Origin: a virus
Taxonomy: Duplodnaviria; Caudoviricetes
Strand: one strand, 5' to 3'
IMG/VR virus record: IMGVR_UViG_3300042900_000746
Span: 69,871-133,870 of that record
Length of the DNA: 64,000 nucleotides
Below the pieces are notes generated by a model. That model worked only from the letters and a program-made list of their open reading frames with translations. It had not been told where the DNA came from and made no database searches. Shown one piece after another: positions 1-64,000 of this stretch (within the stretch, counting starts at the first letter, position 1; every line of letters starts with the position of its first letter). The position numbers and the translations under genes were made by a program.

Positions 1-521
1 CTTTTAACAAATTCCAAAAAACATCTATATATTCTAAAACCAAATATGATAAAAACGTTTTGGTCATACTTAGCATTAATAAAATTATTTTGATAAAAAT
101 GAACTCTTATTTGAGCCATTGTTGTAGATGGAGTTAGCTCATATTCCGTTGCATAAAACCTCAATATGTCTTCTGTCCACGTTTTAGCAACTGCATTTCC
201 TACAAGAGTGGCTATGCATGAACTATACGCATCGACTGCTATTTGGTCATTTTCATCTAAAAATATTAATTGAGATAAATTTAAATCATAATCTTTTAAC
301 TCAATTTTTTCTGAATTAGAATTAAATTCTCCGGATCCATCTTTAATGAGATCTCTCATTTTAAGATATTGATCTGCCTCACTGTACGGAGTATAAGATG
401 TCTCTTCATCATTCCCTATTGAGGGATCCAATAATAGGTCAATATACCTCGCAAGTGAATCTAGCGCATTATTGCTTTTTAATGTTGTTAGCGCGTTAAA
501 TGATTGGGGACTGATAGCCAT
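1..521 (-). CDS. Partial CDS running off the window edge (MAISPQSFNALTTLKSN...), probable virion/baseplate-region protein
   Basis: ATG at 521 just after the stop of the 531..974 gene; my manual translation stays open to position 1; absent from the ORF track because it has no stop in the window. Confidence 0.75.
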   Translation of the reverse strand, partial: MAISPQSFNALTTLKSNNALDSLARYIDLLLDPSIGNDEETSYTPYSEADQYLKMRDLIKDGSGEFNSNSEKIELKDYDLNLSQLIFLDENDQIAVDAYSSCIATLVGNAVAKTWTEDILRFYATEYELTPSTTMAQIRVHFYQNNFINAKYDQNVFIIFGFRIYRCFLEFVK

Positions 522-530
522 GTAATTTTC

Positions 531-974
531 CTATTTAAACATCATATTATTTTTAACTATATTGCTAATTTTATTACTAGATGATCCAGTCGCAGACATC
601 GAACTGTAATTATCCATTATACTATAGTTTTTATCAACAGGTGCCATATTAAAATTAAAGTTTTCATTATTATGAGATACTTGGTTTTTATTATATCGGG
701 CATTTTGTATAGCTTTATTGTCATAGCCCACACCATCCATTTGTAGGACAGTGGAGGAACTATTCTGCAGGCCTTCGTATGAGCCTTTTAGCTTGGCAGA
801 ATTAGATTTTCTAACAGTAGCTTTTGATTCACCAATAGTTTTATTTGCAGAAGACTTACTGGAAGAGATCTTACCTGAGTAAGCATCTGCATTTTGTTTT
901 CTATAAGATGTATCTTTTGGACGACCAGCTGCACTACTCAGTTTTTTATTTTGGTCACCTGCACCAAAAATCAT
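531..974 (-). CDS. Hypothetical Ser/Asn/Lys-rich protein (147 aa)
   Basis: Co-oriented and tightly spaced in the late operon; no recognisable motif. Confidence 0.7.
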   Translation of the reverse strand: MIFGAGDQNKKLSSAAGRPKDTSYRKQNADAYSGKISSSKSSANKTIGESKATVRKSNSAKLKGSYEGLQNSSSTVLQMDGVGYDNKAIQNARYNKNQVSHNNENFNFNMAPVDKNYSIMDNYSSMSATGSSSNKISNIVKNNMMFK

Positions 975-986
975 AAATACCTAACC

Positions 987-3900
987 TTAATAATTGGCTG
1001 CCATTTCCGCATATGGATCCTGGGCTACATTGGGGATTCTATTATACATAGTAGTGTTGATATTGCCATTAACTAACCCTCCTGCAGCAGCATTAAATCT
1101 TCCGACGGTGTCTTGGTCTCCATATAAGTTTACTTTGTAACTGACGCCAGGATCATAACCTGGTCCTCCAAAGGTGCCAATTTGTGGAACTCGATTTGGA
1201 TAACCGCTTTCATAGGCGGATCCGCCTGGAAGTAGTGGGGGGCCAGCCATATCTTCGTGAGTCCTATCCCTGATCTCTGAATAGGCCAAGCTTCCTGCTA
1301 TTAAGCCTCCAATTGCCAGGGCGCCTTTCTTGATAGTAGGATTTTTGAAAAGATCTTTAAGATCTCCCATTTTTTCGCCTATTCTTTTATATACTGCTTT
1401 GTTCTCTACGAGTCCATCGTCTAGGTCTGTAATTGAATTAATGATATTATCAGCTAGTCCATCATCTCCAAATGCTGTTCTGGCAGCATCAGCATCTAAT
1501 ACACCAGCTGTTCCTAGGGTCCCTGGTGTTACATCATCTATTAGGCCTGTCGATGGATCAATATTTATTAATCCAGCTTGCGCTAGTTCATCTTTTTGCA
1601 TTTGAGCTCTTATTAATGCTACCTGATGATTAGCGTTTCCTCGTACCAAATCGTCAGCAATTTCATCTGACTGACCTAGTAAAGCTCTAAAAACATCATT
1701 TTGTTCGTTAGTTGTTTCGAAGATATCGAGCATTGTGTTCGTGCCGTCATCTATTCTTTGCTGGGCTTCTTTCACGGACTTTAGTCTTTTTTTAGCTTCT
1801 ATTTCCAAGTCCTCCATAGTGCCTTTATTTCCGAGGCTAGCTCTGACTTGATTGGCGTAATCTTGATCAAAAGATTCATAATGTTTTACTCTTCTGTACG
1901 TTCTAACATCTTGTATTGCTTTAGCTGCCCTTTCCGCGTCCTCTGGTAGCTCTCCTGCTTGCAGCGACGTTAAATGTCTTAAGCCTCCAATATCAACTCT
2001 AGTTCCAGCTGTTACTTTATCTATTGCATTTACTAAATCTACTGATGACATTCCGACTAATTGAGAAGCTTGACCTATATCTCTTAGTACCTTTTCGCCT
2101 ATATTATCCAAAAGTGCAGAGTGATTAAATAATTCAGTTTGATTCATTGTCTTAATGCTATCTGTGGTCGTATTGAATATCCTATCTAGCTCATCCTTAT
2201 GGGTAGCAATAATTGATCGAGCAACTGAATCAGCTTCCCTAGAAGTTCGTGTTGAAGATAAAATGTCGTCAGATGGAATCCTAGATATTGAGGACCTGTT
2301 CACAGAATCAAGATATGAAGAATATCGAACGCCTACGTCATGCACCCTGGATATTGATGCAAATGAGTGGTCTGCGTTTAGGCCAATTCTTTTTATTAAT
2401 TCCTCTTTAATCTTACTTGCATCATTAGAAGCGGATATATCTTTTAATTCTTTTAATGTTTTGTCTAAATCAACAGCTGTTGCAAGCCCTTGCCTTTGAG
2501 CGTCTTCCATACCTGTAATCATATTGTCTAATATAGATTTTGTGTCTGTGTCTCTAATTCTATCTTTCAGTAGAAACTCATCAATACCTAATAGAAGACT
2601 ATCGTCAGAGGAGCCAACTGCGCGCGAGAAGCCAATCATTTTTCCTAGTCCCTCGATGCTTTGTTCACCAAAAACGTCAAGCCCTAAATCTGCTCCAGAC
2701 AGTCCTAATTTTACTAGCGCTTTTTGAACTCCTACATCTTTCATATAATTAGCATTATCAGCTGAAGATAGAAGGCTTCCTACATTTTGAGATAGATTCC
2801 TCGAGGAGGCAAAACTTACACCAACGGAGGCGTCAATTGCCTCGTCCTGTGCTAGTAGGCCAATCTTATAGTTTTTCAGCATGTACTCTTTGGTTGCTTT
2901 AGAGGTACCTGCATCATTTAAGAATGCTTCATATTGATTCAATACACTGCCAACTGTCATCGATCTATTGACGTACACTCCAAGAATATCTCCACCTTCA
3001 ATAGCTTTTTTGACACTAAAATCATCTATTGCTGTCTGAAAAATTGCCCGCAGAGCCGGGTCTGTCTCATAGGTGGATTCCATCATCTTTAGCATTTCTT
3101 CAAAATCTGCGGCTTTTGAAAATTTATTTATCATTTTTTGATCAAAATTGTTTGCTCTCATTGTTTCCAGGAAATCATCCTTCATGTCAAAAGAACCTGA
3201 TTCTATAAAAGCTTTAAATATTCCTTCTCTAGTATAATCTGGTCGTTTGCTTAAATCTTTGACACTCAATGTAGAAGACCCATATCTTTTTATTTTTTCC
3301 GCTCTTTTTATGTCTAATTTTTGTATTGTAGTTACTCCACGTGCTTCTAAATCTCCAAAAACATTTACTATAGCTTGTTCAAAATCATCTATATGATTTA
3401 AGGATAGTGTTTTGTCTTTTTTGACAATTTGTCCTTTAACAGTTGTTTGGTCAGTATGTTTACCATCTAGTATGTCTTGAAGAATTCTGTACGTTTTTTT
3501 ATGGGCTGTATTGCTAGTTGATTGTGTTAAAGAGTCTAAGGATTTTCTAAATTCCATAACTGAAGAAGAATCTTCCCTACCCCCAAATAGACCCCTAATA
3601 GTATCTTGATCCATATTCATTCTAGCAAATATTAATTCTTCCGGGCCAGATGGCTGACGACTAATGTTGAACCCTAATCGAGTTAATCCTTGATTATCTT
3701 TATATGTTAAAACTTTTTCTAACACCTTGTCGTCTAAGTCGAATCCACCAAGAGCATGTCTGTATTTACCAATAGAGTCAGCCGGCAACATCATTTTATG
3801 GCCACTAACTCTAAACTTTAATATGTCGTGTTTTACATCGCCTAAACCCTCTATCGATATACGATCATATCCCCTGCCTTTATTCAGAATCATCTTTCCT

Positions 3901-5855
3901 TTTTCGGTTCCCATTAAAATTGCTTCACTGTCAATTGCAAAACGATGAGTGTCAGGAACAACCATTTGCATGAAGTCGCCCTTCATTCTAAATGCCTCTG
4001 TTGCAAAGAAGGTGTGCATCATGTTCATCATTGTTGGATTTTGCTTTGGACTAACGCCACTCCTCATCATGTCTAATATGGAATTAGCAAATTCTTTATT
4101 TCTCACCGCAGAAAGACGTGAATGTGATGGGAGATGACTTATATCGCGCTGTGATGCTTCTTCTAGCATCGCCCTTACCTTACGGGGCACTGTGCCACTG
4201 TTGATTGCGCTTTCGAATTCTCGAAGAACACTTTGGCCTCTTTGTTCCATTGCGTCCAGTGTTGCTCGATCAGCAAAAACTTCCGGATGAAAGGCAGCCG
4301 ATACTGGATCCGAATACACTAACTCGCGCCCTGAGCCCATTCCGCTTAAAGTTAATATATCAGTTTTTCCTGCAAAACCTAATTCTGGCTTAAATGCAAA
4401 TTTACTGGCAATCATTGTATATTTTTCTAATTGCTTGTCGAATTCTACTGCTTGACCAGCTGTTTTCAAATCTCCGTATTTAGCAGCGTGGCCTCTGATG
4501 GTGAACTGGTCAAGTCCTCCAGTAGCTTGAGCCCTAGAAGTCTGTCCTTTAATATTTTCCAACTGCTTTATTCTTATTGCTAGATCTTCCATCTCCTGAG
4601 AAGAGAGAGGTTTACCTAAACCTTGCTGCGCATTTTTTAATTTGTTTTTCAGAACATTTATTTCTTTGCGCATCGTTGTGTCGGTATATCCAGAGATCTT
4701 TTTCGCATTCATCAAATCAGATCCGTCGTACGCAAATTCGATATTGTCAAATAATTGTTTTACAAGACTTGCTCGTTTTTTGTCTCCATTAATAAAATTT
4801 GTTTCTAAATGTTTCATTAACTGATCACTAGCAAACTTGCCAGTTTTATTTGTTTCTTTGTATGCAAAGTCTGCGGAACGTATAACATTTTCAAATTCTG
4901 TTCTTTGCTTTTTAGTAAATTGGTTCAGTATGCTTCCAACAAAATCTTCTGCATCTACGTTCTTATAATAAGCCGCTAACTCCTTACCTCTCATGGTGTT
5001 TCCAAAAGCTTTTGTTTTATCAGTTCCTTGATAGGTCATTTTTTTCAATAACTCATACTGAGGATCTGGCACAAATATGGACGCGCTAAAAGTAGAACTT
5101 CCTCTTTTCCCAACAAAGTTTTCTAAATCACCACCTGCTAAAGATACTTCTCTTTCAGAGGCTAATGACCTAAATCTTTTGGGTATTTTCAACAAATGGT
5201 CGACTAGTCTTCCAGATCTAAGTTTATTTGGATTCTTGCTAAGAACCTTCTCGGACATTACCCCTGGATCCAACATATCATGACCTGTCACGGATAAGAG
5301 TAGATTGGACTGATAACTAGTTAGCATGTTACCTCCAGCTCTCATGGTTATCAATCTTGCGCTTTCATCATCAATAACAGTTATCCCCTGCAGCGAACCA
5401 CGTTTTCTCAGTTTGTCTATCTCCATAGCAATATTTTTAACTCCACCTTTGTCTTCATGGAGAGTTAACAAATCTACCTGCATATCTTTTATTGAACTTA
5501 CGTCAATTCCGGCATCTTGCAGTAATTTGATTTGGCTCGCTGAGAATGTCTGTGATTTGCTTTTTACGTCAGCCATTATTTCAGCCATACCACTTACTTT
5601 ACTGCCTAATCTTGACTGTCCTGGTTTACTGTCTAAATTGTTAAATTGAGAAATTCTTAGTGTACCTGCTCGAGCAAAGGCTCTGTCGATAGATTTGAAT
5701 GATTCACCAGTAGCACTCAAGACGAATTTTATTTCATCTCCATCAGGTTCTATCTTTATAGCATTACCCATGCCATAAGACGTTCTCATCAAAGCAGATC
5801 TTGCGGCAGCCATTCTCTCTGGAAGGGTGTCGTACATTCTATTAATATCTACCAT
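987..5855 (-). CDS. Large virion-module protein (1622 aa), putative virion-packaged two-barrel (QDE-1/YonO-like) DNA-dependent RNA polymerase
   Basis: Motifs FAYDGS (~4719-4736), QFTIRG...GDLK (~4460-4508), GGFDLDD (3729-3749) and SRQP (3651-3662) match in order and type those of the 61564..63921 protein; C-terminal hydrophobic Gly-rich segment KGALAIGGLIAGSLAY; start overlaps the upstream stop (TAATG). Confidence 0.65.
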   Translation of the reverse strand: MVDINRMYDTLPERMAAARSALMRTSYGMGNAIKIEPDGDEIKFVLSATGESFKSIDRAFARAGTLRISQFNNLDSKPGQSRLGSKVSGMAEIMADVKSKSQTFSASQIKLLQDAGIDVSSIKDMQVDLLTLHEDKGGVKNIAMEIDKLRKRGSLQGITVIDDESARLITMRAGGNMLTSYQSNLLLSVTGHDMLDPGVMSEKVLSKNPNKLRSGRLVDHLLKIPKRFRSLASEREVSLAGGDLENFVGKRGSSTFSASIFVPDPQYELLKKMTYQGTDKTKAFGNTMRGKELAAYYKNVDAEDFVGSILNQFTKKQRTEFENVIRSADFAYKETNKTGKFASDQLMKHLETNFINGDKKRASLVKQLFDNIEFAYDGSDLMNAKKISGYTDTTMRKEINVLKNKLKNAQQGLGKPLSSQEMEDLAIRIKQLENIKGQTSRAQATGGLDQFTIRGHAAKYGDLKTAGQAVEFDKQLEKYTMIASKFAFKPELGFAGKTDILTLSGMGSGRELVYSDPVSAAFHPEVFADRATLDAMEQRGQSVLREFESAINSGTVPRKVRAMLEEASQRDISHLPSHSRLSAVRNKEFANSILDMMRSGVSPKQNPTMMNMMHTFFATEAFRMKGDFMQMVVPDTHRFAIDSEAILMGTEKGKMILNKGRGYDRISIEGLGDVKHDILKFRVSGHKMMLPADSIGKYRHALGGFDLDDKVLEKVLTYKDNQGLTRLGFNISRQPSGPEELIFARMNMDQDTIRGLFGGREDSSSVMEFRKSLDSLTQSTSNTAHKKTYRILQDILDGKHTDQTTVKGQIVKKDKTLSLNHIDDFEQAIVNVFGDLEARGVTTIQKLDIKRAEKIKRYGSSTLSVKDLSKRPDYTREGIFKAFIESGSFDMKDDFLETMRANNFDQKMINKFSKAADFEEMLKMMESTYETDPALRAIFQTAIDDFSVKKAIEGGDILGVYVNRSMTVGSVLNQYEAFLNDAGTSKATKEYMLKNYKIGLLAQDEAIDASVGVSFASSRNLSQNVGSLLSSADNANYMKDVGVQKALVKLGLSGADLGLDVFGEQSIEGLGKMIGFSRAVGSSDDSLLLGIDEFLLKDRIRDTDTKSILDNMITGMEDAQRQGLATAVDLDKTLKELKDISASNDASKIKEELIKRIGLNADHSFASISRVHDVGVRYSSYLDSVNRSSISRIPSDDILSSTRTSREADSVARSIIATHKDELDRIFNTTTDSIKTMNQTELFNHSALLDNIGEKVLRDIGQASQLVGMSSVDLVNAIDKVTAGTRVDIGGLRHLTSLQAGELPEDAERAAKAIQDVRTYRRVKHYESFDQDYANQVRASLGNKGTMEDLEIEAKKRLKSVKEAQQRIDDGTNTMLDIFETTNEQNDVFRALLGQSDEIADDLVRGNANHQVALIRAQMQKDELAQAGLINIDPSTGLIDDVTPGTLGTAGVLDADAARTAFGDDGLADNIINSITDLDDGLVENKAVYKRIGEKMGDLKDLFKNPTIKKGALAIGGLIAGSLAYSEIRDRTHEDMAGPPLLPGGSAYESGYPNRVPQIGTFGGPGYDPGVSYKVNLYGDQDTVGRFNAAAGGLVNGNINTTMYNRIPNVAQDPYAEMAANY

Positions 5856-8800
5856 TATCTAACTCCCGCCGAAACGTCAATGCCCTGTGAGCCAAAAGGA
5901 TTCATAACTGGAGTAACACTTCCGGAAAATCCAAATCCATTCATCAGTTGGCGCAATTTATCAAGAGTGCTATTTCCATCGCTGCTTTTCCCAAATTGGG
6001 GATAACTAGGATTAGCTAAATTTGCTTCACGAATCTGCTGAGGGAAATATCCCATTTGAGACATTTCTATACCCATAGATTCTCCTGTTTTAATTTTTAC
6101 TTGTTCTAAGTTTGTGTTGGGGTGCCATCCTTCCCATGACGCATCCGGTAGTTCATGCCGTGTAAAATAATCGTCGAGATCTGGTCTTTGTTCAACATTC
6201 ATACCCCATGATGCTTCATATATTCTTCTCTCTAGACGTCCTGCAGTAGAGAGTATCCTGCCCCTTTCTCCTTCTGGAGCATTAAGCATGGCTTTAAAGT
6301 GTTCTCTTTTTCTTTTTGGAATAGATAGAGATAATGTATCAATGTCTTTACCATAAAGATCCGCACCATACATTGTTCTTTTTGCAGCCATCCCATAGTC
6401 TAATGCTGCTTTTTCATCCCCTGAAGATTTAGCCATAGTTTCTAATCTTTTATTTTTTACATAATTTAAGATGTCCGAATATTCTTCTAATGCTAATTCT
6501 TTTTTTCTTTGCTTCGGTATAAATCTTTCACCAGTTATTAATTCTGAAGCCTGCCCGTATGTTGATGCTGCCAGACCGGTAGTCACACCAACCGCTGTTC
6601 CCAGCAGTTTAGCTTTAGCTGTTCTGCCAAAAAGTGATCCGGCAATACCTAGTCCAGTCGCTGCTGTTATGGGATCTCTTTGTGTAGATTTGTCAATCAT
6701 TGGTTTGATATAACTATCGTATGGTCTTTGCCATTCAGGGAACGTAGCACCATATACATGCTTCCTTTCCCAATCTTCAGTAGCTGTTCTTTTTCCTATT
6801 GTTTTGTTAATAGCAAAGTTGTCGGAATGAGCTATATATTCGCCAATTCTTCCTGCGCCAAATTTTAATGGATGTTGCCCCATTTCTTCAGCTGATGACC
6901 CCTTGTATTTATAATCAGTAAATTCATTTTTAGTTGCCATACTTTCAACTTGGGATCTTATATCAGCTACTTTATTTCTTTCAGCGGGACCTAAATCCAT
7001 GCTGTCAATTTTTTTATCTAATGTTTTATATTGCTGAGAATATGGCGCAACATCTCCTAATATTTTCAATTGATCTAATGCGCCGTATGATCCAGTTGAA
7101 TCTGGATTTAATCTATTAAACCTTTCATACCCTACTCCCGGTAGTCTCAGTTCACCTTCTTGCACCTTAGTGTATGGATCTCCTCTAGTGAAGTCCGTAA
7201 AATATTCAGAACCAGGAAGGAATGGATACTGTTTACCCATTGTGTTTTCTATTGGGTTTATATAGTCTACGCCAGTTCTTTCTTTTGGAATAAATCTTCT
7301 AACAATTTCAGAGAATTCCAGGTTGCCCAATCCTTCTCTGTTGCCCAGCGGTGCGTCTCCTAATCCTCCAAGATTTAAATCCCAAAATGCTCGAGTACTT
7401 CCATAAGCTTTTGATGCCGACTGCAAAACGCTTCTTTGAGGCTGATAATCTTGCTGACCAAATCCTAATGATTTTCTTAAATTGCCAAAACCAAAACCAT
7501 AGATACCAGCCATTTCTTGCATTCTGAATCCAAGCTCACCTGCCTGGAAGGAACTAGTACTGGGTTCTAACGGAGCACCAGCTCCGACTATTCTGGGAGC
7601 CATTACGCCAGACACCTTGGGTGGACCATAAGCTAAATCGCTGTATTGAGAGTTTACATCTTTTAGTGAAGACCTAACCATCGACCCAGCAGCGCCGGTA
7701 CTTCCAGCTCTGCTAGCCAACATTGAGTTGACCCCAGAGATGCCTGTAGCTCCGCTGGAGCCGATTGGTGAACCAGGCCTAGCTGTCATTGCCCCAGAGC
7801 CAGTCAGGGGCATTCCAGGGGGCCCTCCAGCCATATCTCTTGTGAACCCCACTCCGTCTATGTAGCTTGAAGTCATTCCATACGCAGACGCGTCATAGGC
7901 CCCAGATTGACCTGCATTTGTATAATTAGCCAATCCTTGTGCTGTTTCATCCTCGTGCATTAGCACTTGAGGCTTTAGTAGTTTTCCGACTGTCATATTT
8001 GCGAGTGGGACAAGTGGACCAAAAGGACCGGTAAAATATTCACCGCTGACTGGGTATGGTCTGTCTTCGTAGTGCTTACGTTCAAATCTATAAGGATCTA
8101 ATGGTCTTAGTGGCGAAATATCATTATAAAATAAGAATTTTTCAGCTGGACTTCCGTATGTATCACTGGTGAACATGGCGCCTGCTTGAAGTTTTCGATA
8201 CCAAGAAGGCCTGTAATACTGGATCTTTCCACCTTTAAATGGAGTATTACCTAAAGGCCAAAATCTTCCTTGTCTTATTGGTACTTCTCCCTCAACCAAT
8301 TGCTCTTTCTTTTCGTCATATGTCATACCACCAGGAGTCAGCCCTGCAGATAAAGACTGCAGTTCCATCGCACCTTTTGCTACCTGGCCCAATACTAATG
8401 GCGAATAGACCCTTTCTCCTCTGTCATCCTTTTCATTGACCATCCCACCCATTGTTCTATCTACAGTAAGTGCCGTAACTCCAGCTGCATACATTGGCAG
8501 TACCCTCTTGCCAACCATTCCTGTTGCAAAAAGGTCTAGTGGTCCCTTAAAGTCAGAAACATTTAACTGCATCCCCAGTGTACCGAAATATCTATTTAGT
8601 CTTTCTACGCCCTGAGAAACTGGTATGCTCGCGGTAGAGAAACTTTGTGGATCAGAATACGTTGTTAATCCAATTGCGCTTTTGATCGCACCCATTGGAT
8701 CTCTTCCAAAAACTGTTCCAAAAGTTGGAACAACAGTTATACTTTGCCCAGAACCAAGTGGGTCTACAGCTAAATCATCCGCCTGATACCCAGATGTCCC

Positions 8801-11800
8801 GAGTGCTTTTTGTTTTAAGGAAACTAGTGGTGAGAATTTTTTACGAATACCCGTAGAAATTTTGCTCATCTCTGACTTAGCAAAGGGGTCAAACATACTC
8901 TTTAAACTACCGTTATTGGATCTTGAAAGTTCAAACATCTCTACTGCACCAGCACGAGCGTTTTCTAAATTCCCAGCCGAGTGTTTAAATGTTTTAAATG
9001 CACTCATGTTGAACATAGTGGACAGAGCTGCTGCTTGAGCTTCAACTCTCTCCGATGAACTGATGGCTCCAGATTTAATTAATTTGTCAACAACGGTTTG
9101 CATTTCGATGAATATATTTCCACTGCTACCTGCTTGCATTTGATTAGATTGAGAAATGTACCTAAATATTTCATTTTTTAATTGATCTAATTTAGTGGTA
9201 ATAGTCGGAGACTTTTCCGCCATTTGCGACATTGCATTGAGATTAGTAGAATCCTTTAAATTTCTTATTCTCGATGAAGAAGCGTTCAACATTGTTGGGT
9301 CTACGCCCTGTCTCCTGAGTTGTTGAGACACTAGTTTTTGAGCTGCTAATAAATCATCTGCGAACTTGACAGCGTCTTCTGCTGTTTCGATTGAGCTAGC
9401 GGTTCTTCCTCCAAATGTGAATAGACCTGGGTTAAGAGTTTCTAGTTCTTTCATTACCTTGACTGGAGTGCCATATCTAAGGGATTCTTTAGACAAAGAG
9501 TGCATTCCCCTTAAGAGATCTGCTTCAGAAAAATCATCTACTACATTTCCCAGATCATCTACTACACGAAGCCCTCCACTTGTTTGTTTGTCTATTTTTA
9601 TTAATCTTTCTTTTCCGCCAGAATTATATTTCAAGTCATCGCCAGATAATAGTCGAGCCATAACTCCATTATTACTTAAATCCGTAGAACGATTCTTAAA
9701 CCTAGAAGCTAGTCCGAACAATGAGTTTGGTTGTTCAGGATCAATGCTCATTTTTTTCTTGAAACGTAATGCTCTTTCTCCACCAAGAATTCTATCTAAA
9801 AATTTTGAACCGCTTGAATCTCTAATCTCATTAATTGTTTGACCCTGCATATTTGCCGCAAAACGAGTATGTCTTGTTAGCAGGTCTGTGGTATTCGTGG
9901 GCAGTGCTCTATAGGTTCCACTCATCAAAGAACTATGAATTGTTTCCGATACATTATCTGTATCAAAGGCCATTAATTTACCCTTGGAGCCTTTTGTTTT
10001 AAACCACATATGGAAATCAGATTTAGTACTAGCTCCCTCAGGCATAAACGGTTGGACAGATCTAGATGATACATACTGTAGTGGTGATCTATTGGCCATT
10101 TCCGAGAATGACCTATATCCAAATAGGTCAGCTGGATTGAATCCTAGAATTGGGATCTTAAACTCTGAAGCAAAAAAGTTTGCTGTTTTAGAAAATGTAG
10201 ATTTAACTGATGTAAAATCTAATATTTGACCGGATCTAGATTGATATACTCCATCCATTTTGCTAAATCCAATTGATTTAGAAACTGGATCGTTAATAGC
10301 CATTCTTGAAGCTAAGTCGTGGATTATCTTTTGTTCTGGTTCTGACATATGAGAGAAGCGTCCAGATTGTCGAGCTTCGTCAATTGTTAAAGATTTTAAT
10401 CCGAATAGATTATGTCCACCGCCAGAAACACCAGAAGTCATTTGACGATTCTTAATTAAGAAAGCTCTTAAGTCTGTAAATTGATTTGGATCAAAACCAC
10501 GTTTTCTCAAGCCCGCTGTGACTATGTCATTGGATACTTGTCGCCCAGTGCTATCTGTTAAATTTATTCCTAATGTTTGAGCAGTTTTTCTTTGCAAAAA
10601 TTCTGTTTTAGCTGCAGTTTGTGGGCCAGTGAAATCATTATAGTTAGCCTTCATTGGCTTGAGTATTCCGCCACCAATTGTAGTTAAATCATCTCTATAA
10701 AATTTATTCCAGTTTTTTTCTATTTTATTATTTAAACCTTTTTGGAATTCCTTAGAAGCAAATATATCTCTTGCGTCTTCAACTGAGTTCTTGAGCGCGT
10801 TGGGTTGAATTGCATCCTCAAAAGTTTTACCGCCAGAGACTCCCTTGTATCTTTGTATTACTCTTGAAAAAAAGTCTTCACTTAGGCTTGCTGCGTCTGC
10901 GCCTTCTTCATAAATTTTAGTTTTACCAATAGTTATTATATTGGTGCTTTCCATATTGGATCTTGGTAGTCGCACCTTTAAGTAATCTGTAAATTGTTTA
11001 GCCTGCTTACCGTCAAGCCCTCTTGATATCAACTGATCCTGAAGAAGATCTTTAAAAGCGTCAGTCTGTTGATTATATGCAAAGTTAGATCTTGGAAGGG
11101 ATTCATTGCCTGGGCCCCCTCCGCCCATTATCCTCACTCCTCTTGCAAAACTAGACAACCTACTAGAATGCTGGGACTGAATTTTGTGCATTGCGCTTTC
11201 TAGCGTTTGTGCAGCTTGAGGGGTGCCCCCCATTGACTTCAATACTCTAGCGTGAGCAATTGAATTTTCTAAGGCGTCATAACCTCTTCCTAAATTCTTG
11301 TATTCTTCTTTACCAGCAACAAATGCTTTTCTTAATCCACGGAATGCGGAGGGGAGTTCTGTGATAGATGCTGAAGTTTCACCAGAAGCGTCTTTGAAGC
11401 CCTTGAAGAATGCATTAGCTCCAGCCTTATTTATAGCCTGCCTAGAAGCTCCCTGTGCTATCTCTGCATCGCGTGCCGCCTTGACTCCATGTCTAAGGCT
11501 CTGGAGATTTTGTACGAAACCCTGTTGATTTTGCGTGTAAGCCTTAGTGGCAGTGCTAAGTGCTCCTGAAGTTTGTGCAGAACTTTTTAGAAATTTGTTA
11601 GTCATAGTGGCAAAGTCGTGACCGACATCTGCCAAAGTTTCTGTTACATCAACAAAACCTTGACGTAATTTTTTATTAAAAGGAGTTAGATTTCGCATAT
11701 CGTTCATTGAATACCTCAGGGTATTTAACGAACTCTTGCCAGCTCCTAATGCTGCTCCTGCGCCTTCAAATGGCGCTATCATAGTGGCCATCATAGTTAA

Positions 11801-12493
11801 TGATGACTTGGTGAAATCAGCAATCACATCTGCTGGGTTATACCATTTTATTTTTCTCTGACCTTCTTCGCGTTCTCCAAAGATTGGGTCGACAATTGCT
11901 TTTTGCGCACCATACATTGCTGGTAATTCGTAGGGCATTCTTCGGCCAGCTCGGACCAATCTCTGTTGTAGCTCATCCCTATATTGCCATACGGCTGGAG
12001 GCTCATTGCCCAAAAAGTTAGATCCTGCAAGATTTTTTTCTTCTTTAGTTAGGTATTGATAGCCATGTCTTTCGCTAACAATTCCATCATATCCAGTAGT
12101 TAGCTGCCCTTGGCGCTCATATACTAACTTGGAATAAACATCGCTTTCACCTTCTACATACCTGCTAACACCTTGCAGCTCATCTAAATGGCGACGAATT
12201 TCAACAGCGCTTTTAACCATTTTTGTTGCAAGTGGTTTGCCATTGTCAGAAGAAGTTTGTAAAAACTTTGCTAGTTTTAATCCACCACGCTTAGTGACTT
12301 TTGAAGCTACACCAGAAGCTACCATTACAGTAGCCGTCGAGGCAAAGAATTTCATTATAGGATGGCCATTTAAGGCCCTGCTAATCATTCCAGAGTTTGA
12401 TGCTGTACCTTCAGATTCACCCTCATTTATGGGCAAATCTCTAGACGTTACACCGTATCCTAAGTTTTGTATTGGCCCTGGATCGCGTATCAA
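5855..12493 (-). CDS. 2212-aa tape-measure-like or ejected virion protein
   Basis: Very long Ala/Gly/Ser-rich, apparently helical protein with hydrophobic segments, directly downstream of two tail-chaperone-like genes (canonical tape measure position). Confidence 0.6.
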   Translation of the reverse strand: MIRDPGPIQNLGYGVTSRDLPINEGESEGTASNSGMISRALNGHPIMKFFASTATVMVASGVASKVTKRGGLKLAKFLQTSSDNGKPLATKMVKSAVEIRRHLDELQGVSRYVEGESDVYSKLVYERQGQLTTGYDGIVSERHGYQYLTKEEKNLAGSNFLGNEPPAVWQYRDELQQRLVRAGRRMPYELPAMYGAQKAIVDPIFGEREEGQRKIKWYNPADVIADFTKSSLTMMATMIAPFEGAGAALGAGKSSLNTLRYSMNDMRNLTPFNKKLRQGFVDVTETLADVGHDFATMTNKFLKSSAQTSGALSTATKAYTQNQQGFVQNLQSLRHGVKAARDAEIAQGASRQAINKAGANAFFKGFKDASGETSASITELPSAFRGLRKAFVAGKEEYKNLGRGYDALENSIAHARVLKSMGGTPQAAQTLESAMHKIQSQHSSRLSSFARGVRIMGGGGPGNESLPRSNFAYNQQTDAFKDLLQDQLISRGLDGKQAKQFTDYLKVRLPRSNMESTNIITIGKTKIYEEGADAASLSEDFFSRVIQRYKGVSGGKTFEDAIQPNALKNSVEDARDIFASKEFQKGLNNKIEKNWNKFYRDDLTTIGGGILKPMKANYNDFTGPQTAAKTEFLQRKTAQTLGINLTDSTGRQVSNDIVTAGLRKRGFDPNQFTDLRAFLIKNRQMTSGVSGGGHNLFGLKSLTIDEARQSGRFSHMSEPEQKIIHDLASRMAINDPVSKSIGFSKMDGVYQSRSGQILDFTSVKSTFSKTANFFASEFKIPILGFNPADLFGYRSFSEMANRSPLQYVSSRSVQPFMPEGASTKSDFHMWFKTKGSKGKLMAFDTDNVSETIHSSLMSGTYRALPTNTTDLLTRHTRFAANMQGQTINEIRDSSGSKFLDRILGGERALRFKKKMSIDPEQPNSLFGLASRFKNRSTDLSNNGVMARLLSGDDLKYNSGGKERLIKIDKQTSGGLRVVDDLGNVVDDFSEADLLRGMHSLSKESLRYGTPVKVMKELETLNPGLFTFGGRTASSIETAEDAVKFADDLLAAQKLVSQQLRRQGVDPTMLNASSSRIRNLKDSTNLNAMSQMAEKSPTITTKLDQLKNEIFRYISQSNQMQAGSSGNIFIEMQTVVDKLIKSGAISSSERVEAQAAALSTMFNMSAFKTFKHSAGNLENARAGAVEMFELSRSNNGSLKSMFDPFAKSEMSKISTGIRKKFSPLVSLKQKALGTSGYQADDLAVDPLGSGQSITVVPTFGTVFGRDPMGAIKSAIGLTTYSDPQSFSTASIPVSQGVERLNRYFGTLGMQLNVSDFKGPLDLFATGMVGKRVLPMYAAGVTALTVDRTMGGMVNEKDDRGERVYSPLVLGQVAKGAMELQSLSAGLTPGGMTYDEKKEQLVEGEVPIRQGRFWPLGNTPFKGGKIQYYRPSWYRKLQAGAMFTSDTYGSPAEKFLFYNDISPLRPLDPYRFERKHYEDRPYPVSGEYFTGPFGPLVPLANMTVGKLLKPQVLMHEDETAQGLANYTNAGQSGAYDASAYGMTSSYIDGVGFTRDMAGGPPGMPLTGSGAMTARPGSPIGSSGATGISGVNSMLASRAGSTGAAGSMVRSSLKDVNSQYSDLAYGPPKVSGVMAPRIVGAGAPLEPSTSSFQAGELGFRMQEMAGIYGFGFGNLRKSLGFGQQDYQPQRSVLQSASKAYGSTRAFWDLNLGGLGDAPLGNREGLGNLEFSEIVRRFIPKERTGVDYINPIENTMGKQYPFLPGSEYFTDFTRGDPYTKVQEGELRLPGVGYERFNRLNPDSTGSYGALDQLKILGDVAPYSQQYKTLDKKIDSMDLGPAERNKVADIRSQVESMATKNEFTDYKYKGSSAEEMGQHPLKFGAGRIGEYIAHSDNFAINKTIGKRTATEDWERKHVYGATFPEWQRPYDSYIKPMIDKSTQRDPITAATGLGIAGSLFGRTAKAKLLGTAVGVTTGLAASTYGQASELITGERFIPKQRKKELALEEYSDILNYVKNKRLETMAKSSGDEKAALDYGMAAKRTMYGADLYGKDIDTLSLSIPKRKREHFKAMLNAPEGERGRILSTAGRLERRIYEASWGMNVEQRPDLDDYFTRHELPDASWEGWHPNTNLEQVKIKTGESMGIEMSQMGYFPQQIREANLANPSYPQFGKSSDGNSTLDKLRQLMNGFGFSGSVTPVMNPFGSQGIDVSAGVR

Positions 12494-12510
12494 TCTAACT
12501 CCCTAGATTA

Positions 12511-13134
12511 TTATCCCCATAGTTTTTGAGCGATGGGGTCTTCATATGTTGATGTTCCTGGCATCTTAGACAGATTATGTCGTGCTGCATGCATTTTCTG
12601 TTTTTCTAACTCTTCTTCAGGATCTATCAACTGAAGAGTTAGATTAGTAGATTCAATGCCGTTAATGCCTTGTTTAATTTCTATTATTTTTTCAGCTAGG
12701 GCAACTCTTTCTGCTAATTGAGAAAAAGTCATTTCGTCTAATTGCTCTGGGCTGTATGTACTTATAGTAGCGAGAACAAAGGCTTTCATTAAATTTTTAA
12801 CTTCTGTTGCTTCTTCTCTTTTTTCTTGAAGAATTCTTTTTGCAAGTTTTGCAGAAGTTATCCCAGATATATCTAATACCTCCTGGGCTAAAGAAGAAAC
12901 ATTCCCAGGAGGTATTCGAGCAATATCAAAATCTTCAGGATAAACAATCGTAAATTCTAAGACTAGATCTTCAACATCAGCCGAAGAAAAATCTTCCAGA
13001 TCTTTATAATAAAGAATTTTATTATATTCTTTAAATGTTAGTTCTCTAAAAATTATATCTTTATTTTTAATATTAACAGAATAGATATTTCCATATCTGT
13101 TTTTAAGATCAAAGATTAATTGGCTGTCTAGCAT
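12511..13134 (-). CDS. Tail assembly chaperone-like protein, paralog of 13139..13687
   Basis: Lies between tube genes and tape measure; YGNIYSV..IIFRELT..EY and SLAQEVLDISG match the neighbour's YGDVYVT..IVWRVLN..EY and LIAQEVLEASG. Confidence 0.6.
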   Translation of the reverse strand: MLDSQLIFDLKNRYGNIYSVNIKNKDIIFRELTFKEYNKILYYKDLEDFSSADVEDLVLEFTIVYPEDFDIARIPPGNVSSLAQEVLDISGITSAKLAKRILQEKREEATEVKNLMKAFVLATISTYSPEQLDEMTFSQLAERVALAEKIIEIKQGINGIESTNLTLQLIDPEEELEKQKMHAARHNLSKMPGTSTYEDPIAQKLWG

Positions 13135-13138
13135 CTAA

Positions 13139-13687
13139 TTAGAGTTGTCTAACCTCAAGGGCAACAAAGCCTGAAGCTTCGAGCACTTCTTGAGCAATAA
13201 GAGATGGCATACCAGCCATGACTCCAAGTGCTGTTTTTTTGTCGTACTTAGGATAAAGCACGCAAAGTTCTGTGATAGCTTCTTCGTTCCACATGTTAGC
13301 TTCAGCAGAAGTAAGCTGTCCACCCTGGACCAATTGCTCCATCTTCTTAACAACCTGCTTGTATTCAACTCGATTCAGTACTCGCCAAACAATATGCTTA
13401 TCATAAGAAATGGATGTAACGTAAACGTCTCCGTAATGTTGCTTCCATTGTTTAATCATTCCAGCGTTGGGGCCACCGTCCCAAATTTCTACATCATCTG
13501 CCAGATCTTCAATATCTTTTGACTCTTCAACTTCAAGATCGAGATCGTATTCTTCGATTGCTTCCTGAGCTCTTACGTCGATGGCATCTGGATCATCGGT
13601 TGTAACCAATGTGACTGCTTCATCAAAACCTAAATTTTTGATATCCTCTGGGGTATCTCCTATTACTACTTTTCTTTGATTTGTCAT
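13139..13687 (-). CDS. Tail assembly chaperone-like protein
   Basis: Position after the tube genes, acidic composition, paralogy with 12511..13134. Confidence 0.6.
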   Translation of the reverse strand: MTNQRKVVIGDTPEDIKNLGFDEAVTLVTTDDPDAIDVRAQEAIEEYDLDLEVEESKDIEDLADDVEIWDGGPNAGMIKQWKQHYGDVYVTSISYDKHIVWRVLNRVEYKQVVKKMEQLVQGGQLTSAEANMWNEEAITELCVLYPKYDKKTALGVMAGMPSLIAQEVLEASGFVALEVRQL

Positions 13688-13763
13688 ATTAATGTTTCTC
13701 CTTAGTATGTATCAGTACATAATATCATAAAATTACTTTTTTTTCAATTATAAATCACTAAAA

Positions 13764-14729
13764 TTAAAAGCTCCAGCTAGTACTTGGATCTCGCAACAAC
13801 TGATCAAATGTTGTTGAATCAGGATCAATATTAGATGGCGCATCAGAATCTGAAGTATTATTTGCAGACATTCCTTTTATAAAATCAAGCTTTGCTTCAG
13901 TAAAATAATAATCTCTAGCTATGAATTGGTAACTTTCACCAATTGCCATTCCTCCTGGGCTATAGGTTGTTGACATATTCATTAGATTAACTTGCTGAAG
14001 TATTGTTTTCATTGGACTTACTTTATTGTCCATTTTAATAGTTCTTTGATTAACGTCAAAAGACATTTGATTGTTTAAATAACTAGAAGTACTTGTATCT
14101 TCAGAAGTATTAGCACTAAATGGACTTAATGCTGTTTCTTCTAGTCCGTACAAGATAACAAAATTGAATGGTGGATGGGCGCTGAATATATTGGTAGTGT
14201 CATATCCAGAAACTGCCGGGTCAGAAGTTATTCTATCCAATTGACTATAGGCCCAAAATTTTTCTATATTACTTTCATCGCTTGAAGAAAGTTGTGAATC
14301 TAATCGTGAAACAATTGTGTCTTTTGGTGTCCTAACATCTTTATTCATCACTCGAGATTTTGCTGCTTTTTCTAGAAGCTCTGTCATTCTGCGCGGATAC
14401 CTGGTAAATATGCTTATTTCACCACTAATGATTCTTGAACCAAGCATGACAGTATCATAATTATATGACCAGAATCCGTAAACAGGTTGCTTTTCCTGCC
14501 TAACGGAATAGGAAAAGGAAGCAATATCTAATTCATCTTCCGGGCCAAAAAGACCATCAATGTAAACTCTTACATCTTCTCCACTGAAGTAGTAATCATA
14601 ATAATTATTAAAAGTTTTGTCAGTGTCTGGTGCTCTACCTGCGTAGACTCTATCTATATGATTTGATAAAGGATCGTATTCTTTATCAAATTTCCAAAAC
14701 TTTTTATTATCTAATCTTGATTCCGACAT
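13764..14729 (-). CDS. Tail tube-like/baseplate hub paralog (321 aa)
   Basis: FSGED, SYSVRQEKQPVYG and PPFNF motifs shared with 15570..16247 and 14759..15493. Confidence 0.6.
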   Translation of the reverse strand: MSESRLDNKKFWKFDKEYDPLSNHIDRVYAGRAPDTDKTFNNYYDYYFSGEDVRVYIDGLFGPEDELDIASFSYSVRQEKQPVYGFWSYNYDTVMLGSRIISGEISIFTRYPRRMTELLEKAAKSRVMNKDVRTPKDTIVSRLDSQLSSSDESNIEKFWAYSQLDRITSDPAVSGYDTTNIFSAHPPFNFVILYGLEETALSPFSANTSEDTSTSSYLNNQMSFDVNQRTIKMDNKVSPMKTILQQVNLMNMSTTYSPGGMAIGESYQFIARDYYFTEAKLDFIKGMSANNTSDSDAPSNIDPDSTTFDQLLRDPSTSWSF

Positions 14730-14758
14730 TATTACCTGCTATCTAACGATGTTTTCTA

Positions 14759-15493
14759 TCATATTGGGATGATACGTTCTACCATATTTTGATTATAAAA
14801 TTCAGATATTTTATCTACAGCTTCGTCACCAAATATATTTCTAGATATTTGCACATCTCTTTGGGTTACTGCTGGATCTTTCGTTGAGTCTATTTCAGAA
14901 CTAATATCCATTTTCACCATAGGTTGAATGCCACGAGCCATATAGGTGTAAGTCTGTTCTGTAATTATGTCCTCAATTGATACTGTTTGACCTTCATCTA
15001 CTATAGTAATACCAAAGATCTTCATTTTTGCAGATTGGCCATACTCATTGAAGAAAGAAATTACTATATCAAATGGTGGAAGCATGTCCGCCAGTGGAGC
15101 GAAGAAGCCGTTTCTTCTGGCTAGAAGTTCTCTATATTTTTTAATTTTATAAAATGCATACTCATTAAAAACGGTAAATATTAAGCTTCCAGCTATTGTT
15201 CTTCCACCTTTAATGAAGCCTCTTACATTTACGTGCCCAAGAGTTCTAACGGGAGAATTTTCTCTATGTATTGAATACGACAATGTTTGCAGTTCGCCCA
15301 ATTCGATAACGTCACCATCATTAGTGATTTTTCCGTCTTCACCTATAACTGGGATAATCATTGTTGCTACGGCATCTGCTCCTGAGAATGATATATTCTG
15401 AAGACCGGTGTTTGGATTGTAGGTCCCACGAGGTTCGGTGTCCTGTGGCGGTTCAACAATAATTTTTGGTCTTCCAGTAAAAAGTTCTGTCAT
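14759..15493 (-). CDS. Tail tube-like paralog (244 aa)
   Basis: FSGAD, SYSIHRENSPVRTLG, IAGSLIFTVF and PPFDI...NEYGQSA nearly identical to motifs in the tube gene. Confidence 0.65.
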   Translation of the reverse strand: MTELFTGRPKIIVEPPQDTEPRGTYNPNTGLQNISFSGADAVATMIIPVIGEDGKITNDGDVIELGELQTLSYSIHRENSPVRTLGHVNVRGFIKGGRTIAGSLIFTVFNEYAFYKIKKYRELLARRNGFFAPLADMLPPFDIVISFFNEYGQSAKMKIFGITIVDEGQTVSIEDIITEQTYTYMARGIQPMVKMDISSEIDSTKDPAVTQRDVQISRNIFGDEAVDKISEFYNQNMVERIIPI

Positions 15494-15516
15494 TGTTCCT
15501 TGTCCTTATAATGAAA

Positions 15517-15545
15517 TGTGCACGGAGGAAGATCCCCCGTGCACA
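15517..15545 (-). terminator. GC-rich hairpin after the tail tube gene
   Basis: TGTGCACGG...CCGTGCACA inverted repeat followed on the minus strand by TTTCATT. Confidence 0.55.
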
Positions 15546-15569
15546 CCTGTCAACCTAAAGTAGTTTCTA

Positions 15570-16247
15570 TTAGGGTCTGATAATATCTGACTTAAGAGCG
15601 TTTGACTGAATAAAGTCAAGAGCATCAACGTCCATATTATCAATGAGACCATCTGTTTTGATTGTGTACATCGGGCCGAGTTCACGAGCAACATAAGTCA
15701 TTGTTTCTTCAATGACGATGTCATCCATTGAAGCGCCTGAACCTTCGTTCAAAAGTTCGCAACCATAGATCGATCTAACGGCAGATTGGCCATACTCGTT
15801 TACAAATGTGATAGTGATATCAAAAGGAGGAATCTGGTCAGCGTAGTAAGGAACTTTCTTTACAACACTGAGCGCCTGATCATTGACATCGGCTATTCCG
15901 CGATATTTGTAAGATGTATCGCCAGGAAGTGCGTTATGACTTCTTGTGTAGAAAACCTGTGTCGGATCACCATTCGCACGGTTCTTGTCCAACATTGTAT
16001 ACAACGCTGGGCGATCAAAAACTGTGAAAATTAATGAGCCTGCAATACCTCTTTTTCCTCTTGAAAAAGAACGAGGATTAGGTGAACCCATTGTGTAAAT
16101 GGGAGCTTTTTCTCTAGTGACAGAGAAAGTAATGCCCGAAAGAGCACCAATTTCAATTCCACCAAAAGTGGCTACAATGTCTGCACCTGAGAAGGTGGTG
16201 TAGGTATTTAGGTATTTATTTACTGATGTATAATCTTCAGTTGCCAT
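15570..16247 (-). CDS. Tail tube protein (225 aa)
   Basis: Immediately downstream of the sheath gene, typical size, beta-rich, followed by a terminator. Confidence 0.7.
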   Translation of the reverse strand: MATEDYTSVNKYLNTYTTFSGADIVATFGGIEIGALSGITFSVTREKAPIYTMGSPNPRSFSRGKRGIAGSLIFTVFDRPALYTMLDKNRANGDPTQVFYTRSHNALPGDTSYKYRGIADVNDQALSVVKKVPYYADQIPPFDITITFVNEYGQSAVRSIYGCELLNEGSGASMDDIVIEETMTYVARELGPMYTIKTDGLIDNMDVDALDFIQSNALKSDIIRP

Positions 16248-16272
16248 TTTGAATTACCCTCCAATCGGTATA

Positions 16273-17547
16273 TTATAAGTTAATGGCTACCTGGACTTCG
16301 ATTGTTTTAAGTTCGAAGGCAGGTGTTAAAACGAGGTCAACAATCGCTTTATTTTGGTTGGGAACATACGAAACTGTAAAATCGCTTCCCAATAAAGCAC
16401 CCATGAGCTGCATTCCTCTTAGACCAGAAGTAATTGCTGTTTCCATCGCATTACGAACTTGAATATTTGATGGCTCACCAATAAACTTCTGGCAAACTTG
16501 TCTAATGACAAGAGAAGCTTCGTCAACAATTCTCTTTGTTGACAAACGCGTGTAATCTGATGTTGACTGGCCGAATGTCAAGCCTTCACCAAAAACTGCT
16601 ACTTTATTAAAATTAAGAACAACAGTATTGATGCCCTTTGTACTCAAAGCTTGCTGCTGAGTTCTTGTTGGAGCATAACGAAGAGCCTCAACGTTGTAAA
16701 GTGGCTTGTTAACTACTGAACTATATGAAGGAAGTCTACTCATTGAAGCTGCCAAAAAGGCTGCACCATTTGAATAGCCAAATTGTGTTGTTCCTGATGA
16801 ATAGTTAACTGGCTTGATCTCAGTGGCGATAATGGTGACGTACGGTCCGACTGTCTTCCATGCATCTCCAGAATCTCTGTCTGGCAATCCAGACAAGTTA
16901 ATTTTAGTTGCTATTTGACTTGGAGTCATTCTTTCGTAAGTAGCAGCTCCGCCTTCAGCTTGACTTACCAAGAAAGGCTTAACGCCCATAACGGCTATGC
17001 AAGGGTTTGTGCTTTCTGAAATTTCCTTAGCCTTAACTGCAACCTTATAGGCCCAGTTTGTTGCATAGGCGGTATTGTTGTCGGCGTGGAAACCAAATTC
17101 TCTGTCATCGCTAGGCGTGGCAGTTGCATTCAGCGACCAGTCATTCGGATCTGAGCCACGGCCCCAAGGGATGATAATATCCGGGACTGCTGATTCTGCT
17201 GCAACAAAAGCTGCATCAAAAACAGATCCACCAAAGGTTGAACTTGTTACTGTGCAGAGTGAATGATCGAATATTGTATCGCTTGGAAGCGGAACAACGA
17301 AAATTCTTTCAGCGCCAGCGGTGACCAACTCCACAAATGCGCGGTGTGCATCTGATCCGTTGCCAAATGCGGTAATTGCATCAGCTTCGTTTGATACTCT
17401 AACTATGTCAAGGTCGGGAACTCCACCAGTGCCGTCAGCAGTGCTGCGCTTTGCAATGGTTACAATTCTCGGACCAACAGGTGCGTCTTGTCTCGACACA
17501 CTGTAAAAACGATCTCTTATTAAGGTTGTTACTCCAGGTATAGCCAT
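16273..17547 (-). CDS. Tail sheath protein (424 aa)
   Basis: N-terminal MAIPGV and C-terminal sheath-type pattern (QQALSTKGIN, RLSTKRIVD, FIGEPSN, VDLVLTPAFELKTIEV). Confidence 0.8.
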   Translation of the reverse strand: MAIPGVTTLIRDRFYSVSRQDAPVGPRIVTIAKRSTADGTGGVPDLDIVRVSNEADAITAFGNGSDAHRAFVELVTAGAERIFVVPLPSDTIFDHSLCTVTSSTFGGSVFDAAFVAAESAVPDIIIPWGRGSDPNDWSLNATATPSDDREFGFHADNNTAYATNWAYKVAVKAKEISESTNPCIAVMGVKPFLVSQAEGGAATYERMTPSQIATKINLSGLPDRDSGDAWKTVGPYVTIIATEIKPVNYSSGTTQFGYSNGAAFLAASMSRLPSYSSVVNKPLYNVEALRYAPTRTQQQALSTKGINTVVLNFNKVAVFGEGLTFGQSTSDYTRLSTKRIVDEASLVIRQVCQKFIGEPSNIQVRNAMETAITSGLRGMQLMGALLGSDFTVSYVPNQNKAIVDLVLTPAFELKTIEVQVAINL

Positions 17548-17660
17548 ATTATTTTTAGACCTCCGATTAGGAATCTTTTAGAATCTTCATTTATAGTAAC
17601 AGACAAGTTATAAAAACAACTTCACAAACATTTTATCTGAAGATAAATATATAGGTTTGA

Positions 17661-18557
17661 CTAGTAATTTGGGCTGGCAGATTGTTGTAAGTCAACTATA
17701 TTTATAGTGACATCTTCAAAATTTGGTGTCGCTAATGATTCAACGATACTTCTTTCATATGCCATCCAAGTTCTTGCATCCACTGCGATCTTCTGGATTC
17801 TTTCATTCTTAATTGCAAATGTTTTTTCTGTAGTTAACATATAGGTTACAGTTCTTTTATGCAGGTCTTTTCCATCTCTATTTATTTCAGAATCGGAAAG
17901 TCTTCTAGAATACACTAACTCCGAAGCGCCAGAAGCTTTGAAGACTGGAGTATATTCCAACATAAAATCTTCAAAAGCTTCTATAACTTGATCGGCCAGC
18001 ACCGATGCATCGAGATCGTCTCTAGTTGTTGTAATATTATCATTTTGGAATGTTCCCACTTTTGTGAGAACTGAAAATGAAACTATATTTTGAAATTTTT
18101 GACCATATACTGTTACAGTATTTTCCAATACATTTTGTCTCATTCTAGGCTTTGGCTCTGTAGTATGAGTTTTTCTTAATTCCAAAGAATAAACAATAAT
18201 TGCTGGAAATTCTTCTAAAGCTGTTAATCCAGAACTTGATGACGCTGGCGCAGAAGATATTTCACTAACTTGAGTGCTAGATGTCATTGTATCAGAATAG
18301 GTACTACTAGTCTCTCTATTGATACCACTAGGAAGAATGGGTATCGTAGGATAACTTTCTTCCCATATTTTTTTAACTAAACCTATAAATTCGAGATAAC
18401 TTAGATTGCCAGAATATATTTCTTCTACGCCATTCTCATCCAGTCTTCGGTAGCCTGGAGATTGGAGTACTGAATCTTTTAGTTGACTAGCCCAAATTGG
18501 TTCAGTAAATCTACTTTTTCTTCCGTGAGAAGGAAAGCCTCTATTTATATATGCCAT
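17661..18557 (-). CDS. Putative tail completion/terminator protein
   Basis: Position upstream of the sheath gene; start placed at MAYINRG to avoid overlap. Confidence 0.5.
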   Translation of the reverse strand: MAYINRGFPSHGRKSRFTEPIWASQLKDSVLQSPGYRRLDENGVEEIYSGNLSYLEFIGLVKKIWEESYPTIPILPSGINRETSSTYSDTMTSSTQVSEISSAPASSSSGLTALEEFPAIIVYSLELRKTHTTEPKPRMRQNVLENTVTVYGQKFQNIVSFSVLTKVGTFQNDNITTTRDDLDASVLADQVIEAFEDFMLEYTPVFKASGASELVYSRRLSDSEINRDGKDLHKRTVTYMLTTEKTFAIKNERIQKIAVDARTWMAYERSIVESLATPNFEDVTINIVDLQQSASPNY

Positions 18558-18558
18558 A

Positions 18559-20154
18559 TTAAACTCCTGGTCCTGTTGATAAGGCAAAGTCAATTTTCTT
18601 TAACCCTAGGGCAGAAAGAACTTCTATGTAGAATATTATACTTCCAACAGTGGTACTACTTACTTCTACGTTAAAAGAATAACTAACTATAATTTTATCG
18701 CTTTTTAAAGATTCTAATAAAGATCTTACATCGTCTACTACCTTATCGTATCCTAGTTGACCGATAGCTTTGTACCCATATCCTCTGATTCTGCTTACTA
18801 GAAGAGCTACGAGTCTCATTTGTGCCGCTTTGTGCAGGGTGGATTCTGGATCAGAAAGGGTATACTCATTGGTTAAATAGACTTCAAATGGAACAGATCT
18901 TCTAGTCTTTTTTCCTCTATATATAGTATTGACTCCTATGTCATCTAATCTTTGATATTCAGATTGGGATAAGTCTGATCCATACAATGACATTGCTCCT
19001 GGTATTCTTGTTCTAATGAGACCCATATTTAGTGGTCTTGAGGCGAACATTCCCGCTAGCGATGCTGCTATGGACGAAACGTAAGATGTTTTTATTTGAT
19101 CGTGCTGGTATACAGCTTCACCATATACTGGAATGACAAATCTTCCATTATCAGAAGAAATTTGACCAGTCATATTTATTGTAGTTAATTTATCAGTTAG
19201 GACAGAATTTGCCTCTAATAAATCAATATCTGGAGATGTAACGCCACCACTTCTTGATCCTATTATTCCAATTTGGACATAGCCAGTAGTGTTGTGGAAA
19301 TCAGCGCAATAATCAGCTAACTGGGTTATAAAATCAACTCCACCTGTTTTAATAATGGAAGTTTCTAGTGGAACAATAATATCAATAAAATCTAAATCTT
19401 TAATTATTGAATATGTTTCTTCTAATCTTTCATAATATTTTTCATAAAAAGTATATTCACTGGGTGTGGCGGCGTTTCTGTCAAATAGAGTATTGGAAAT
19501 ATTTCTGTCAGAATATTTATCCACATATTCAGACATGGGAGCTGTTGCGCAAATCATAATATCCCTAGCTCCTGCAGCGTATGCATCAAATACACCTCTT
19601 AGCAGGGGGCTGGAAAGATCTGCCCCAAGAAGATCAATAGCACTTTGCATTGACCTAACATTAACGGGGTTATTAAATTCCATTCCATTTGCGTGGCCAA
19701 TTAATAAAATCGTACTAGTATTATTTGAGTTTAACTGTTCATAACTTGGCTTATAGTTTACTACGGTACTTTTATTTGGGGAAATAACTATTGGACTTAA
19801 AGTCGATACTTCACCTTTAACTTGAAACTTTGCACTTATGTTTAAATTTCCAGTGGAGTTAGTTGTTTGTGCAATAACAGAATAAATTCCCTCATATAAT
19901 TTATCTGGAATTTGGTAATAAAAAGTAAATTCTTTAGAATTACTTTTTTCAATATAAATAGGTCCTGAAGGATTTTCTTCTTGAATTAAATAAGAATATG
20001 GACCATCTATTACTGGACCGCTACCATACTCTCCTCTAATAACAGAAAAATATATGTCTAATGGTGTTGAATTGGCGGTTGGGTCATATATATTTCCTTC
20101 TGAAATAAATATAAATTTAAATTGTACCGACTGACCTCTGCTAACTATTAACAT
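18559..20154 (-). CDS. Second sheath-like protein with an extra N-terminal beta-rich domain
   Basis: C-terminal part has a sheath-like pattern (YQRLDDIGVN, QMRLVALLVSRIR, IEVLSALGLKKIDF); start placed at MLIVSRG. Confidence 0.6.
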   Translation of the reverse strand: MLIVSRGQSVQFKFIFISEGNIYDPTANSTPLDIYFSVIRGEYGSGPVIDGPYSYLIQEENPSGPIYIEKSNSKEFTFYYQIPDKLYEGIYSVIAQTTNSTGNLNISAKFQVKGEVSTLSPIVISPNKSTVVNYKPSYEQLNSNNTSTILLIGHANGMEFNNPVNVRSMQSAIDLLGADLSSPLLRGVFDAYAAGARDIMICATAPMSEYVDKYSDRNISNTLFDRNAATPSEYTFYEKYYERLEETYSIIKDLDFIDIIVPLETSIIKTGGVDFITQLADYCADFHNTTGYVQIGIIGSRSGGVTSPDIDLLEANSVLTDKLTTINMTGQISSDNGRFVIPVYGEAVYQHDQIKTSYVSSIAASLAGMFASRPLNMGLIRTRIPGAMSLYGSDLSQSEYQRLDDIGVNTIYRGKKTRRSVPFEVYLTNEYTLSDPESTLHKAAQMRLVALLVSRIRGYGYKAIGQLGYDKVVDDVRSLLESLKSDKIIVSYSFNVEVSSTTVGSIIFYIEVLSALGLKKIDFALSTGPGV

Positions 20155-20155
20155 A

Positions 20156-20527
20156 TTATTTCTCTCTAGTTGCGCCAACTATCCAATAATTAATCTTACC
20201 ATGTCTGCCTCTTACTGCAGTGATAGCATCAATCTTGAACATTGTATAGTTTTTTGTTGCTTTGGCGGAATAATTCTCATATATTCTATCACCCTCTTTA
20301 GGGTAAACGATGTCTTCAAAATAATATACTGCATCATATTTTGTCAAAAGACCTTCATCATATTCTTGTGTTGAATTAGAATTCACGGCCCCCGATTGGC
20401 CAACCTGCCTAGTTGTGACTAACTCGAATTGATTATAATGATTTCCATTTGCAAGTATTCTTTGAATATGAACGTTATGTCCCCATTCTCTAAGAATCTT
20501 TTTGAAAGTTTTCTTGACATCAATCAC
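20156..20527 (-). CDS. Putative head closure (stopper) protein
   Basis: 123 aa with PKEGDRI pattern, in the neck-gene position. Confidence 0.5.
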   Translation of the reverse strand: MIDVKKTFKKILREWGHNVHIQRILANGNHYNQFELVTTRQVGQSGAVNSNSTQEYDEGLLTKYDAVYYFEDIVYPKEGDRIYENYSAKATKNYTMFKIDAITAVRGRHGKINYWIVGATREK

Positions 20528-21398
20528 GGCTTCTCAAACCTCTATTGGGCATAGGGTCATGACTCGCTGGGACAGTTCTTACTACACCATACAAATCTCT
20601 ATCAGTAAGATGAGCAATTTGTCCACCAGAATAAAACGGACCAGCACTTGGTAAGCCTTTCATCTGGAATCCCATTGGACTAACTCTATTTGATAACATT
20701 TCTTTTCTAAGAGCTGTGGCAATTTGGCACCATGTGGTGGCATTGTCTCTTGTAACTTTATTCCTTGGTATAGACTTATTTGTGAGGCTGAAATCCCCAA
20801 GGCTTATAGATATTTCATCATCACTGCCATAACCGTATGTTCTACTTAGCTCACACGCTGTAGCAGCTTTAATGTATTCATATACAATAAATGACAGATC
20901 ACTACCGTCGTCGGTCTCTATGAGACTATAGATGCCTTTAACCTCATTAGAGAAGTTGTGGGCAATTTCGCCTATTTCTAACATCGTTGCGTCAGGGAAA
21001 TAAGAGAGTAATTGCTCAGGGTCGATGTAAAGAGGTGCCACATCTGGGGCAAAAGTAATAGTCTCATCATTTTTGAGAGTTACTGTTGGCTGATATTCTT
21101 CTACTGTGGAACTAACGTATAATCTTTGTTCTATAACTACAGTATTAGAATTAGCTAATATGCCAGTAAACTTAACTGTATATGTATCGGCTATAGTTGG
21201 AGTGTAATCAAAGTAAAATATTGAACTAGATATTTGGCTAGAAGTATCTGTGACTACAGTTGCATTGGAAGAGTTTTTTATTATTACTTGTGGATTGGCT
21301 ACAGGAGATAATGCTACTTCATTTCCATTGGCGTCAATATCTTTAAATTTTACAGTTATTCTAACTGTGTCACTGACTACAACTCTATCTGTTGACAT
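20520..21398 (-). CDS. Putative head-tail adaptor with N-terminal Ig-like domain
   Basis: Neck-region position; N-terminal beta-sandwich-like pattern (YFDYTP..ADTYTVKF); SISLGDFSL pattern seen in adaptors. Confidence 0.45.
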   Translation of the reverse strand: MSTDRVVVSDTVRITVKFKDIDANGNEVALSPVANPQVIIKNSSNATVVTDTSSQISSSIFYFDYTPTIADTYTVKFTGILANSNTVVIEQRLYVSSTVEEYQPTVTLKNDETITFAPDVAPLYIDPEQLLSYFPDATMLEIGEIAHNFSNEVKGIYSLIETDDGSDLSFIVYEYIKAATACELSRTYGYGSDDEISISLGDFSLTNKSIPRNKVTRDNATTWCQIATALRKEMLSNRVSPMGFQMKGLPSAGPFYSGGQIAHLTDRDLYGVVRTVPASHDPMPNRGLRSRD

Positions 21399-21413
21399 TT
21401 TTTACCTCTTGTT

Positions 21414-21866
21414 TTATGCGTTAGATATAATAGTAACGTTAATTGTTCCAGCTGAGTTGTCCTCTAGAATAATACTTTCTGCACTGGAAATAGCATAAGC
21501 TTCATTCTTATCTATTGATATTGCTATATAGCCAGAGCTATATATTTCTTCGCTATCCAGACTTGAGATAGCAAAGGCGTCTGCGTTTATTATATCTATC
21601 TCCGAAGACCCGTAACCGTCAAACATGGCGAATGTCATTGAGGATGAAGTTTCTGTATTTTCTAATATTCCACTTGGGGTAAGAACAGAATGACTATCAA
21701 CAAAAACTAATGTGCTATTTACAGACGGTGGTGATATGACAATAACGCCTAATACTTTTAGGCCACCAAAATTAGTAGTTATTCCAAAAGACTCAGGAGA
21801 AACTACATATACACCACTATAATTAAAATGAGCTTGGTTATAGGCTATATCTCCATTGTAGAGCAT
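21414..21866 (-). CDS. Hypothetical virion protein (150 aa)
   Basis: Co-oriented ORF in the structural operon. Confidence 0.6.
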   Translation of the reverse strand: MLYNGDIAYNQAHFNYSGVYVVSPESFGITTNFGGLKVLGVIVISPPSVNSTLVFVDSHSVLTPSGILENTETSSSMTFAMFDGYGSSEIDIINADAFAISSLDSEEIYSSGYIAISIDKNEAYAISSAESIILEDNSAGTINVTIISNA

Positions 21867-21879
21867 CTAAATCCTTTTA

Positions 21880-24066
21880 TTAGAATGTTCCACAATCAAT
21901 GGAGAAACCACTTAATGTACTGCCATTTCCGTACAATGCGCCTGAGACTCCGATTCCACCAGTCACAACTAAAGTACCAGTTGTGTAAGATGATGACGCT
22001 GTTGCTGCAGTAAATGTTGTAGCACCGTTTGAGGTTAAGGTAGTGAAAGCTCCTGTGCCTTTAGTTGTTGCGCCTATATTGGACGAATCAATTGTCTTAT
22101 TTGTAAGACTTTCAAATCCAGCTAAAGTGGCAAGAGTTCCAGATGTTGGAAGAGTTACGCCTGTTGTTCCAGTCGAGGTGAAAGTTATTGCATTAGCTCC
22201 AGATGTAACAAGGTTGCCACCAAGAGTAATGGTACTAGCTCCATTATTTACTCCGGTTCCACCATAAGTTGAACCGATTACTGTACCATTCCAGGTACCA
22301 ACTGCGATAGTTCCTACAGTCGTAATACTGTCATCGCCAGAATAGGTTCCACCAGCCACTGCAGCGAGTGTAGCGTTGTATGCCTGAACATCAGTGCCAA
22401 TAGCTAGGCCAAGAGCAGTTCTAGCTGCTCCAGCATCTGTAGCTCCAGTTCCACCATTAGCTATTGCTATGGTTGTGCCATTCCAAGTGCCAGTTGCAAT
22501 TATTCCAACTGAAGTAAGGCTTGAGGCAGTTACTCCTGAGCCAAGAGTTGAGCCAGAAAGTACAGACGTTCCAGCAATTAACAATGACTTGCCCGTCAGA
22601 AGATTAAGATTTTCTGAAGACGTCCATGCGTCAGTTGCATCAACCCAGTTAAAAGTCTTGTCTGTATCACCCTTAAGAGTGATGCCACCACCATCGGCAC
22701 CTGCGTCTGTCGGAGAGGCGCTTGAGCCAAGTTCAAGATTCTTATCGTCAACAGTTACGGTAGTTGAATTGATTGTAGTTGTTGTACCGTTAACTGTTAG
22801 ATCGCCAGAAAGGACAAGAGACGTGCCAGTGGCAGCGCCAATGTTTGGCGTTACAAGAGTTGGCGTGTTAGCAAATACAAGTGCTCCAGTACCAGTTTCA
22901 TCCGATATAATTCCAGCAAGTTCTGCTGAGGAAGTTGCTGCAAAATCCGAAAGCTTATTATTAGTAAGTGCAACCGTACCTGTTGCATCTGGCAGAGTGA
23001 TAGTGCGGTCTGCAGTTGGATCTGTGACTGCAAGAGTTGTTTCAAAGTCATTTGCAGTTGCACCTTCAAAAACCATGCTTCCACTATTGAGTGTAAGCCC
23101 TGCAAATGTTACACTTGCAGAGGTTGCTACATCTTGACCAATAGATAATGTGTGAGTTGTTCCCTCACCTGTTGTTGCTGCAGAAGAAGTAACACCAGTT
23201 CCACCAGTTATTGTTGCTACATAACTTCCTGAGGTATTAGTTCCAAGAGCAATTTCTATAGTTGTCGAACTTGCTGCAGTTAAACGACCCTGAGCGTCAA
23301 CCGTGAAGCTACCGACTGATGCAGCACCGCCGTATGAGCCAGCTGTTACTGTAGTGTTGTCAAGATCTAAAGTAAGTGTGTCAGTTGCGGAGGCAACCGA
23401 TGTTAAGCCTATGCCACCAATTATAGTGAAGGTATCTCCACCAGAAATTGTTAAATTGTCACCGTTGTCTGCATCTACTGTAAATGAAGTAGAAATAGAA
23501 GCTGTCCCTGCTGCAGACAAACGGCCTTGAGCGTCAACTGTGAAAGTTGGGATTGCACTAGCTGAACCATATGAACCAGCAGTAACTGTTGTATTGTCAA
23601 GATGTAGGGTTATGGTATTTGTAGATGATGCTATTGATGAAAGCCCAGTTCCACCAGATATAGTTACGGTTTCTGCGTCATCGATTGTTTGTGAAGATCC
23701 CGAATCACCTGCTAAAGTAAAGTTATATGTAGCAGCAGTTACGGCAGAATCTACATAACCGGTTGTTGCGACTTTTGTGCTATTATCTCCTGCTGTTTGT
23801 GTTGTTGCAGTTGCAGAAGATCCTAAGGCTACTGTTCCAGAAAATGTTTTATTTCCAGAAATAGTTTGAGTACTAGTTAATGTAGTAAATGCGCCAGGGC
23901 CAGCAATAGCTATGGGAGTACCTGTTCCTCCAGCTCCTGAGGTTCCTTTTCCATAATAGAGTACGTCGTCTACTTCTGTAAAAGCTAATTCTGCGTTTTC
24001 TAAAGATCCTGGAGCTCCAGATATTCCTCCAACCGCTCTTCTTTTAATTCTGATTGTATTAGACAT
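21880..24066 (-). CDS. Thr/Gly/Ala-rich fibre protein (head or collar fibre) with internal repeats
   Basis: Start at MSNTIRIKRR; duplicated LDNTTVTAGSYG...FTVDAQGRL unit and two GTWNGT units; ends DCGTF. Confidence 0.7.
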   Translation of the reverse strand: MSNTIRIKRRAVGGISGAPGSLENAELAFTEVDDVLYYGKGTSGAGGTGTPIAIAGPGAFTTLTSTQTISGNKTFSGTVALGSSATATTQTAGDNSTKVATTGYVDSAVTAATYNFTLAGDSGSSQTIDDAETVTISGGTGLSSIASSTNTITLHLDNTTVTAGSYGSASAIPTFTVDAQGRLSAAGTASISTSFTVDADNGDNLTISGGDTFTIIGGIGLTSVASATDTLTLDLDNTTVTAGSYGGAASVGSFTVDAQGRLTAASSTTIEIALGTNTSGSYVATITGGTGVTSSAATTGEGTTHTLSIGQDVATSASVTFAGLTLNSGSMVFEGATANDFETTLAVTDPTADRTITLPDATGTVALTNNKLSDFAATSSAELAGIISDETGTGALVFANTPTLVTPNIGAATGTSLVLSGDLTVNGTTTTINSTTVTVDDKNLELGSSASPTDAGADGGGITLKGDTDKTFNWVDATDAWTSSENLNLLTGKSLLIAGTSVLSGSTLGSGVTASSLTSVGIIATGTWNGTTIAIANGGTGATDAGAARTALGLAIGTDVQAYNATLAAVAGGTYSGDDSITTVGTIAVGTWNGTVIGSTYGGTGVNNGASTITLGGNLVTSGANAITFTSTGTTGVTLPTSGTLATLAGFESLTNKTIDSSNIGATTKGTGAFTTLTSNGATTFTAATASSSYTTGTLVVTGGIGVSGALYGNGSTLSGFSIDCGTF

Positions 24067-24068
24067 GA

Positions 24069-24407
24069 TTAAAAATTTCCTCCATCGGTAAGATTTTCTT
24101 CGGGGTGGTTCACCCAAGCTGAACCGTTGTAACGCAAAATATTACCTGAGTTCACTGTGGTAATAGTAACGTCAGTCAATCCATTTAAAACTGATTGAGT
24201 AGTAATTGCAGTTTCTGCAGATATTATTCTATCTTTTACTGTTAAATGACTGCCTGCTGGATTTAATCCAATAACCGTTTGTATGGCTTCAATGGCGTCA
24301 TTTGCGTTAGCGTGTTGTTGATGGTGGGGTACTGTTGCTGAATTGAGTGGGTCAGACGATGTCGGATTAATCAATATATCCAACGCTGCGGGATACTGGG
24401 TGCTCAT
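24069..24407 (-). CDS. Small fibre-associated virion protein
   Basis: LNGLTDV...GNILRYNGSAWVN fibre-type motif; ends DGGNF like the adjacent fibre. Confidence 0.6.
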   Translation of the reverse strand: MSTQYPAALDILINPTSSDPLNSATVPHHQQHANANDAIEAIQTVIGLNPAGSHLTVKDRIISAETAITTQSVLNGLTDVTITTVNSGNILRYNGSAWVNHPEENLTDGGNF

Positions 24408-24416
24408 TATTTTCCT

Positions 24417-24827
24417 TTACAATGAAAAAATTTTATATTGATCGTTACTCCAGCTAATTGTGATGGAGATAGGACTAGCAGTAGCAGCTACTGGCAAACC
24501 TGTGGCTGTATCTATGTAGGCCAAAAGCCTTGATGTAGATCTAACTCCAGTATCCTTATATAAAACCAGATAGGCAAAACCGCTAGTCCCGTAATCTTCT
24601 ACCGTAATATTATCAGCGTCAAAGACACCAGAAGCTGTTGTTTTTCCGGCTAGTAAACTAGTAGTTGCTGCGACTGAATCTTCACTAATGCTTGACAAGA
24701 ATTCATGTGTACTTAAATTTACTGTATAAGTATTTTTTACTAACGCAATTTTTATATTATTGTCAGTCAAGTCAAATAGGCCTTCCAATAAGCCTTCTTT
24801 GCCTTTTGCATATAATGAATTAGCCAT
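24417..24827 (-). CDS. Virion structural protein (136 aa)
   Basis: MANSLY..K, IKIALV, FDADN, LLAYID pattern typical of small phage structural proteins. Confidence 0.6.
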   Translation of the reverse strand: MANSLYAKGKEGLLEGLFDLTDNNIKIALVKNTYTVNLSTHEFLSSISEDSVAATTSLLAGKTTASGVFDADNITVEDYGTSGFAYLVLYKDTGVRSTSRLLAYIDTATGLPVAATASPISITISWSNDQYKIFSL

Positions 24828-25600
24828 TATATGCCGACTTCCGAAGAGACAATAACTCTATATTTATATCCAGTCTCGAAATAAGTCTTGCTATCTGTGT
24901 AATAAACCGGAGTTGCGTCGGTAGATGGAAAATCTATATAAACATCTGGTTTCCATGAATGCATGGACACTTGGGTAGGAAGCGTTTCCCACCTGGTTGG
25001 CGTTTTTTGCATCTTCTTACGTTGTGCTTTAAAATACTTACTGGTTAAAAAGTTTGATGCTGGGCGAGAACTAAATGAGATAATAGTTCTTCCATTATTC
25101 TCATCATTTCCTATATAAAAATCTCCATTATTTGGACTGACAGATTCTATATAGAAATTAGGATTTTTAGCTAATATTTGATAACCAGTTTCAATATCTG
25201 TTCTAATAGATTTATCTTCTACTAAAACTTCATTTAAAACAGTAGCTTTACTTTCCTGTAGGATTGACGGAGTTGCTGACTGTGTTTGACTCGTGAAACT
25301 GATTCTTTCTTCAGGGACAGTCATACCCGAGGAATCTAGTAAATTTTGAACGCGGACAACATAGTCTATATTACCGGGTAGAATGACATCCCAATATAAA
25401 GTTAAAGTTCTACTAATCTGATTATAATCAGTAATAGTGTTAATAGTCCTAAATGGGGAATTTATCTGAACAGGTGTAGCTGCGTCAGTATATACTAAAA
25501 AATTTGCATCAACTAAGGATGCTATTTTAATAGTCCTACCGAATTTAATATTAACAGTATTAACGCTTACTGTAGCGTTATCAATAAGATATAAGGCCAC
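24827..25600 (-). CDS. Ig-like domain virion protein (257 aa)
   Basis: GTG start preceded by GGAG; beta-rich sequence; lies directly after the capsid terminator. Confidence 0.55.
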   Translation of the reverse strand: MALYLIDNATVSVNTVNIKFGRTIKIASLVDANFLVYTDAATPVQINSPFRTINTITDYNQISRTLTLYWDVILPGNIDYVVRVQNLLDSSGMTVPEERISFTSQTQSATPSILQESKATVLNEVLVEDKSIRTDIETGYQILAKNPNFYIESVSPNNGDFYIGNDENNGRTIISFSSRPASNFLTSKYFKAQRKKMQKTPTRWETLPTQVSMHSWKPDVYIDFPSTDATPVYYTDSKTYFETGYKYRVIVSSEVGI

Positions 25601-25652
25601 TCAACACACTCCAAATTCAAAACCTATTGTAATAGTAATAAATCAATTCAAT

Positions 25653-25690
25653 AAAAAGCAGAGGGGGCAGTAGATTTCTCTACCGCCCCC
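25653..25690 (-). terminator. Intrinsic terminator after the major capsid gene
   Basis: Minus strand GGGGGCGGTAGA-GAAA-TCTACTGCCCCC followed by TCTGCTTTTT. Confidence 0.75.
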
Positions 25691-25734
25691 AAGCTTCAGG
25701 GTAATTTGTAACTATAACGACCCTAAGGTTTCTA

Positions 25735-26793
25735 TCAGGCTATGTCGTTAGTAACCTGTACTTCGTAGTTACGGCTGAGTCTGACGTTCTTAGCAACAGT
25801 GATACCTTCACCATCACCCAGCATCACGATGTCGTAACGCTCTTTCATCTTGAGCTGGCGAATATCGCGGCCCGGATCGTCGAACTGATCGGTACTCATC
25901 TCGTCTTTGACGAGAAGTGTTCCGACTTCATTACGGTCGATGAGGAAGAGGTCTGACTTAGCTGCTGTTGCACCACTCTTAGCTGTGAAGCTAACGAAAG
26001 GAGAAACAATAACGTTCAGTCCCATAGGGGCAGTCTGATTCAAAGCGCCATCTGCAGACTGGGGACGATAGCCCCAGCTTGTTCCAACGCCTGATGCTGC
26101 GCCACCTTGATGGAAGATGGCATCCTTGAGGAAGATCGACCACATGAGGGGGTGTAGAATAAAGTCTGTTGGAATATGGTTTTCAGCCATGAGAACGGCA
26201 GCCATGTCGATGATATCGTCCCACTTGACTGTCTTATTGGCAGCGCCATTAATGTCAAGACCGGTTGTGTCATCGTATGAACCACTATCGTTGTCAAAAA
26301 CGATTGTAGCTGCATCTTTAAATCGGCTCAAAGCAATTTGCTCCTTAAGGCGAGCCATAGCACGGCCAGCTGCGCGAACATGTAGACCAACAATGTCCCA
26401 AAGTGAATCAGCGATCACTTCTTCTGTAAAAGAAAGCTTAACGCCCTTCTTTGAGACTTTGCCCTCTACCTGCTTTGCGAAAGCGAGTGCTTGTTCTGGA
26501 TACTCTTGTCCTTCTGGGATCTCAGCAGCTTGAATAGCATTGACGGCCGGGAATTCCAATGAACGTCCCTTGCCGAGACGAACAGTGGAAAGCAATGGAG
26601 TCACTAAAAGCTGTGGCTCTGCTGCTTCTCTGAGCGTACGTGAGAGAACTTTCGGGAAAAGTGCTGCTGCGTCTGACGATGCAAAAGCTTCCTTAATTGT
26701 TACTCTATTGTCTGCGTCGATATACCCGTCCTCGGTCATTGCTGTCTCCCAAGCTGGGAGACCCGAGAGGAGCTCTTGGATTGTCTTAGTCAT
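25735..26793 (-). CDS. Major capsid protein (HK97-like fold)
   Basis: 352 aa; EIPEGQEYP, KKGVKLSFTEEVIADS and KMKERYD patterns; lies after protease and decoration genes; more GC-rich codons than its neighbours. Confidence 0.85.
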   Translation of the reverse strand: MTKTIQELLSGLPAWETAMTEDGYIDADNRVTIKEAFASSDAAALFPKVLSRTLREAAEPQLLVTPLLSTVRLGKGRSLEFPAVNAIQAAEIPEGQEYPEQALAFAKQVEGKVSKKGVKLSFTEEVIADSLWDIVGLHVRAAGRAMARLKEQIALSRFKDAATIVFDNDSGSYDDTTGLDINGAANKTVKWDDIIDMAAVLMAENHIPTDFILHPLMWSIFLKDAIFHQGGAASGVGTSWGYRPQSADGALNQTAPMGLNVIVSPFVSFTAKSGATAAKSDLFLIDRNEVGTLLVKDEMSTDQFDDPGRDIRQLKMKERYDIVMLGDGEGITVAKNVRLSRNYEVQVTNDIA

Positions 26794-26831
26794 CTTAGGA
26801 ATATTCCTCCTGTGTTATTGTTTCTTTTTTA

Positions 26832-27608
26832 TTAGAGTGTCAGGTTGACGCGGAATGCACCAATGACATTAGTTACATCTAGATTCGAACGAATACCGAG
26901 CTTACCATTATTAGGACCAGCCTTGGTAAGTTCATAAACGGTCTTCAACGCACCCGGATCTGATGGAAGCTGCATGTAGCTGAGGAGGCCGTCATCAAAG
27001 TTTGTAGCAAACTTTTCGACTTCGACAACCTTACCTACTTGCAAGTAGCTGTATACGGAGCTGCTATCGAGGAAATCGGTAGCTGCAGCCAATACTGGAC
27101 GTCCCATTACGTCGGAACGAACTACTGAACCAACTGTCACGTCATTGTTAATACCGCTGACCATTGGATACTCTACATAGCCGTGAGTGATAAATCCAGC
27201 ACCTTGCGAGGTACCTTTATCGAAGGGTCTGTAAAGATCATACTGTGCGCAACCGATAGGAATCGAACGAGCAGGCACAGTGACTGTGTCAGTTGCTCCG
27301 GACGAGTAAGCGGGTGTTGCACCAGCTGTGGGGTCCCATGCTGTATTGCTCATGTCATCGCCCCAGACCTTACTTGAGCCTGTACCGTTAGCAGGCACAA
27401 TGCGAGCGTCACCATTAGCATCGGCTATAACTGAAAGAATAGTTCCCTTTGGAATAACGATTTCAAAGCGATCATCTTCACTGTCATAGTACCAAGTAGG
27501 AAGACCGGGGTGCGGCAACAGGTATGCTGCGGGGGCTATGCCCTCGGAAACAACGAAGCGACCAGAACCGGTCTTACTGTGTACTTTGCGAAATTTTGCT
27601 AAACTCAT
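26832..27608 (-). CDS. Putative capsid decoration/minor capsid protein
   Basis: Located between the protease/scaffold and MCP genes, with similar codon bias. Confidence 0.55.
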   Translation of the reverse strand: MSLAKFRKVHSKTGSGRFVVSEGIAPAAYLLPHPGLPTWYYDSEDDRFEIVIPKGTILSVIADANGDARIVPANGTGSSKVWGDDMSNTAWDPTAGATPAYSSGATDTVTVPARSIPIGCAQYDLYRPFDKGTSQGAGFITHGYVEYPMVSGINNDVTVGSVVRSDVMGRPVLAAATDFLDSSSVYSYLQVGKVVEVEKFATNFDDGLLSYMQLPSDPGALKTVYELTKAGPNNGKLGIRSNLDVTNVIGAFRVNLTL

Positions 27609-27625
27609 TTTTTATCTCCTTAGTT

Positions 27626-29248
27626 TTAAAGTTTACGTCTACCCATAAGGGCATCAACTAGAATTTGTTCGAAAGACTCTTTGGGATCTGAAGCCTTAAT
27701 GGGCTCCTCTTCCATGTCTATAGTAAGCACATTTTCTTCTTTTACCGAAACTTCGGCTTCTGAAGCAATTGTGGGCATATTCAACATCTCGCCAATTCTT
27801 TTACCAGACTTACTTGGTGTCTTAGCAAGATCTCTCAGGCTATCAGCTAAAGAAGATGCTGTTCTTGTAGAATACTCTTCGATTAGTTTTTCACGATCAT
27901 CTGATAGTTCAAAACCAAGTCCGATTCTAGTATCAACAACTCTTTCAATCAATGTTCTATGTAATGCACTCTTGAGTTTTTTATTTTCTTCTTCAAGGGA
28001 TTGAATTCTAGCTTTTGCAATTGCATCCTGCTCAGAGACTACATTTGTGTCAGTGAGGTCTGCTCCTGCTGTTTCTTTCCCTTGATCTTCTTCGGCCTCA
28101 GATGAATTAGCTGAATCAACTTCTTGATTACCTATTTCTTCTGCTTCTTCAGGCAAAGCCTTAGATCCATTTTCTTTCGACTCAGATTCCTCAGAAGCCA
28201 CTTCTTCTACAGTGGTCTCGGAATCTGCCTCGGTGACAACGACTTCTGATTCAATCGTTTCTTCTGATTCAATCGCCTCTTCTAATTCTTCTGATTCCTT
28301 AGCTACTGAGATTGTAGAAAGATCATCACTTAATTCTTGGACTGCAGCGAGGATATCATCGCCGTTAGTGTCTTGATCCATATTGGAATTCTCCTGACAA
28401 TTATCGATATTTTTATTCTGATCAGATAGTAATGAACTATCATTGTATTTGTAATTTTCGTTCTCCTGTATGGACAGGGCCGTTAGAAATGCTCCCTTTA
28501 GTTGGAGATAAATTGGCTTAGACTCTTTCTTCTTCATATCAGAAAGAATTGATCTATTCTCTTGAATTGAGAAGATATCCTCATTATCCATACTTAAAAC
28601 AAATGCGTTACTTCGTGCAATCCAATTTTCTGAATCAAAAAGCTCTGCTTTACCATCAACAGCTTTTAGGGATCTAACGCCAGACTTTTGATCTGCGGGT
28701 TGATTGACGAATGAATACTCTTTAAAGCTAATGTCTTGCATATCTACATAAGCGAGTTTACCTTTATAAACTTTGCCTCTTTTGTATTTTACAACCTTCG
28801 GCCTGCCTGATGCATCTTCTGTTGCTAAATCTTCTCCTGAGACGCTACAGACTGCTTTACCAGCCCTTCCGCCAACGGAGCCAGTCAAGTATCTCTTATC
28901 AAGAACTTTTTGAGCAGCAACGGGATCAGTAATTGCTATTTGTAAACGAACGAATGAGGAACCATCTTCTTCTTTGTCCATTTTTGCAGCCATAACCCTG
29001 CCAATAGCTTCTGTATTTAAATCATGATTAAGGATGATTGGCTTTGGATATGGATCCACCCATGATTGGAGTGCTTTTTCTAATTCTTGTGCGGAATAAT
29101 TATTGTAGTTAGAAGTGAGACCCTCATGGATTGCAGCGACTTCTATTATTAAACCGTGCTTTGAATTAAATGACTCTGAAAAATTGATATCCGACTTAGA
29201 GAAGTCAGGAAGTTCTAATGTAAAATTTTCTATAAAGTCAAATGACAT
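27626..29248 (-). CDS. Prohead protease with acidic linker and C-terminal scaffold region
   Basis: PIILNHD...IGRV, YLTGSVG and EYSFVNQPAD motifs of HK97/herpes-type prohead proteases; Glu-rich linker and coiled coil. Confidence 0.8.
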   Translation of the reverse strand: MSFDFIENFTLELPDFSKSDINFSESFNSKHGLIIEVAAIHEGLTSNYNNYSAQELEKALQSWVDPYPKPIILNHDLNTEAIGRVMAAKMDKEEDGSSFVRLQIAITDPVAAQKVLDKRYLTGSVGGRAGKAVCSVSGEDLATEDASGRPKVVKYKRGKVYKGKLAYVDMQDISFKEYSFVNQPADQKSGVRSLKAVDGKAELFDSENWIARSNAFVLSMDNEDIFSIQENRSILSDMKKKESKPIYLQLKGAFLTALSIQENENYKYNDSSLLSDQNKNIDNCQENSNMDQDTNGDDILAAVQELSDDLSTISVAKESEELEEAIESEETIESEVVVTEADSETTVEEVASEESESKENGSKALPEEAEEIGNQEVDSANSSEAEEDQGKETAGADLTDTNVVSEQDAIAKARIQSLEEENKKLKSALHRTLIERVVDTRIGLGFELSDDREKLIEEYSTRTASSLADSLRDLAKTPSKSGKRIGEMLNMPTIASEAEVSVKEENVLTIDMEEEPIKASDPKESFEQILVDALMGRRKL

Positions 29249-29328
29249 GTAAATCACCTATTGATGTATAATTCTTTTTTATATAGTAAGTTTATTTTTA
29301 TAACATTAAACAAATTTATATGAATATA

Positions 29329-30108
29329 TCAGACTTTAGCATAGTTGTCTGATAAAGATTCATATCTATTATCTCCGTTTTGGAGAAATGACTGATAAAA
29401 TACTTCTGACATAATATGTGGAGCGTAAATATACGATGCACAGTATAGCTTAAAATTTTCTTTTTTGCAAGCTAGTGACCAGCCGACATCTTCACCCTGT
29501 TGATGAACATCGTAAGAGATGTTGTTGTATACATCTTTACTCATCATTTTTGCAGCCATTATTACATCTGATTGAAAATATGTTCCAAGTTCATATTTTT
29601 CTTTTCTATAAGCTTTTGATGTATCATCCTGTCTCCAGTCCATGACGCTCGGATATAGTGTTCCAATTGGCGTCATAAACATGAGTGGATTAACTGCATC
29701 TGCTCCAGCTTTAATATGAGCTATTAATAGTTCTATTGTATTTGGATTTGTTAATAGAATATCTGAATCTAAACTAAAATAATAATCTGGTTGGATATCT
29801 CTAACTGTTTGCAATAGAGAGTTTCTCAAAGAAACCATATTTACATACTTAGATATATTCCATTGTCTTCCATTGTTTGAATGTTCAAAATGAGGAATAT
29901 CTTCTCTTACCTTAATTTCAAAGTAAGGTATATTTTTATCGAATCTTTTCCAAGCTTCTAATGAAGCTATTGTTTCTTTATCATCTGGAGAAACTTCAAA
30001 AACAAAACCAATTTCCTTGAAATTAACTGATTGGTTTATCAGGCAACGTATCCAATGTGGAAGAATCCATGATCTCTTGTACATTGGAGTCCCAATTAAG
30101 AGTTTCAT
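29329..30108 (-). CDS. Glycosyltransferase (GT-A fold, family 2-like)
   Basis: LLIGTPMY N-terminus, LRNSLL, YFSLDSD (DxD) and GEDVGW motifs. Confidence 0.75.
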   Translation of the reverse strand: MKLLIGTPMYKRSWILPHWIRCLINQSVNFKEIGFVFEVSPDDKETIASLEAWKRFDKNIPYFEIKVREDIPHFEHSNNGRQWNISKYVNMVSLRNSLLQTVRDIQPDYYFSLDSDILLTNPNTIELLIAHIKAGADAVNPLMFMTPIGTLYPSVMDWRQDDTSKAYRKEKYELGTYFQSDVIMAAKMMSKDVYNNISYDVHQQGEDVGWSLACKKENFKLYCASYIYAPHIMSEVFYQSFLQNGDNRYESLSDNYAKV

Positions 30109-30111
30109 GAA

Positions 30112-30411
30112 TTATTTCTTTTCTTCCTCTGATATTTCAGTGGTAGTTTCTTTTGCCTTCGTAATTGGTTTCTCTTGCGCGGGCGCGGGCGCGGGTGTAG
30201 GCGCGGGCTCAGGAGATAGATCTTCTTTAGTGGATACAATCTCTTCAAGTGTATCGATTCTATCAATTAGCTGGGTAATGATATCGAAAATTACTTCAAG
30301 AGCTAATCTAGTTTGACCATTATCTACGACCTTTTGAAGGCCCTTAACAGCGTCTTCTGTTCCTAGGTATTGGGATAATTTTTCATTATTTATTATCATT
30401 TTGTTCGACAT
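30112..30411 (-). CDS. Small hypothetical protein with Pro-Ala linker
   Basis: Coiled-coil N-terminus and PEPAPTPAPAPA repeat; start placed at MSNKM. Confidence 0.55.
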   Translation of the reverse strand: MSNKMIINNEKLSQYLGTEDAVKGLQKVVDNGQTRLALEVIFDIITQLIDRIDTLEEIVSTKEDLSPEPAPTPAPAPAQEKPITKAKETTTEISEEEKK

Positions 30412-32044
30412 TGATTTCATCCTTTTCATCATTTGTATAAACTATAGTATACTCTGATTCAAGCGCATTTTCAACTAGTGTCAACCAAGCGTTATCTGAT
30501 CTTCTAATATTTGCTGAGCTGCTTCTTCCCTGCTGATTAGTCGGGCGAATTACATTACCCGCACCTTTTCTTTTATTAGGAAGATTTGTTTGACCTTTTT
30601 GTGCTGGCTCTTGTTTGTCGGCGTTCATAGTGGCGTCTTTAGACTTCAGTGAAGCACTTAGTTCTGTTTGTTTTTTATTCGCATTTATTTGAATTTGTGA
30701 TTGAATAGCTGCATAGAAATCTTTTGGATCGTGATCGGCGTCCATGCCTAATTCCATTCTAGCTTCTGACAGTCCTATTAAATTACTTGTAAACTTTTGA
30801 ATAGTATGAGTTTCTTTTTTAACTTGAGTATCAACATCTATTTCGTTGAACTTAAAGTAACAACGATCTGACGCATCACTTTCAAGTGGATTAGTCATAG
30901 GGTCAAATCCACCTTCAAGTAAAAGCTCATTAAACAAATGTACTCTTACCATTTCAGAGAAAAGCTTTTGATATTGCTTGACCTTGTCGTAAAGAGCTGT
31001 ATCCAATCTATCTGTCATTGATCTGTTACCGCCGCCCATTGACATACCAAGGTGATGAGGCGCAACACCCAATCCAACAGATACTCTTTCCTTAAAATGA
31101 TCAAGATACTTAGATGCATCGAGTGCGGTATTGGCAGCCCCGATAACTTCTATGTTGTGACGGAAAGGTAAAATCAATCCACCTTCTGCTCTAAGATTTT
31201 CTAATTCTTGGCCAGCGGTGCTTATCTCATGAGGTTCTGCTGGTTGATCTGCAGTTCCTATGGTGTACTTGTACAATGGGAATAGTTCTCTATGAACCAG
31301 GTTTTGAATATCCTCTTCGATTTGTCGAAGAGCGACAATGTCATCCAAGGCCGATTCTATGAATGGCGTCCCAAATGCTCTGCCAGTTTTCTTGTCGATA
31401 TAGACATGAATGACTTTGTCTGCGCTCCATACAGGGTCACGATCTGATGGCATATACGTCAGCGGATCTGTGCTCTGTTCATACTTCTGTGGTCTATTGT
31501 GTCTATCTCTTAAAATCCTTACTTGCTCAGTAGGTATTAAGTAATAACCAACAACAGGCTGACTAGCATTGACTCCCTCTAAAGGACTTGGAAAGTATTC
31601 TGATATGTCTCCACGTGCCTTAACAATGAATGCGTTCCCATATTTAAAGAGATGATCTGTGACTTCTATTAGAAAATCTAAGAAAGGGCGCTTCATTGCC
31701 AATTCCATATAATCTATTCTTTGATATAAGTAGGAAATTGCTTCAGGATTTTCACCTACAATTTTCCAATTTTCTTTCCAGAATAACTCTTTATATTTAT
31801 TTAAAGCCTGCTTTACATATGAATCGGTGTCAGCTGCCTGCATGATTCTATGGAAATCATACGGAGAAGGTTCGAATGTAGATCTTTTGCTATAAAAATA
31901 AGTATTACCTTGAAAACCGAGAGCTAACGATGCGACTTTCATCGATCTACTAACTGATTTGATTTCTTCGCCATCTAGTGCTTTGGCTGTAAAATTATTA
32001 TTTTTATCAACTTGCCTAAACGGCAAATAGTCAAAGACTGCCAT
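30386..32044 (-). CDS. Portal protein
   Basis: ~550 aa; LFKYGNAF, FGTPFIESALDDI and RVSVGLGV portal-type motifs; lies upstream of the protease and capsid genes. Confidence 0.8.
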   Translation of the reverse strand: MAVFDYLPFRQVDKNNNFTAKALDGEEIKSVSRSMKVASLALGFQGNTYFYSKRSTFEPSPYDFHRIMQAADTDSYVKQALNKYKELFWKENWKIVGENPEAISYLYQRIDYMELAMKRPFLDFLIEVTDHLFKYGNAFIVKARGDISEYFPSPLEGVNASQPVVGYYLIPTEQVRILRDRHNRPQKYEQSTDPLTYMPSDRDPVWSADKVIHVYIDKKTGRAFGTPFIESALDDIVALRQIEEDIQNLVHRELFPLYKYTIGTADQPAEPHEISTAGQELENLRAEGGLILPFRHNIEVIGAANTALDASKYLDHFKERVSVGLGVAPHHLGMSMGGGNRSMTDRLDTALYDKVKQYQKLFSEMVRVHLFNELLLEGGFDPMTNPLESDASDRCYFKFNEIDVDTQVKKETHTIQKFTSNLIGLSEARMELGMDADHDPKDFYAAIQSQIQINANKKQTELSASLKSKDATMNADKQEPAQKGQTNLPNKRKGAGNVIRPTNQQGRSSSANIRRSDNAWLTLVENALESEYTIVYTNDEKDEINVEQNDNK

Positions 32045-32107
32045 GTATCTCTCCAATATGAAAACTATATATAATAGTAGCTAAAGTGGTGTTTTTTTAT
32101 AAGTTAA

Positions 32108-32335
32108 TCAGTTAACGTCGAGATTAGCTTTATCAAAAGCGTTTTTCATAATGATATTTTTAACAGCTTCAATCCAAAAAATTGTCTCTGCTTCATTAAA
32201 ATCGCTTCTGTACTGGAGATTTGCATTTGAAATCTTAATTTCAATTGAAAATTCCTTAGCTTCTACTGGCTCAGTTGTTTGAATTTCTTCAATTATTTCA
32301 GTTGTTTCTTCTGACATTTTATTTACCTCACTCAA
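32108..32335 (-). CDS. Hypothetical protein (75 aa)
   Basis: Co-oriented small ORF overlapping its upstream neighbour. Confidence 0.6.
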   Translation of the reverse strand: MSEVNKMSEETTEIIEEIQTTEPVEAKEFSIEIKISNANLQYRSDFNEAETIFWIEAVKNIIMKNAFDKANLDVN

Positions 32336-32519
32336 AGTTGTCTGTTTTTGTTTGTTTAATTGTTTTTTCTGTTTTACCTGGTTGCATTGCAGCGATTAAG
32401 TTTGCGACTTTGATGTTCAGCTGCTTAATCGTTGCCTCTTTTATGACCAAATCGGTTGTTAACTGGCCAATTTTTTCGCTGAATGTTTGAACTAGAATGT
32501 TAATATCTAAATCGTCCAT
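32328..32519 (-). CDS. Small coiled-coil protein (63 aa)
   Basis: AAAGGT RBS upstream; heptad pattern typical of fibre-associated chaperones. Confidence 0.6.
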   Translation of the reverse strand: MDDLDINILVQTFSEKIGQLTTDLVIKEATIKQLNIKVANLIAAMQPGKTEKTIKQTKTDNFE

Positions 32520-32555
32520 ATTTACCTTTCGTCAAAATTCTAAACAATTATTATA

Positions 32556-33698
32556 TCACATTGGATAGGAGTCTAGCAGAGTATTTACGTATACTTCTTG
32601 ATCATTTAGTCTTTTAGAATATGTTCGATACATTTCCATAATCCAATGTTTAACGAATTCTGGCACTATCGGATCCTCTTGATCTTTAATAAGTAGTGTG
32701 GAATCATTCTTGATATACTTTTCTACCGTTTGTGCAGGTATCTCTAGTAAAGCATTTCTCACTTCTAAGGGCATTTGAATCGCTCTGAGCACCCTATCGC
32801 TAATCACTGCTATTGGTTCCCTATTGCCAAACTCCAAATACGCTAGACCCCATTCTATGATAAGTCTAAGCAATTCTTCCAAGGTAGAGCCTATACACTG
32901 CGGGTGTATGGCCCAAAGACTTTTTGAATCTTCTTTAGAAAATTGGTCTATGTAATCTTGATCAATTTCATCGTATGTGATAATTGCATGTGGTGCTAAA
33001 TCTAAAACTGTTTCATGTCTAGTTACAATCTTAAATTTACCTAAGGGATTATCATCTAGTCTTTGTATTCCATGATTAGAAATTGTTTTAGACATAAAAT
33101 CCATTGTTCCATGAGTTATGTCTTCAAAACTTTTAATCATATAATTATTATTAGAGCAAACATCACCATAAAAACTTTCACTATATGTTGGAACTGCTCT
33201 CCACAATAGGAAGCCTCTATATTTTCTTTCGCATGGATTTCTTAATTCAATATCCCAGTTAAGTCTATTTTGATTCCATGAATAAGTGAACTCTACTGAA
33301 AGCTTTGGTTCCTCAACTGGAGGTCTCCAACAATTCATATCTTTATTCCAGACCCAGTTATTATACGGTTGCTTTTCTTGGTCTTTATTATCCACTAAAT
33401 CATCAAAAGAGGAATGTGATATTGTTAAAATATCTGAATTTTCCCCTATAGCTTTTGCTTGAATCCCGGCTTGACTATTAAGAAATGTGATTAATTGTTT
33501 TAAAGTATAAATTTTAATATTAAAAAAATTAATTGATTCCTTTTTTAAATTAGAAATCTTAAAATTGTCATCAACTTGAGACACACTTATCCCTTCATGC
33601 GTTTCGAGTATAATTTGATCAGAAGAAGGAATGTATTTTTTTAAAACGTCGTAAATATTAATCGCTTGATTTTCTTTTAAAAAAGTAATATATTTCAT
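32556..33698 (-). CDS. Hypothetical fibre-associated protein (380 aa)
   Basis: N-terminus paralogous to 33709..34035; Trp/Pro-rich segment QPYNNWVWN...WRPP...YSWNQNRLNW. Confidence 0.65.
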   Translation of the reverse strand: MKYITFLKENQAINIYDVLKKYIPSSDQIILETHEGISVSQVDDNFKISNLKKESINFFNIKIYTLKQLITFLNSQAGIQAKAIGENSDILTISHSSFDDLVDNKDQEKQPYNNWVWNKDMNCWRPPVEEPKLSVEFTYSWNQNRLNWDIELRNPCERKYRGFLLWRAVPTYSESFYGDVCSNNNYMIKSFEDITHGTMDFMSKTISNHGIQRLDDNPLGKFKIVTRHETVLDLAPHAIITYDEIDQDYIDQFSKEDSKSLWAIHPQCIGSTLEELLRLIIEWGLAYLEFGNREPIAVISDRVLRAIQMPLEVRNALLEIPAQTVEKYIKNDSTLLIKDQEDPIVPEFVKHWIMEMYRTYSKRLNDQEVYVNTLLDSYPM

Positions 33699-33708
33699 AA
33701 ATTACACC

Positions 33709-34035
33709 TTAATGTTCAGTTGATTCATCAAACGGAGGGGGCGTACTTGTGTCGAATATATCCCTACGTCCATTCATAACTTCTAATGAATAATCGGAAT
33801 TATTATTTACAAATTCTTTTAGTTCTTCAATTGAATGAATTTTAATATTAAAAAAGTTAATTGATTCTTCTGTCAAATTTGAAAAATCAAAATCATCATC
33901 AACTTTGGAAATAGATAATTGACCAAAATAAGAATTAAGTAAAAAAAATGCTTTATCACTAGACGGGAAAAGGGTACCTAAAGTTTCGTATATATTTATA
34001 TTATTCTTATATTGACAAAACGTTACATATTTCAT
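33709..34035 (-). CDS. Hypothetical protein, paralog of the N-terminus of 32556..33698
   Basis: Shared MKY.TF, INIY, VDD.F..SNL..ESINFFNIKI. Confidence 0.65.
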   Translation of the reverse strand: MKYVTFCQYKNNINIYETLGTLFPSSDKAFFLLNSYFGQLSISKVDDDFDFSNLTEESINFFNIKIHSIEELKEFVNNNSDYSLEVMNGRRDIFDTSTPPPFDESTEH

Positions 34036-34041
34036 TTTTTT

Positions 34042-36195
34042 TTAATCATCCAATGTTTCATAGGTTGCTTGTAGTTGCACTTCTGTTACTGTAGCATAGT
34101 ATAGATTATCGCCCGAATAAAGAGCTGAATCTATATCGAAAGATATATTATACGGTGGAGAGTTTAGCACATCTGGAGTTACTATATATGTCTGATATGC
34201 CGACAGATTATTTATATCACCATATTGTGTATAATTGATTCCATCAACAACGAGACTAGATATTCGAGGTGAACCAGTAGGGCCAACCCTAATGGAGAAC
34301 TTATATAGTTTTGCATTCCTATGACCATCGGGTAATGACGGAGTAAAGTTTGCCGAGAATGATTCTGTCACTCTGGATGATACTTTGGTAGTTGTAGGAA
34401 TCGTATATGTCGCAGATCCTGATGCCACACAGAGTGGAACATCAGCTCCATATTCACCATCGGTTTGTGTAAAGTAGTTATCTGCCGCTGATGTATAATT
34501 ACTAGTTCCACCAAAAACGCTAACATCATTACCAGCTGTTTTGTAAACAAATAAGGTGCCACCAAAAGAGTTAGTATTGTTAGCTGGCGTTGTTCCTCTT
34601 GGTGCTAAAAATACCGTTGATCCAGAAGACGACATCACAAAGTATCGTTGATTAAAAGCGCTATTACTGCTACTTACAACGGTAACCTCATCTGCGTATT
34701 GTAGAATACATCTTGAATCTGACTCTAAAGCCAGTATGACATATGGTGAGTACGCGGTACTTCTTGCTATAGAAGAAATGCCATATCTCAAGCTAGTTAC
34801 TGTCGTAGTAATTGATGGGTATGAGGATGAAATTGCGTGATTGGAGTCTAAAAAGTAAAGGTTTTGGGCATAATAGGCAGTGCGCGCAAAGGCTGTTATT
34901 ACTTTAAACTCCGTAGCAGTTCCAGATACATTACGATATGGATAAGAAAACCATATAGAACCTTGATTCCCATCTGAACCCATGGAAGAAGAATATCCTG
35001 AGGCGTTAGAACTCGATGTTGTACTACTGGCTGATATCCAGCCAGTAGTTTTAGTAGTCCATGTTTTTCCTCTTATTGCTTCAGTGTACTGTCCATTATT
35101 ACTCCATGGCCCATATATCCCAAGGTCAGAATAATATACTCTTGCTCTAAATCGGTATTCTCTTGTTTGAACTACGGAGAAATTTTGTCCATAATAACTT
35201 GTACTAGTTCCGGTAACAACTTCAGTTCCAAAGAATGTAGTAGTTCCCAACCAAGATAAAGTACCACGTGATCTATATTGCCATTCCCACTGAATTTTTG
35301 CATTACCGTTATTATACGCATTAATATCAGTAAGTATGGCTAAATTGGTATCCCAAGTATATAGATCAATCCTAAACGGTATGGTTGCAATATGAAGTGG
35401 ATACGTGCTTGTTGCACTAGAAAAAGAACTATAAGTACTAGAAGAGTCTACTGGCGATCCATAGTAAGTTCTTGCACGACAATAGTATGGAGTGTTCGGC
35501 GTCAAGCCAGTAAATTGGACTGTTCTAGAAGCAGTTGTATTATCTAGGGGAAGAATACTACTATTAAGTACTTGTACCGGTGCACTTCCGTTTTCTGTCC
35601 ATATTTCAAATCGAATATATGCTGCAACTCCGTTAGTTGAATAGTTGGAGCTAGAGCTTGATGAAAATGACAGTTTTGTGGAACTGATTGTTCCTGTATT
35701 TATTGGTGTTGTTGGAGTTGTTTTTGAATAGGATGCTGTTGAGGCATTGAGTGTTGATACCGCACTAAATCCTATGAAAGTTCCCTCTGCGTCATAGAAT
35801 GCGATGTAACTAGAAAAGTTATAGGACGTTCCTGGACTTAGATCAGAAAAAGTAAATGTTTGATTTATTGCGCTGGTTGTTGGATCAACTGGGCTACTCT
35901 GAAAGTTTCCTGGGTTACTTGTTCTATACGCATAAACTTCTTTGTTATCAGAACCTGATGCTATGACTCTAACAGTAACAGAAGTCGGAGTTGCACTTAC
36001 AAAGCTAAACGCTGGAGGAGTGTTATTTGTTATTCTTGAATAAAAAGTTGACCAATCATTTGGTCCCGCACCAGTTTTAATCTCTCCTTTATTAACACTT
36101 GCCCAATCATTAGCTCCAGCTCCTGTTTTAATTTGTAGATTAGTTACAGTTGTCCAATCGTTGGCTCCAGGTCCTGTTTTAATTTGTATAGTCAT
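34042..36195 (-). CDS. Tail fibre/receptor-binding protein with FN3-like domains
   Basis: Three IKTG(P/A)G(A/P)NDW repeats, then FSDLSPGTSY and FTGLTPNTPY FN3 signatures and YRFRARV. Confidence 0.7.
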   Translation of the reverse strand: MTIQIKTGPGANDWTTVTNLQIKTGAGANDWASVNKGEIKTGAGPNDWSTFYSRITNNTPPAFSFVSATPTSVTVRVIASGSDNKEVYAYRTSNPGNFQSSPVDPTTSAINQTFTFSDLSPGTSYNFSSYIAFYDAEGTFIGFSAVSTLNASTASYSKTTPTTPINTGTISSTKLSFSSSSSSNYSTNGVAAYIRFEIWTENGSAPVQVLNSSILPLDNTTASRTVQFTGLTPNTPYYCRARTYYGSPVDSSSTYSSFSSATSTYPLHIATIPFRIDLYTWDTNLAILTDINAYNNGNAKIQWEWQYRSRGTLSWLGTTTFFGTEVVTGTSTSYYGQNFSVVQTREYRFRARVYYSDLGIYGPWSNNGQYTEAIRGKTWTTKTTGWISASSTTSSSNASGYSSSMGSDGNQGSIWFSYPYRNVSGTATEFKVITAFARTAYYAQNLYFLDSNHAISSSYPSITTTVTSLRYGISSIARSTAYSPYVILALESDSRCILQYADEVTVVSSSNSAFNQRYFVMSSSGSTVFLAPRGTTPANNTNSFGGTLFVYKTAGNDVSVFGGTSNYTSAADNYFTQTDGEYGADVPLCVASGSATYTIPTTTKVSSRVTESFSANFTPSLPDGHRNAKLYKFSIRVGPTGSPRISSLVVDGINYTQYGDINNLSAYQTYIVTPDVLNSPPYNISFDIDSALYSGDNLYYATVTEVQLQATYETLDD

Positions 36196-36204
36196 AATAA
36201 AGTC

Positions 36205-37857
36205 CTAAGAAAGATATATATCTCCAATAGCGCCATCAGTTGGCCTTCCGTTATTAGCCTGACCAGGCATACTATACTTGATATTTCTTAGAATCATAGT
36301 ATTTAAAGCTCCGCCATTAGTTGTCACGCCAGTGGTAAAGCCACTGATAGTTGGTGTAACAACTCCACCACTAAACCAAGCTATTCCACTTGGAGACATA
36401 AGTGCCAAATTTCCTCCACTTTGCACAAAAATACTACCAGGAAAAGCTGCTAGTGAATCTGTTCCTGTTCCTATGCTCCAGCCACCTATTGATCCAGATG
36501 ATGCAGATATTACTCCAGTAAAAGATGCTACCCCATCTGAACCTATTGAAACAGTATTCGTTCCTGCGGCATTAAATGCTTTTATTCCTGTTGAATTTAT
36601 TTGCAGTCTTGCTCCACTCGATCCAGTTTGAACATTTACAGTACCTAGATTGATTGTTCCAGTAGTAATAACTCCACCACTAATCGAGGTTACGTTAGAG
36701 TTTACTTGTGCCCCAGTAATTAAACTTGTTGCTGCAGTACCGCCAATAGTTAGAGTATTTCCATTCCAACTCAATTGATCTTTTAAGGAAAATTGACCAG
36801 CGTTGTCAACATAGAATGCTGTGTTCGCATTATTAAAAGTTCCTGTTCCAAAGTATATCTTTGTAGGGGCTATAGTTAGTCCTGCAATTGTTCCACCAGT
36901 AATCGGATCTCCGTTATCAAATGTCCCAGGAGTTGTTCCATCTGCAAACTGCAAGGTTCCTCTTATAGATAGAGCTGTACCATTCCATGAAACAAAATTA
37001 GTCGCATTTCCAGTTCTGAACTGTCCGTTGGTGTACCAATAGTTGAATCCTCCAGAGCCCAGTGTCATTCCACCTGCACCAGCATTTATGGAGTCATTAA
37101 TATTTAACAGGTTTCCGCCTGAACCCACACTGATACTATCTGCAGCTAAGTTTGCTTGGACCTGAACATCAGATCCAATTGTTATACTGTCATTGTCATA
37201 CGTAATACCATCTGGTCCACCTAAACTAAAACTACCATCTCCTTTAATCTGCCACCCTTGTAATCCAAAAGTGTCACTATAAGTAGTGGACTGGATAATT
37301 GAATTTGCTCCAAGAAGATTAATGGTATGTGATCCAATTGTTCCAGCAGTTAATTTTGAAACGGTTAAAGATCCAATATATTGGTTATCAATTAAAGGAG
37401 TGTGTGGATCAGTTTGAACTAATGAAGTCCATGGTCCTACATTCCCGGTTGTGTCGATAGTTCTTGCTCTACCCCAAAAAGGCAAAAGCCCCTCATCTGG
37501 ATCATATTCTTCCTCTAATTGAAGATTACTTACTCTGACAGTGAAAACATTGGCGTCAGCGAAGCCAGTTAATGGACCAGTTTCATCAGACATATCAGAA
37601 TTTTGATATAATTCATATTCATATCTACTTATATCTAAGTCTTGGCTATAATCAAAAACAAACATAACATTTTCTAAGCCAGCAAAAAGTTGAAGACTAG
37701 TTAATGCAGAAGGTGTTGTTGTGTCGGTTGGAACTTGAAATCTAATGGTATCGGAATAATCAGAAAGAACATTTAAATCAGAGTTTTTAGCCCTGACGGT
37801 AAGAACATATTCTTTTCCAGGCTTTAAATTTTCTATTTTCTTTTTTATAATAGCCAT
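36205..37857 (-). CDS. Tail fibre/host-specificity-like protein
   Basis: ENLKPGKEY FN3 motif, SLTVSKLTAGTI and Gly-rich beta repeats (SGSIGGW); start placed at MAIIKK. Confidence 0.65.
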   Translation of the reverse strand: MAIIKKKIENLKPGKEYVLTVRAKNSDLNVLSDYSDTIRFQVPTDTTTPSALTSLQLFAGLENVMFVFDYSQDLDISRYEYELYQNSDMSDETGPLTGFADANVFTVRVSNLQLEEEYDPDEGLLPFWGRARTIDTTGNVGPWTSLVQTDPHTPLIDNQYIGSLTVSKLTAGTIGSHTINLLGANSIIQSTTYSDTFGLQGWQIKGDGSFSLGGPDGITYDNDSITIGSDVQVQANLAADSISVGSGGNLLNINDSINAGAGGMTLGSGGFNYWYTNGQFRTGNATNFVSWNGTALSIRGTLQFADGTTPGTFDNGDPITGGTIAGLTIAPTKIYFGTGTFNNANTAFYVDNAGQFSLKDQLSWNGNTLTIGGTAATSLITGAQVNSNVTSISGGVITTGTINLGTVNVQTGSSGARLQINSTGIKAFNAAGTNTVSIGSDGVASFTGVISASSGSIGGWSIGTGTDSLAAFPGSIFVQSGGNLALMSPSGIAWFSGGVVTPTISGFTTGVTTNGGALNTMILRNIKYSMPGQANNGRPTDGAIGDIYLS

Positions 37858-37858
37858 G

Positions 37859-38776
37859 TTATCTGATTCCACCTATAGATACAAAAACTGCTTGATCACT
37901 AATTTCTTCTTTGCCAATAGTTAAGTATAAATTATAACTAAAAGAATAAGAAGATATTTTAACGTTATTCCCAGAGGATATAATATTTTTATCGGCAATT
38001 GTTTGAAGTTCTAAATTATAATCTCGATAATTTAAATCATTATTTTCATATAAAAGAACATTTTGTTGCGACGCTGAATTATAACAATCTACAGTTGTCC
38101 AGTCAAGCTCTAATTCCATATTGGGAAATTGTGTATTTTGTAAACCGGTTAATTTAAATTTAAATTTACCGTAATCTGGTCCTTTATTTCCATATATCTG
38201 AATACTTGGTCCCGTAAAAGTAAAGTACAATTTTGCGCCTGGATTTGAGGCAAGCCCGTTATCCCAATCGAGGTTTGAATTTATGAATGAAAAGTTATAG
38301 GATGATTCCGAGCCAGCGACTACATCATAATCAGTTACATCTACTTGAGAGAATGCTGAATTAAATTCAGCTTGTTCTGCTGAAGTAACTTGGTAATCTT
38401 CAGAGTTAAATAATTTAATGTATCGTAAGTTTCCAGTTTTGTAATATATACTATATTGACTTATTGTTTCTATATCTGCGGCATGATCTTCTGCAGCTTG
38501 AAAATACAACGTATTATTATTAATGATATTATTTACTGGAGTAAATTCAGAGTCTGACCCAATAGTTTCATAAACTACTAGATATGAAGAATGGTCGTTT
38601 AAAAGATCTAAAGAACTATTATAATATTTTTCTATTTCCAGATCAGTTACATCTATGAATAGCCATGTATCTTTTAATATTTTATCATTAGGCGTGAACT
38701 TGTTAATAGTTCTTTTGACGAGCGGATAAGAATAAGCTGTGGATTCTCCTTGTTTAAAATATTTAAACCATGTCAT
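37859..38776 (-). CDS. Virion protein with carbohydrate-binding-like C-terminal domain
   Basis: FTFTGPSIQIYG.KGPDYG motif typical of jelly-roll/CBM-like domains. Confidence 0.5.
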   Translation of the reverse strand: MTWFKYFKQGESTAYSYPLVKRTINKFTPNDKILKDTWLFIDVTDLEIEKYYNSSLDLLNDHSSYLVVYETIGSDSEFTPVNNIINNNTLYFQAAEDHAADIETISQYSIYYKTGNLRYIKLFNSEDYQVTSAEQAEFNSAFSQVDVTDYDVVAGSESSYNFSFINSNLDWDNGLASNPGAKLYFTFTGPSIQIYGNKGPDYGKFKFKLTGLQNTQFPNMELELDWTTVDCYNSASQQNVLLYENNDLNYRDYNLELQTIADKNIISSGNNVKISSYSFSYNLYLTIGKEEISDQAVFVSIGGIR

Positions 38777-38777
38777 A

Positions 38778-40454
38778 TTAAATTACTTCCGTATATAAAA
38801 TTTCATATTCATGAGTATTCAATGTAATGTCATCTACTTCAATAGAAATAATTGTATCAAATACTGGAATTCCGCCAGGAATTATATCAGACACAAATCC
38901 ATCAACTGTTACAGATAAAGGCTTGATGGCATATATTGCGTCAGTTGTATTTTGAATTCTAATATTATCATAATCGATATCTGTAGACTTAATTCGATGA
39001 GAACCATCTGATCCCGTGTGCGCGTGCTCACTTAGGTCAACTCCATCTATAGTAATTCCTTCTTCTACGAATATATCTCCAGTAATATTTCCTTTATCTT
39101 TTAATAAATACTGAGGATGATCATTATCTAATAATCCATCAAGTCGCGAATGACTAGATAGGAATGTATTATTTCTATTGGTATTAGTATAAATATTTCT
39201 AAATAATGCAGAATAAATATCATTTTCTACTGTTTTTAAAACTTGTCTTTTTTGGACAGATTTGTTTCCTAATTGAGAAATATAGTTTGCGTACTTTCTT
39301 TTTTCGTGAATTAAAGACATCATGGAATCTACGCGTGCAGACATCATTTCAAATCTCTGCATACAGTCCGCATGGATAGAGGCAAAGTTTCCTTTTATCA
39401 GATTTGTAGCGACTACTAACTCTCCGGATAACATTGGATTATCTTTAGAAAATCTGGTTGTTAAAAAATCAAATTCTAACGGATTGGATATATCCTTAGA
39501 TATTCTTAATGACGGACTAATAAATCTATTATAAAATATTTCACAATTATCTACTAAATCTCTTTTTAGTGAGGCTATTTGATCATTAATTTCAGCGTCG
39601 ACTGCGTTTAATCTAATCGCAAAAAAAGCTTGGAATTGAGCGGCTTGTTTTTTAGATATCTTATCCAGTTCGGCATCGGGTATTTCTGCTGGCTTTGAAA
39701 CGATTGTTTTTGCAATCCGTTGCGAATAGTGTACTGCGATTTTCCCCCATGTGTCATATTGTAACGCGATTTGCTGCTGTGTTGGATTTTCATATTCATC
39801 CCCAAAATCAAGTAGTAGTGAATTTTTAATATAACTAATTTCATTTAAAAATAAGTTTAATAATTTTCTTAATTGATAAAAATATGAGAATGTTGCTTGA
39901 GTTACGGCTTGATCATATTCATTAACTAATCTTCTTCCTGCTGTAGATGCGTGTCTTTCGGCAAATAAATATTCGTCGAAACATATATATCCTGGTGGAT
40001 TATCTTTTGTTGCTGTGTCTGGGTTATTAATAATCGGCATGATGCTCATCTGGTCATCTTCTATGAATTCAGTTGTGCGAAAAACAGTTTCTTCTTTTTT
40101 ATCTGGGATATCCATTAGGGGCGATGCTTCGTTCCAAATTCTAAAGTGGGATTCTTCAAGATCTGGATCAAGATATGGATTAATATATATTTTTCTTAAT
40201 AAATTATTTTCTATATTATTTTTAGTGCCGACTAACATATTTTCAGAATTTAATATCTGCTGCTTAACAGAACTTAACGGAATAAAATAATCAGTTCTAA
40301 AGTTATAGTCTGAAGCGTTCGGAAGAATTGCTGCTAAACCTGGTGGCCTTTCATTTGTAGCAGTTTTGTCTCTGTAAAAAGTGTCGCCAAATTTATAATC
40401 TGCATATATTTCTTTGGAGTCAGTTGAGTAATTTTGGATATTGTTTATAGACAT
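38778..40454 (-). CDS. Hypothetical virion protein (558 aa)
   Basis: Helical middle part; C-terminal HSRLDGL..DHPQY and IDGVDLSEHAHTG fibre/spike-type motifs. Confidence 0.55.
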   Translation of the reverse strand: MSINNIQNYSTDSKEIYADYKFGDTFYRDKTATNERPPGLAAILPNASDYNFRTDYFIPLSSVKQQILNSENMLVGTKNNIENNLLRKIYINPYLDPDLEESHFRIWNEASPLMDIPDKKEETVFRTTEFIEDDQMSIMPIINNPDTATKDNPPGYICFDEYLFAERHASTAGRRLVNEYDQAVTQATFSYFYQLRKLLNLFLNEISYIKNSLLLDFGDEYENPTQQQIALQYDTWGKIAVHYSQRIAKTIVSKPAEIPDAELDKISKKQAAQFQAFFAIRLNAVDAEINDQIASLKRDLVDNCEIFYNRFISPSLRISKDISNPLEFDFLTTRFSKDNPMLSGELVVATNLIKGNFASIHADCMQRFEMMSARVDSMMSLIHEKRKYANYISQLGNKSVQKRQVLKTVENDIYSALFRNIYTNTNRNNTFLSSHSRLDGLLDNDHPQYLLKDKGNITGDIFVEEGITIDGVDLSEHAHTGSDGSHRIKSTDIDYDNIRIQNTTDAIYAIKPLSVTVDGFVSDIIPGGIPVFDTIISIEVDDITLNTHEYEILYTEVI

Positions 40455-40462
40455 AATAATCC

Positions 40463-42319
40463 TTAAAACATCTTTCTAGAGATTCGACTACTGGAATTCT
40501 TCTTGCGACTCATCCCAGTGGATAAAGCTTGAACTCTTCCAGTAATAAAACTACTGGGATTCTTCTCTTCTTCATCATCTTTAGTACCAGGTTTAGTCAT
40601 AAAAAACTCATTGGAAAATGATTGAGTCTTGTCTGCATAATTGGTTCTAGCAAATTCCCCATAGTTTTGGGTGACAGCCAACAGCGACAGCATTAGGGCG
40701 TCATGGGCGTGGTCTACAGCTGATCCACCAGCTTCAAAGACTGGTCTACCACTACTGGTCATTCTAACAACTACATATGAAATTAATTGAAGATACATTT
40801 CTTCATCATCTTCTGAAAATAGTATATCTTCGCGCTCTAAATACTGACGAAGATTATCGACCATATAAGGTTTCATTTCTTTCTTAATCATTAATTTAGT
40901 ATAAGGATCTCGAACTTCTATGGACTCCCCAAATCCAATGCCCTTAACTCTTTCTTTCATTTTTGAAGATGGATTTTCGACGCCGTATTTTCTTAATAGT
41001 TCTACTTGGACTTCTCCATATCCACGGTCAACATATATATGTTTGGGATTAAAAATTTGATTAAGTTCGATGATTCTATCTACCGCGCGCGTGAGCGTGT
41101 ATTCAGACTTACTAATTTCTTCTCGATAGTACAGTCTTACTTTACCCCTAAATCTTGGGTCCTCATAGTTGTCAGCGCAGACCTCTAAAACGACTATATT
41201 AGTACCTGCTCCATACTTATCCCAGTCAACACCAATTACATGGAATGATCGAGCAGACATAATCTCAGCATGATACTTCCATGGTGGAGATACGAATGCC
41301 CTGTCTATAAACTTTCTTGGATATACTCCTTCTGAGTCTTCTCCCCAGTCAGCTTCTATTTCATGTCGATATCCACTAGAAGAATATTGTTCTCTAAATT
41401 CTTCTTCTTGTTCTTTACTGAAAAATGGATTACAGTATGATGGAAACCAGAACTCTTTAAATCTTGCACTATTGCACCATTCCCAAAATCTTTCTCTACG
41501 ACCAGTTGGAGTAGATGCACCGATCATTACTTTGTCTGGTTGGTCTTCTGCGGTTTTCTGAAGCATAGCATATAGTGCATCGAGGTCGTCCGCATGCATA
41601 TAGTCCATTTCGTCAAGGACAATTAAGTGTGCTTCCTGACCACGAGCAACATCACTCTTTCCGCCTGACTTCATACCAGAAGTGAAGAATCTAATAGTTG
41701 ATCCATTAGAAAACTGAATCATAAACTGCGGGCTAGTAACTTTTCTGGTAATAGAATTAGTTACTACTTCATTTTTTGCTGATATTCTTAATATTTCTTG
41801 ATAGATAAGTTCTACCTGAGTTTTCATTGGCGCGATAACCAATGATCTTCCATCTTTGTGGGTATAACTATAATGCAATAGTTGTATTGCGAGACTGAAT
41901 GTTTTACCCAGACGACGACCAGCTCTAAGAACTTTTCTTAAAGATGGATCTCGCAAAATGAGAATTTGGTATACTCTCAGATCTGCTTGCAAAAATTGTT
42001 TCGCCCAAACAACCGCATCTTTTGCGACGTGCAATTGCCTTTGATGTTCTGAACTAATTCCCGCAGATAATAATTCTTTATCTAATTCGAATGGTTCATC
42101 TATAAGAAGTGATAATTCTTGATTATTTAATTGCCTATTCAATACAGGCGTTCCATCATTCCATGACAAATGATTTAGCTTATTTTCAAAGACCCATTCA
42201 ATTCTATTAATTTGTTTTATTAATTCAGGATCTTGTGCTTTGATTATTTCAAGAAGATCTTCTCTTGAAAGAGCTTCTAAAGATTCTCTAAATTGTTTTG
42301 TCTTACTTGATACAGTCAT
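40463..42319 (-). CDS. terL: Terminase large subunit
   Basis: RAGRRLGKT Walker A, LIVLDEMD Walker B, ASTP motif III, IGVDWD and DHAHDAL RNase H-like nuclease motifs. Confidence 0.92.
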   Translation of the reverse strand: MTVSSKTKQFRESLEALSREDLLEIIKAQDPELIKQINRIEWVFENKLNHLSWNDGTPVLNRQLNNQELSLLIDEPFELDKELLSAGISSEHQRQLHVAKDAVVWAKQFLQADLRVYQILILRDPSLRKVLRAGRRLGKTFSLAIQLLHYSYTHKDGRSLVIAPMKTQVELIYQEILRISAKNEVVTNSITRKVTSPQFMIQFSNGSTIRFFTSGMKSGGKSDVARGQEAHLIVLDEMDYMHADDLDALYAMLQKTAEDQPDKVMIGASTPTGRRERFWEWCNSARFKEFWFPSYCNPFFSKEQEEEFREQYSSSGYRHEIEADWGEDSEGVYPRKFIDRAFVSPPWKYHAEIMSARSFHVIGVDWDKYGAGTNIVVLEVCADNYEDPRFRGKVRLYYREEISKSEYTLTRAVDRIIELNQIFNPKHIYVDRGYGEVQVELLRKYGVENPSSKMKERVKGIGFGESIEVRDPYTKLMIKKEMKPYMVDNLRQYLEREDILFSEDDEEMYLQLISYVVVRMTSSGRPVFEAGGSAVDHAHDALMLSLLAVTQNYGEFARTNYADKTQSFSNEFFMTKPGTKDDEEEKNPSSFITGRVQALSTGMSRKKNSSSRISRKMF

Positions 42320-42322
42320 AAA

Positions 42323-44014
42323 TCATCCATAGTGGGCAGCCATCATTGCGCCCTCTGATCCTAGCATACTTCTTGCATTTAATCTAGAGTTTTGAATAGC
42401 CATAACTCCTCGTGATCTTGAAGTTGCTGCTGCTTCTGTATCCTTATACCCCATTCCAAATGATGGTTTATAAATATCTCCTTGTAAAGATTTTCCAGCG
42501 TCTTTAGCTAAGTTAATTCCGCTCTTGACAACTTCTCCTGCCATCTTACCCAAGTCATAGACTAAGGCTGCTGTAGCTATAACATTCAATCCGGGTATAG
42601 CCATTGCTGCTGCTCTAGCTCCAAGTACCTTTGCACCAGATTTTGTACCTAGTGCTTCCATGACTCCTTTACTGCCAAGTGTTTTAAAAGCGCCTTGTTC
42701 TAGAACATGATGTGCTGCCTCTAAGCCAACTTTGCCCGCAATTTGCTTTTGCCCTAAAGATTCTGCCATTTGGGCAACTGCTTTTTCTGCGCCACTCAAA
42801 GCTTTTCCTTCTAGTCCACCTTTACGAGCATACCCCTGAGCTCCTCTGAAATAACCAGCTGCATATCTAGTTGCCTCGCCAGACATGGATGATGCTATTA
42901 AGTTACCTCTAGACCCACTTTTCAGACCGTCGTCTAGAATGCTTATATTTTGTCCGAATTGAACATTAACATCTCTAAATTGATTAGAGAAAGGCACCAT
43001 CATTCCTGCGCCTTTTCTTGCAGCTCTACCAGCTGGGCCTGCTCCTTTTCCATAATACATTTTGGGGCCTGCCTTACTGGTACCAGCAAAAGATTTGCCT
43101 TTTCTGACATGAAGTCTTCCAGTTTTAACATTTGGTTCCAACATAGCTCCGCCACCTGGCAAAAATTGACCACCAGTATACGTTCTTCCATTCATAACAA
43201 CTCTTTGACCAGCTGGTACTCGAAGTTGCGTAGTCAGATCATGTCTAAGAACTCCTGGAAGTGTTTTTTCAGCCATCAATCCTGGATTATTCATTGCAGC
43301 TAAACTACGTATATTCCTATCTAATATATCTAATTTTTTTCGTGCCCTGGCTGCACGTCCTCCTGATCCAGCAGCTCTTCTTTCCAATAGGTCTGCTTTT
43401 CTACCTGCACTTACAAAAGAAAGTAAACCTGGACCAAATGCTGATTCTCCAGCGGCGGCAGTTGATCCTGAGCTTTGAGCAAATTTTCTACCCATTTTAG
43501 TATTACCTAAGAAACCTGATGCGCCAAATGGAGAATACATTCCACCTTGGCCCATCGTACTTATTGAATGAAGACGGCCCATAGCTCTTGGTCTTGCAGT
43601 CAAGGTGTTAACTCTAGCTCCACGGAAGAATCCAGCTTTTTGAGTTGGGTTTGCCCCCAGTAGGCCTCCTACTGCGCCAGTAGAGGCAGATTGTGTAGCA
43701 AGTCTTTCTGCTCGCCTTCCAAGGATCCCACGACCACCTGCTATCCTTCCTCCACCAACAAAATTAGCTTTATTTCTTGCCGAAAGAACTCCATCTTGAT
43801 CCATGACCCTGAATTTATTGGCCATGCGTGACCCTTTTGCGTGTTTGTAGTCCATATAACCACCACGCATTATGGTGTTAGATCCTCTTGCAGAGCTAAA
43901 TCCTATGGAAGTTGCTATACCTGGTAGATTTTCTGTCATACGCATTGCTAAAGGTGCCTGGACACCAGCTGTATCCATGGCTTCTTGCATTACTTGTTCT
44001 CTCATAACTGCCAT
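42323..44014 (-). CDS. Basic Gly/Ala/Arg-rich protein, candidate internal or ejected virion protein
   Basis: Composition; hydrophobic AAAMAIPGLNVIATAALVY segment. Confidence 0.55.
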   Translation of the reverse strand: MAVMREQVMQEAMDTAGVQAPLAMRMTENLPGIATSIGFSSARGSNTIMRGGYMDYKHAKGSRMANKFRVMDQDGVLSARNKANFVGGGRIAGGRGILGRRAERLATQSASTGAVGGLLGANPTQKAGFFRGARVNTLTARPRAMGRLHSISTMGQGGMYSPFGASGFLGNTKMGRKFAQSSGSTAAAGESAFGPGLLSFVSAGRKADLLERRAAGSGGRAARARKKLDILDRNIRSLAAMNNPGLMAEKTLPGVLRHDLTTQLRVPAGQRVVMNGRTYTGGQFLPGGGAMLEPNVKTGRLHVRKGKSFAGTSKAGPKMYYGKGAGPAGRAARKGAGMMVPFSNQFRDVNVQFGQNISILDDGLKSGSRGNLIASSMSGEATRYAAGYFRGAQGYARKGGLEGKALSGAEKAVAQMAESLGQKQIAGKVGLEAAHHVLEQGAFKTLGSKGVMEALGTKSGAKVLGARAAAMAIPGLNVIATAALVYDLGKMAGEVVKSGINLAKDAGKSLQGDIYKPSFGMGYKDTEAAATSRSRGVMAIQNSRLNARSMLGSEGAMMAAHYG

Positions 44015-44016
44015 TA

Positions 44017-44838
44017 TTAATAGCCCTTTCTGGAGTTATGCATTCCTAGAACTATATTACCTGACGCACCCGTGTCATTCATTATTTGCTGTGTACCTCT
44101 ACCAGAGTAAGGTGAACTGGCAAAGAACTCTGCGTTGTCGTTCATATAAGATTTAGTTGAAATTCCAGCTGCGGTTATAGGTGCAGCGCCACCGATAGTA
44201 GCTCCCATCCCTGCGCCCATAACTCCACCTACTATTCCCTTAGCAACTTTTCCAAATGTACTACCGCCAGATTTCGCTCCTAATAAAGCCCCTCCTATGC
44301 CTCCTGTTACTCCTCCAAGTCCAACTCCAGCAACCGTTTGCCCACCTATACCGTCAGCACTGAGTGTACCCATTCCTCCGCCAACTACGGCTCCTATTAG
44401 AGCTCCCGCTACTCCGCTTTTAATTCCTTTTCTTGCGCCCAACATTCCTCCTGCAGCAGCCCCGAGCGTTCCGCCCATAATGGCCCCTCCGGCTGCTGCT
44501 CCTGGTGCGCCAGGTAAAATTGAATTAGTTTTAGTAAAGTCTTTAGGGCTAGTCATTTGGATAGCTGTTCCTAAAGGACCGCCTATTCCGGCACCAACTA
44601 ATGACCTGGCAGAAAATTTACTTCCCATAAAGTATCTGTCTGCATTTTCATCTCCAAGACCAACTTCCAATGCAGCATCTCTTGCTGCTGGGCCAACTTT
44701 ACTTGCAAGACCAGCAGTTCCTGCAATAGCTCCAATTGCCATCAAGGATCCTCTATTCGTACCAAGACGAGACAAACTTCTCCCAGCTGCTCCTCCTGCT
44801 CCTCCTGCTACTCTCCCTAATGAGCTTAAAATTGACAT
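44017..44838 (-). CDS. Glycine-zipper membrane-active protein, candidate ejection protein
   Basis: Multiple GxxxGxxxG hydrophobic repeats. Confidence 0.6.
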   Translation of the reverse strand: MSILSSLGRVAGGAGGAAGRSLSRLGTNRGSLMAIGAIAGTAGLASKVGPAARDAALEVGLGDENADRYFMGSKFSARSLVGAGIGGPLGTAIQMTSPKDFTKTNSILPGAPGAAAGGAIMGGTLGAAAGGMLGARKGIKSGVAGALIGAVVGGGMGTLSADGIGGQTVAGVGLGGVTGGIGGALLGAKSGGSTFGKVAKGIVGGVMGAGMGATIGGAAPITAAGISTKSYMNDNAEFFASSPYSGRGTQQIMNDTGASGNIVLGMHNSRKGY

Positions 44839-44842
44839 TTAG

Positions 44843-47800
44843 CTATCCTCCAAAAAGATGATTATATTTATTTGGGCCCATTTGAGTATGCCCAATTTTT
44901 GCTCGATCTAGATTTCCAACAACTCCAGCAGTGACTAATGGATCTTTTCTAACAGAAGAGACTTGGCTGAATACTCTACTTGAAACCCTCATGTCATCAG
45001 TGGTTATATTTCTTTCAGTAGGCTGTTGTTGTAAGGTTTCTTCATAAAGCTGTTTTTCTCTACCCTTTTTATAAGCATAGTAACCAGTAGCTGCTATTCC
45101 TAAACCTAATGCTCCGTATCCCATTTTAACTTTATGAGATGCATAGAATTCTGCTACTTTATTAACCTCAAGGCCAGATTTACCACGACGAATATTTTTT
45201 CCAATTGTTGTAGCACTAGACGGATCTGCTTCTATCATCTCTGTAAGTTGATTAGCATTATGTACTGACTTAGATATCTTTCTTCCATTGCCAAGATCTA
45301 CAAGTTCTTCAGCTTCTTTCACCTGACCTGATAATCCAGCAGCTTCTGCTGCTTCGCGATCAAAGTATTGACCAACAACAAAATTGTCTGCCGTATGACC
45401 CGTCCGCTGCTCTGAAGCTGTTCTAACATTTAGAAACACATCATTGTCAGTTGGAATACCTAATTGTCGGATATTAGATATAATTTCTGCGGAAGCCGTT
45501 TCGTCTGCATGAGCTACGACAATTCCTCTATCTCTAATAGATCTATTCAAATTTTCAACTTGTACCTCATCAATTTGTGGCAATCCGGTTGGTCCCATCG
45601 GCCCAACTTTTGCTGCAGCTTGCACATCACTAACTGCGGATAGTACTGAAGCATCTACCTTAGCTTCATCCCCTCCCATTAATGATATTACCCTATCCCT
45701 ATCCTGCATAATCTCTAATATATTTCTAGCAAGTTGTTTTGATTCTGATTCCTTCTTCATTTGTTTTTCAACTAGCCAAACTGCGTTAACTTGGTCTGCG
45801 CCTCCAGCTTTAGCATTTTTGAAAATGGATATTCCTACATTTTTTATTGTATCGTCAGGATTTATCATTCTTAGGGCTTCGCGTGCTATTTCTGGAGGAA
45901 GACGTACTTTGTTAACTGTGTCTGTTGCTATTGCATTAATAACTTTTGTATCTCTTTGTGATTTAAAGAAGGTCATTCCGAGTTCAGATATAAGATTAGG
46001 TTTAGCTGAATGTGATATATCTTCTGCTAAATAGCCGACTGCAGGTCCAGCCCTATTCGCCGCATGCGCCGTGCTACTCGTGGCGCTAGACATAATTGTA
46101 GAATAGACTCTGTCATTCATGTCCATTACGCCTGCGTAAGGATCCCCAATGTCAGAAAACGCTTTAGCTATCTGTTCAGCTTTTCCAAGATCATAATTAT
46201 TTAATCCTTGTTGGAAAACTGACTGAGCTGGAGCTCTGCCTCGAGCAACTCTCATTTGATCACTCTGAGATAAACCACTTCCCAATTCCCTATATGTAGT
46301 TCCCAAGGTATCTGTAACATCTTGTATTGTAGCGGAATTTCTACCAGCAACACTAGCAGCTTGCCTTGCACCATGTGTCGGTAGTACTGCTGTAGATATC
46401 CGTGCTAATTCATCTATCTTCGAAGCACGTCCGTAGGAAATTCCAGTGTCGAGAATGGATTCTAGAGCCCTATTCCTAGGACCAGTTAGACTGCCTACAG
46501 TAATATTAGGAAGATTCCTAGATCCTCCTAAAGCAAAATCTGTATCATTTCTAGCATCATCAAGTATCTTAGTAATTATTTTTTCAGATTCTGTTTGATC
46601 AAGAAGTTCTTTTTTACCATGTGATGTTGCAAAATAGAATCCTTCAACTGAATTACTTGTTGCCTTGTGATATGCCAATGTTCCTTGTTTGGTTTGATTG
46701 CCGACAAGACCTAATCCAGACATTTGATTTATCTGTTCTCTAGATAATGATAAAGATACTTCTTGCAAACCTTTTGGCGTATCTCTCACATGTTTGAAAA
46801 CTGTTTCAGACATGTGTTGCACGTTAGCAATATTTGTCGTTGCATTAACTGCACTAGACTGAGCTATTTTTGATCTAGCAAAATTACCAAAGTCAGTTTT
46901 CCCCAATGCTTCATCAGCTATTTCCTGTGCAGTCTTACCTATAGATTGTTGATCAGCTATAGGTCGTATTTTTAATCTACCTGACTGCACATAATTACCT
47001 ATGTACGTCTGAAGGTGTACGTCAGTTTCAGCTACGTGTGAACCTTTTTGGATTAAACCAAATAATTCTTCTGCCTGTCCATCTTTTTCTATTAACTCAA
47101 AAAGGTTAGTATTGAGAGCTAAGTTTGTGACTGATCCGTATGATGCGCTACCGCCAATGTGTACTTTACTTAGCGTTTCTTGCGCAAAGAGATTTTTAAC
47201 ATAGGCATTAGATCGTGCCTCCCCGTCCAAATAGCTTCCAAGATTAGTGGCTTGTTCAGCCTGATTCTTAATATATGCCCTAGTAGATTCAAGGGTATCC
47301 ACAAAATACTCCTTATCATCCATGGCCCTTTGGGTGAATTGATCTATTGCTCTTTGTGCCCCTAAATGAGATCCAAAACCATCTTGCTTCATCGCAGTGC
47401 TTATCATGTGATCTATGTCGAAGTTAAGGTTGTGACCAGCAACTCTGTCTGCCTCAAGAAGCTTATTGAAAAACCTTTCTACTTCATCTAGATATGTAGA
47501 GCCACCTTCGCCCATTTGCTTTGAAGTGGTACCAACTTCAACATTTGCTAGATGTTCGGTCAGGGATGTTACTGCCTGATTTTGAGTCTTCGTATCAAAT
47601 GTAGTTACATTTACTCCAGATAATTTATTAGATTGAAAAGAAACGTTAAAATCTTCAAGAGTTGTAGGCTTGCTTATTTGCCCAGTGTCGTCCAATATCG
47701 ACTCAGCGATAGTCATAGATCTTGTATCAGAAAATATGTCTACTCCTGTTGTTTCAATATCTATAGTAGCTATTTTTAAAGTTTGACCTTGAGTCGGCGT

Positions 47801-48430
47801 TTGCCCAAATATTTTTTCAGGGCTACGTCCTTTTGATGAATGAAAAAGGTTCGATAATGAACGATGTGACATTTGTTCACCGCTGCCAATATTTAGTGAA
47901 TCCAATCCCCTTTTATTAGGATCAAAGTTAACCGACATTCTGTTTAATAATATTTGAGCTGGATGGACAATACCTTGTTCGTTGTCAACTGAAAATTGAA
48001 ATAAGTCTTTGTATAAGTTTGCATTTGGCATATCATATGCTGGTAAGCCTACCTCTTTAATGAGATCACCCATTCTCATGACATCATTCATATATGATTT
48101 ATATAGTTTATCTCTAGTTTCTCTATTTAAAACTGATAAATCTGTTTTACCTTGCCTTTTCATCAATTCAACATTTACTGTTGAACCCTTAGCGTGATTC
48201 AATTTATTACTTATTGCCGCTTCGTAATCTTTTTGGAATCTTCCATATCTTTCTAAGAACTCATCTTCTGTCCCAAATACTTTATTCATCTGGCTTTCAG
48301 TAATTGGTGCTTGTTGAAAAAAGGAATCTTGAGTTATTTTTTGACCCACTCTAGCTTTGGGATCTAGATTATCCATAAGAGCTTTTACTAGATTAGACCT
48401 AGCCAGAGCGCTGTCTCTTATCCTAGCCAT
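44843..48430 (-). CDS. 1195-aa protein with DEDDh (DnaQ-like) 3'-5' exonuclease domain and C-terminal hydrophobic segment
   Basis: ExoI IDIETTG (~47744-47764), ExoII AGHNLNFD, VDTL and ExoIII SHVAETD (~47021-47042); C-terminal GYGALGLGIAATGYYAY. Confidence 0.75.
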   Translation of the reverse strand: MARIRDSALARSNLVKALMDNLDPKARVGQKITQDSFFQQAPITESQMNKVFGTEDEFLERYGRFQKDYEAAISNKLNHAKGSTVNVELMKRQGKTDLSVLNRETRDKLYKSYMNDVMRMGDLIKEVGLPAYDMPNANLYKDLFQFSVDNEQGIVHPAQILLNRMSVNFDPNKRGLDSLNIGSGEQMSHRSLSNLFHSSKGRSPEKIFGQTPTQGQTLKIATIDIETTGVDIFSDTRSMTIAESILDDTGQISKPTTLEDFNVSFQSNKLSGVNVTTFDTKTQNQAVTSLTEHLANVEVGTTSKQMGEGGSTYLDEVERFFNKLLEADRVAGHNLNFDIDHMISTAMKQDGFGSHLGAQRAIDQFTQRAMDDKEYFVDTLESTRAYIKNQAEQATNLGSYLDGEARSNAYVKNLFAQETLSKVHIGGSASYGSVTNLALNTNLFELIEKDGQAEELFGLIQKGSHVAETDVHLQTYIGNYVQSGRLKIRPIADQQSIGKTAQEIADEALGKTDFGNFARSKIAQSSAVNATTNIANVQHMSETVFKHVRDTPKGLQEVSLSLSREQINQMSGLGLVGNQTKQGTLAYHKATSNSVEGFYFATSHGKKELLDQTESEKIITKILDDARNDTDFALGGSRNLPNITVGSLTGPRNRALESILDTGISYGRASKIDELARISTAVLPTHGARQAASVAGRNSATIQDVTDTLGTTYRELGSGLSQSDQMRVARGRAPAQSVFQQGLNNYDLGKAEQIAKAFSDIGDPYAGVMDMNDRVYSTIMSSATSSTAHAANRAGPAVGYLAEDISHSAKPNLISELGMTFFKSQRDTKVINAIATDTVNKVRLPPEIAREALRMINPDDTIKNVGISIFKNAKAGGADQVNAVWLVEKQMKKESESKQLARNILEIMQDRDRVISLMGGDEAKVDASVLSAVSDVQAAAKVGPMGPTGLPQIDEVQVENLNRSIRDRGIVVAHADETASAEIISNIRQLGIPTDNDVFLNVRTASEQRTGHTADNFVVGQYFDREAAEAAGLSGQVKEAEELVDLGNGRKISKSVHNANQLTEMIEADPSSATTIGKNIRRGKSGLEVNKVAEFYASHKVKMGYGALGLGIAATGYYAYKKGREKQLYEETLQQQPTERNITTDDMRVSSRVFSQVSSVRKDPLVTAGVVGNLDRAKIGHTQMGPNKYNHLFGG

Positions 48431-48432
48431 TT

Positions 48433-49149
48433 TTAAATCTCTTCCTTATCTTCTTCTACTATGATGTAGTCATCTTTATCGTAAGTGCCAAGCTTCTTCT
48501 TAATAAGCTTTTCTCTTTCGATTTCAATATGCTGAACTTTATGAATAATGTCTGAAATTGCTTGAGCTGTATCAAGTTGAGTCTGCCCAATCTTTGCTTT
48601 AGCTTCTCTCGTTGCTAATAGTTGATTGCGTAAATCTTTTCTGCGCTTGTGTAAACGATCTTCTAGTTCTACGGCTAAGTGAAGTTCTTTCTTAATGATT
48701 GGTTGACCCTGATGGTCAATGCCAATAATGTTTTCTTGAATGAAATGTTCTTTTGCAAGTAATTTAGTTTTACGAATGTACTGCACTTCTTGATCTACTA
48801 GGTCTCTTATCATGGATACTTCAACTAAGTTATCAGATTGCACATCCAGTTGTTCCATATACTCCGCTGTGAACTGTGCAACTATTGACATTTCAATAGG
48901 ACATGGATTACCTTTTGGCGCAAGATTTTCTTTGAGTAACGGACATGTATCTGCGAATGTACACTTCGTTGCTTCGCAGTTCATAGGAATAGAAGAGAAC
49001 ATTGAAGTCCTAGTTTTTTGTGGGCGAACTAATTCAACCGCTCTTTCTTTCTCATCATCAGTCCATGTTTCAGGGAAGAAAAGATCTGGGCGTAAAGACT
49101 CGAACTGTTTCATGAAATCAGTTTTATTTGCTTTTTCTATATTAGACAT
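48433..49149 (-). CDS. Cys-cluster helical protein, possibly terminase small subunit
   Basis: CEATKCTFADTCP...CP cluster followed by a coiled coil; the function is a positional guess. Confidence 0.4.
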   Translation of the reverse strand: MSNIEKANKTDFMKQFESLRPDLFFPETWTDDEKERAVELVRPQKTRTSMFSSIPMNCEATKCTFADTCPLLKENLAPKGNPCPIEMSIVAQFTAEYMEQLDVQSDNLVEVSMIRDLVDQEVQYIRKTKLLAKEHFIQENIIGIDHQGQPIIKKELHLAVELEDRLHKRRKDLRNQLLATREAKAKIGQTQLDTAQAISDIIHKVQHIEIEREKLIKKKLGTYDKDDYIIVEEDKEEI

Positions 49150-49312
49150 TTAAATCAATCCATTCGGTACTATAGGAACTATCTGAATAGAACCTTTGTA
49201 TGGTAGCACTTTTGCAATACGAACAATAATCATCACGAACTAAACAGTCACTTTTGAAATCATAATATTCACTAACTGTTTCAGTTTTCTTGTCACATCT
49301 AGGACAATTCAT
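49142..49312 (-). CDS. 56-aa zinc-ribbon protein (MNCPRCDKK...YCSYCK...)
   Basis: Manually translated; two CxxC pairs; fills the gap between neighbours with overlapping ends; below the ORF-track size cut-off. Confidence 0.65.
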   Translation of the reverse strand: MNCPRCDKKTETVSEYYDFKSDCLVRDDYCSYCKSATIQRFYSDSSYSTEWIDLNV

Positions 49313-49712
49313 CCAAGGCTTTCATTAAACCTTTTTGCAGTTTTCCTGCGAGGTCTGCGTTCTGTGCCGCGTTAAAGAAAATTCCAATTTCTCTAATTTC
49401 ATCAGAGTTTAAATATGAAGATAATTTATATCTTGCACCCTTGCATACTTCACAATAAGTTTCCTGAACTTCATTGTAGCAGATACATTTTTCTATGATG
49501 TCAAAGAATTCTAAAGCCTGAGCTATTTCAAACCATTTGTTTTTAAACAACTTTTTAGTTTGCTCTTTATAAGCTCTAAGTTTATGGGGATCATTTGATA
49601 GAAGTGTTCCCATATCAAGAGAATGCTTCATAAGGTCATTGATACCTTTATATAAAAAATTAGCTAACTGAAAATCACCATTAACATCTGTAAACTTTTT
49701 CCAATCATTCAT
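49299..49712 (-). CDS. Hypothetical protein with CxC...CxxC zinc motif
   Basis: KCIC...YCEVCKG. Confidence 0.65.
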   Translation of the reverse strand: MNDWKKFTDVNGDFQLANFLYKGINDLMKHSLDMGTLLSNDPHKLRAYKEQTKKLFKNKWFEIAQALEFFDIIEKCICYNEVQETYCEVCKGARYKLSSYLNSDEIREIGIFFNAAQNADLAGKLQKGLMKALDELS

Positions 49713-49736
49713 GACATACTACATCTTTCTTATTAA

Positions 49737-50015
49737 TTAAACGTATCTTCCAGATCCTTTAGCTGTTGGTTGAGGGTTTATAGGTTCAGGCTTTCTTCTT
49801 GAGGCCATACCAACTCCGCCAACTGCACCTCCGCCGAGTAATAGTCTTTGTCCTTGTTGAGATTGCCTCATTCTGATCATTTGGTTATGATCAAACCCTT
49901 TTGCAGCACCTGTTGCTTGCAATTTTTGTGCATTTTTCGCACCAGATCCGAGATATTTTACAGCTCTTTCAGAATCCATTCTTAGAGCTTTTCCTATAAG
50001 GTTCTTATAGTTCAT
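49737..50015 (-). CDS. Small basic protein with hydrophobic Gly-rich segment
   Basis: LLLGGGAVGGVGMA followed by a basic tail ending GSGRYV. Confidence 0.6.
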   Translation of the reverse strand: MNYKNLIGKALRMDSERAVKYLGSGAKNAQKLQATGAAKGFDHNQMIRMRQSQQGQRLLLGGGAVGGVGMASRRKPEPINPQPTAKGSGRYV

Positions 50016-50329
50016 TATGCGAATCTCCCTACGCCTCTACCTGTTTGCGTTGGTCCACGATAGGCTGTTCTAGACTGATTTGAATTGGGTCTGGCTGCGG
50101 TCATTGATCCAGCACCGAGAACTCCCATTCCTATTAAAGTTGGTTTTCTACCAACACGAACGGCAGTGGATTCTGCGGTTCTTTGGAGAGCCAAGCGTTT
50201 AGCAGTAGAACCAGCTCCTCTCATCCCAACTGGCAGAGCCGTGTGTGCTGCTACTGCCTGCGCTGCTTTTCTGCCTTCGGGCATCATTTTCCCTACTGTC
50301 CCATAGAGTGCCTTCATTGCTGACTTCAT
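50015..50329 (-). CDS. Small basic protein with hydrophobic Gly-rich segment
   Basis: TLIGMGVLGAGSM followed by a tail ending GVGRFA. Confidence 0.6.
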   Translation of the reverse strand: MKSAMKALYGTVGKMMPEGRKAAQAVAAHTALPVGMRGAGSTAKRLALQRTAESTAVRVGRKPTLIGMGVLGAGSMTAARPNSNQSRTAYRGPTQTGRGVGRFA

Positions 50330-50331
50330 AA

Positions 50332-50613
50332 TTATCTCCCGTACATTCCAGTAGGTCTACCACCTGCAAATTTATCTACGCCACGACCTCTTCGACCACT
50401 CAAGCCATATCCACCAACGCTAACAGCACCTAGGCCAATAGCTGCTGACTTTCCAGGATTCTTCACTATCCGTTGTGCCGTTTTACTGTTCTTAGCAAAA
50501 CCTCTGACAGCGGATGAAGTACCAGTAGCTGCTCTTGAGACATTTGCAGATGTAGCTCTCCCCTTCATCGCGTTAACCCCTTGTTTCACAAGTCCTGTAG
50601 CTCTTTGTAACAT
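50332..50613 (-). CDS. Small basic protein with hydrophobic Gly-rich segment
   Basis: AAIGLGAVSVGGYGL followed by a tail ending TGMYGR; AGGAG RBS. Confidence 0.6.
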   Translation of the reverse strand: MLQRATGLVKQGVNAMKGRATSANVSRAATGTSSAVRGFAKNSKTAQRIVKNPGKSAAIGLGAVSVGGYGLSGRRGRGVDKFAGGRPTGMYGR

Positions 50614-50628
50614 TGTCAGTTTCTCCTA

Positions 50629-52074
50629 TTAAGATAATTGAGATCGTATTCTTTTTATTGGTTTTTGCATGTCAAAAGTAAAACTTTTATTGACATAGTC
50701 GATATGGAATATAGTACCTTTAGGTACGTTACTATGCACAATTGTTTTTGCTAAAGGTGTTTCTATGACATCTCTTCTTACTTGAGCAATGCCACGAGCA
50801 CCTTTAATGGTGTCAATTCCACGTTCAATGAGACCGTCAATAACGTTATCGGTATAAGAAACAGAGATACCTCTTTTGGAAAGTTTATCCGCAATCACAG
50901 ACATCTCTAGCTCAGCTATCTTTTCACAATCCTGTCGATTCAAGTGATTGAAAACAACTATTTTATCTATTCTATTAATAAATTCTGGTCTGAAATATTT
51001 ATCTATTGCCTGGTGAGTATTTCTTTCTACAATAGATCGAACGGGTATCTCTGAAGTTTGACGATCAAAAACGATGCTTCTGGCGAAGCCAGTTCCTGTG
51101 GAGATTAGATTATCAACTGTTTTTTCATTACCTAAGTTGGTAGTCATGATAATAATTGTATTTCTAAAATCTACTAGTTCACCTTTATTATCTGTAACTA
51201 TTCCTTCATCAAATATTCTTAAAAAAGTATTCCAAATATCTTGATGCGCTTTTTCGACTTCATCTATTAAAACAACAGAATAAGGATTCTTCTTAACTTG
51301 GTTGGTTAGCTGTCCGCCTTCATCATGACCTATGTATCCTGGAGGAGAACCTAATAGTTTTTGGTTTTCATGTTTATGTTGAAACTCTCCGCAGTCCATT
51401 CTCACTATCTGAGATCCATTGCCAAACATATAATTATTAAGCATGTTTGCTAGGTGTGTTTTGCCGACTCCTGAAGATCCTGCAAATAAGAATACTCCTA
51501 ACGGTCTATTTGAATCATGTAAATCTGCTTGTGATCTAAATAAAGCTGAAACTATTTCTTCTATTGCTTGATCTTGTCCTATCACATTTGACTTCAAGAA
51601 TCCCTCTAAACCTAAAAACTTTTCTTTAGCGATCTTTCTATTCTTAGGAATGATCTCTTTGACTGTTTTTCTTTTAATATTCTTTTGAGCTTCTTGCAAA
51701 AACTTCTTTACTTCATTGAGATCGTAATCTTCATCTTCAGGGCTAATTTCTATAGGAGCTGTTGAGTAGGCAATGCTTATCCAGTAATCAATATCTAAAC
51801 CAGGGTTAAGCATAACACATCCAGCATAGATCGCTTCTAGTGCGCGTTCTGCTGCAGTACGAGACATTGCATTTAAAGATGACGAAACATCTGTATTCAA
51901 ATTAAAAACTACATACTGTAAAACTTGCTTGCGAAGATCTTTACTCTTTTTATGTTTAACAACGAATGCTTCTACATCTTCTGTCGGAATAATTTTAAAT
52001 TTTACATTAGCGTGCAACTCGGGTACGAAAATCTGGTATATCTGCATTAGCGACTTCTTTCTTTTATCTTGCAC
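50629..52074 (-). CDS. ClpB/ClpC-like AAA+ ATPase containing only the D2 module
   Basis: VIGQDQAI, RPLGVFLFAGSSGVGKT, LLGSPPGYIG, PYSVVLIDEVEKAH, VDFRNTIIIMTTN, FRPEFINRID and GAR; likely start is ATG 52047. Confidence 0.88.
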   Translation of the reverse strand: MQDKRKKSLMQIYQIFVPELHANVKFKIIPTEDVEAFVVKHKKSKDLRKQVLQYVVFNLNTDVSSSLNAMSRTAAERALEAIYAGCVMLNPGLDIDYWISIAYSTAPIEISPEDEDYDLNEVKKFLQEAQKNIKRKTVKEIIPKNRKIAKEKFLGLEGFLKSNVIGQDQAIEEIVSALFRSQADLHDSNRPLGVFLFAGSSGVGKTHLANMLNNYMFGNGSQIVRMDCGEFQHKHENQKLLGSPPGYIGHDEGGQLTNQVKKNPYSVVLIDEVEKAHQDIWNTFLRIFDEGIVTDNKGELVDFRNTIIIMTTNLGNEKTVDNLISTGTGFARSIVFDRQTSEIPVRSIVERNTHQAIDKYFRPEFINRIDKIVVFNHLNRQDCEKIAELEMSVIADKLSKRGISVSYTDNVIDGLIERGIDTIKGARGIAQVRRDVIETPLAKTIVHSNVPKGTIFHIDYVNKSFTFDMQKPIKRIRSQLS

Positions 52075-52220
52075 ATATAAGTATATAGGATAATATTATT
52101 ATATATTAACATATAAGAATATATTATTATATGTAAACATATAAGTATATAGTAAAGGGGGGAAGGGGGGAAGGGGGGGTTATGGCTAGCTTATCACATG
52201 AGATCAAGTTGCGTCTAGCT

Positions 52221-52382
52221 TCAATCATTTTTCTTATAATCTTCTATGCTAGGATGTTCTTCTATGCAAGGGCCCGCAAAAGACCAGTACTTCAGCAAAT
52301 CAATAGGTCTGTTGAATCTTTTATTTAATAAATACAATGCCAACTGGAATTCTTCTTTTTGTTGTTCTTGCGACTTGCTCAT
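52221..52382 (-). CDS. 53-aa hypothetical protein (MSKSQEQQKEEF...)
   Basis: Manually translated; AAGGAG RBS upstream of ATG. Confidence 0.55.
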   Translation of the reverse strand: MSKSQEQQKEEFQLALYLLNKRFNRPIDLLKYWSFAGPCIEEHPSIEDYKKND

Positions 52383-52425
52383 TTAATCTCCTTAAGATAT
52401 AATATATATATCAATTATACCATTA

Positions 52426-52743
52426 TTGAAAGGTTATTACCAGGTGGAATATCCCCAGCATAACGAAACAAATTCTATTCGCAACAAGACACCAAAACCC
52501 GTGGACATTAAAGAAGTGAATCGCGCATTAATGGTCTTACGCGAGAACTCAATGTCAATGCTCGATCTAATCGAAAAAGATCTTTACGATTTCTATTCAA
52601 CTGACATAGAAGTCATCAAGTTTGTTGATAAAGAACTTGTCAAAAAGATTCTTCAGTTCAAGCAAGATATCAAGAACATTGTTGTATACTCTAAGAACCT
52701 GCAGATTATGCACGAAGAACAAGGAAGATTATTCTATGACTGA
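52426..52743 (+). CDS. Hypothetical protein upstream of recA
   Basis: Open frame overlapping the recA start; true start uncertain. Confidence 0.55.
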   Translation: MKGYYQVEYPQHNETNSIRNKTPKPVDIKEVNRALMVLRENSMSMLDLIEKDLYDFYSTDIEVIKFVDKELVKKILQFKQDIKNIVVYSKNLQIMHEEQGRLFYD

Positions 52744-53761
52744 TGAATTCGACATGGAGACTGGCGAGATTCTTATTCCCGCAGCTAAAAAAGTTATTGA
52801 TAAAGAAGAATCAAAAGTATTAGAACTCGCAATCGCACAACTTCAACGTCAATACGGAGCTGGATCAGTCGTTAGACTCGGCTCAACTAATATCAAACCA
52901 TGGGACTCAATCTCCACTGGGGCACTTACTTTGGATAGTGCACTTGGAATTGGTGGTTTCCCGCGCGGGCGCGTAGTAGAAATCTATGGACCTGAGTCAT
53001 CAGGTAAGTCTACTCTCGCTCTAGCGACAGTAGCCAAGGCCCAGCAGATGGGCCTCACGTGCGCCTACATCGACGCTGAGCATGCTTTAGACCCAGTCTA
53101 CATGCAAGCCGTAGGAATCGATCTAGACAACCTGCTACTGGCTCAACCTGATTATGGTGAGCAAGGCTTCGACATTGCTGACAGACTCCTGCGCACAGGG
53201 GAAATTGGCGTCATCGTCATTGACTCAGTTGCAGCATTAGTTCCTAAGGCTGAGCTTGATGGCGAAATGGAACAGGCTCACATGGGCTTGCAGGCGCGTA
53301 TGATGGCTAAGGCTATGCGTAAGCTTACTGGACTCGCTGCCCAGCACAACACTCTTATTATATTTATTAACCAGCTCCGCAACAAAATTGGAATTATGTT
53401 CGGTAACCCAGAGACTACTCCTGGTGGAATGTCACTGAAGTTCTATGCTTCAGTCCGAATTGACGTCCGCAAGAAAGAAGATCTCAAGGACAAAGCCGGA
53501 AATCCAATTGGCGTCAAAGTCAAAGCTAAGGTTATCAAGAATAAGATGGCACCCCCAATGAAAATCGTAGAGTTTGATATCATCTATGCTCAGGGTATTG
53601 ACGAGTACGGATGTATCTTCGACATCGGAATCGACAAGGGGATATTCACCCAAAAGGGCGCATGGGTCTATTACAACGGTGAGAACTTCGCCCAAGGCAG
53701 AGATAACGCTATTGAGAAGTTGAAGTCTTCTCCTGAGATTGTAAGTGTGATTAAAGGCTAA
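52736..53761 (+). CDS. recA: RecA recombinase (bacterial type)
   Basis: GRVVEIYGPESSGKST, IDAEHALDP, IDSVAALVPKAE, GLQARMM, FINQLR, MFGNPETTPGG and KNKMAPP; start placed at MTDEF. Confidence 0.97.
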   Translation: MTDEFDMETGEILIPAAKKVIDKEESKVLELAIAQLQRQYGAGSVVRLGSTNIKPWDSISTGALTLDSALGIGGFPRGRVVEIYGPESSGKSTLALATVAKAQQMGLTCAYIDAEHALDPVYMQAVGIDLDNLLLAQPDYGEQGFDIADRLLRTGEIGVIVIDSVAALVPKAELDGEMEQAHMGLQARMMAKAMRKLTGLAAQHNTLIIFINQLRNKIGIMFGNPETTPGGMSLKFYASVRIDVRKKEDLKDKAGNPIGVKVKAKVIKNKMAPPMKIVEFDIIYAQGIDEYGCIFDIGIDKGIFTQKGAWVYYNGENFAQGRDNAIEKLKSSPEIVSVIKG

Positions 53762-53967
53762 TGAGTCTTAATCCAGTATCTTGCGAGGATTGCAGTTTCC
53801 CTCCAAACTTTATTGTTCTTGAATTAAAAGACAAAGAAGACATCCCGTACTACTCCATCAAATGCCGTGACTGTGGCGACAGCTGGTATGAACCGAGTGA
53901 AAATTTTTTTGAAAATACAGAGACCCCCATTAGCGACGGAAATTTTTTTGAGAACGATGACAAATAG
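53761..53967 (+). CDS. Small zinc-ribbon protein
   Basis: CEDC...CRDC; start overlaps the recA stop. Confidence 0.65.
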   Translation: MSLNPVSCEDCSFPPNFIVLELKDKEDIPYYSIKCRDCGDSWYEPSENFFENTETPISDGNFFENDDK

Positions 53968-54063
53968 CCTACGCCTCTATCTTGAATTCTCGCGTTTGTT
54001 CGCTGAATTAAAGTAACCAGTACTATTACAGTATCTATATCCTTATAGAAGGAATGCTGTGTT

Positions 54064-54354
54064 ATGGAATTTATACGTAGAATACTCAAGTTCTTTTCAG
54101 GTTCAGACATGAAGCGAAATGGCGACATGATTAACTTCACCTATGACCTGGAAGATGACAACACTCAACGTGTCGTATCTATTCATGCCGATGCCAATGG
54201 GTTTATGATCTTTACCATCTTCTCTGTAGAGGAATGGCAAATGATCGAAAGTATTAGTGAATTATCAGATCGTAATGTTGAAGACATCGTACGTGAAATC
54301 TCAGAAGACGAAAGCCTGACAACAATCACCATCGATCCCACGGAGTTTGAATAG
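54064..54354 (+). CDS. Acidic hypothetical protein (96 aa)
   Basis: AAGGA RBS upstream; followed by a terminator. Confidence 0.6.
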   Translation: MEFIRRILKFFSGSDMKRNGDMINFTYDLEDDNTQRVVSIHADANGFMIFTIFSVEEWQMIESISELSDRNVEDIVREISEDESLTTITIDPTEFE

Positions 54355-54381
54355 ATTTCGCCCGGAACAAATAAGATATAT

Positions 54382-54428
54382 ACAAAAGAGGTGCTACCCC
54401 CTAAAGGGTAACACCTCTTTTTGTTTTT
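54382..54428. terminator. Bidirectional intrinsic terminator between convergent genes
   Basis: AAAAGAGGTG-TACCC...GGGTA-CACCTCTTTT with A and T tracts on both sides. Confidence 0.75.
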
Positions 54429-54442
54429 ATCACAGGGTGATA

Positions 54443-54661
54443 TTAGTAATCGTAACCGGATTCGTAGCCTAGCTCTTCCCACACTTGGTTTCCATATGAG
54501 GAACCATAGTCATTTGCAGACATAGCGAAGGATGTATTAGCCATGCCTCCGAAGGGGTTTACCCATTGGAAACAGTCAGGGCATCTTGTGTTGGCTCCTG
54601 AGAGGTCTTCATTGACGATATATTCTGTGCCACAGTGTGGGCAGTCCATATATGATTTCAT
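54443..54661 (-). CDS. Small zinc-ribbon protein
   Basis: CPHC...CPDC; AAAGGA RBS. Confidence 0.65.
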   Translation of the reverse strand: MKSYMDCPHCGTEYIVNEDLSGANTRCPDCFQWVNPFGGMANTSFAMSANDYGSSYGNQVWEELGYESGYDY

Positions 54662-55163
54662 GATTATTCCTTTGTGATTGTAAGCATGGGATGCTGGTTG
54701 TGTGAATCATTCCCTACTGGGAACGTCTTGAACTATATCTACTTGGCGGCGTCTTTGTCAACCTATGTTAGAAAATATTCCAAATTTTTTGGGGCGAATC
54801 TCTATATGGGAAAAATTATTAGGGAAAAATTTTTGGACTGAAATGGATGACAAGTGTTGCGGGCTTTTCTAATCTCGAGGGTCATTTGTTTCTAAACTCG
54901 AGGATGTATAAACATGTATAAACTTATTAAGGTAAAAACTAGGGAAAATTTATGGGGTGGATATAGTGAGTATATGTGTGTACTTTAATTCTTTAACGTG
55001 CCCACCCCCCCATGGGGTCATATGCTCTAGTAATAAACGACAATAAGCGGTCGTCCATACCCCTACGTATGGTGCAGGGACTCAGCATAAAAGGACAGCT
55101 TCGGTGAACCCATTACATCGTTAAAGAAATGGTTATCGCCCGACTAGAGGGCATAGAAAGGAT

Positions 55164-55673
55164 ATGATCATGAACGATCATGTTTTCAACCTGTTTATCA
55201 GGGTTATCAATGCAGCAAGTAATGGCAATTACGTCTACGGCAATGGAGCTAACTGGCACATTGTTGAAGGCGGAAAGGATGTCTTCATTGACACCCAATT
55301 GGGTACAGTAACAATGTCAAATGTTGACAGTACTGCAGTTAAAGGTACTGACATGCAAGCAGTACGTAACGTCAAGGCATACCTCATGGAGGCAGAAGCC
55401 ACCATGCAGACTGTTCACCTTGATGGCTATTACAACCGTAAGATGGCAGTAGATGCTATCTTGTGGGCAGACAAGAACAATGACTTGTTATACAGTAATG
55501 GTGGACAGTACAGTGTTCGTACAGGTGGTCTTGTGACTATCTGGGACATTGGTACAGCAGGACGCGTCATTGTTACTTACAAGGGTGCACATGCATCATT
55601 CAAACATCTGACAGCTAACAGTGGACGCACTGTTAAGTTGTCAGAAGATACGAAGAACTATATCCGTATCTGA
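55164..55673 (+). CDS. Hypothetical early-region protein (169 aa)
   Basis: GAAAGGA RBS; followed by a hairpin and the first repeat copy. Confidence 0.7.
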   Translation: MIMNDHVFNLFIRVINAASNGNYVYGNGANWHIVEGGKDVFIDTQLGTVTMSNVDSTAVKGTDMQAVRNVKAYLMEAEATMQTVHLDGYYNRKMAVDAILWADKNNDLLYSNGGQYSVRTGGLVTIWDIGTAGRVIVTYKGAHASFKHLTANSGRTVKLSEDTKNYIRI

Positions 55674-55704
55674 TTAAAGCAGTACCTAGTAGGGTAGGTA
55701 CGGA

Positions 55705-55760
55705 GAAGGTGGTTCCTCAGGATCTTATGATTCTGGGGAACTTCCTTTTTTGAGGATAGG
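55705..55760 (+). terminator. Repeat copy 1 (terminator plus putative promoter)
   Basis: GTTCCTCAGGATC-TTAT-GATTCTGGGGAAC TTCCTTTTTT GAGGATAGG. Confidence 0.8.
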
Positions 55761-55842
55761 TCATTGTCCTTTAGTAAGGTTCGCCATGGGCCAACGGATT
55801 CACTCGCGTTAAAGAGTAGACATGGAAGATGGTTTTACCATT

Positions 55843-55902
55843 CGTAATAATCACGTTCAATACGTTAAGTTGAACAAAGACATGTTTCTAGGAGGAATCA
55901 TG
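55843..55902 (+). promoter_or_regulatory. Structured 5' leader, copy 1
   Basis: Near-identical to 58161..58220, with a compensatory change in the GTTCA(A/G)...(T/C)TGAAC stem. Confidence 0.6.
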
Positions 55903-56127
55903 TTTGAAGTAATCAAGAAGTACAAGTACGCACTACTCATCTTGTTATTGGTATTCACACCAACAAGTAAGGTAGTGTTCGCGTTGTTCGGATTTCTTTC
56001 CGGATTCGTCAACTGGGGTCTTTTGATCCTGGTTGGCCTTGTTGTCTTGGGCATTAAGCTCAATAACAAGTTTGACCTGAGGGCAATGCTCTCAAGTCAG
56101 TCAGATGAGGAAGACTCCTTTATCTGA
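55900..56127 (+). CDS. Small membrane protein (75 aa, MFEVIKKYKY...)
   Basis: AGGAGG RBS; two hydrophobic segments. Confidence 0.75.
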   Translation: MFEVIKKYKYALLILLLVFTPTSKVVFALFGFLSGFVNWGLLILVGLVVLGIKLNNKFDLRAMLSSQSDEEDSFI

Positions 56128-56156
56128 TTAAGTAGGATGATGACCCATCCTGCTTA

Positions 56157-56216
56157 GAAGAAGTTGTTTCCCCTGGGGCATTTGCCTTGGGGGAAACTTC
56201 TTTTTTTGAGGATAGG
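56157..56216 (+). terminator. Repeat copy 2
   Basis: GTTTCCCCTGGGGCA-TT-TGCCTTGGGGGAAAC TTCTTTTTTT GAGGATAGG. Confidence 0.8.
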
Positions 56217-56255
56217 GGAAAGGCCCCTAACTCATTCCTTTGAAAGGGGATTATT

Positions 56256-56354
56256 ATGTCAGATAACATGTTCTTTATGATTGGCAACACCATATTTGTG
56301 GTGTGCTGCATAATGGCGATTGCGCCGTTATTCTTCTATAACAAGAAGAAGTAA
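56256..56354 (+). CDS. 32-aa membrane peptide (MSDNMFFMIGNTIFVVCCIMAIAPLFFYNKKK)
   Basis: Manually translated; GAAAGGGG RBS; fills the space between repeat copies 2 and 3. Confidence 0.6.
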   Translation: MSDNMFFMIGNTIFVVCCIMAIAPLFFYNKKK

Positions 56355-56359
56355 TTTAG

Positions 56360-56417
56360 AAAAAGTTGTTTCCCTGGGGTCTTCGGATCCTGGGGAAACT
56401 TCTTTTTTTGAGGATAG
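56360..56417 (+). terminator. Repeat copy 3
   Basis: GTTTCCCTGGGGTC-TTCG-GATCCTGGGGAAAC TTCTTTTTTT GAGGATAG; C(UUCG)G tetraloop. Confidence 0.85.
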
Positions 56418-56448
56418 ATCAATGGGATCAGTCCAGAAGGGGGTAACC

Positions 56449-56688
56449 ATGAAAATGGGAATCCACAAATTCAAGACAATAAAGGGTAATACCTTTGTTG
56501 TCGAAATCGGTCGCAGCATGACTTATGGTCATGTTGAGGCCCCGAATGGAGATTGGGTCGAGTTTTACGGCTCAATATCCATTCCTGAATTGGATGAGCA
56601 GGATGGTCAGACCATCATCGTGTTCACCCAGTTTGAATCGCAACGCCTTCGTGGCATTGCGATTCGTCCAGTCATTACCTTAGGGTAG
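56449..56688 (+). CDS. Hypothetical protein (79 aa, MKMGIHKFK...)
   Basis: GAAGGGGG RBS; start placed downstream of the repeat. Confidence 0.7.
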   Translation: MKMGIHKFKTIKGNTFVVEIGRSMTYGHVEAPNGDWVEFYGSISIPELDEQDGQTIIVFTQFESQRLRGIAIRPVITLG

Positions 56689-56741
56689 TGACTGGACAAA
56701 GGGCAGCGTTTTACCTTGCATACTAGCAAAGACGCATTATA

Positions 56742-56797
56742 GAAGAAGTTGTTCCCGGGGATTTAGGTCCCTGGGAACTTCTTTTTTTGAGGATAGG
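56742..56797 (+). terminator. Repeat copy 4
   Basis: GTTCCCGGGGAT-TTAG-GTCCCTGGGAAC TTCTTTTTTT GAGGATAGG. Confidence 0.8.
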
Positions 56798-56867
56798 CCA
56801 ACCGCGCCAGTCCAAGGGCATGAGTCACAGCCCTGCCAACACCGGCAAAGTGACAAAGGAGGTCGAG

Positions 56868-57158
56868 ATGAAACTCGATATCCAATGGTGGGCAACCACC
56901 AACAATTCCATTGTCGGGTTAATTCCCGTCAGTGGAAAGACTGTTGTGATCCGGGAGGGTCATGACGGTCACTTCACCGGCTACCAGGCCGATGAAGTCA
57001 CCCTGCAGCACCTAACTCATCAGGACAATATCTTTGCCCTGTATGCAGTTGTGCGCGCGGGGCAAAGGGTTGAAGAGATTCGTCTCCTCAATCCTTTATT
57101 CCTCGATCTACTGGGAATTGACCCAGTTGAGATCGTGGACTCTACTACCTTTATCTGA
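56868..57158 (+). CDS. Hypothetical protein (96 aa, MKLDIQWW...)
   Basis: AAAGGAGGT RBS. Confidence 0.7.
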   Translation: MKLDIQWWATTNNSIVGLIPVSGKTVVIREGHDGHFTGYQADEVTLQHLTHQDNIFALYAVVRAGQRVEEIRLLNPLFLDLLGIDPVEIVDSTTFI

Positions 57159-57170
57159 GGTAGTGGGGGA

Positions 57171-57227
57171 AGAAAGTTGTTCCTCGGGATTTTCGGATTC
57201 CGGGGAACTTCTTTTTTTGAGGATAGG
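57171..57227 (+). terminator. Repeat copy 5
   Basis: GTTCCTCGGGATT-TTCG-GATTCCGGGGAAC TTCTTTTTTT GAGGATAGG. Confidence 0.8.
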
Positions 57228-57268
57228 CAACAAGCCCGTCCATAATACCTCGGAAAGGAGGTGAAACA

Positions 57269-57550
57269 ATGAAGGCAAAGCCAGCAAGGCGAGTCTACGT
57301 CGCAAGGCGTATTCTCGTTGCGTTGATTGTTGTTCTTCTGTTCTTTGTTGCTCGCGGAATCCACCGTGAAGCAACAGAGCCCGCTTACACATGTGATGTG
57401 TCTGCGGCGTTCGTAGAGCAGGGGGATTCAATCTGGACTTTGTTAGAAGATCACTGTGAAGGCGATCTGACTTCCGCAAGATACTTTGTTACCGGTATCT
57501 ACGGAACGAAGGTTGTTCCTGGTCAGTTGATTCTTTTAACAAAGGACTGA
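57269..57550 (+). CDS. Membrane-anchored LysM-like protein (93 aa)
   Basis: Basic N-terminus, TM helix ILVALIVVLLFFVA, then VEQGDSIWTL...VVPGQLILL LysM-type motif; AAAGGAGGT RBS. Confidence 0.7.
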   Translation: MKAKPARRVYVARRILVALIVVLLFFVARGIHREATEPAYTCDVSAAFVEQGDSIWTLLEDHCEGDLTSARYFVTGIYGTKVVPGQLILLTKD

Positions 57551-57562
57551 TCACAATCAACC

Positions 57563-57621
57563 AAACTGCCACGACACGGGTGGCCAAGAAGTAGTGACTC
57601 TTGGGAACAGAAAAATCACTA
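57563..57621 (+). ncRNA. Candidate structured 3' RNA element (two hairpins plus pseudoknot), copy A
   Basis: GCCAC/GTGGC stem, CAAGA/TCTTG stem, GGAACAGAA, and loop TAGTGA pairing with downstream TCACTA. Confidence 0.5.
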
Positions 57622-57680
57622 AAGAGGTTGTTTCCCTGGGATCTTCGGATCCTGGGGAAACTTCCTTTTTTTGGGATAGG
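57622..57680 (+). terminator. Repeat copy 6
   Basis: GTTTCCCTGGGATC-TTCG-GATCCTGGGGAAAC TTCCTTTTTTT GGGATAGG. Confidence 0.8.
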
Positions 57681-57721
57681 CATTCGGCCTCCCTATATCA
57701 CCCCAGAAAGGAGGTGAAAAC

Positions 57722-57961
57722 ATGGGTGTCTCCATCTTCCTCGGAAACGAGGATCGAGCCTCTTGGACGTATGGTCATTTTGACCATGTCCTTCGCGCAC
57801 TAGGTCTTCCTAGTCCGGAGGAGTCCGATTGGGCTGGATCGATGGACCCAGAACATCTCGTTCAGAATCTCCACAAGATTGTGAATGCAGATGATCGGGA
57901 ATTCATAGCGGAAATCGCTATCGAGTCCCTGAGGTCTGGATCCTCGATCTCCTGGTCATAA
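57722..57961 (+). CDS. Hypothetical protein (79 aa)
   Basis: AAAGGAGGTG RBS. Confidence 0.75.
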   Translation: MGVSIFLGNEDRASWTYGHFDHVLRALGLPSPEESDWAGSMDPEHLVQNLHKIVNADDREFIAEIAIESLRSGSSISWS

Positions 57962-57973
57962 CCAGGCGATTGG

Positions 57974-58030
57974 ACACCGCCACTTGTAAGAGAGTGGCCG
58001 AGTTGGCGCAACTTGGGAACAGAAGCGCTA
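57974..58030 (+). ncRNA. Candidate structured 3' RNA element, copy B
   Basis: GCCACT/AGTGGC stem, CGAGTT/AACTTG stem, GGAACAGAA, and loop GGCGC pairing with GCGCT. Confidence 0.5.
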
Positions 58031-58090
58031 AAGAGGTTGTTTCCTCTGGGATTTTCGAATCCTGGAGGAAACTTCCTTTTTTGAGGATAG
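58031..58090 (+). terminator. Repeat copy 7
   Basis: GTTTCCTCTGGGATT-TTCG-AATCCTGGAGGAAAC TTCCTTTTTT GAGGATAG. Confidence 0.8.
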
Positions 58091-58160
58091 ACCATTGTCC
58101 TTACTGGTAGCCAGAATGCAGGCATAAAACCAGTCCGGGTGACGCCGGTTCATCAGTCAA

Positions 58161-58220
58161 CGTAATAATCACGTTCAGTACGTTAAGCTGAACAAAGGCA
58201 TGTTTCTTGGAGGGATCATG
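58161..58220 (+). promoter_or_regulatory. Structured 5' leader, copy 2
   Basis: Near-identical to 55843..55902 and ends at the RBS and ATG. Confidence 0.6.
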
Positions 58221-58778
58221 TCACATAGTAAAACAGCAGCAGAGTTTGCTGCAAAGGTCCACGAAAGGTTGGCTCCTGCAAGGGAAGCCTACTATGAGTG
58301 GCTCAAAGGGGTGTACCAGTTATGGAATACCCAGTTCTTCAGCAAGAAGTCGGTCACCCAGGATGTCCTGGACCGTTCCGACAAGGGTGGGGATGAAGAT
58401 CCCTGGATGACATTTCAGAGCACACTCTGTACTGTAATGTCAGAGAAGTACCCGCGATTTGGGCTTCTCATGAATCCCGATGAAAACGGTCAGTCCATTC
58501 TGGATGGATTCATCCTGGATTTGGATGAGCCAGGCGACTGGTACATCAAAGCCGAAACAAACCCAGAGACTGGGATCACTTGGGTGGCTTTGTTTGTAGA
58601 AGACAAGGACCCATATGACCCGTGGGCAGGACAAATGTGGAATATCCCATTCCACTTCAACGTGAAGTTCACGCAATTTGGGTACCAGGTCCTTGGGGCT
58701 TGGTCTAACGGGTATAAGAGTGATGAAGAATGGGAGGTGTGGGGTGAGCCTGAGTTTTCAGGCTACCAGTTTCCCTGA
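58218..58778 (+). CDS. Acidic Trp-rich hypothetical protein (186 aa, MSHSKTAA...)
   Basis: GGAGGG RBS. Confidence 0.75.
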   Translation: MSHSKTAAEFAAKVHERLAPAREAYYEWLKGVYQLWNTQFFSKKSVTQDVLDRSDKGGDEDPWMTFQSTLCTVMSEKYPRFGLLMNPDENGQSILDGFILDLDEPGDWYIKAETNPETGITWVALFVEDKDPYDPWAGQMWNIPFHFNVKFTQFGYQVLGAWSNGYKSDEEWEVWGEPEFSGYQFP

Positions 58779-58798
58779 GTTAATTATTATTAGTAGTT

Positions 58799-58863
58799 AA
58801 GTTGTTCCCCGGGGATTGGCAGAAATGCTGGTCCTCGGGGAATCTTCTTTTTTTGACAATAGG
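58799..58863 (+). terminator. Repeat copy 8 (variant TTGACAATAGG)
   Basis: TTCCCCGGGGATTGGCA-GAAA-TGCTGGTCCTCGGGGAA hairpin plus T tract. Confidence 0.75.
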
Positions 58864-58897
58864 CCCCCGAACAACCGAAGGGGTCGGAAAGGTTGTC

Positions 58898-59215
58898 ATG
58901 TTGGTAAACTTAACTCCTCACGAGGTAACACTCGTGAATGATCAGGGTGATATTACCCTGGTCATCAAGCCGGAGGGAACTCCTGCTCGGTGCGCAGTGA
59001 AGCGAGAGATCGCATTCATTGCGGACGGTATTAGTGTCAATAAGAGTGTGTTCGGAGAGGTCGTTGGCCTTCCGGAGCCCATTGAAGGCACTTGGTATAT
59101 TGTTAGCCGGATTGTAGCAGAAGCTGCACAACGTTCAGATCTTCTGGTTCCGGATGAAACAGTTCGGAACCAAGAAGGTCAGATTGTTGGTTGTAAGTCA
59201 TTTGCAACAATCTGA
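58898..59215 (+). CDS. Phage hypothetical protein with NLTPH motif (105 aa)
   Basis: MLVNLTPHEV, GLPEP, YIVSRIVA, DLLVP and VRNQEGQIVGC pattern that I recall from a widespread phage family of unknown function. Confidence 0.75.
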   Translation: MLVNLTPHEVTLVNDQGDITLVIKPEGTPARCAVKREIAFIADGISVNKSVFGEVVGLPEPIEGTWYIVSRIVAEAAQRSDLLVPDETVRNQEGQIVGCKSFATI

Positions 59216-59232
59216 GTTAATTATTAACAATT

Positions 59233-59288
59233 GAGTTGTTTCCCCTGGGGTCTTTGGGCCCTGGGGGAAACTTCTTTTTTGAGGATAG
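59233..59288 (+). terminator. Repeat copy 9
   Basis: GTTTCCCCTGGGGTC-TTTG-GGCCCTGGGGGAAAC TTCTTTTTT GAGGATAG. Confidence 0.8.
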
Positions 59289-59334
59289 ACCATTGGGGTC
59301 AGTCCACAACTCACCAACGAAAGGAGGTGAAATA

Positions 59335-59511
59335 ATGGCTCCCACCTGGGACTCGGTTGGTGTTTGTTCGCTTTGCGGACAGGACATAACTGTAGAAGAG
59401 GTGGTGGATCACTGGTACAAGCTCCCTACAGGGGAACTTGGAACAACGGTTCACCGAACCAGGGATGAATCCATGCCGCTCGTTCACGGGCAGTGCATCG
59501 ATTCTCTCTGA
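59335..59511 (+). CDS. 58-aa Cys/His zinc-binding protein (MAPTWDSVGVCSLC...HGQC)
   Basis: AAAGGAGGTG RBS; CxxC and HxxC. Confidence 0.65.
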   Translation: MAPTWDSVGVCSLCGQDITVEEVVDHWYKLPTGELGTTVHRTRDESMPLVHGQCIDSL

Positions 59512-59525
59512 GACCCTCGTCCCAC

Positions 59526-59586
59526 AAACCGCTACTTGAAAGAGAGTAGCCGGGGTGAACACTCCTACCCTGGGAACAGAATGGAG
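59526..59586 (+). ncRNA. Candidate structured 3' RNA element, copy C
   Basis: GCTACT/AGTAGC stem, CGGGGT/ACCCTG stem, GGAACAGAA, and loop CTCC pairing with GGAG. Confidence 0.5.
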
Positions 59587-59593
59587 ACAACTC

Positions 59594-59656
59594 GTCCCTA
59601 CCCTGGGGATCTTCGGATCCCTGGGGTAGAGACCCTACCTTTTTTTTGAGGATAGG
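59594..59656 (+). terminator. Repeat copy 10
   Basis: CTACCCTGGGGATC-TTCG-GATCCCTGGGGTAG, then CCTTTTTTTT GAGGATAGG. Confidence 0.75.
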
Positions 59657-59685
59657 CCACCCAGGCCAGTCCAGGAAAGGAAACC

Positions 59686-59850
59686 ATGGCTCTTAACAAA
59701 ACCATGGTTGCTATCCACATCGCCTTGTTCTTGGCGATGTTCGGTGTAATTACAATGGCTAGCCCAGGCTGGTTCATTGTGTTTATGCTGACTGTCATAA
59801 CGGGTTATTGCGTTATTGGCGGTTGGATCGCAGCAAAAAGCGAGGACTGA
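59686..59850 (+). CDS. 54-aa two-helix membrane protein (MALNKTMVAIHIALF...)
   Basis: Manually translated; GAAAGGA RBS; fills the space between repeat copies 10 and 11. Confidence 0.65.
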   Translation: MALNKTMVAIHIALFLAMFGVITMASPGWFIVFMLTVITGYCVIGGWIAAKSED

Positions 59851-59875
59851 CAAACCTCGTTGTCCATGAAACCGC

Positions 59876-59937
59876 TCCTTACCCTGGGGATCTTAGGATC
59901 TCTGGGGTAAGGACCCTACCCTTTTTTTGAGGATAGG
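59876..59937 (+). terminator. Repeat copy 11
   Basis: TCCTTACCCTGGGGATC-TTAG-GATCTCTGGGGTAAGGA, then CCCTTTTTTT GAGGATAGG. Confidence 0.75.
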
Positions 59938-59966
59938 CCACTGGGGCCAGTCCACGAAAGGGAAAT

Positions 59967-60269
59967 ATGAAAGTCAAGAACAAGTGGTGGGTCTCATACA
60001 AGATCCGCCAAGTTGCCAAAGCCCGTGAAAGGGCAATGGTCAACCCAGCCACCGTCAAGCAGCTATGCTTCATCGCATTCCTGCTCGAGTTCACAATCGT
60101 CAATGCCGAAGAGGCAAAGACCATTAAGACAATGGTCCACAATGGAGTGGATTTCTACTGGGCCAGCAAGACCATCAAGTACCTGCAACAGAAGCCTTAC
60201 CGCTTCACATTTGCGGAGTACAAAGTCAAGAATGCCAATTGGGACTACGCTAATAAGCGTTGGTTCTGA
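59967..60269 (+). CDS. Basic hypothetical protein (100 aa)
   Basis: GAAAGGGA RBS; ATG 30 nt after the repeat. Confidence 0.7.
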   Translation: MKVKNKWWVSYKIRQVAKARERAMVNPATVKQLCFIAFLLEFTIVNAEEAKTIKTMVHNGVDFYWASKTIKYLQQKPYRFTFAEYKVKNANWDYANKRWF

Positions 60270-60292
60270 TAGTAGATAAGTAAAAAAAAAGT

Positions 60293-60343
60293 AAGGTGCA
60301 GATCCTCTCGTTTGGGATCTGTGCCTTCTTTTTTTGGCATAGG
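60293..60343 (+). terminator. Repeat copy 12 (variant TTGGCATAGG)
   Basis: AAGGTGCAGATCCT...GGGATCTGTGCCTT hairpin plus T tract. Confidence 0.7.
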
Positions 60344-60402
60344 CGTTAGGCCTCTAGCTACAGTTAACTAAATCTGTTGGAAAATTAGTAAGAAAGGAAA
60401 TC

Positions 60403-60666
60403 ATGTCAGTTAATGGACCATGGGATGAAGATCCTATGTGGGTTCCGGATCTTGAAGATTCGGAGCTTGCTAATACATGTTTCAGGTGTCAAGAATTGGA
60501 AGCTGAATTGGAATCATGGAAGCTCACCGCTTCTATGTGGATGGCGGAGGCTGAAGCGCAAGCGGAGTCTGACTTGGCACGCTTTGAACTTCAAGAGCAG
60601 TACATGCGCCAACAAGAAAAGGAAGCTGAAAGAAAGAGAAGGGAATACGGCAAACCAAGTAACTAA
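60403..60666 (+). CDS. Coiled-coil hypothetical protein (87 aa)
   Basis: GAAAGGA RBS; CxxC followed by a Glu-rich helix. Confidence 0.7.
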   Translation: MSVNGPWDEDPMWVPDLEDSELANTCFRCQELEAELESWKLTASMWMAEAEAQAESDLARFELQEQYMRQQEKEAERKRREYGKPSN

Positions 60667-60681
60667 GTAAGTAAGTAAGTA

Positions 60682-60737
60682 GAAGGATTGTTCCCGGGGA
60701 TTTCGGTCCTCGGGAACTTCCTTTTTTTGAGGATAGG
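60682..60737 (+). terminator. Repeat copy 13
   Basis: GTTCCCGGGGAT-TTCG-GTCCTCGGGAAC TTCCTTTTTTT GAGGATAGG. Confidence 0.8.
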
Positions 60738-60766
60738 CCACTGGGGTCAGTCCAAGAAAGGAAATC

Positions 60767-61258
60767 ATGTCAGTTAATAATCAATTCCGGCAAAGGCTGG
60801 ATGTGATCTCGAAAGTAGAGATTGTATCTGGCTGCTTGGAGATTACTTCAAGCAACGCTGCAATATTACTTGCAGGACCACTGACGTATGGACAATACAT
60901 TAGTGTGTTTTCGGGTAAGAAGTATTCGTTTGTTGGAACATCGCAAGATGGCGCTATCATCGATGCATTTATGCACGACGGTAGTGCCCGTGACAATGGT
61001 GGGTATGGCGGCGACGCTTTTGAACTCACGATGAATGATGGATCTCACCGAGTTTTGGTCGGTCCATGGTCTAGCCGACCATCAGTCCATAGCGTTAACA
61101 GTGGAATTTCTTTCACGGAAGTCCGAGTTAACGGTAGGCTGGCTTACTTTTCTCAGGCATTCATTGCGGCAATTGTTCACGAATTCAACATCAATGCAAC
61201 AATGACCGTACGAGTTGATGAAGACGGTGAGATATATCTTGAGTTAGTAAGTAAATAA
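60767..61258 (+). CDS. Hypothetical protein (163 aa)
   Basis: GAAAGGA RBS; GGYGG and GPWSS motifs. Confidence 0.75.
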   Translation: MSVNNQFRQRLDVISKVEIVSGCLEITSSNAAILLAGPLTYGQYISVFSGKKYSFVGTSQDGAIIDAFMHDGSARDNGGYGGDAFELTMNDGSHRVLVGPWSSRPSVHSVNSGISFTEVRVNGRLAYFSQAFIAAIVHEFNINATMTVRVDEDGEIYLELVSK

Positions 61259-61278
61259 GTAAGTAAGTAAAGTAAGAC

Positions 61279-61330
61279 GAGGTAGTCCCTGGGGAGAAAT
61301 CCCTGGGGACTTTCCTTTTTTTGCCAATAA
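61279..61330 (+). terminator. Repeat copy 14 (degenerate, TTGCCAATAA)
   Basis: AGTCCCTGGGGA-GAAA-TCCCTGGGGACT hairpin plus T tract. Confidence 0.75.
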
Positions 61331-61427
61331 ATCGTTGGCCCTTAAACAGGAGGTAGAAATGTAATGAATACCATTGTTAATACTCAATTGCTTAATTTAG
61401 TAATAATAGACCCTTCTCTACCCCCCG

Positions 61428-61474
61428 CCTAGGAGGATAGCCATGGACCTTAGGTTCCTTTTTTTGACGATAGG
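61428..61474 (+). promoter_or_regulatory. Repeat copy 15 (weak hairpin, TTTTTTTGACGATAGG) upstream of the RNA polymerase-like gene
   Basis: Core motif retained and followed by CCATTGGCCTTTAGT, as in copies 1 and 7. Confidence 0.6.
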
Positions 61475-61563
61475 CCATTGGCCTTTAGTCACACGTGAGG
61501 TTCCACGTCAGGGCCAACAGTTTGTGTGTATCTGTACAAAAACACACAGAAAGGGAGGGAGAG

Positions 61564-63921
61564 ATGCCGTATTTCCATGGCATTGTGGTCCTCGCTGGAA
61601 GGTGGCTTCGGCTGCTGACTGGTGCGGCTCACGTCCCGGGTACCAACATCAAAGAAGAGTTTCAGGGAGGACAATACGTCCCAGCGTTCCTGGAGCACTT
61701 CTGGGGTGGGAAGTACCGCGTCGAGGTGCGTAAGCTGTTCAGCCGTAAGGTTGGATCAGTGGAAAGCGCACCAGCGGTGACCAATAAGGAGCTGTTCTCT
61801 AGCGAAGTAATTCGTTGGAGCAACTCCTCGGACCAGTACATGTTGCGCATTAAGGGCAATGATGGCTGGCTTGCTAGCTTCAAGGAAATCGGTCTTCTGA
61901 TCGGTAACTCAAAGAAGATGAGCAAGAGGTTAGTGGAGCTCGTGCGCATGTCGTGCATGTGGCTTCATATACCTGAAGAGGAAGCCCTTGAGGTTGACGT
62001 CATCGATCACAAAGCGTTGGGCATGCCTGATGAGTTTGTGGACGGTGCGACGTTCATCACCCGTGGTTTGGCCATCAAGTGCGTGAAGTCGAATACTTCG
62101 GCAACACGTGCTTGGAGGGCCAAGATGATCTGGGACATTCGCAATGGCAATCTTGTCGTTGTGCAGTTCCGGATGCTCTGTGCACTGGGAGAGATCAAAG
62201 GTAATGCTGTGATCACTCCTCGTCGCCAGATGCGAGGCTACGAAGTTCGGACATTTGCTCCGAATATCAAGGCTGAGATCAAGACCACAGGATGGCAATG
62301 GGTCACATTGGAGCCGTCTTACGGGACGATTCCGGTGAAGTCGGACGATCTGACACATTCCATTTACTGGGATGTTAAGGGTCTGTATGACCACGACTCA
62401 CTCCTGGCATGCCTGGAATCCTCTTTGAAGCAATTCAAGGAGGACTTGGTCGCTGGCAAACGCTCTGAGTGGATGGAGAAGCTCGCTGAAAATAGCGGGA
62501 ATATCCTACACGAGGAGTCAGAGGTAAAGTATGCAAAGGATCGTGGCCTAGTTGGCAGGATTCAGCATGCGGTTGCTCAACTTAGCAAGTTGGGTGTACC
62601 TCTACACGCCAGTCAAACCCTGATGTTCCTCTCGGTCAATGGTTTGCGAAAGCAGCTGTTGGGCGACAATCGTCAGGGTGAGGTATGGACAGACAAGTCT
62701 CGTCACTGGTTTCCAGTGTCGTGGGCTTATGCTGCCCATGTCTATACCAAGGAAGTCTTGGAAATCGGTGGGTTTAAGATGCCCGCTGGTAACCATGGCT
62801 TCTTCCATGAGGCTACCCACAGCTTCGTGGTACCTGGCCAGTTCTTGAAGGATAACTTCGAGAACTGGGGAGGCCCGGACCTAGATGACACAGTTAAGGT
62901 GCATGTGCGCCGTGTGTTGGATAGTAAGGGCAAGGTCAAGTTGATGGGAATTGTCATGCGCAATCCGAATGATTTCGGTGAGTATGCGATGATTCCGATT
63001 AAGGAGACCGGACCGGTATTCCACGACTATGGTGCTGAGCCCCCGCTGGTGGATCTGCAGGAACTATCTAGTAAGGTTCCGCAGTTTACTAAGCTGAAGA
63101 AGCACCTGAACATCGGATCACTTCCGGCGATCACTAATCCACGTAAGCGTGGTGACGTGTTCTCGTTGGAGGATGAGTCGGCTGTTCGGCTTGCATCACA
63201 AGCTTTTCCACCAGGAATGGGCGGAACGGTCATCCCAAAGATGATCTGGTACGCTCAGTTCGGGAAGCCCATTGAGGAGTTGGTTGCAACTAACGAAGAC
63301 ATCGTTGATGTTCTTCAGCAGGGGCAAGCTTCTCTGGAGGATGTGCAGTTGATCAAGCAATGGATCGACAACACATTCACCACAATGGGTGAAAGGCTCA
63401 ACTGGGAAATGGACCGCTTCTGGTTCATGACCCGGATGCCAGCACCATTGGCAGAGGTGTGGGAAACCTCATCCGAGGAAGCATCGCCTTGGGTCACACT
63501 CCATAAGGAGCGTGAGAACCTTGTGCGTCAGTACATTAAGGAAATGACGGATTGGCTGAATAGTCAAGTCGTTATGCCTGAAGTGCTGGAGCAGATCAAC
63601 TGGACTCCAGAAGAGCGTGCAAACGCTTGGAAGAAACTCCAGAAGATTAAAGAGGTTCATCAAGCAGCTCGAAACAGTAGTCTCACCTGGTGCGACTACT
63701 TTGTAGAGCTGATGACCAAGAGTGATGAAGAGTTTGGTGAAGAACGTACTGATCGTAAGATCTTATGTTTAGCTCACCAAGCTATCCTCGCGAAGGCTCA
63801 AACGCCAGGAGCCAACCATGACCAGTGGTTATTCTCGTTCAACGCTAAGAGCGAAATACAACCGTACATGTTCTATGTACGTGCTTTGAAGCGTGTTCAA
63901 GACGGGACTTACAACTGGTAA
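61564..63921 (+). CDS. Putative single-subunit two-barrel (QDE-1/YonO-like) RNA polymerase, ~785 aa
   Basis: FVDGATFI (62035-62058) resembles RdRP FSDGxGxI; QFRM...GEIKG (62164-62202) resembles QIRxxGxKG; GGPDLDD (62869-62889) resembles GGDLDGD; MRNP (62956-62967); GGGAGG RBS before ATG 61564. Confidence 0.7.
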   Translation: MPYFHGIVVLAGRWLRLLTGAAHVPGTNIKEEFQGGQYVPAFLEHFWGGKYRVEVRKLFSRKVGSVESAPAVTNKELFSSEVIRWSNSSDQYMLRIKGNDGWLASFKEIGLLIGNSKKMSKRLVELVRMSCMWLHIPEEEALEVDVIDHKALGMPDEFVDGATFITRGLAIKCVKSNTSATRAWRAKMIWDIRNGNLVVVQFRMLCALGEIKGNAVITPRRQMRGYEVRTFAPNIKAEIKTTGWQWVTLEPSYGTIPVKSDDLTHSIYWDVKGLYDHDSLLACLESSLKQFKEDLVAGKRSEWMEKLAENSGNILHEESEVKYAKDRGLVGRIQHAVAQLSKLGVPLHASQTLMFLSVNGLRKQLLGDNRQGEVWTDKSRHWFPVSWAYAAHVYTKEVLEIGGFKMPAGNHGFFHEATHSFVVPGQFLKDNFENWGGPDLDDTVKVHVRRVLDSKGKVKLMGIVMRNPNDFGEYAMIPIKETGPVFHDYGAEPPLVDLQELSSKVPQFTKLKKHLNIGSLPAITNPRKRGDVFSLEDESAVRLASQAFPPGMGGTVIPKMIWYAQFGKPIEELVATNEDIVDVLQQGQASLEDVQLIKQWIDNTFTTMGERLNWEMDRFWFMTRMPAPLAEVWETSSEEASPWVTLHKERENLVRQYIKEMTDWLNSQVVMPEVLEQINWTPEERANAWKKLQKIKEVHQAARNSSLTWCDYFVELMTKSDEEFGEERTDRKILCLAHQAILAKAQTPGANHDQWLFSFNAKSEIQPYMFYVRALKRVQDGTYNW

Positions 63922-63949
63922 CCAGTCACTAAAGGTGACACCAATGTAG

Positions 63950-63981
63950 CCTCAGGGGTGGGAGAAATCTCACCTCTGAGG
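63950..63981 (+). terminator. Hairpin downstream of the polymerase-like gene
   Basis: CCTCAGGGGTGGGA-GAAA-TCTCACCTCTGAGG; no clear T tract inside the window. Confidence 0.45.
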
Positions 63982-64000
63982 TGAATTAGTAGTTGTATTG

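What the first reader, a model, noticed from the sequence alone, without database searches (positions are those of the whole stretch)
987..63921. Candidate two-polymerase phage transcription system: a virion RNAP, an early RNAP and a repeated cognate terminator-promoter
Seen: two otherwise dissimilar proteins about 56 kb apart share four ordered motifs. In the 1622-aa protein these are FAYDGS, QFTIRGHAAKYGDLK, ALGGFDLDDKV and ISRQP; in the ~785-aa protein FVDGAT, QFRMLCALGEIKG, NWGGPDLDDTV and VMRNP. One gene is coupled to the tape-measure-position gene in the virion module; the other ends an array of small genes each preceded by a conserved non-sigma70 motif. Known: these motifs resemble double-psi beta-barrel polymerases (QDE-1/RDR, SPbeta YonO, crAss-like phi14:2 virion RNAP), and Thermus phage P23-45 has both a tape-measure-linked virion RNAP and a non-virion RNAP. 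Inferred: the injected 1622-aa enzyme transcribes the cassette array including the second RNAP, which then runs later transcription, in a myovirus-like lineage with a divergent active site.
Basis: partly seen in the sequence, partly recalled or inferred. Interest (0 to 1): 0.93.

Follow-up and report, generated by a model that had tools for sequence, protein, structure and literature searches.

The report
Two paralogous phage RNA polymerases
A roughly 200-kb lake-water phage with a contractile tail encodes two very distant copies of a QDE-1-like RNA polymerase, one inside its tail-gene block and one among its early genes, plus a repeated terminator-promoter signal, which suggests it runs its own two-step transcription programme.

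Summary
All eight motifs are present. The two proteins are homologous over 276 aligned profile columns (hhalign E 2e-6; reversed and block-shuffled controls score far lower).

Both families keep an invariant GGxDLDD loop (DxDD) in place of the canonical DxDxD.

The large gene sits in a conserved sheath / 2212-aa / polymerase / 3728-aa tail block, and its ATG overlaps the upstream stop (TAATG).

Fourteen one-gene cassettes (hairpin, T-run, GAGGATAGG) fill 55.7-61.5 kb. They occur nowhere else in the 134-kb contig, and the last one drives the small polymerase gene.

Packaging into virions, injection and the assignment of promoters to polymerases remain inference. This is a new variant of the two-polymerase scheme known from P23-45, built on an unannotated superfamily of 265 clusters.

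The parts
61564..63921 (+). 785-aa single-subunit two-barrel RNA polymerase (candidate non-virion / early-expressed RNAP). In 785-aa numbering: DPBB-B about residues 131-251, helical connector 262-365, DPBB-A about 384-480, helical C-terminal part 498-779.
62869..62889 (+). Codons for GGPDLDD (G436-D442), the putative metal-binding loop of DPBB-A in the small polymerase.
   Evidence: G436, D439, D441 and D442 are invariant in 41 close homologues and in 36 distant ones at 16-24% identity. In the model the loop lies between helix 425-430 and strand 443-452. Its equivalence to the DxDxD loop is inferred from topology, not from a residue-level superposition.
2856..5855 (-). N-terminal ~1000 residues of the 1622-aa protein: a diverged two-barrel polymerase module (candidate virion RNAP). 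DPBB-B about 379-505 with a 60-aa helical hairpin inserted at 384-444, connector 517-621, DPBB-A about 622-746, then helices.
3729..3749 (-). Codons for GGFDLDD (G703-D709), the putative metal-binding loop of the large protein.
   Evidence: G703, D706, L707, D708 and D709 are invariant in 45 sequences down to about 20% identity. hhalign aligns them to GGPDLDD of the small polymerase.
987..2855 (-). C-terminal ~620 residues of the 1622-aa protein: helical region, one hydrophobic Gly-zipper-like segment (about residues 1510-1525) and a conserved C-terminal tail (GPPLLPGGSAYE..YP.R).
   Evidence: Sequence; family consensus. The last 135 residues are 39% identical in the complete relative G003, against 28% for the polymerase core. 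No Pfam family. Atlas gives leads only, to tape-measure and minor-tail clusters at scores 0.75-0.79, below the tool's 0.9 mark.
5855..12493 (-). 2212-aa protein in the tape-measure position. Its stop overlaps the ATG of the 1622-aa gene (TAATG).
   Evidence: No PHROG or Pfam family. Atlas leads to TMP_3 and PhageMin_Tail clusters at 0.81-0.84 only. 44% identical and syntenic in G003.
531..974 (-). 147-aa gene starting 12 nt after the stop of the 1622-aa gene; same operon.
   Evidence: Conserved and syntenic in G003 at 36% identity. No Pfam family.
12511..20178 (-). Tail genes upstream of the pair: two sheath homologues (18559-20178 and 16273-17547), a virion structural protein (17661-18593), paralogous 225- and 244-aa proteins, and three smaller genes.
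   Evidence: PHROG sheath and structural hits. The whole block is collinear in the complete genome G003 at 35-71% identity.
55704..61489 (+). Array of 14 one-gene cassettes. Each has a G+C-rich hairpin, a T-run, GAGGATAGG (the T6 and ATAG columns are invariant), a short 4-6-bp hairpin, a Shine-Dalgarno site and a small ORF of 32-192 aa. Motif starts: 55746, 56202, 56404, 56783, 57213, 57666, 58077, 58849, 59275, 59642, 59923, 60329, 60723, 61460. The last lies 90 nt upstream of the polymerase ATG.
   Evidence: A terminator-like hairpin is called directly upstream of 14 of 14 motif sites; the region holds 39 terminator-like sites against 10.6 +/- 3.0 expected. The stems contain G-U pairs that only work in + strand RNA (read). 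The motif is absent from the other 128 kb of the contig. This region is 48% G+C against 30-41% elsewhere.
61284..61338 (+). Terminator hairpin plus T-run followed by a degenerate motif (GCCAATAAATCG, ATAA instead of ATAG), after the 163-aa gene.
   Evidence: (family D1, last copy).

Best explanation
The window is the right-hand 64 kb of a 134-kb fragment of a phage whose full genome is probably about 200 kb. The phage is found in lake-water metagenomes and has a contractile tail. It carries two anciently duplicated single-subunit two-barrel RNA polymerases of the QDE-1/RDR/P23-45 kind.

Shown by fold and profile comparison:
- The 785-aa protein has the full two-barrel polymerase architecture.
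- The first ~1000 residues of the 1622-aa protein are its distant paralogue.
- Both carry an invariant GGxDLDD loop where other members have DxDxD, together with invariant Arg/Lys in the other barrel.

Inferred model:
1. The 1622-aa protein is made late with the tail proteins. Its gene is translationally coupled to the 2212-aa gene in the tape-measure position.
2. It is packaged, with its helical, membrane-segment-bearing C-terminal part serving packaging or ejection, and it enters the cell with the DNA.
3. There it starts at the T-run-GAGGATAGG promoters and stops at the hairpin/U-run terminators. This gives short one-gene early transcripts with a 5' stem-loop, one of which encodes the 785-aa polymerase.
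4. The 785-aa enzyme then transcribes the minus-strand replication and virion genes from different promoters. A candidate promoter is TTACTAT[AT].

No sigma factor was found, which fits independence from host-RNAP reprogramming.

For: Large protein: hhalign E 2.1e-6 over 276 columns, against controls that scored at most 33.7 versus 55.3. BFVD hit to a small-polymerase family member at E 2.7e-8. Its only long PDB alignments are to RDR2, QDE-1 and P32 gp64.

Catalytic-type conservation: D-x-D-D, R/K, R-x-P and E are invariant in both families.

Co-occurrence: 4 of 4 near-complete relatives (96-100% by CheckV; three with terminal repeats) that encode the small polymerase also encode the large one.

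Tail-module membership: the order sheath...2212-aa / polymerase / 147-aa / 3728-aa is conserved in complete genome G003. TAATG overlap.

Cassettes: 14 copies, strand-specific, confined to one 6-kb region of 134 kb. Each has a terminator-like hairpin. The motif precedes the small polymerase gene itself, so an enzyme present before that gene is expressed must read it. Sigma-70-like sites are not enriched.

Related loci carry lineage-specific versions: GAGGATAGG, ATGG[AG]TAG[AG] and ATG[AG]CTAGA. Across 27 loci there are 99 sites on the polymerase strand against 13 on the other.

No Sigma70_r2 in 5 of 5 genomes, with the positive control ringing in 10 of 14 control genomes.

The phage has its own DNA polymerase, primase-family protein and DnaB helicase, so the polymerase is not needed for priming.

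Precedent: in P23-45 the virion RNAP transcribes pre-early genes, including the non-virion RNAP gene, from its own motif, with conserved terminators (PMC10770324, Results read).
Against: - No experiment and no virion proteome: packaging and injection are inferred from gene position only.
- The canonical DxDxD motif is not met.
- No Pfam, PHROG or PDB sequence match for either family.
- I could not check that the invariant Asp, Arg and Lys residues cluster in space.
- Nothing assigns the cassette motif to one polymerase rather than the other.
- Only 14 of 27 related loci have 3 or more copies of a T-run...TAG motif. The group with 51-56% identical polymerases (L006-L010, L019) mostly lacks it.
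- No longer fused tape-measure forms were found, which is weak evidence.
- RNA evidence is limited to a few short contigs in one metatranscriptome, and these may be DNA carry-over.
- 5 of 6 long family members scanned carry an N-terminal PIF1 helicase. That would also fit a DNA-metabolic role.
Confidence: 0.55

Rival explanations
1. Both proteins are polymerases, but the cassette motif is read by the 785-aa enzyme in a self-amplifying early/middle class, or by the host RNAP. The virion enzyme, if there is one, would read other pre-early promoters that lie outside this window, for example beyond the contig end.
For: Nothing in the sequence links the motif to one enzyme. The contig is only 63% complete, and DNA continues past the window end. 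In L002, sites with a related ATAG core but A/T-rich flanks (AAAATAGA, ACAAATAGA) follow the array, so there may be two related promoter classes. Near-consensus sigma-70-like sites exist at 54761-54732(-) and 55288-55315(+).
Against: The small polymerase gene has the same motif as the other cassettes, so that enzyme cannot make its own first transcript. Strong terminators between cassettes argue against read-through from a distant host promoter. The motif has no -10/-35 pattern, and sigma-70-like sites are not enriched.
Confidence: 0.2
2. The 1622-aa protein is mainly a structural tail or ejection protein (a tape-measure partner or inner-tail protein). Its polymerase-like module would be a relic or have a non-transcriptional role, and only the 785-aa enzyme would transcribe.
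For: Its position inside the tail block. A C-terminal membrane-like segment and weak tape-measure leads. Weak direct matches to solved polymerases. It diverges much faster than its neighbours: 28% identity against 35-71%.
Against: The residues expected to be catalytic (D706, D708, D709, R454, K464, R733) are invariant across 45 sequences down to about 20% identity, which is not expected of a relic. The polymerase module also occurs in 983-aa forms without the long tail. P23-45 shows that a tail-borne polymerase can be active (PMC10770324).
Confidence: 0.12
3. The enzymes of the 785-aa family act on DNA metabolism rather than on gene expression. They might make primers or R-loops, or copy RNA, together with a helicase.
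For: 5 of 6 long family members scanned have an N-terminal PIF1-like helicase, and 2 have a NADAR domain. QDE-1 and the RDRs, the best structural matches, are RNA- or ssDNA-templated enzymes. A RecA/UvsX-like gene lies 8 kb upstream.
Against: This phage and 4 relatives have no PIF1 (0 of 5). The phage does have a primase-family protein, a DnaB helicase and a DNA polymerase of its own. The gene sits in an early cassette array rather than in the replication block. No sigma factor or other RNAP was found to run phage transcription.
Confidence: 0.08

Closest known systems
Thermus phage P23-45 gp96 (virion RNAP fused to the tape measure protein) and gp64 (non-virion RNAP). Chaban et al. 2024, PMC10770324; Results section read.
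   Different: The host phage here is myovirus-like, not a siphovirus. The tail-module polymerase is a separate 1622-aa gene coupled to the 2212-aa gene, not its N-terminal domain. The active-site loop is DxDD, not DFDGD. The structural matches are closer to RDR2 and QDE-1 than to gp64 or gp96. No sequence similarity is detectable. The promoter motif is different.
QDE-1 (Neurospora) and plant RDR2, the eukaryotic RNA-silencing polymerases
   Different: No hit to Pfam RdRP or to any other Pfam family. DxDD loop. Phage context with promoters and terminators, which points to DNA-templated transcription. About 9-12% identity in the structural alignments.
Virion RNAP gp66 of crAss-like phage phi14:2 (PDB 6vr4)
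   Different: The similarity is weak. gp66 belongs to a podovirus-like lineage. According to the preprint abstract seen in the search listing, it has a DFDxD motif.
YonO-like single-subunit RNAPs (SPbeta; reported for Bacillus phage 0305phi8-36 by Iyer et al. 2021, PMC7824862, passages read)
   Same: Single-chain two-barrel RNAPs of tailed phages. 0305phi8-36 is among the nearest cultured relatives by terminase (27% identity).
   Different: The family profile finds nothing in 0305phi8-36, MTATph1, ME3 or KLEB27-3 even at E<=1 (0 of 4), and tblastn finds nothing in 50,697 phage records. No YonO structure or sequence was available for a direct comparison.
phiKZ / AR9 jumbo phages (virion plus non-virion multisubunit RNAPs) and N4 (virion T7-like RNAP). 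Known from review abstracts in the search listings, and otherwise recalled.
   Same: The same logic: an injected polymerase for early genes and a second phage polymerase for later genes.
   Different: Those enzymes are multisubunit beta/beta'-like or T7-like, not QDE-1-like single chains.

Membership tests
Two-barrel (double-psi beta-barrel) RNA polymerase superfamily: 785-aa protein | Two DPBB domains in one chain, with the polymerase-type connector and helical C-terminal part | tested here: met
   Whole-chain matches to RDR2, QDE-1, P32 gp64 and P23-45 gp96. Isolated DPBB domains align to residues 131-251. The second barrel, at about 384-480, is inferred from the strand pattern and from the whole-chain alignments.
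Two-barrel RNA polymerase superfamily: 785-aa protein | DxDxD metal-binding triad in DPBB-A | tested here: not met
   The invariant loop is D439-L-D441-D442 (DxDD). It holds in 41 close and 36 distant sequences. Three acidic residues are kept, but the loop is one residue shorter.
Two-barrel RNA polymerase superfamily: 785-aa protein | Conserved basic residues supplied by DPBB-B | tested here: inconclusive
   K212 is invariant and R203 nearly so, and both lie within the DPBB at 131-251. Their position at the barrel interface could not be measured because no coordinates were available.
Two-barrel RNA polymerase superfamily: 1622-aa protein | Two DPBB domains / polymerase fold | tested here: inconclusive
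Two-barrel RNA polymerase superfamily: both proteins | Template-dependent RNA synthesis | not testable with these tools
   Needs purified protein.
Eukaryote-type RdRP family (Pfam RdRP) | Match to the Pfam model | tested here: not met
   No Pfam family at E<=1 for the 785-aa protein. None relevant in the 36 family members scanned.
Virion (injected) RNA polymerase of the P23-45 gp96 / phi14:2 gp66 type | Protein present in virions | not testable with these tools
   Only gene position speaks for it.
Virion RNA polymerase fused to the tape measure protein (P23-45 type) | Polymerase and tape measure in one polypeptide | tested here: not met
   These are separate genes with a TAATG overlap. No longer fused forms were found, which is weak evidence. 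The tape-measure nature of the neighbour and of the C-terminal tail rests on leads only.
Intrinsic (hairpin plus U-run) terminators | G+C-rich stem-loop directly followed by a T-run, on the coding strand, after each gene | tested here: met
   14 of 14 cassette junctions have one. The region holds 39 sites against 10.6 +/- 3.0 expected. The G-U pairs in the stems fit the + strand RNA only.
Sigma-70-type promoters | -35/-10 hexamers at the cassette starts | tested here: not met
   14 sites against 16.4 +/- 4.4 expected in the region. Only one, at 57217-57246, overlaps a cassette motif.

The most novel reading that the evidence does not exclude
A large superfamily of phage two-barrel RNA polymerases, with no Pfam, PHROG or PDB match in my searches (265 clusters at 50% identity), works with a shortened DxDD catalytic loop. 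In a widespread group of about 200-kb freshwater myoviruses it has split into two paralogues. One is tail-borne and rides into the cell with the tape-measure complex through a contractile tail. It reads a T-run-N4-ATAG promoter fused to the preceding intrinsic terminator. The other is an early-expressed paralogue that takes over later transcription. This would make the phage independent of host RNAP and of sigma factors. In other lineages the same polymerase is fused to a PIF1 helicase, which would be a helicase-coupled RNA polymerase of a kind I found no description of.
Probability: 0.4. Interest if true: 0.8.

Novelty: new variant of a known kind. Interest (0 to 1): 0.7.

Why it matters
- It would extend the two-polymerase strategy (virion plus non-virion RNAP), with QDE-1-like single-chain enzymes, from one thermophilic siphovirus group to an abundant freshwater myovirus lineage. 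That would suggest the strategy is common.
- The DxDD loop, invariant down to 16-24% identity, challenges DxDxD as the signature used to find such enzymes. Motif-based searches, as used for P23-45 gp96, would miss this whole superfamily.
- The very regular terminator-promoter cassettes give a ready template set for studying how a minimal two-barrel RNAP recognises promoters and intrinsic terminators.
- The PIF1 and NADAR fusions hint at further functions.

Tried and rejected
- Sequence searches that found nothing for either protein or its profile:
  - Pfam (only sub-threshold E1_FCCH and Ets1 hits for the large protein);
  - PHROGs;
  - PDB by phmmer and by profiles A1, A2 and A4 (only coiled-coil-type noise);
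  - tblastn against 50,697 phage records;
  - Pfam on 36 distant family members.
- Profile A4 against four cultured relatives (0305phi8-36, MTATph1, ME3, KLEB27-3): 0 of 4 at E<=1, with no positive control in that call. I tried to locate the YonO-like protein of 0305phi8-36 named in PMC7824862 by reading the first 10.5 kb of the record, did not find it, and dropped the matter.
- Longer fused forms of the large protein: none found, and the tool itself calls this weak evidence.
- Atlas searches on the C-terminal tail of the large protein and on the C-terminal half of the 2212-aa protein scored 0.75-0.84, below the tool's 0.9 mark. These are leads only.
- Rfam and tRNA scans of the window: nothing.
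- T7-like RNAP family: 0 of 5, but the control rang nowhere, so this is uninformative. DnaG zinc ribbon 0 of 5. PIF1 0 of 5.
- Literature searches found no paper describing this family or a DxDD RNAP. The 23 RNAP families compared in PMC10770324 are listed only in its supplements, which were closed, so the family may already be among them.
- RNA evidence: one riverine metatranscriptome (X24) held 5% of the sampled words. Its contigs match exactly at 57302-57602 and 63288-63491, but contigs cannot show starts, ends or strand, and DNA carry-over is possible. I do not count this as evidence of expression.
- The short hairpin after ATAG is positionally conserved in 12 of 14 copies but thermodynamically weak (mean z -1.2). 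I did not take it as far as a covariance model.
- The primase rival was weakened, not excluded.

Full report
**What the window is.** The window is the last 64 kb of a 133,870-bp linear IMG/VR virus contig that CheckV rates 63% complete. Almost all genes from 1 to 52 kb of the window lie on the minus strand, and from 52.4 kb onward they lie on the plus strand. PHROG hits identify a portal (30386-32056), a major head protein (25735-26793), the large terminase (40463-42319), two sheath homologues (16273-17547 and 18559-20178) and virion structural proteins. This is a myovirus-type virion module. The nearest cultured relatives by terminase are Moorella phage MTATph1 (36%) and the Bacillus 0305phi8-36 group of jumbo phages (27-32%). 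Four related contigs of 202-210 kb are 96-100% complete, and three of them have terminal repeats, so the full genome is probably about 200 kb. Near-identical DNA occurs in 23 lake-water metagenome runs.

**The observation.** Both ORFs and all eight motifs are present as described. Homologues of the small protein are 785 aa long and cover 97% of the 808-aa reading, so the ATG at 61564 is the likely start. Pairwise BLASTP is marginal (E 0.018 over 56 residues around the DLDD and R-x-P motifs). Each protein, however, has a large metagenomic family: 119 hits for the small one and 96 for the large one, all unnamed or 'hypothetical'.

- D-G; R; K; GG-x-D-L-D-D; R-x-P; and an E seven residues after that R.

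Profile-profile comparison aligns 276 columns, running from the second motif to the fourth:
- E 4.9e-5 on the whole alignments;
- E 2.1e-6, probability 89%, score 55.3 after trimming to the core;
- a reversed profile scores 14.3 and twenty block-shuffled profiles score 14.6-33.7.

The first motif (D-G) lies outside the aligned block. In the model, the large protein has a 60-residue helical hairpin inserted after it. The resemblance is therefore real homology, not chance.

**The small protein is a two-barrel polymerase.** With 41 sequences AlphaFold gives pLDDT 88.4 and pTM 0.82.
- Foldseek against the PDB returns 19 matches at E<=0.001. Those listed are QDE-1, maize and Arabidopsis RDR2, and the non-virion RNAP of the P23-45-like phage P32. 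P74 gp62, P23-45 gp96 and then bacterial beta' follow.
- Free-standing DPBB domains align to residues 131-251.

That first barrel carries D160-G161, R203 and K212. A second set of six strands (384-479) carries the GGPDLDD loop, placed between a short helix and the strand TVKVHV, and then R466-N-P and E473. From recalled knowledge of beta' (NADFDGD followed by QMAVHV), this is the position of the metal-binding loop. I could not verify it residue by residue, because model coordinates are not exposed.

**The large protein.** Residues 1-1100 fold with pLDDT 81.0 and pTM 0.81.
- Direct matches to solved structures are weak. No Foldseek hit reaches E 0.001, although phi14:2 gp66 (0.044) and QDE-1 (0.068) are ranks 2 and 3.
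- The stronger evidence is indirect. Against predicted viral structures the model hits A0A6J5M9G6 at E 2.7e-8. That entry is protein P0106, a member of the small-polymerase family (35% identical to it, E 3e-147).

Together with the profile alignment, this makes the N-terminal ~1000 residues a diverged paralogue of the small polymerase. The two families are closer to each other than to any solved polymerase, which suggests an old duplication within phages, as was argued for P23-45. The remaining ~620 residues are helical, contain one Gly-zipper-like hydrophobic segment and end in a conserved motif. They have no family match and only weak Atlas leads to tape-measure and minor-tail clusters.

**The divergent active site.** A full-library profile search finds 265 clusters (50% identity) at E<=0.001 and 173 at E<=1e-10. 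In 36 members that are only 16-24% identical to the window's protein, the invariant columns are K121, R122, D160, G161, K212, G436, D439, D441, D442, R466, P468, E473 and D582, and the consensus reads HGGWDLDD. The DxDD spacing is therefore a fixed property of the whole superfamily and of the large-protein family, not a local oddity. None of the 36 has a relevant Pfam domain. Searches for 'DxDD' with 'RNA polymerase' and 'phage' found no paper.

**Genomic setting of the large gene.** Its ATG overlaps the stop of the 2212-aa gene (TAATG). A 147-aa gene follows after 12 nt, and then a 3728-aa gene. In the complete, terminal-repeat-bearing relative G003 the whole order is kept: sheath, 310-aa protein, sheath, two paralogous ~230-aa proteins, three small genes, 2212-aa protein, polymerase, 147-aa protein, 3728-aa protein, 725-aa protein. 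The neighbours are 35-71% identical. The polymerase core is only 28% identical and its last 135 residues 39%. All 4 of 4 near-complete relatives that have the small polymerase also have the large one. This makes the large protein a fixed member of the tail block. That is the basis, and the only basis, for calling it a virion enzyme. The neighbour's tape-measure identity rests on position and on Atlas scores of 0.81-0.84. No fused forms were found.

**The cassette array.** Between 55.7 and 61.5 kb there are fourteen units of the same design:
- a G+C-rich hairpin of 5-18 pairs and a T-run, called as terminator-like at 14 of 14 junctions (the region has 39 such sites against 10.6 +/- 3.0 expected);
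- immediately after it, GAGGATAGG, in which six T and ATAG are invariant columns;
- a 4-6-bp hairpin with compensatory changes (GGCC/GGCC, GACC/GGTC, GATC/GATC) in 12 of 14 copies, although its mean folding z is only -1.2;
- in six copies the block CAGTCCA, then a strong Shine-Dalgarno site and an ORF of 32-192 aa, with the ATG usually 30-42 nt after the motif.

The terminator stems contain G-U pairs that exist only in the plus-strand RNA, so they act in the transcript. The motif occurs nowhere else in the 134-kb contig and never on the minus strand. The region has 48% G+C against 30-41% elsewhere. Sigma-70-like sites are not enriched (14 against 16.4 +/- 4.4).

The fourteenth unit lies 90 nt upstream of the small polymerase gene. 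The array does not stop there. In L002 (polymerase 95% identical) three more units follow the gene, and a DNA contig from another lake sample extends 5.9 kb past the window end.

Related phages keep the design but change the words:
- GAGGATAGG in L002-L004;
- [AG]CGGATAGAG in L005;
- ATGG[AG]TAG[AG] in the 45-46% identity group;
- ATG[AG]CTAGA in the 36% identity group.

Over 27 loci the pattern T-run-N4-5-TAG[AG] occurs 99 times on the polymerase strand and 13 times on the other. Only 14 of 27 loci have three or more copies, and the 51-56% identity group mostly lacks it. A motif that diverges together with the phage lineage, abuts a terminator and precedes each early gene is best read as a phage-specific promoter.

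**Which enzyme reads it.** This is inference. The small polymerase gene itself sits behind the motif, so the first transcripts must be made by something already present. That is either an injected enzyme or the host RNAP, and the motif does not look like a host promoter. No sigma factor was found in 5 of 5 genomes, and the control for that search worked. P23-45 offers the exact precedent: its virion RNAP transcribes a small pre-early block that includes the non-virion RNAP gene, from its own motif and with a conserved terminator.

For later genes I noticed TTACTAT[AT] on the minus strand: 20 sites in the whole 134-kb contig, 8 of them in the roughly 3% of that strand that is intergenic. Three of the intergenic sites lie in the window, upstream of the major head gene, a sheath-module gene and the 543-aa gene. 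This is a candidate second promoter class, and I have not tested it.

**Rivals.**
- The motif could belong to the small polymerase or to the host enzyme.
- The large protein could be structural, with a relic polymerase domain. The invariance of its catalytic-type residues argues against this.
- The family could serve DNA metabolism. 5 of 6 long family members scanned carry an N-terminal PIF1 helicase, and two carry NADAR. This phage has no PIF1 and does have its own DNA polymerase, primase-family protein and DnaB helicase, so priming is not a needed role here. The fusions remain unexplained.

**Comparison and novelty.** The system works like the P23-45 scheme, and more loosely like phiKZ/AR9 and N4. 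The enzymes belong to the two-barrel superfamily by fold. They fail the DxDxD signature, match no Pfam, PHROG or PDB sequence family, and are not detectably related to the YonO-like enzyme reported for 0305phi8-36 (0 of 4 cultured relatives matched the profile). Five literature searches found no description of them. The supplementary family lists of the P23-45 and crAss papers could not be read, so prior mention cannot be excluded. I rate it a new variant of a known kind.

**Verdict.** The fold-level interpretation is supported for the small protein and supported more indirectly for the large one. The injected-enzyme cascade is plausible and unproven. Confidence in the full model is 0.55, and interest is 0.7.

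Noticed in passing
window 17592, 25631, 29282 and 52148 (minus strand); further sites elsewhere in the contig: TTACTAT[AT] occurs 20 times on the minus strand of the 134-kb contig. Eight of these lie in the few intergenic gaps, including upstream of the major head gene, a sheath-module gene and the 543-aa gene. It is a candidate middle/late promoter, read either by a phage polymerase or as a host -10-like element.
   Followed up: partly
proteins P0223, P0228, P0233, P0222, P0231, P0107 (relatives of the 785-aa polymerase): Of the 6 long family members scanned, 5 carry an N-terminal PIF1-like helicase, 2 a NADAR domain and 1 a DUF4326 domain. A helicase fused to a two-barrel polymerase is unexplained.
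   Followed up: partly
window 55700-64000: The early cassette region has 48% G+C, against 30-41% in every other 5-kb bin of the contig. The cause is unknown.
   Followed up: no
window 55770-59296: DNA contigs from other lake samples join cassettes directly (55770 to 59278, skipping 3507 nt) or in another order (59296 back to 56842). The cassette repeats therefore appear to serve as recombination points that shuffle early genes between strains.
   Followed up: no
window 52073-52180: The gap between the divergent minus-strand and plus-strand gene blocks holds A/T-rich overlapping repeats (ACATATAAG.ATATA...) followed by three G-runs (GGGGGGAAGGGGGGAAGGGGGGG). It may be an origin or a control region.
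   Followed up: no
window 54842-55163: A stretch of about 320 nt without ORFs lies just before the first cassette gene and is conserved in L002. It contains repeated GGGAAAAAT-type words. Near-consensus sigma-70-like sites lie beside it at 54761-54732(-) and 55288-55315(+).
   Followed up: no
window 14759-16247 (minus strand): The 225-aa and 244-aa proteins downstream of the sheath genes are paralogues of each other (about 35% identity by cross-matching in G003). They may be duplicated tail-tube proteins.
   Followed up: no
L002 15092, 15725, 18519; L009-L027, downstream of the polymerase gene: After the cassette array, relatives carry T-runs followed by A/T-rich words with the same TAG/ATAG core (AAAATAGA, ACAAATAGA) or other recurring words (ATTCATACAAA, TCTAGGGCGAGAATCGCC). 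These may be further promoter classes.
   Followed up: no
contig 59205-70391, just upstream of the window (minus strand): A 3728-aa ORF follows the polymerase / 147-aa pair, with 1696- and 1803-aa ORFs further on. These giant tail or baseplate-region proteins have not been examined. The 3728-aa protein is 40-52% identical in G003.
   Followed up: no

What the first reader, a model, noticed from the sequence alone, without database searches (positions are those of the whole stretch)
55705..61474. About 15 fused terminator-promoter elements divide the early region into single-gene cassettes
Seen: each element is a GC hairpin whose sequence varies while pairing is kept. Many pairs are G-U wobbles valid only on the plus strand, and loops are often UUCG or GAAA. 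A T tract follows and runs straight into the conserved TGAGGATAG(G/A), often with CCA and CAGTCCA further on. The next ATG lies 30-50 nt later in most copies. Conservation beyond the T tract is not needed for termination, and I find no consistent TANNNT at 17 nt from the TTGA. Inferred: the terminator T tract doubles as the upstream part of a phage-RNAP promoter. The hairpin could also act in DNA, as in N4 virion RNAP promoters.
Basis: partly seen in the sequence, partly recalled or inferred. Interest (0 to 1): 0.85.

Follow-up and report, generated by a model that had tools for sequence, protein, structure and literature searches.

The report
Phage stop-and-restart signals between early genes
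An uncultured large phage separates about fifteen small early genes with a repeated signal made of a strong RNA stop hairpin, a run of T and a conserved box that starts a second small hairpin; this is probably a stop-and-restart site read by the phage's own unusual RNA polymerase.

Summary
There are 15 plus-strand elements at 55,708-61,490, and nothing like them elsewhere in the 134-kb contig. Fourteen have a strong, sequence-variable hairpin that is much more stable on the plus strand, i.e. an RNA terminator-type hairpin.

New here:
- The conserved box after the T tract is the 5' arm of a second, covarying hairpin that begins 0-2 nt after the T tract. In clade A (the window and its closest relatives) CAGTCCA is its 3' arm.
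- T tract, box and hairpin 2 also occur without hairpin 1. One such copy is the first plus-strand unit of a relative's array. Others lie just upstream of the polymerase gene.
- The array ends at a 785-aa gene whose confident model matches QDE-1 and the Thermus phage P23-45-type non-virion RNA polymerase.
- The same architecture lies beside this polymerase gene in most relatives down to 36% identity, with a box that differs by clade: GAGGATAG, ATGGGTAG or ATGRCTAG.
- Cassette genes are swapped at the T tract/box.

Best reading (0.5): a terminator fused to a phage-polymerase start module whose transcripts begin at the T tract/box boundary and carry a 5' hairpin. Main rival (0.22): an RNA processing site. 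No transcript-end data could be obtained.

The scan had already noted this system on related DNA (e1-5833333, e1-5833339). It is a new variant of known kinds: PeSL cassettes and P23-45 pre-early units.

The parts
55708..55771 (+). Element 1: hairpin 1 55708-55745, T6 55746-55751, box GAGGATAG + hairpin 2 55752-55771
56166..56233 (+). Element 2: hairpin 1 56166-56197, T7 56201-56207, box + hairpin 2 56208-56233
56368..56434 (+). Element 3: hairpin 1 56368-56399 (TTCG loop), T7 56403-56409, hairpin 2 56412-56434 ending in the GTCC of CAGTCCA
56751..56813 (+). Element 4: hairpin 1 56751-56778, T7 56782-56788, hairpin 2 56791-56813
57179..57241 (+). Element 5: hairpin 1 57179-57208, T7 57212-57218, hairpin 2 57221-57241
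57626..57693 (+). Element 6: hairpin 1 57626-57665, T7 57666-57672, variant box GGGATAG + hairpin 2 57673-57693
58035..58102 (+). Element 7: hairpin 1 58035-58076, T6 58077-58082, hairpin 2 58083-58102
58804..58897 (+). Element 8: hairpin 1 58804-58843 (GAAA loop), T7 58848-58854, variant box GACAATAG. An outer helix GACAAT/GTTGTC encloses an inner hairpin, 58855-58897
59238..59305 (+). Element 9: hairpin 1 59238-59271, T6 59275-59280, hairpin 2 59283-59305
59594..59672 (+). Element 10: hairpin 1 59594-59633, T8 59640-59647, hairpin 2 59650-59672
59876..59953 (+). Element 11: hairpin 1 59876-59913, T7 59922-59928, hairpin 2 59931-59953
60293..60359 (+). Element 12: hairpin 1 60293-60327, T7 60329-60335, variant box GGCATAG + hairpin 2 60336-60359
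60685..60753 (+). Element 13: hairpin 1 60685-60721, T7 60722-60728, hairpin 2 60731-60753
61281..61339 (+). Element 14: hairpin 1 61281-61315 (GAAA loop), T7 61316-61322, variant box GCCAATAA + hairpin 2 61323-61339
61445..61490 (+). Element 15: start module essentially without a terminator hairpin (weak 61445-61457), T7 61459-61465, box GACGATAG + hairpin 2 61466-61490. It lies 98 nt upstream of the polymerase gene
61564..63921 (+). 785-aa two-barrel (QDE-1/YonO-like) single-subunit RNA polymerase gene that closes the array in the window
   Evidence: AF2 pLDDT 89.5. Foldseek: QDE-1 E 1.4e-7, P23-45-type gp64 8f72 E 3e-4. Invariant GGxDxDD
987..5855 (-). 1622-aa candidate virion RNA polymerase next to the 2212-aa gene (5855-12493) in the tail module. 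It is a possible reader of the elements; the evidence is weak
   Evidence: Invariant LGGFDLDDK and RQP. BLASTP to the 785-aa protein E 0.018 over this motif. hhalign E 0.0062, probability 6%. Top 8 Foldseek rows are QDE-1 at E 0.028-0.14 on a pLDDT 60.6 model

Best explanation
Each element is a composite 'stop here, restart here' unit with four parts.
1. Hairpin 1 plus the U tract ends and protects the upstream mRNA, as an intrinsic terminator does. The anatomy is shown; termination is inferred.
2. The same T tract, with a C just before it, together with the following conserved 8-mer forms a start module. This module is not read by host sigma-70. It is read by a phage two-barrel RNA polymerase, most likely one delivered with the virion (the 1622-aa candidate), by analogy with Thermus phage P23-45, or else by the 785-aa enzyme. 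This step is inferred.
3. Transcripts begin at or next to the first purine after the T tract. The conserved box then becomes the 5' arm of a 5'-terminal stem-loop (hairpin 2) that would protect the mRNA ahead of its Shine-Dalgarno site. The structure is shown; the 5' end is inferred.
4. Because every unit carries its own start and stop, single genes can be swapped by recombination in the shared T tract and box. This is shown by comparison with relatives.
For: - Terminator part. Across the window and relatives, 93 of 97 distinct hairpins are more stable on the + strand, with 203 G-U pairs against 15. Random segments of the same regions give only 256 against 137, and 676 against 435. In the window all 15 hairpins are more stable on the + strand, with 38 G-U against 1. 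T6-8 follows directly.
- Start module is separable. Copies of T7-8 + box + hairpin 2 lack hairpin 1 at L023 2813, L015 7296, L024 7245, L026 6727 and 3431, L021 253, L031 6387, L009 14309, and W 61459 / L009 9899. L023 2813 is the first + strand unit after minus-strand ORFs.
- Hairpin 2. A helix of at least 4 bp starts 0-2 nt after the T tract in 66 of 94 distinct modules, against 403 of 1000 random windows. The first base is a purine in 87 of 94.
- Covariation in hairpin 2. With one fixed 9-pair, 5-nt-loop geometry on 45 rows, 66.7% of cells pair against 56.2% in shuffles (0 of 500 reach it) and 25-44% when the partner is slid. The covariation score is 0.325 against 0.198 (0 of 500). Variant boxes have matching downstream complements: GGAT/GTCC, GCC/GGC, GACAAT/GTTGTC, GACTAGAGG/CCTCTAGTC and GGGT/ACCC.
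- Not a host promoter. Only 1 of 15 elements scores as sigma-70-like. In compact copies the Shine-Dalgarno site lies where a -10 element and start would fall.
- A phage polymerase is present. The 785-aa model (pLDDT 89.5) matches QDE-1, RDR2 and P23-45-type gp64/gp62.
- Conserved in relatives. In 16 of the 21 non-duplicate loci examined, with the polymerase at 95-36% identity, at least one hairpin + T tract + box copy lies near the gene, and the box is clade-specific.
- Precedent. In P23-45 a virion polymerase reads AT-rich promoters of pre-early genes, including the gene of the second polymerase, and 7 termination sites carry a conserved 26-nt motif (PMC10770324, Results section read).
- Shuffling. 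The same hairpin is joined to different leaders and genes in the window, L009 and L010. The polymerases of the window and L009 are 95% identical, yet only 2 window cassette ORFs have an L009 homologue (49% and 58%). One ORF is 96% identical to an L010 gene although the polymerases are 59% identical.
Against: - No transcript 5' or 3' ends are available. The single RNA run held only a few short assembled contigs.
- If the start is right after the T tract, the upstream part of the promoter is only a low-information pyrimidine tract, and the specificity would have to lie in the initially transcribed box. That is unusual.
- The plus-strand bias of hairpin 2 (65 against 23) is no greater than the compositional background (249 against 141). 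RNA rather than DNA is therefore not shown for hairpin 2.
- The clade-specific box tracks the phylogeny of the whole phage, so it is not specific evidence of polymerase-promoter co-evolution.
- The virion-polymerase candidate is weakly supported.
- It is not known whether two-barrel single-subunit polymerases terminate at hairpin + U signals.
- The first gene before the array (55164-55673) has no box upstream.
Confidence: 0.5

Rival explanations
1. RNA processing site. The array is transcribed as one long RNA, for example by a phage polymerase that ignores hairpin + U signals. A host or phage endoribonuclease then cuts in the U tract, or in the bulged lower stem of hairpin 1.
For: A single-stranded U tract sits between two conserved plus-strand hairpins. 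The box lies inside an RNA-type helix, so it is probably transcribed. Hairpin 1 in clade A has a conserved lower stem and a 3-nt bulge. No information-rich conserved element lies upstream of the T tract. Gene 55164 and its 460-nt upstream region could hold the single promoter.
Against: GC-rich hairpin + T6-8 is the anatomy of a terminator, and stabilisation or cleavage alone would not require it. Hairpin-less modules occur at the first unit of an array beside a divergent junction, where a start signal is needed. A clade-specific 8-mer is not expected for host RNase E- or III-type cleavage.
Confidence: 0.22
2. DNA-level hairpin promoter of the N4 kind. Hairpin 2, or hairpin 1, is extruded from supercoiled DNA and recognised by the injected polymerase, and the start lies downstream of hairpin 2.
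For: Like N4 promoter hairpins, hairpin 2 has conserved and freely covarying stem positions (N4 review PMC4496689, passages read). QDE-1-like phage polymerases prefer single-stranded templates in vitro (bioRxiv 10.1101/2020.03.07.982082, passages read). Strand asymmetry does not settle RNA against DNA for hairpin 2.
Against: Hairpin 1 cannot form well on the template strand: 38 G-U against 1 in the window. N4 polymerase belongs to the T7-like family, not the two-barrel family (PMC4496689). In compact copies the Shine-Dalgarno site abuts the 3' end of hairpin 2, which leaves almost no leader. The loops are 5 nt and variable, not a fixed 3-nt loop.
Confidence: 0.1
3. Ordinary host promoter. TTGAGG (or the variants TTGACA, TTGCCA, TTGACG) is a -35 element after a terminator, exactly as in PeSL elements.
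For: The variant boxes read TTGACA, TTGACG, TTGCCA and TTGACC across the T tract/box junction. PeSLs are built this way (PMC4122927, passages read).
Against: No -10 element lies 16-18 nt downstream in 14 of 15 elements. In compact copies the Shine-Dalgarno site occupies the place of the -10 element and start. Clades B and C have ATGGGTAG and ATGRCTAG with no TTG. The conserved TAG and hairpin 2 would be unexplained.
Confidence: 0.05
4. Hairpin 2 is a palindromic operator for a dimeric phage regulator, or the elements are primarily recombination sites of a cassette system.
For: Inverted repeats with a 5-bp spacer. Cassette exchange occurs at the elements.
Against: Inner stem positions change freely while staying complementary, and G-T pairs occur. 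Neither fits sequence-specific protein binding. No integrase-type gene was noticed in the array, though this was not searched for systematically. Exchange is explained by homologous recombination between repeats.
Confidence: 0.05

Closest known systems
Pre-early transcription units of Thermus phage P23-45 (virion RNAP gp96 fused to the tape measure protein; non-virion RNAP gp64). Chaban et al. 2024, PMC10770324; outline and Results section read
   Same: Both are phages with a QDE-1-like two-barrel polymerase gene inside a block of small early genes. Both have repeated non-sigma-70 start motifs, AT-rich for the virion enzyme in P23-45. A conserved motif also sits at termination sites in that block. 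A second, virion-associated polymerase is encoded with the tail genes. The 785-aa model matches gp64/gp62 structures 8f72 and 8f5m.
   Different: Here the stop and start signals are fused into one unit that shares the T tract, and the conserved box is part of a 5' hairpin. The candidate virion enzyme is a separate 1622-aa gene beside the 2212-aa gene, not fused to it, and its fold is only weakly supported. The catalytic loop reads DxDD, not DxDxD. This is a jumbo-sized myovirus with a tail sheath, not a siphovirus. The P23-45 motif logos are in figures and supplements that I could not see, so no sequence comparison was made.
PeSL (promoter-early stem-loop) composite terminator/promoter cassettes of T4-like phages (Arbiol 2010, PMC2839356, search listing and abstract only; Comeau 2014, PMC4122927, passages read)
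   Same: Both are small repeated stem-loop + promoter units that flank single small ORFs in hyperplastic early regions. Both mark the points of gene gain, loss and exchange between close relatives.
   Different: PeSL promoters are sigma-70 type (-35, N17, -10) and are read by the host enzyme. Here there is no -10 element. The box differs by polymerase clade, it forms a 5' hairpin, and a phage polymerase gene sits in the array.
Bacteriophage N4 virion-RNAP hairpin promoters (review PMC4496689, passages read)
   Same: An injected polymerase reads early promoters that contain a small hairpin with conserved and variable stem positions.
   Different: The N4 enzyme is T7-like. Its hairpin is a DNA template-strand structure with a 5-7-bp stem and a 3-nt loop, centred at -11. 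Only three such promoters exist, and they are not fused to terminators.
YonO of SPbeta and gp66 of crAss-like phage phi14:2 (PMC5467207 and bioRxiv 10.1101/2020.03.07.982082, passages read)
   Same: The same broad family of single-subunit two-barrel phage polymerases.
   Different: No promoter is defined for YonO, and no common motif was found upstream of gp66 early transcripts. Here a strong multi-copy candidate motif exists.

Membership tests
Intrinsic (Rho-independent type) terminator | GC-rich RNA hairpin immediately followed by a U tract, on the sense strand downstream of a stop codon | tested here: met
   14 of 15 elements: dG -19 to -31 kcal/mol, T6-8 0-8 nt after the stem (0-4 nt in 12 of 14), 13-82 nt after the upstream stop. 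Plus-strand-only pairing.
Intrinsic (Rho-independent type) terminator | Transcripts end in the U tract | not testable with these tools
   Only assembled RNA contigs of one run were available.
PeSL composite terminator/promoter | Stem-loop joined to a promoter, repeated between single ORFs in a hyperplastic region, at the breakpoints of exchange | tested here: met
PeSL composite terminator/promoter | Promoter of sigma-70 type (-35, about 17 nt, -10) | tested here: not met
   1 of 15 elements passes the scan; the region has 14 sites against 16.4 expected.
P23-45-type two-polymerase pre-early system | Non-virion two-barrel RNAP gene within the early block | tested here: met
   Model pLDDT 89.5. 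Foldseek: QDE-1 E 1.4e-7; 8f72 E 3e-4; 8f5m E 2.6e-3.
P23-45-type two-polymerase pre-early system | Virion-delivered two-barrel RNAP encoded with the tail or tape measure genes | tested here: inconclusive
   The 1622-aa ORF has invariant GGFDLDD...RQP. BLASTP E 0.018. hhalign E 0.0062, probability 6%. QDE-1 fills the top 8 Foldseek rows but at E 0.028-0.14, on a pLDDT 60.6 model. Presence in the virion is untestable here.
P23-45-type two-polymerase pre-early system | Rifampicin-resistant transcription starting at the repeated motif | not testable with these tools
   No host or culture; no 5'-end data.
N4-type DNA hairpin promoter | Template-strand DNA hairpin with a short stem and a fixed 3-nt loop upstream of +1, read by a T7-like virion RNAP | tested here: not met
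   Hairpin 1 pairs on the + strand only. Hairpin 2 loops are about 5 nt and variable. No PF00940 match in the 134-kb contig, although that model rang in none of the control genomes, so the search is uninformative.
Two-barrel RNAP (785-aa protein) | Metal-binding DxDxD loop | tested here: inconclusive
   The invariant loop is GGxD-x-DD (D439, D441, D442) in 32 of 32 aligned homologues. It is a variant of the signature; activity is untested.
Rfam families | Match to any curated RNA family | tested here: not met
   0 matches at E up to 1 in 52000-64000.

The most novel reading that the evidence does not exclude
The fused unit is a coupled termination-reinitiation site for a polymerase that arrives with the virion in a few copies and may stay at the DNA entry point. 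It would release each short mRNA at the U tract and restart on the same T tract without leaving the DNA. That would yield a series of hairpin-capped monocistronic mRNAs while the genome is drawn in. The T tract + N5 + TAG box would then be the first defined promoter class for QDE-1/YonO-like phage polymerases outside P23-45, recognised partly through the initially transcribed hairpin.
Probability: 0.15. Interest if true: 0.85.

Novelty: new variant of a known kind. Interest (0 to 1): 0.62.

Why it matters
Promoters and terminators of single-subunit two-barrel phage RNA polymerases (relatives of YonO, crAss gp66 and eukaryotic RNAi polymerases) are almost unknown. YonO's promoter is undefined, and no motif was found for gp66. 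Here dozens of natural variants of one compact candidate start/stop unit are available, spread over polymerases from 95% to 36% identity. Each comes with built-in compensatory changes. That makes in-vitro tests of recognition, termination and 5'-hairpin function directly designable. It also extends the PeSL idea, in which regulatory cassettes act as joints for gene shuffling, to a phage-polymerase-driven early region.

Tried and rejected
- Expression data. The look-up of sequencing runs gave one metatranscriptome run, X1, holding a 0.06 share of the words. Laying it gave 18 contigs, and among the 8 pieces listed three were identical to the window (57302-57476, 57452-57602, 63288-63491). There was no information on ends or strand. 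This is no evidence for or against starts.
- GenBank phages. No match by megablast for 55000-64000 and none by tblastn for the 785-aa protein.
- Family searches. PHROGs and Pfam gave nothing for the 785-, 1622-, 2212-, 169-, 192- and 163-aa proteins. A profile search of PDB sequences with A1 gave only chance-level rows.
- Polymerase and sigma families. PF00623 and PF04542 gave no match in the 134-kb contig, which is estimated 63% complete. PF00940 also gave none, but that model rang in none of the controls, so the result is uninformative.
- VIA-align wide search with the 1622-aa core model was dominated by a helical hairpin at residues 78-154 and was uninformative.
Only L079 had 4 copies. They gave no estimate of distribution.
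- The strand-asymmetry test for hairpin 2 was rejected as evidence for RNA once the random-segment control showed the same bias.
- The k-mer search of late intergenic regions gave only a lead, TACTAT(T)A, and genome-wide counts were not enriched by eye.
- A TSS at the G of TAG, by loose resemblance to T7-type promoters, was considered and dropped. The box pairs with a downstream complement.
- attC-like integron sites were considered and dropped. The arm orientation does not fit, and no integrase was noticed.
- Supplementary files of PMC10770324 (motif logos, TSS/TTS tables) were closed. They may show whether the P23-45 stop and start motifs are adjacent.

Full report
Context. The window is the last 64 kb of a 133,870-bp linear IMG/VR viral contig with an estimated completeness of 63%. 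Positions 1-52 kb carry minus-strand structural genes: large terminase 40463-42319, portal 30386-32056, and tail sheath 16273-17547 and 18559-20178. GC there is about 0.31-0.46. From 52.6 kb the genes run on the plus strand, starting with RecA at 52622-53761. GC rises to 0.47-0.51 over 56-64 kb.

The observation. Fifteen elements lie between 55,708 and 61,490, all on the plus strand.
- Ten carry the exact TTTTGAGGATAG. With up to two mismatches the window has 22 matches against 9.07 +/- 2.84 in shuffles, and 0 of 100 shuffles reach 22. The whole contig has 10 forward and 0 reverse exact matches. Five copies have variant boxes.
- Fourteen have a strong hairpin (dG -19.1 to -31.1, z -2.2 to -6.7). 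The fifteenth, upstream of the large gene, has almost none.
- All 15 hairpin sequences differ. All are more stable on the plus strand, with 38 G-U pairs against 1 in the opposite-strand folds.
- Loops are TTCG in 6 and GAAA in 2 of 15.
- The consensus scan finds 39 terminator-like sites in 52-64 kb against 10.6 expected. It finds 14 sigma-70-like sites against 16.4 expected, and only one of these begins in an element.
- No Rfam family matches.

The large gene that ends the array. ORF 61564-63921 (785 aa) has no Pfam or PHROG hit.
- It has 130 homologues in metagenomes, and GGxDxDD is invariant in the 32 I aligned.
- An AlphaFold model built on that alignment is confident (pLDDT 89.5, pTM 0.85).
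- Foldseek places it with QDE-1 (E 1.4e-7), plant RDR2, and the non-virion RNA polymerases of P23-45-type Thermus phages (8f72 at E 3e-4, 8f5m at E 2.6e-3).
- The ESM Atlas features point the same way.
It is therefore a single-subunit two-barrel RNA polymerase.

A possible second polymerase. The 1622-aa ORF at 987-5855, next to the 2212-aa gene in the tail module, shares the loop GGFDLDD...RQP. That loop is invariant in 22 of 22 aligned homologues. The link is weak:
- BLASTP E 0.018.
- hhalign E 0.0062 with probability 6%.
- QDE-1 fills the top eight Foldseek rows, but only at E 0.028-0.14 and on a pLDDT 60.6 model.
I treat it as a candidate virion enzyme, a lead that came from earlier notes of this scan.

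Relatives. Scans with the polymerase found 27 viral loci at 95-36% identity. I examined 21 of them with the window, after dropping near-duplicates. In 16 of those 21, at least one copy of the same architecture lies near the gene: strong plus-strand hairpin, T tract, conserved box. L027, L028 and L033 gave none by this filter. L021 and L032 showed only degenerate forms.

The box differs by polymerase clade on a maximum-likelihood tree:
- GAGGATAG, with variants GCCAATAG and GACGATAG, in the window's clade.
- ACGGATAG / GCGAATAG in L015.
- ATGGGTAG in two neighbouring clades.
- ATG(A/G/C)CTAG in the 36% clade.
Common to all is a T tract, about five bases, then TAG and a purine. This congruence is expected for any feature of related phages, so it is not specific proof of co-evolution with the enzyme.

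What the conserved box is. Folding the 48 nt after each T tract shows that the box is the 5' arm of a second hairpin that begins 0-2 nt after the T tract.
- In the window's clade the usual form is GGAT-A-(4 bp)-5-nt loop-(4 bp)-A-GTCC.
- In the 36% clade and L015 the same nine positions pair continuously: GACTAGAGG/CCTCTAGTC and GGATAGAGG/CCTCTATTC.
- In the ATGGGTAG clades GGGT pairs with a downstream ACCC around an inner hairpin.
- Variant boxes within one genome have matching complements: GCC/GGC, GACAAT/GTTGTC, GAC/GTC.
- On an essentially ungapped alignment of 45 distinct modules, one fixed geometry pairs 66.7% of cells. Shuffles give 56.2% (0 of 500 reach the observed value) and slid partners give 25-44%. 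There are 55 double changes against 28, and the covariation score is 0.325 against 0.198. The rows are related and the geometry was derived from them, which inflates such figures.
- A helix of at least 4 bp starts at offset 0-2 in 66 of 94 distinct modules, against 403 of 1000 random windows. The first base after the T tract is a purine in 87 of 94.

Which strand folds. Across 97 distinct copies of hairpin 1, 93 are more stable on the plus strand, with 203 G-U pairs against 15. Random segments of the same regions show only 256 against 137, and 676 against 435. Hairpin 1 is therefore an RNA structure, or at least plus-strand only. For hairpin 2 the bias is 65 against 23, with 89 G-U against 44. 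That is no greater than the background, so this test does not settle RNA against DNA.

Separability. Full copies of T7-8 + box + hairpin 2 occur without hairpin 1.
- One is in L023 at 2813. It is the first plus-strand unit after a block of minus-strand ORFs and is followed by a Shine-Dalgarno site.
- Others lie just upstream of the polymerase gene in L015, L024, L026 and, in effect, in the window (61459) and L009 (9899).
- Further copies are at L026 3431, L021 253, L031 6387 and L009 14309.

Shuffling. The same hairpin is joined to different leaders and genes in the window, L009 and L010, and the same leader to different hairpins. The breakpoints fall in the T tract/box. The polymerases of the window and L009 are 95% identical, yet only two window cassette ORFs have L009 homologues (49% and 58% identity). 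One ORF (59254-59511) is 96% identical to an L010 gene although those polymerases are only 59% identical. The search spaces for this comparison were L009 7300-16000 and L010 2500-12500.

Interpretation. I commit to a composite stop/start unit at confidence 0.5, with a terminator-type hairpin and U tract as the stop. The start module is the T tract plus box, read by a phage two-barrel polymerase. Transcripts would begin at the T tract/box boundary so that the box forms a 5'-terminal protective hairpin.
- The precedent is P23-45. There a tape-measure-fused virion polymerase reads AT-rich promoters of pre-early genes, including the gene of the second polymerase. Seven termination sites there carry a conserved motif (PMC10770324, Results read).
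- The cassette-shuffling aspect matches PeSL elements of T4-like phages, which use sigma-70 promoters (PMC4122927, passages read).
- No promoter is defined for YonO (PMC5467207, passages read), and no motif was found for crAss gp66 early transcripts (bioRxiv 10.1101/2020.03.07.982082, passages read).

Rivals.
- The main rival (0.22) is RNA processing of a long transcript at the U tract between two protective hairpins.
- A DNA-level N4-like hairpin promoter (0.10) is disfavoured for hairpin 1 but not excluded for hairpin 2.
- A host sigma-70 promoter (0.05) fails on the absent -10 element, on the position of the Shine-Dalgarno site in compact copies, and on the boxes of clades B and C.
- An operator or recombination-site reading (0.05) fails on the free covariation of the inner stem.
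No transcript-end data could be obtained. The one RNA run gave only short contigs.

Earlier notes. Look-alike arrays on four other genomes had been noted before, and two of the notes had been followed up with similar conclusions: P23-45 and PeSL as the closest known systems. My analysis reached these comparisons through its own literature searches before I saw those notes. What this report adds is the hairpin-2 reading of the box, the hairpin-less copies, and the strand controls.

Noticed in passing
window 57590-57625, 57995-58030, 59555-59590: A third repeated motif, YTGGGAACAGAA, lies between the stop codon and hairpin 1 in three elements and is preceded by small hairpins. Another first-reader note covers it (e1-6234336).
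   Followed up: no
window 52070-52180: At the divergent junction between the minus-strand block and the plus-strand block there are three AT-rich copies of a CATATAAGTATATAG-like repeat, followed by a run of (A)AGGGGGG x3. This could be an origin, a packaging or end sequence, or a regulatory region.
   Followed up: no
window 54700-55160: A 460-nt non-coding stretch lies ahead of gene 55164-55673, the gene before the first element. It holds direct repeats (TTCTAA[T/A]CTCGAGG x2, TGTATAAAC x2, GGGAAAAATT-like x3) and has no T tract + box. L023 has a similar AT-rich stretch that does end in a hairpin-less box.
   Followed up: partly
window, minus strand, e.g. 32079, 25637, 21435, 17598; contig positions 35049, 10683, 9594, 7310: T-TACTAT(T)A lies about 24-54 nt upstream of minus-strand start codons (about 40 nt in most) in at least 8 late intergenic regions. 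It is a candidate late promoter of another class; enrichment was not tested.
   Followed up: partly
window 987-5855 (-) and 5855-12493 (-): A 1622-aa protein with invariant GGFDLDD...RQP abuts a 2212-aa gene in the tail module. It is a candidate virion RNA polymerase, but the fold evidence is weak.
   Followed up: partly
L016-L031 (clades B and C), after the T tract: The box is longer in these clades: ATGnnTAG-N4-TAG-RYC, with a second TAG 8 nt after the first. Read from the ATG it would be a 4-codon mini-ORF, but no ribosome-binding site precedes it.
   Followed up: no
window 61316-61433: Element 14 is followed by ATG-TAA and then a 22-codon ORF (61365-61433), not a normal cassette gene. L009 has the same arrangement.
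   Followed up: no
L009 12629-15140 and 18515: The array continues beyond the polymerase gene in the 95% relative; the window's contig ends there. Further out the boxes become AT-rich (ATCATAG, ATGATAG, AAAATAG, ACAAATAG). These may be a weaker or different class.
   Followed up: partly
window 54386-54420: A hairpin flanked by an A run and a T run lies between the convergent ORFs 54064-54354 (+) and 54443-54661 (-). It looks like an ordinary bidirectional terminator and has no box.
   Followed up: no
L079 (viral contig, 70 kb): Four exact copies of the T6-GAGGATAG 14-mer lie within 1.2 kb on one strand. This is probably another member of the window's clade.
   Followed up: no

What the first reader, a model, noticed from the sequence alone, without database searches (positions are those of the whole stretch)
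57563..59586. Three copies of a covarying two-hairpin pseudoknot RNA motif between stop codon and terminator
Seen at ~57563-57621, 57974-58030 and 59526-59586. Stem 1 is GCCAC/GTGGC, GCCACT/AGTGGC or GCTACT/AGTAGC. Stem 2 is CAAGA/TCTTG, CGAGTT/AACTTG or CGGGGT/ACCCTG. An invariant GGAACAGAA follows, then a segment complementary to the stem-2 loop in every copy (TAGTGA/TCACTA, GGCGC/GCGCT, CTCC/GGAG). Entirely different sequences keep the pairing, which is the signature of a selected RNA fold. I do not recognise it as a known riboswitch or ribozyme. Inferred possibilities: nuclease-blocking element, small ribozyme, antiterminator or protein-decoy RNA.
Basis: seen in the sequence. Interest (0 to 1): 0.8.

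Follow-up and report, generated by a model that had tools for sequence, protein, structure and literature searches.

The report
tmRNA pseudoknot reused in phage 3'UTRs
The three repeated RNA folds are real and are stand-alone copies of a hairpin-plus-pseudoknot normally found at the end of the bacterial ribosome-rescue RNA (tmRNA), here placed after ordinary phage genes, probably as a protective cap on the end of the message.

Summary
Observation confirmed. Three copies (57568-57621, 57979-58029, 59531-59586, + strand) of hairpin P1, stem S1, invariant GGAACAGAA and a strand pairing with the S1 loop (S2) lie between a stop codon and a terminator.

No Rfam family matches them, but the fold is not unknown. 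Scans with the motif's pattern hit the same element inside permuted (two-piece) tmRNA genes. There it is the stop-codon hairpin plus PK2, the 3' end of the coding piece. All 30 alphaproteobacterial tmRNA loci examined carry AACAGA(A/G) at that position.

The exact GGGAACAGAA variant sits mostly in phage-borne tmRNAs. It also occurs in at least 30 distinct stand-alone copies in uncultured phage-like contigs. These copies:
- covary: 96.6% of cells paired, 0 of 500 shuffles as high;
- follow an ORF in 26 of 28 cases;
- lie 14-19 nt after the stop codon in 14 of those 26;
- precede, or themselves form, a U-tract terminator.

Negative result: a model built from bacterial PK2 alone does not find the window copies.

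Function is inferred. Most likely it is a 3'-end barrier to exonucleases. The bolder reading is docking on ribosomal protein uS3, as tmRNA's H5-PK2 does. I rate it a new variant of a known kind.

The parts
57269..57550 (+). Orphan 93-aa gene upstream of copy 1; its stop codon TGA is at 57548-57550
   Evidence: ORF list; no PHROG match; stop lies 17 nt before P1
57568..57621 (+). Copy 1: P1 57568-72/57580-84; S1 57585-89/57599-603; strand L3 GGAACAGAA(AAA) 57604-15; S2 57592-97/57616-21
   Evidence: model R1 E 8.6e-17; S2 6 bp, shuffle p 0.007
57630..57671 (+). Cassette terminator after copy 1 (14-bp stem plus T-run), followed by the GGGATAGG box
   Evidence: Terminator scan; sequence
57722..57961 (+). 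Orphan 79-aa gene with a strong Shine-Dalgarno sequence, upstream of copy 2; stop TAA at 57959-61
57979..58029 (+). Copy 2: P1 57979-84/57993-98; S1 57999-58004/58010-15; L3 58016-24; S2 58005-09/58025-29
   Evidence: R1 E 2e-16; S2 5 bp, p 0.009
58039..58083 (+). Cassette terminator after copy 2, then the TTTTTTGAGGATAG box
59335..59511 (+). Orphan 58-aa gene (ATG after AAAGGAGGTGA) upstream of copy 3; stop TGA at 59509-11
   Evidence: the same gene plus motif is kept in L068/L075
59531..59586 (+). Copy 3: P1 59531-36/59545-50; S1 59551-56/59567-72; L3 59573-82; S2 59562-65/59583-86
   Evidence: R1 E 5.6e-16; S2 only 4 bp, p 0.30
59598..59647 (+). Terminator after copy 3: 14-bp stem 59598-59629, small hairpin 59625-39, T8 at 59640-47, then GAGGATAGG
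   Evidence: Sequence; terminator scan

Best explanation
Each copy is a stand-alone version of the hairpin (H5/P5) plus PK2 pseudoknot that forms the 3'-terminal domain of the coding piece of two-piece (permuted) tmRNA. The closest matches are the variant carried by phage-encoded tmRNAs. In this uncultured large lake-water phage the module has lost the tag reading frame and the tRNA-like partner. It sits as a cassette in the 3'UTR of three small early genes.

Shown: P1, S1 and S2 pair and covary. S1 keeps a G-U wobble. The strand GGAACAGAA is invariant. The module always lies on the coding strand, after a stop codon and at the 3' end of the transcription unit.

Inferred mechanism: the module folds into a compact H-type pseudoknot, with the A-rich strand crossing S1. 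It stands just beyond the footprint of the terminating ribosome and just before the terminator; in other phages it is itself the terminator stem. There it stops 3'-to-5' exonucleases from eroding the message back to the stop codon. This keeps the mRNA translatable and keeps it from becoming a non-stop template. It would be the same job I infer for it at the free 3' end of the tmRNA coding piece.
For: Identity with tmRNA PK2:
- The pattern scan of viral contigs gave 105 loci.
- ARAGORN calls permuted tmRNAs at the motif in L006, L020, L028, L076 and L104, among others, with tags ending AIAA, AVAA or ALAA and the stop codon in or next to P1.
- Rfam tmRNA_permuted ends exactly at that stop codon. 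Rfam alpha_tmRNA aligns ACUUGGGAACAGAA-CCCCUCAC of L020 to its 3'-terminal consensus.
- 30 of 30 alphaproteobacterial tmRNA loci have AACAGA(A/G) followed by the S2 3' strand. All 6 S2 pairs covary, and 0 of 500 shuffles reach the observed values.
- Model R1 hits the hairpin-PK2 site in 27 of those 30 loci, 17 of them at E <= 0.02. All 24 hits with E below 0.47 are on target.
- An HMM built from the 12 stand-alone copies alone puts its 5 best hits on PK2, though at E 0.09-0.8.
- Literature (passages read): the coding piece carries PK1, the tag and PK2 (PMC3985003).

Selection in stand-alone copies:
- 30 distinct copies show 96.6% of cells paired and 46 cells changed on both sides, against 15.2 +/- 5.5 in shuffles; 0 of 500 shuffles reach this.
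- S2 averages 4.47 bp against 3.49 +/- 0.15 in shuffles. Chance pattern hits give 4.32 against 4.20.
- Copy 1 and L014 differ by a compensatory A-U to C-G change in S1 and follow unrelated ORFs.

3'-end position:
- 26 of 28 copies follow a same-strand ORF of at least 40 aa.
- Of 31 structurally valid stand-alone cores, 10 have a U-run directly after S2 and 10 have one later.
- In tmRNA genes S2 is followed by a U-run or by a tRNA gene.
Against: - A model built only from the 30 bacterial PK2 sequences (R2) finds none of the three window copies at E <= 10.
- No Rfam tmRNA family hits the window.
- The bacterial S1 differs from the phage S1. It has a conserved G-G mismatch in 30 of 30 loci.
- The tmRNA copies that are nearly identical to the window motif were retrieved with a pattern taken from that motif, so their likeness over about 17 nt is by construction.
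- There is no direct evidence for exonuclease blocking.
- The window cassettes already have strong terminator hairpins, which makes an extra barrier look redundant.
- Only 3 of about 15 cassettes carry the module.
- 11 of 31 stand-alone cores show no strict U-run within 90 nt.
- Several stand-alone copies have a weak S2: L085 and L093 have 3 bp, and copy 3 has 4 bp.
- A purely structural barrier does not obviously need an invariant 11-nt strand.
Confidence: 0.5

Rival explanations
1. Ribosome-docking module. Like H5-PK2 of tmRNA, P1 and the pseudoknot bind uS3/uS4/uS5 at the mRNA entrance of the ribosome that is terminating on the upstream gene. This would aid termination or recycling, or would shield the phage message from A-site cleavage and tmRNA tagging. 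Made in bulk early in infection, the module might instead compete with tmRNA for its uS3 site.
For: [quoted passage not shown] C183-A186 bind the KH2 domain of uS3, and H5 contacts uS3, uS4 and uS5 (PMC8363625, passages). Mapping onto the K-12 ssrA gene puts C183-A186 = CAAA one base after the 3' strand of S1. That is the same strand as the invariant GGAACAGAA here. The strand, the G-U in S1 (28 of 30) and the sequence of P1 are conserved beyond what a fold alone would need. All stand-alone lineages keep P1 directly abutting S1. The stop-to-P1 spacing is 14-19 nt in 14 of 26 copies, with spacers that are not homologous. In E. coli tmRNA 17 nt separate the resume codon from H5.
Against: No binding was tested. 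The spacing is not universal: 2-4 nt, -10, 21, 26 and 41-47 nt also occur. Ordinary terminators in this window start 20-25 nt after the stop codon in six motif-less cassettes, so a spacing of 14-19 nt may only reflect a minimum distance plus compact genomes. The host and its uS3 are unknown. Intact 3'UTRs are not tmRNA substrates in any case (recalled knowledge).
Confidence: 0.2
2. Protein decoy or handle. The module binds a host or phage protein that normally recognises the tmRNA 3' domain, such as S1, RNase R or a processing enzyme. It would either titrate that protein or recruit it to these three mRNAs.
For: The sequence is strongly conserved in single-stranded and wobble positions. Phages are already known to carry tmRNA sub-domains thought to titrate partners: the DS6A tRNA-like-domain-only RNA (PMC4131195, passages). 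There are three copies on early transcripts.
Against: No partner is identified. No SmpB gene was found in the held 63% of the genome. The consistent position after a stop codon and before a terminator is not needed for a decoy.
Confidence: 0.1
3. Riboswitch or antiterminator. A ligand- or factor-dependent pseudoknot controls read-through of the terminator that follows it.
For: It has the H-type pseudoknot topology with an A-rich strand directly upstream of a terminator, as in preQ1-I riboswitches (recalled). GGGAAC is complementary to GTTCCC at the foot of several cassette terminators.
Against: No Rfam riboswitch matches at E <= 10. The terminator of copy 3 lacks the complementary stretch. The downstream genes have their own promoter-like box. 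The same element ends tmRNA genes, where no downstream gene is regulated.
Confidence: 0.07
4. Neutral debris. The copies are fragments of tmRNA gene 3' ends picked up by recombination or kept as attachment-site remnants, not yet decayed. Their 'covariation' would be inherited from different source tmRNAs.
For: Elements that integrate at ssrA duplicate the gene's 3' end. L074 carries a tmRNA and a second tag-end plus PK2 copy about 1 kb away. tmRNA gene fragments formed by island integration are described (PMC4131195). The cassettes here recombine in the population (joints).
Against: No integrase was found in the held genome. The stand-alone copies have lost the Ala-Ala-stop tag end. Their P1 is changed from GCUGC (G-U pair) to GCYAC (Watson-Crick): A-U in 27 of 30 stand-alone copies, against G-U in the tmRNA copies. 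Compensatory changes occur within the stand-alone lineage (copy 1, L014, L058). Strand and position are constant in 26 of 28. The same three copies persist in related contigs L173, L218 and L231.
Confidence: 0.08
5. Small self-cleaving ribozyme that processes the early transcripts.
For: It is a compact pseudoknot with an invariant strand. A Pistol ribozyme occurs elsewhere on a related contig (L099 8369-8436).
Against: No ribozyme family matches the motif. The same element is a stable part of mature tmRNA. No cleavage-site signature was found.
Confidence: 0.02

Closest known systems
Stop-codon hairpin (H5/P5) plus PK2 of permuted two-piece tmRNA, alphaproteobacterial type, including phage-encoded copies (Rfam RF01849, RF04321; PMC3985003; PMC9004378)
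   Same: The order of elements is the same: hairpin, S1, S2 5' strand in the S1 loop, S1 3' strand, G-N-AACAGAA, S2 3' strand. The letters GUAGCC-GRG...CYUGGGAACAGAA are identical to those of phage-borne tmRNAs. Both lie at the 3' end of the transcript, often directly before a U-run.
   Different: There is no tag reading frame, no stop codon in the hairpin, no PK1 and no tRNA-like piece. The module follows ordinary ORFs of 58-93 aa. P1 is fully Watson-Crick. The bacterial PK2-only model does not find it.
H5-PK2 of one-piece E. coli tmRNA on the ribosome (PMC8363625)
   Same: A hairpin is followed by an H-type pseudoknot whose A-rich strand after S1 (CAAA, nt 183-186) contacts uS3 KH2. The spacing from the A-site codon to the hairpin is similar.
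   Different: There is no sequence similarity. E. coli S1 is a long interrupted helix, and PK3 and PK4 follow it. Ribosome binding of the phage module is untested.
Intrinsic terminators and 3' stabiliser hairpins of bacterial and phage mRNAs
   Same: The position is the same: after the stop codon, at the RNA 3' end. In 10 of 31 stand-alone cores S2 plus a U-run is the terminator itself.
   Different: The stem is embedded in a conserved pseudoknot with an invariant 11-nt strand. In this window a separate canonical terminator follows.
Small H-type pseudoknot riboswitches (preQ1-I, SAM-II) and viral frameshift pseudoknots (recalled)
   Same: The topology is the same, with an A-rich strand that could lie along S1.
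   Different: No Rfam match, no regulated downstream gene, and no slippery site. It lies after the stop codon, not before it.
tRNA-like-domain-only tmRNA fragment of mycobacteriophage DS6A (PMC4131195)
   Same: A phage carries a single sub-domain of tmRNA.
   Different: It is the opposite sub-domain: the tRNA-like end, which binds SmpB. It is a separate gene, not a 3'UTR element.

Membership tests
H5/P5-PK2 domain of two-piece tmRNA | Hairpin directly followed by an H-type pseudoknot (S1; S2 formed between the S1 loop and the 3' tail) | tested here: met
   The topology matches L020, L006, L078 and the 30 bacterial loci.
H5/P5-PK2 domain of two-piece tmRNA | Conserved G-N-AACAGAA strand between the S1 3' strand and the S2 3' strand | tested here: met
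   30 of 30 alphaproteobacterial loci have AACAGA(A/G). The window has GGAACAGAA in all 3 copies.
H5/P5-PK2 domain of two-piece tmRNA | Significant match to a model built from bacterial PK2 sequences only | tested here: not met
   R2 on the window with filters off gives no on-target hit at E <= 10. In the reverse test, the stand-alone HMM against bacterial loci puts its top 5 hits on target, but at E 0.09-0.8.
tmRNA gene (Rfam RF00023, RF01849, RF01850, RF04321; ARAGORN) | tRNA-like domain, resume codon, tag ending in Ala-Ala, stop codon in the hairpin | tested here: not met
   ARAGORN finds no tmRNA in the window or the genome. Rfam gives none. RF04321's best hit is E 0.35, elsewhere in the genome. 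The upstream ORFs end in KD, WS and SL.
Any Rfam 15 riboswitch or ribozyme family | Covariance-model match | tested here: not met
   0 matches at gathering score in the window. At E <= 10 in 57400-59800 there are only chance miRNA and snoRNA hits, none on the motif.
Intrinsic (Rho-independent) terminator | G+C-rich stem directly followed by a U-run | tested here: inconclusive
   In the window the module is separate from the terminator, 8-11 nt upstream. In 10 of 31 stand-alone cores elsewhere S2 is directly followed by a U-run. Termination itself was not assayed.
Ribosome (uS3 KH2) docking element, as in tmRNA PK2 | Binding of the post-S1 strand to uS3 at the mRNA entrance | not testable with these tools
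   Only positional analogy: and the spacing.
HK022 put-type processive antiterminator RNA | Two stem-loops that bind RNA polymerase and suppress downstream terminators | not tested
   Considered from memory only. No model was on hand, and the tmRNA relation makes it unlikely.

The most novel reading that the evidence does not exclude
Phages have taken the ribosome-docking part of tmRNA (H5-PK2) and placed it a fixed 14-19 nt behind the stop codons of selected genes. It would then occupy the uS3 site at the mRNA entrance of the terminating ribosome. This cis-acting shield would keep exonucleases, A-site cleavage and the host's tmRNA/SmpB rescue-and-tagging system away from phage messages. Produced in bulk early in infection, it might instead jam trans-translation in trans. 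If so, the invariant GGAACAGAA strand would be the uS3 KH-domain ligand, and the module would finally show what PK2 is for.
Probability: 0.2. Interest if true: 0.85.

Novelty: new variant of a known kind. Interest (0 to 1): 0.6.

Why it matters
What the tmRNA pseudoknots do has been unclear for a long time. PK2 is the one that two-piece tmRNAs retain, and the only one that touches the ribosome (PMC3985003, PMC8363625). A version of H5-PK2 that evolution has cut loose from the rest of tmRNA, and keeps under selection behind ordinary genes in many unrelated phage-like contigs, isolates that domain's function. It can be tested on a simple reporter for mRNA half-life, 3' ends, termination and tagging, without the rest of trans-translation. 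It also adds a compact 55-nt candidate mRNA 3'-end module, in some phages a pseudoknotted terminator, to the list of phage regulatory cassettes. Finally, it shows that Rfam-negative 'new' motifs can be fragments of known RNAs whose models stop short of them.

Tried and rejected
- Rfam at gathering score and at E <= 10 gave nothing on the motif.
- BLAST of the region, of two phage tmRNAs and of two stand-alone loci against 50,697 named phage records gave no match. No named phage or host can therefore be given.
- Single-strand folding without pseudoknots gave z-scores of -0.86, -2.38 and -2.23, which is not informative for a pseudoknot.
- The bacterial PK2-only model R2 was negative on the window.
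- The motif model was run on 151 Burkholderiales genomes. Only the seed genome G007 matched, so the variant is not that order's usual tmRNA.
- The pattern scan of genome contigs gave 13 loci: one tmRNA (L122), a few possible short-loop relatives (L131, L124, L133), and the rest weak.
- SmpB, tmRNA and integrase were not found in the held 63% of the genome. This does not show absence from the whole phage.
- Sequencing runs: 23 lake-water DNA runs hold the stretch. The single RNA run (X24, contigs only, depth 2-4) covers 57302-57602 and 57826-57976 and stops inside or before the motifs. That is too thin to read as 3' ends or as proof of transcription.
- An outer helix closing copy 1 (CAACC/GGTTG) is absent from copies 2 and 3, so I dropped it.
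- The GGGAAC/GTTCCC antiterminator pairing is absent at copy 3, so I dropped it.
- Papers: the two founding papers on two-piece tmRNA (PMC16621, PMC516066) are not held. I know them only through citations in PMC3985003 and PMC9004378.
- Searches for a described stand-alone PK2 or tmRNA-like pseudoknot in phage mRNAs listed nothing of the kind. I read listings only, apart from passages of PMC9004378, PMC3985003, PMC4131195 and PMC8363625. Supplementary files were not consulted.
- Recalled, not seen: work on exonuclease trimming to the edge of the paused ribosome before A-site cleavage, on S1 binding to tmRNA pseudoknots, and on the replaceability of PK2-PK4.
Full report
**1. What is there**

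The window is the last 64 kb of a 133,870-bp linear viral contig (G+C 37.5%, estimated 63% complete). It carries a T4-type large terminase, a UvsX-like recombinase and a Clp-type AAA+ ATPase. The DNA is held by runs labelled lake water metagenome.

From about 55.6 to 61.5 kb the + strand holds about 15 small genes. Each is followed by a strong hairpin plus T-run, and 10 times by the box TTTTTGAGGATAG, which occurs only there in the genome. Contigs from other samples join these cassettes in different orders.

In three cassettes an extra element of about 55 nt lies between the stop codon and the terminator. Coordinates are in the parts list. TGGGAACAGAA occurs three times, on this strand only.

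**2. Is it a structure**

The three copies share P1 (GCYAC(U)/(A)GURGC), S1 (a C-G pair, then G-U or A-U, then variable pairs) and the invariant strand. The S2 partners are entirely different: 6, 5 and 4 bp. Against shuffles, S2 gives p 0.007, 0.009 and 0.30. Three copies alone are therefore suggestive but thin.

**3. Relatives**

A scan of viral contigs with a pattern taken from the motif returned 105 loci. A stricter pattern returned 69 metagenome loci and 13 genome loci. There are 115 distinct cores in the window plus the viral and metagenome loci. Of these, 44 pass a structural filter: S1 of at least 4 bp, and S2 of at least 4 bp starting within 5 nt of the strand. The other 71 do not and look like chance.

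The 44 fall into two groups.

(a) Thirteen lie at the end of a tag reading frame.
- ARAGORN calls permuted tmRNAs there, with tags such as ANDYDVAIAA and ANNADYTPASYAIAA.
- Rfam calls tmRNA_permuted, alpha_tmRNA or beta_tmRNA.
- RF04321 ends at the tag stop codon, so it does not cover the element. RF01849 does, and it aligns the L020 element to its own 3'-terminal consensus.
- These tmRNAs sit among phage genes: gp32, ribonucleotide reductase and a lysozyme-type domain. This agrees with published two-piece tmRNAs of marine myophages (PMC9004378, passages).

(b) Thirty-one lie outside any tmRNA. Six of these lack P1, being either chance hits or cut by a contig end.

**4. Tie to bacterial tmRNA without use of the pattern**

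I took 30 tmRNA loci from a sample of 151 alphaproteobacterial genomes, found with RF04321 (148 matched). All 30 have AACAGA(A/G) after S1, followed by the S2 3' strand. S2 covaries at 6 of 6 pairs.

- The mixed model R1 finds this site in 27 of 30 loci, 17 of them at E <= 0.02. Part of R1's score comes from the tag end.
- An HMM built from the 12 stand-alone copies alone puts its five best hits on PK2, but none is significant singly.
- The converse test fails. Model R2, built from the 30 bacterial PK2 sequences, finds no window copy. The bacterial S1 also has a G-G mismatch that the phage form lacks.

I therefore read the window element as a member of the phage branch of this domain, not of the bacterial consensus. 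The exact variant is rare in bacterial genomes: 1 of 151 Burkholderiales and 13 pattern hits among the species genomes.

**5. The stand-alone copies are under their own selection**

- Thirty distinct copies aligned to R1 are 96.6% paired. They show 46 cells changed on both sides, against 15.2 +/- 5.5 in shuffles (0 of 500). Slid controls give 24-56% paired. That alignment is fitted to the model, and the pattern fixes parts of the 3' strands.
- S1 pair 2 is G-U in 28 of 30 copies.
- P1 pair 4 is A-U in 27 of 30. The tmRNA copies have G-U there, because the 5' strand encodes Ala-Ala.
- S2 is longer than chance in copies chosen only for P1 and S1 (4.47 against 3.49 +/- 0.15). It is not longer in chance hits.
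- Copy 1, L014 and L058 differ by compensatory changes and follow unrelated ORFs.
- L173, L218 and L231 keep all three copies.

**6. Context**

- 26 of 28 stand-alone copies with enough upstream sequence follow a same-strand ORF of at least 40 aa.
- The stop-to-P1 distance is 14-19 nt in 14 of those 26 (17, 17 and 19 in the window). The spacers are not alike. Other values are -10, 2-4, 21, 26 and 41-47.
- In six motif-less cassettes of this window the terminator starts 20-25 nt after the stop codon. The spacing is therefore only mildly special.
- Downstream, 10 of 31 cores have a U-run directly after S2, so the pseudoknot is the terminator. Ten have a U-run later, and 11 have none by a strict rule.
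- In tmRNA genes the element is followed by a U-run or by a tRNA gene. It is thus the 3' end of the mature coding piece, as the literature states (PMC3985003).

**7. Mechanism**

Shown: the fold, its conservation and its place at the end of a message.

Inferred: it is a compact pseudoknot that blocks 3'-to-5' exonucleases, just outside the terminating ribosome.

The main rival is ribosome docking.
- In E. coli, H5 and PK2 sit on uS3/uS4/uS5 at the mRNA entrance, and C183-A186 bind uS3 KH2 (PMC8363625).
- On the K-12 gene these four bases are CAAA, one base after the S1 3' strand. That is the strand equivalent to GGAACAGAA here.
- 17 nt separate the resume codon from H5.

This rival would explain the invariant strand, the retained P1 and the spacing, but nothing was tested. 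The debris, riboswitch, decoy and ribozyme readings are weighed under rivals.

**8. Verdict**

The fold is real but is a known domain in a new role. I found no description of such stand-alone copies in the listings. Earlier notes of this scan on other genomes report phage RNAs built from tmRNA-like parts. I did not test them.

Noticed in passing
window 50629-52074 (-): 481-aa Clp-type AAA+ ATPase (AAA_2 plus ClpB_D2-small; PHROG 'ATP-dependent protease', E 3e-104). Clp unfoldases are the class that degrades SsrA-tagged proteins, which is notable beside tmRNA-derived RNA modules. This may be coincidence.
   Followed up: partly
window 55600-61500: About 15 gene cassettes, each ending in a near-identical terminator plus the TTTTTGAGGATAG box (10 exact copies, all at genome 125.6-130.6 kb). 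Contigs from other lake samples join the cassettes in other orders (skips and back-joints), so the array is being shuffled in the population.
   Followed up: partly
L099 8369-8436 (-), a related virus contig: A Pistol self-cleaving ribozyme (Rfam RF02679, 65.3 bits, E 1.8e-9) on a contig that also carries one stand-alone module and the same GAGGATAG cassettes.
   Followed up: no
L117 about 1345-1395 (-), a complete 115,584-bp phage record: About 150 nt after its GGGAACAGAA module, a second and weaker pseudoknot-like terminator has the bacterial-type strand GGCAACAGAA, followed by ATGGTT and a T9 run (R1 E 0.12).
   Followed up: partly
L074 10029-10098 (+) and 11094-11527 (+): This contig has a full permuted tmRNA and, about 1 kb upstream, a second tag-end plus PK2 copy. 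This is the pattern left when an element integrates into the 3' end of ssrA.
   Followed up: no
L196 about 5540-5610 (-): Here the stand-alone module is followed by a stretch with a GGTTCGATTCC T-loop, so a tRNA-like gene may directly follow it, as tRNA-Gly follows the tmRNA in L020, L028 and L076.
   Followed up: no
L131, L124, L133 (gut Alistipes, Oscillospiraceae and Faecalibacterium contigs): R1 hits (E 2e-8 to 9e-7) with GCCGAGCU..CUUGGGAACAGAA, a long P1 insert and a very short S1 loop. These may be a further stand-alone variant in gut bacteria or their prophages.
   Followed up: no
window 57722, 59335 and neighbouring starts: The early genes have strong AAAGGAGGTGA Shine-Dalgarno sequences. 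This argues against a Bacteroidota host, even though earlier notes on this genome report crAss-like RNA polymerase motifs.
   Followed up: no
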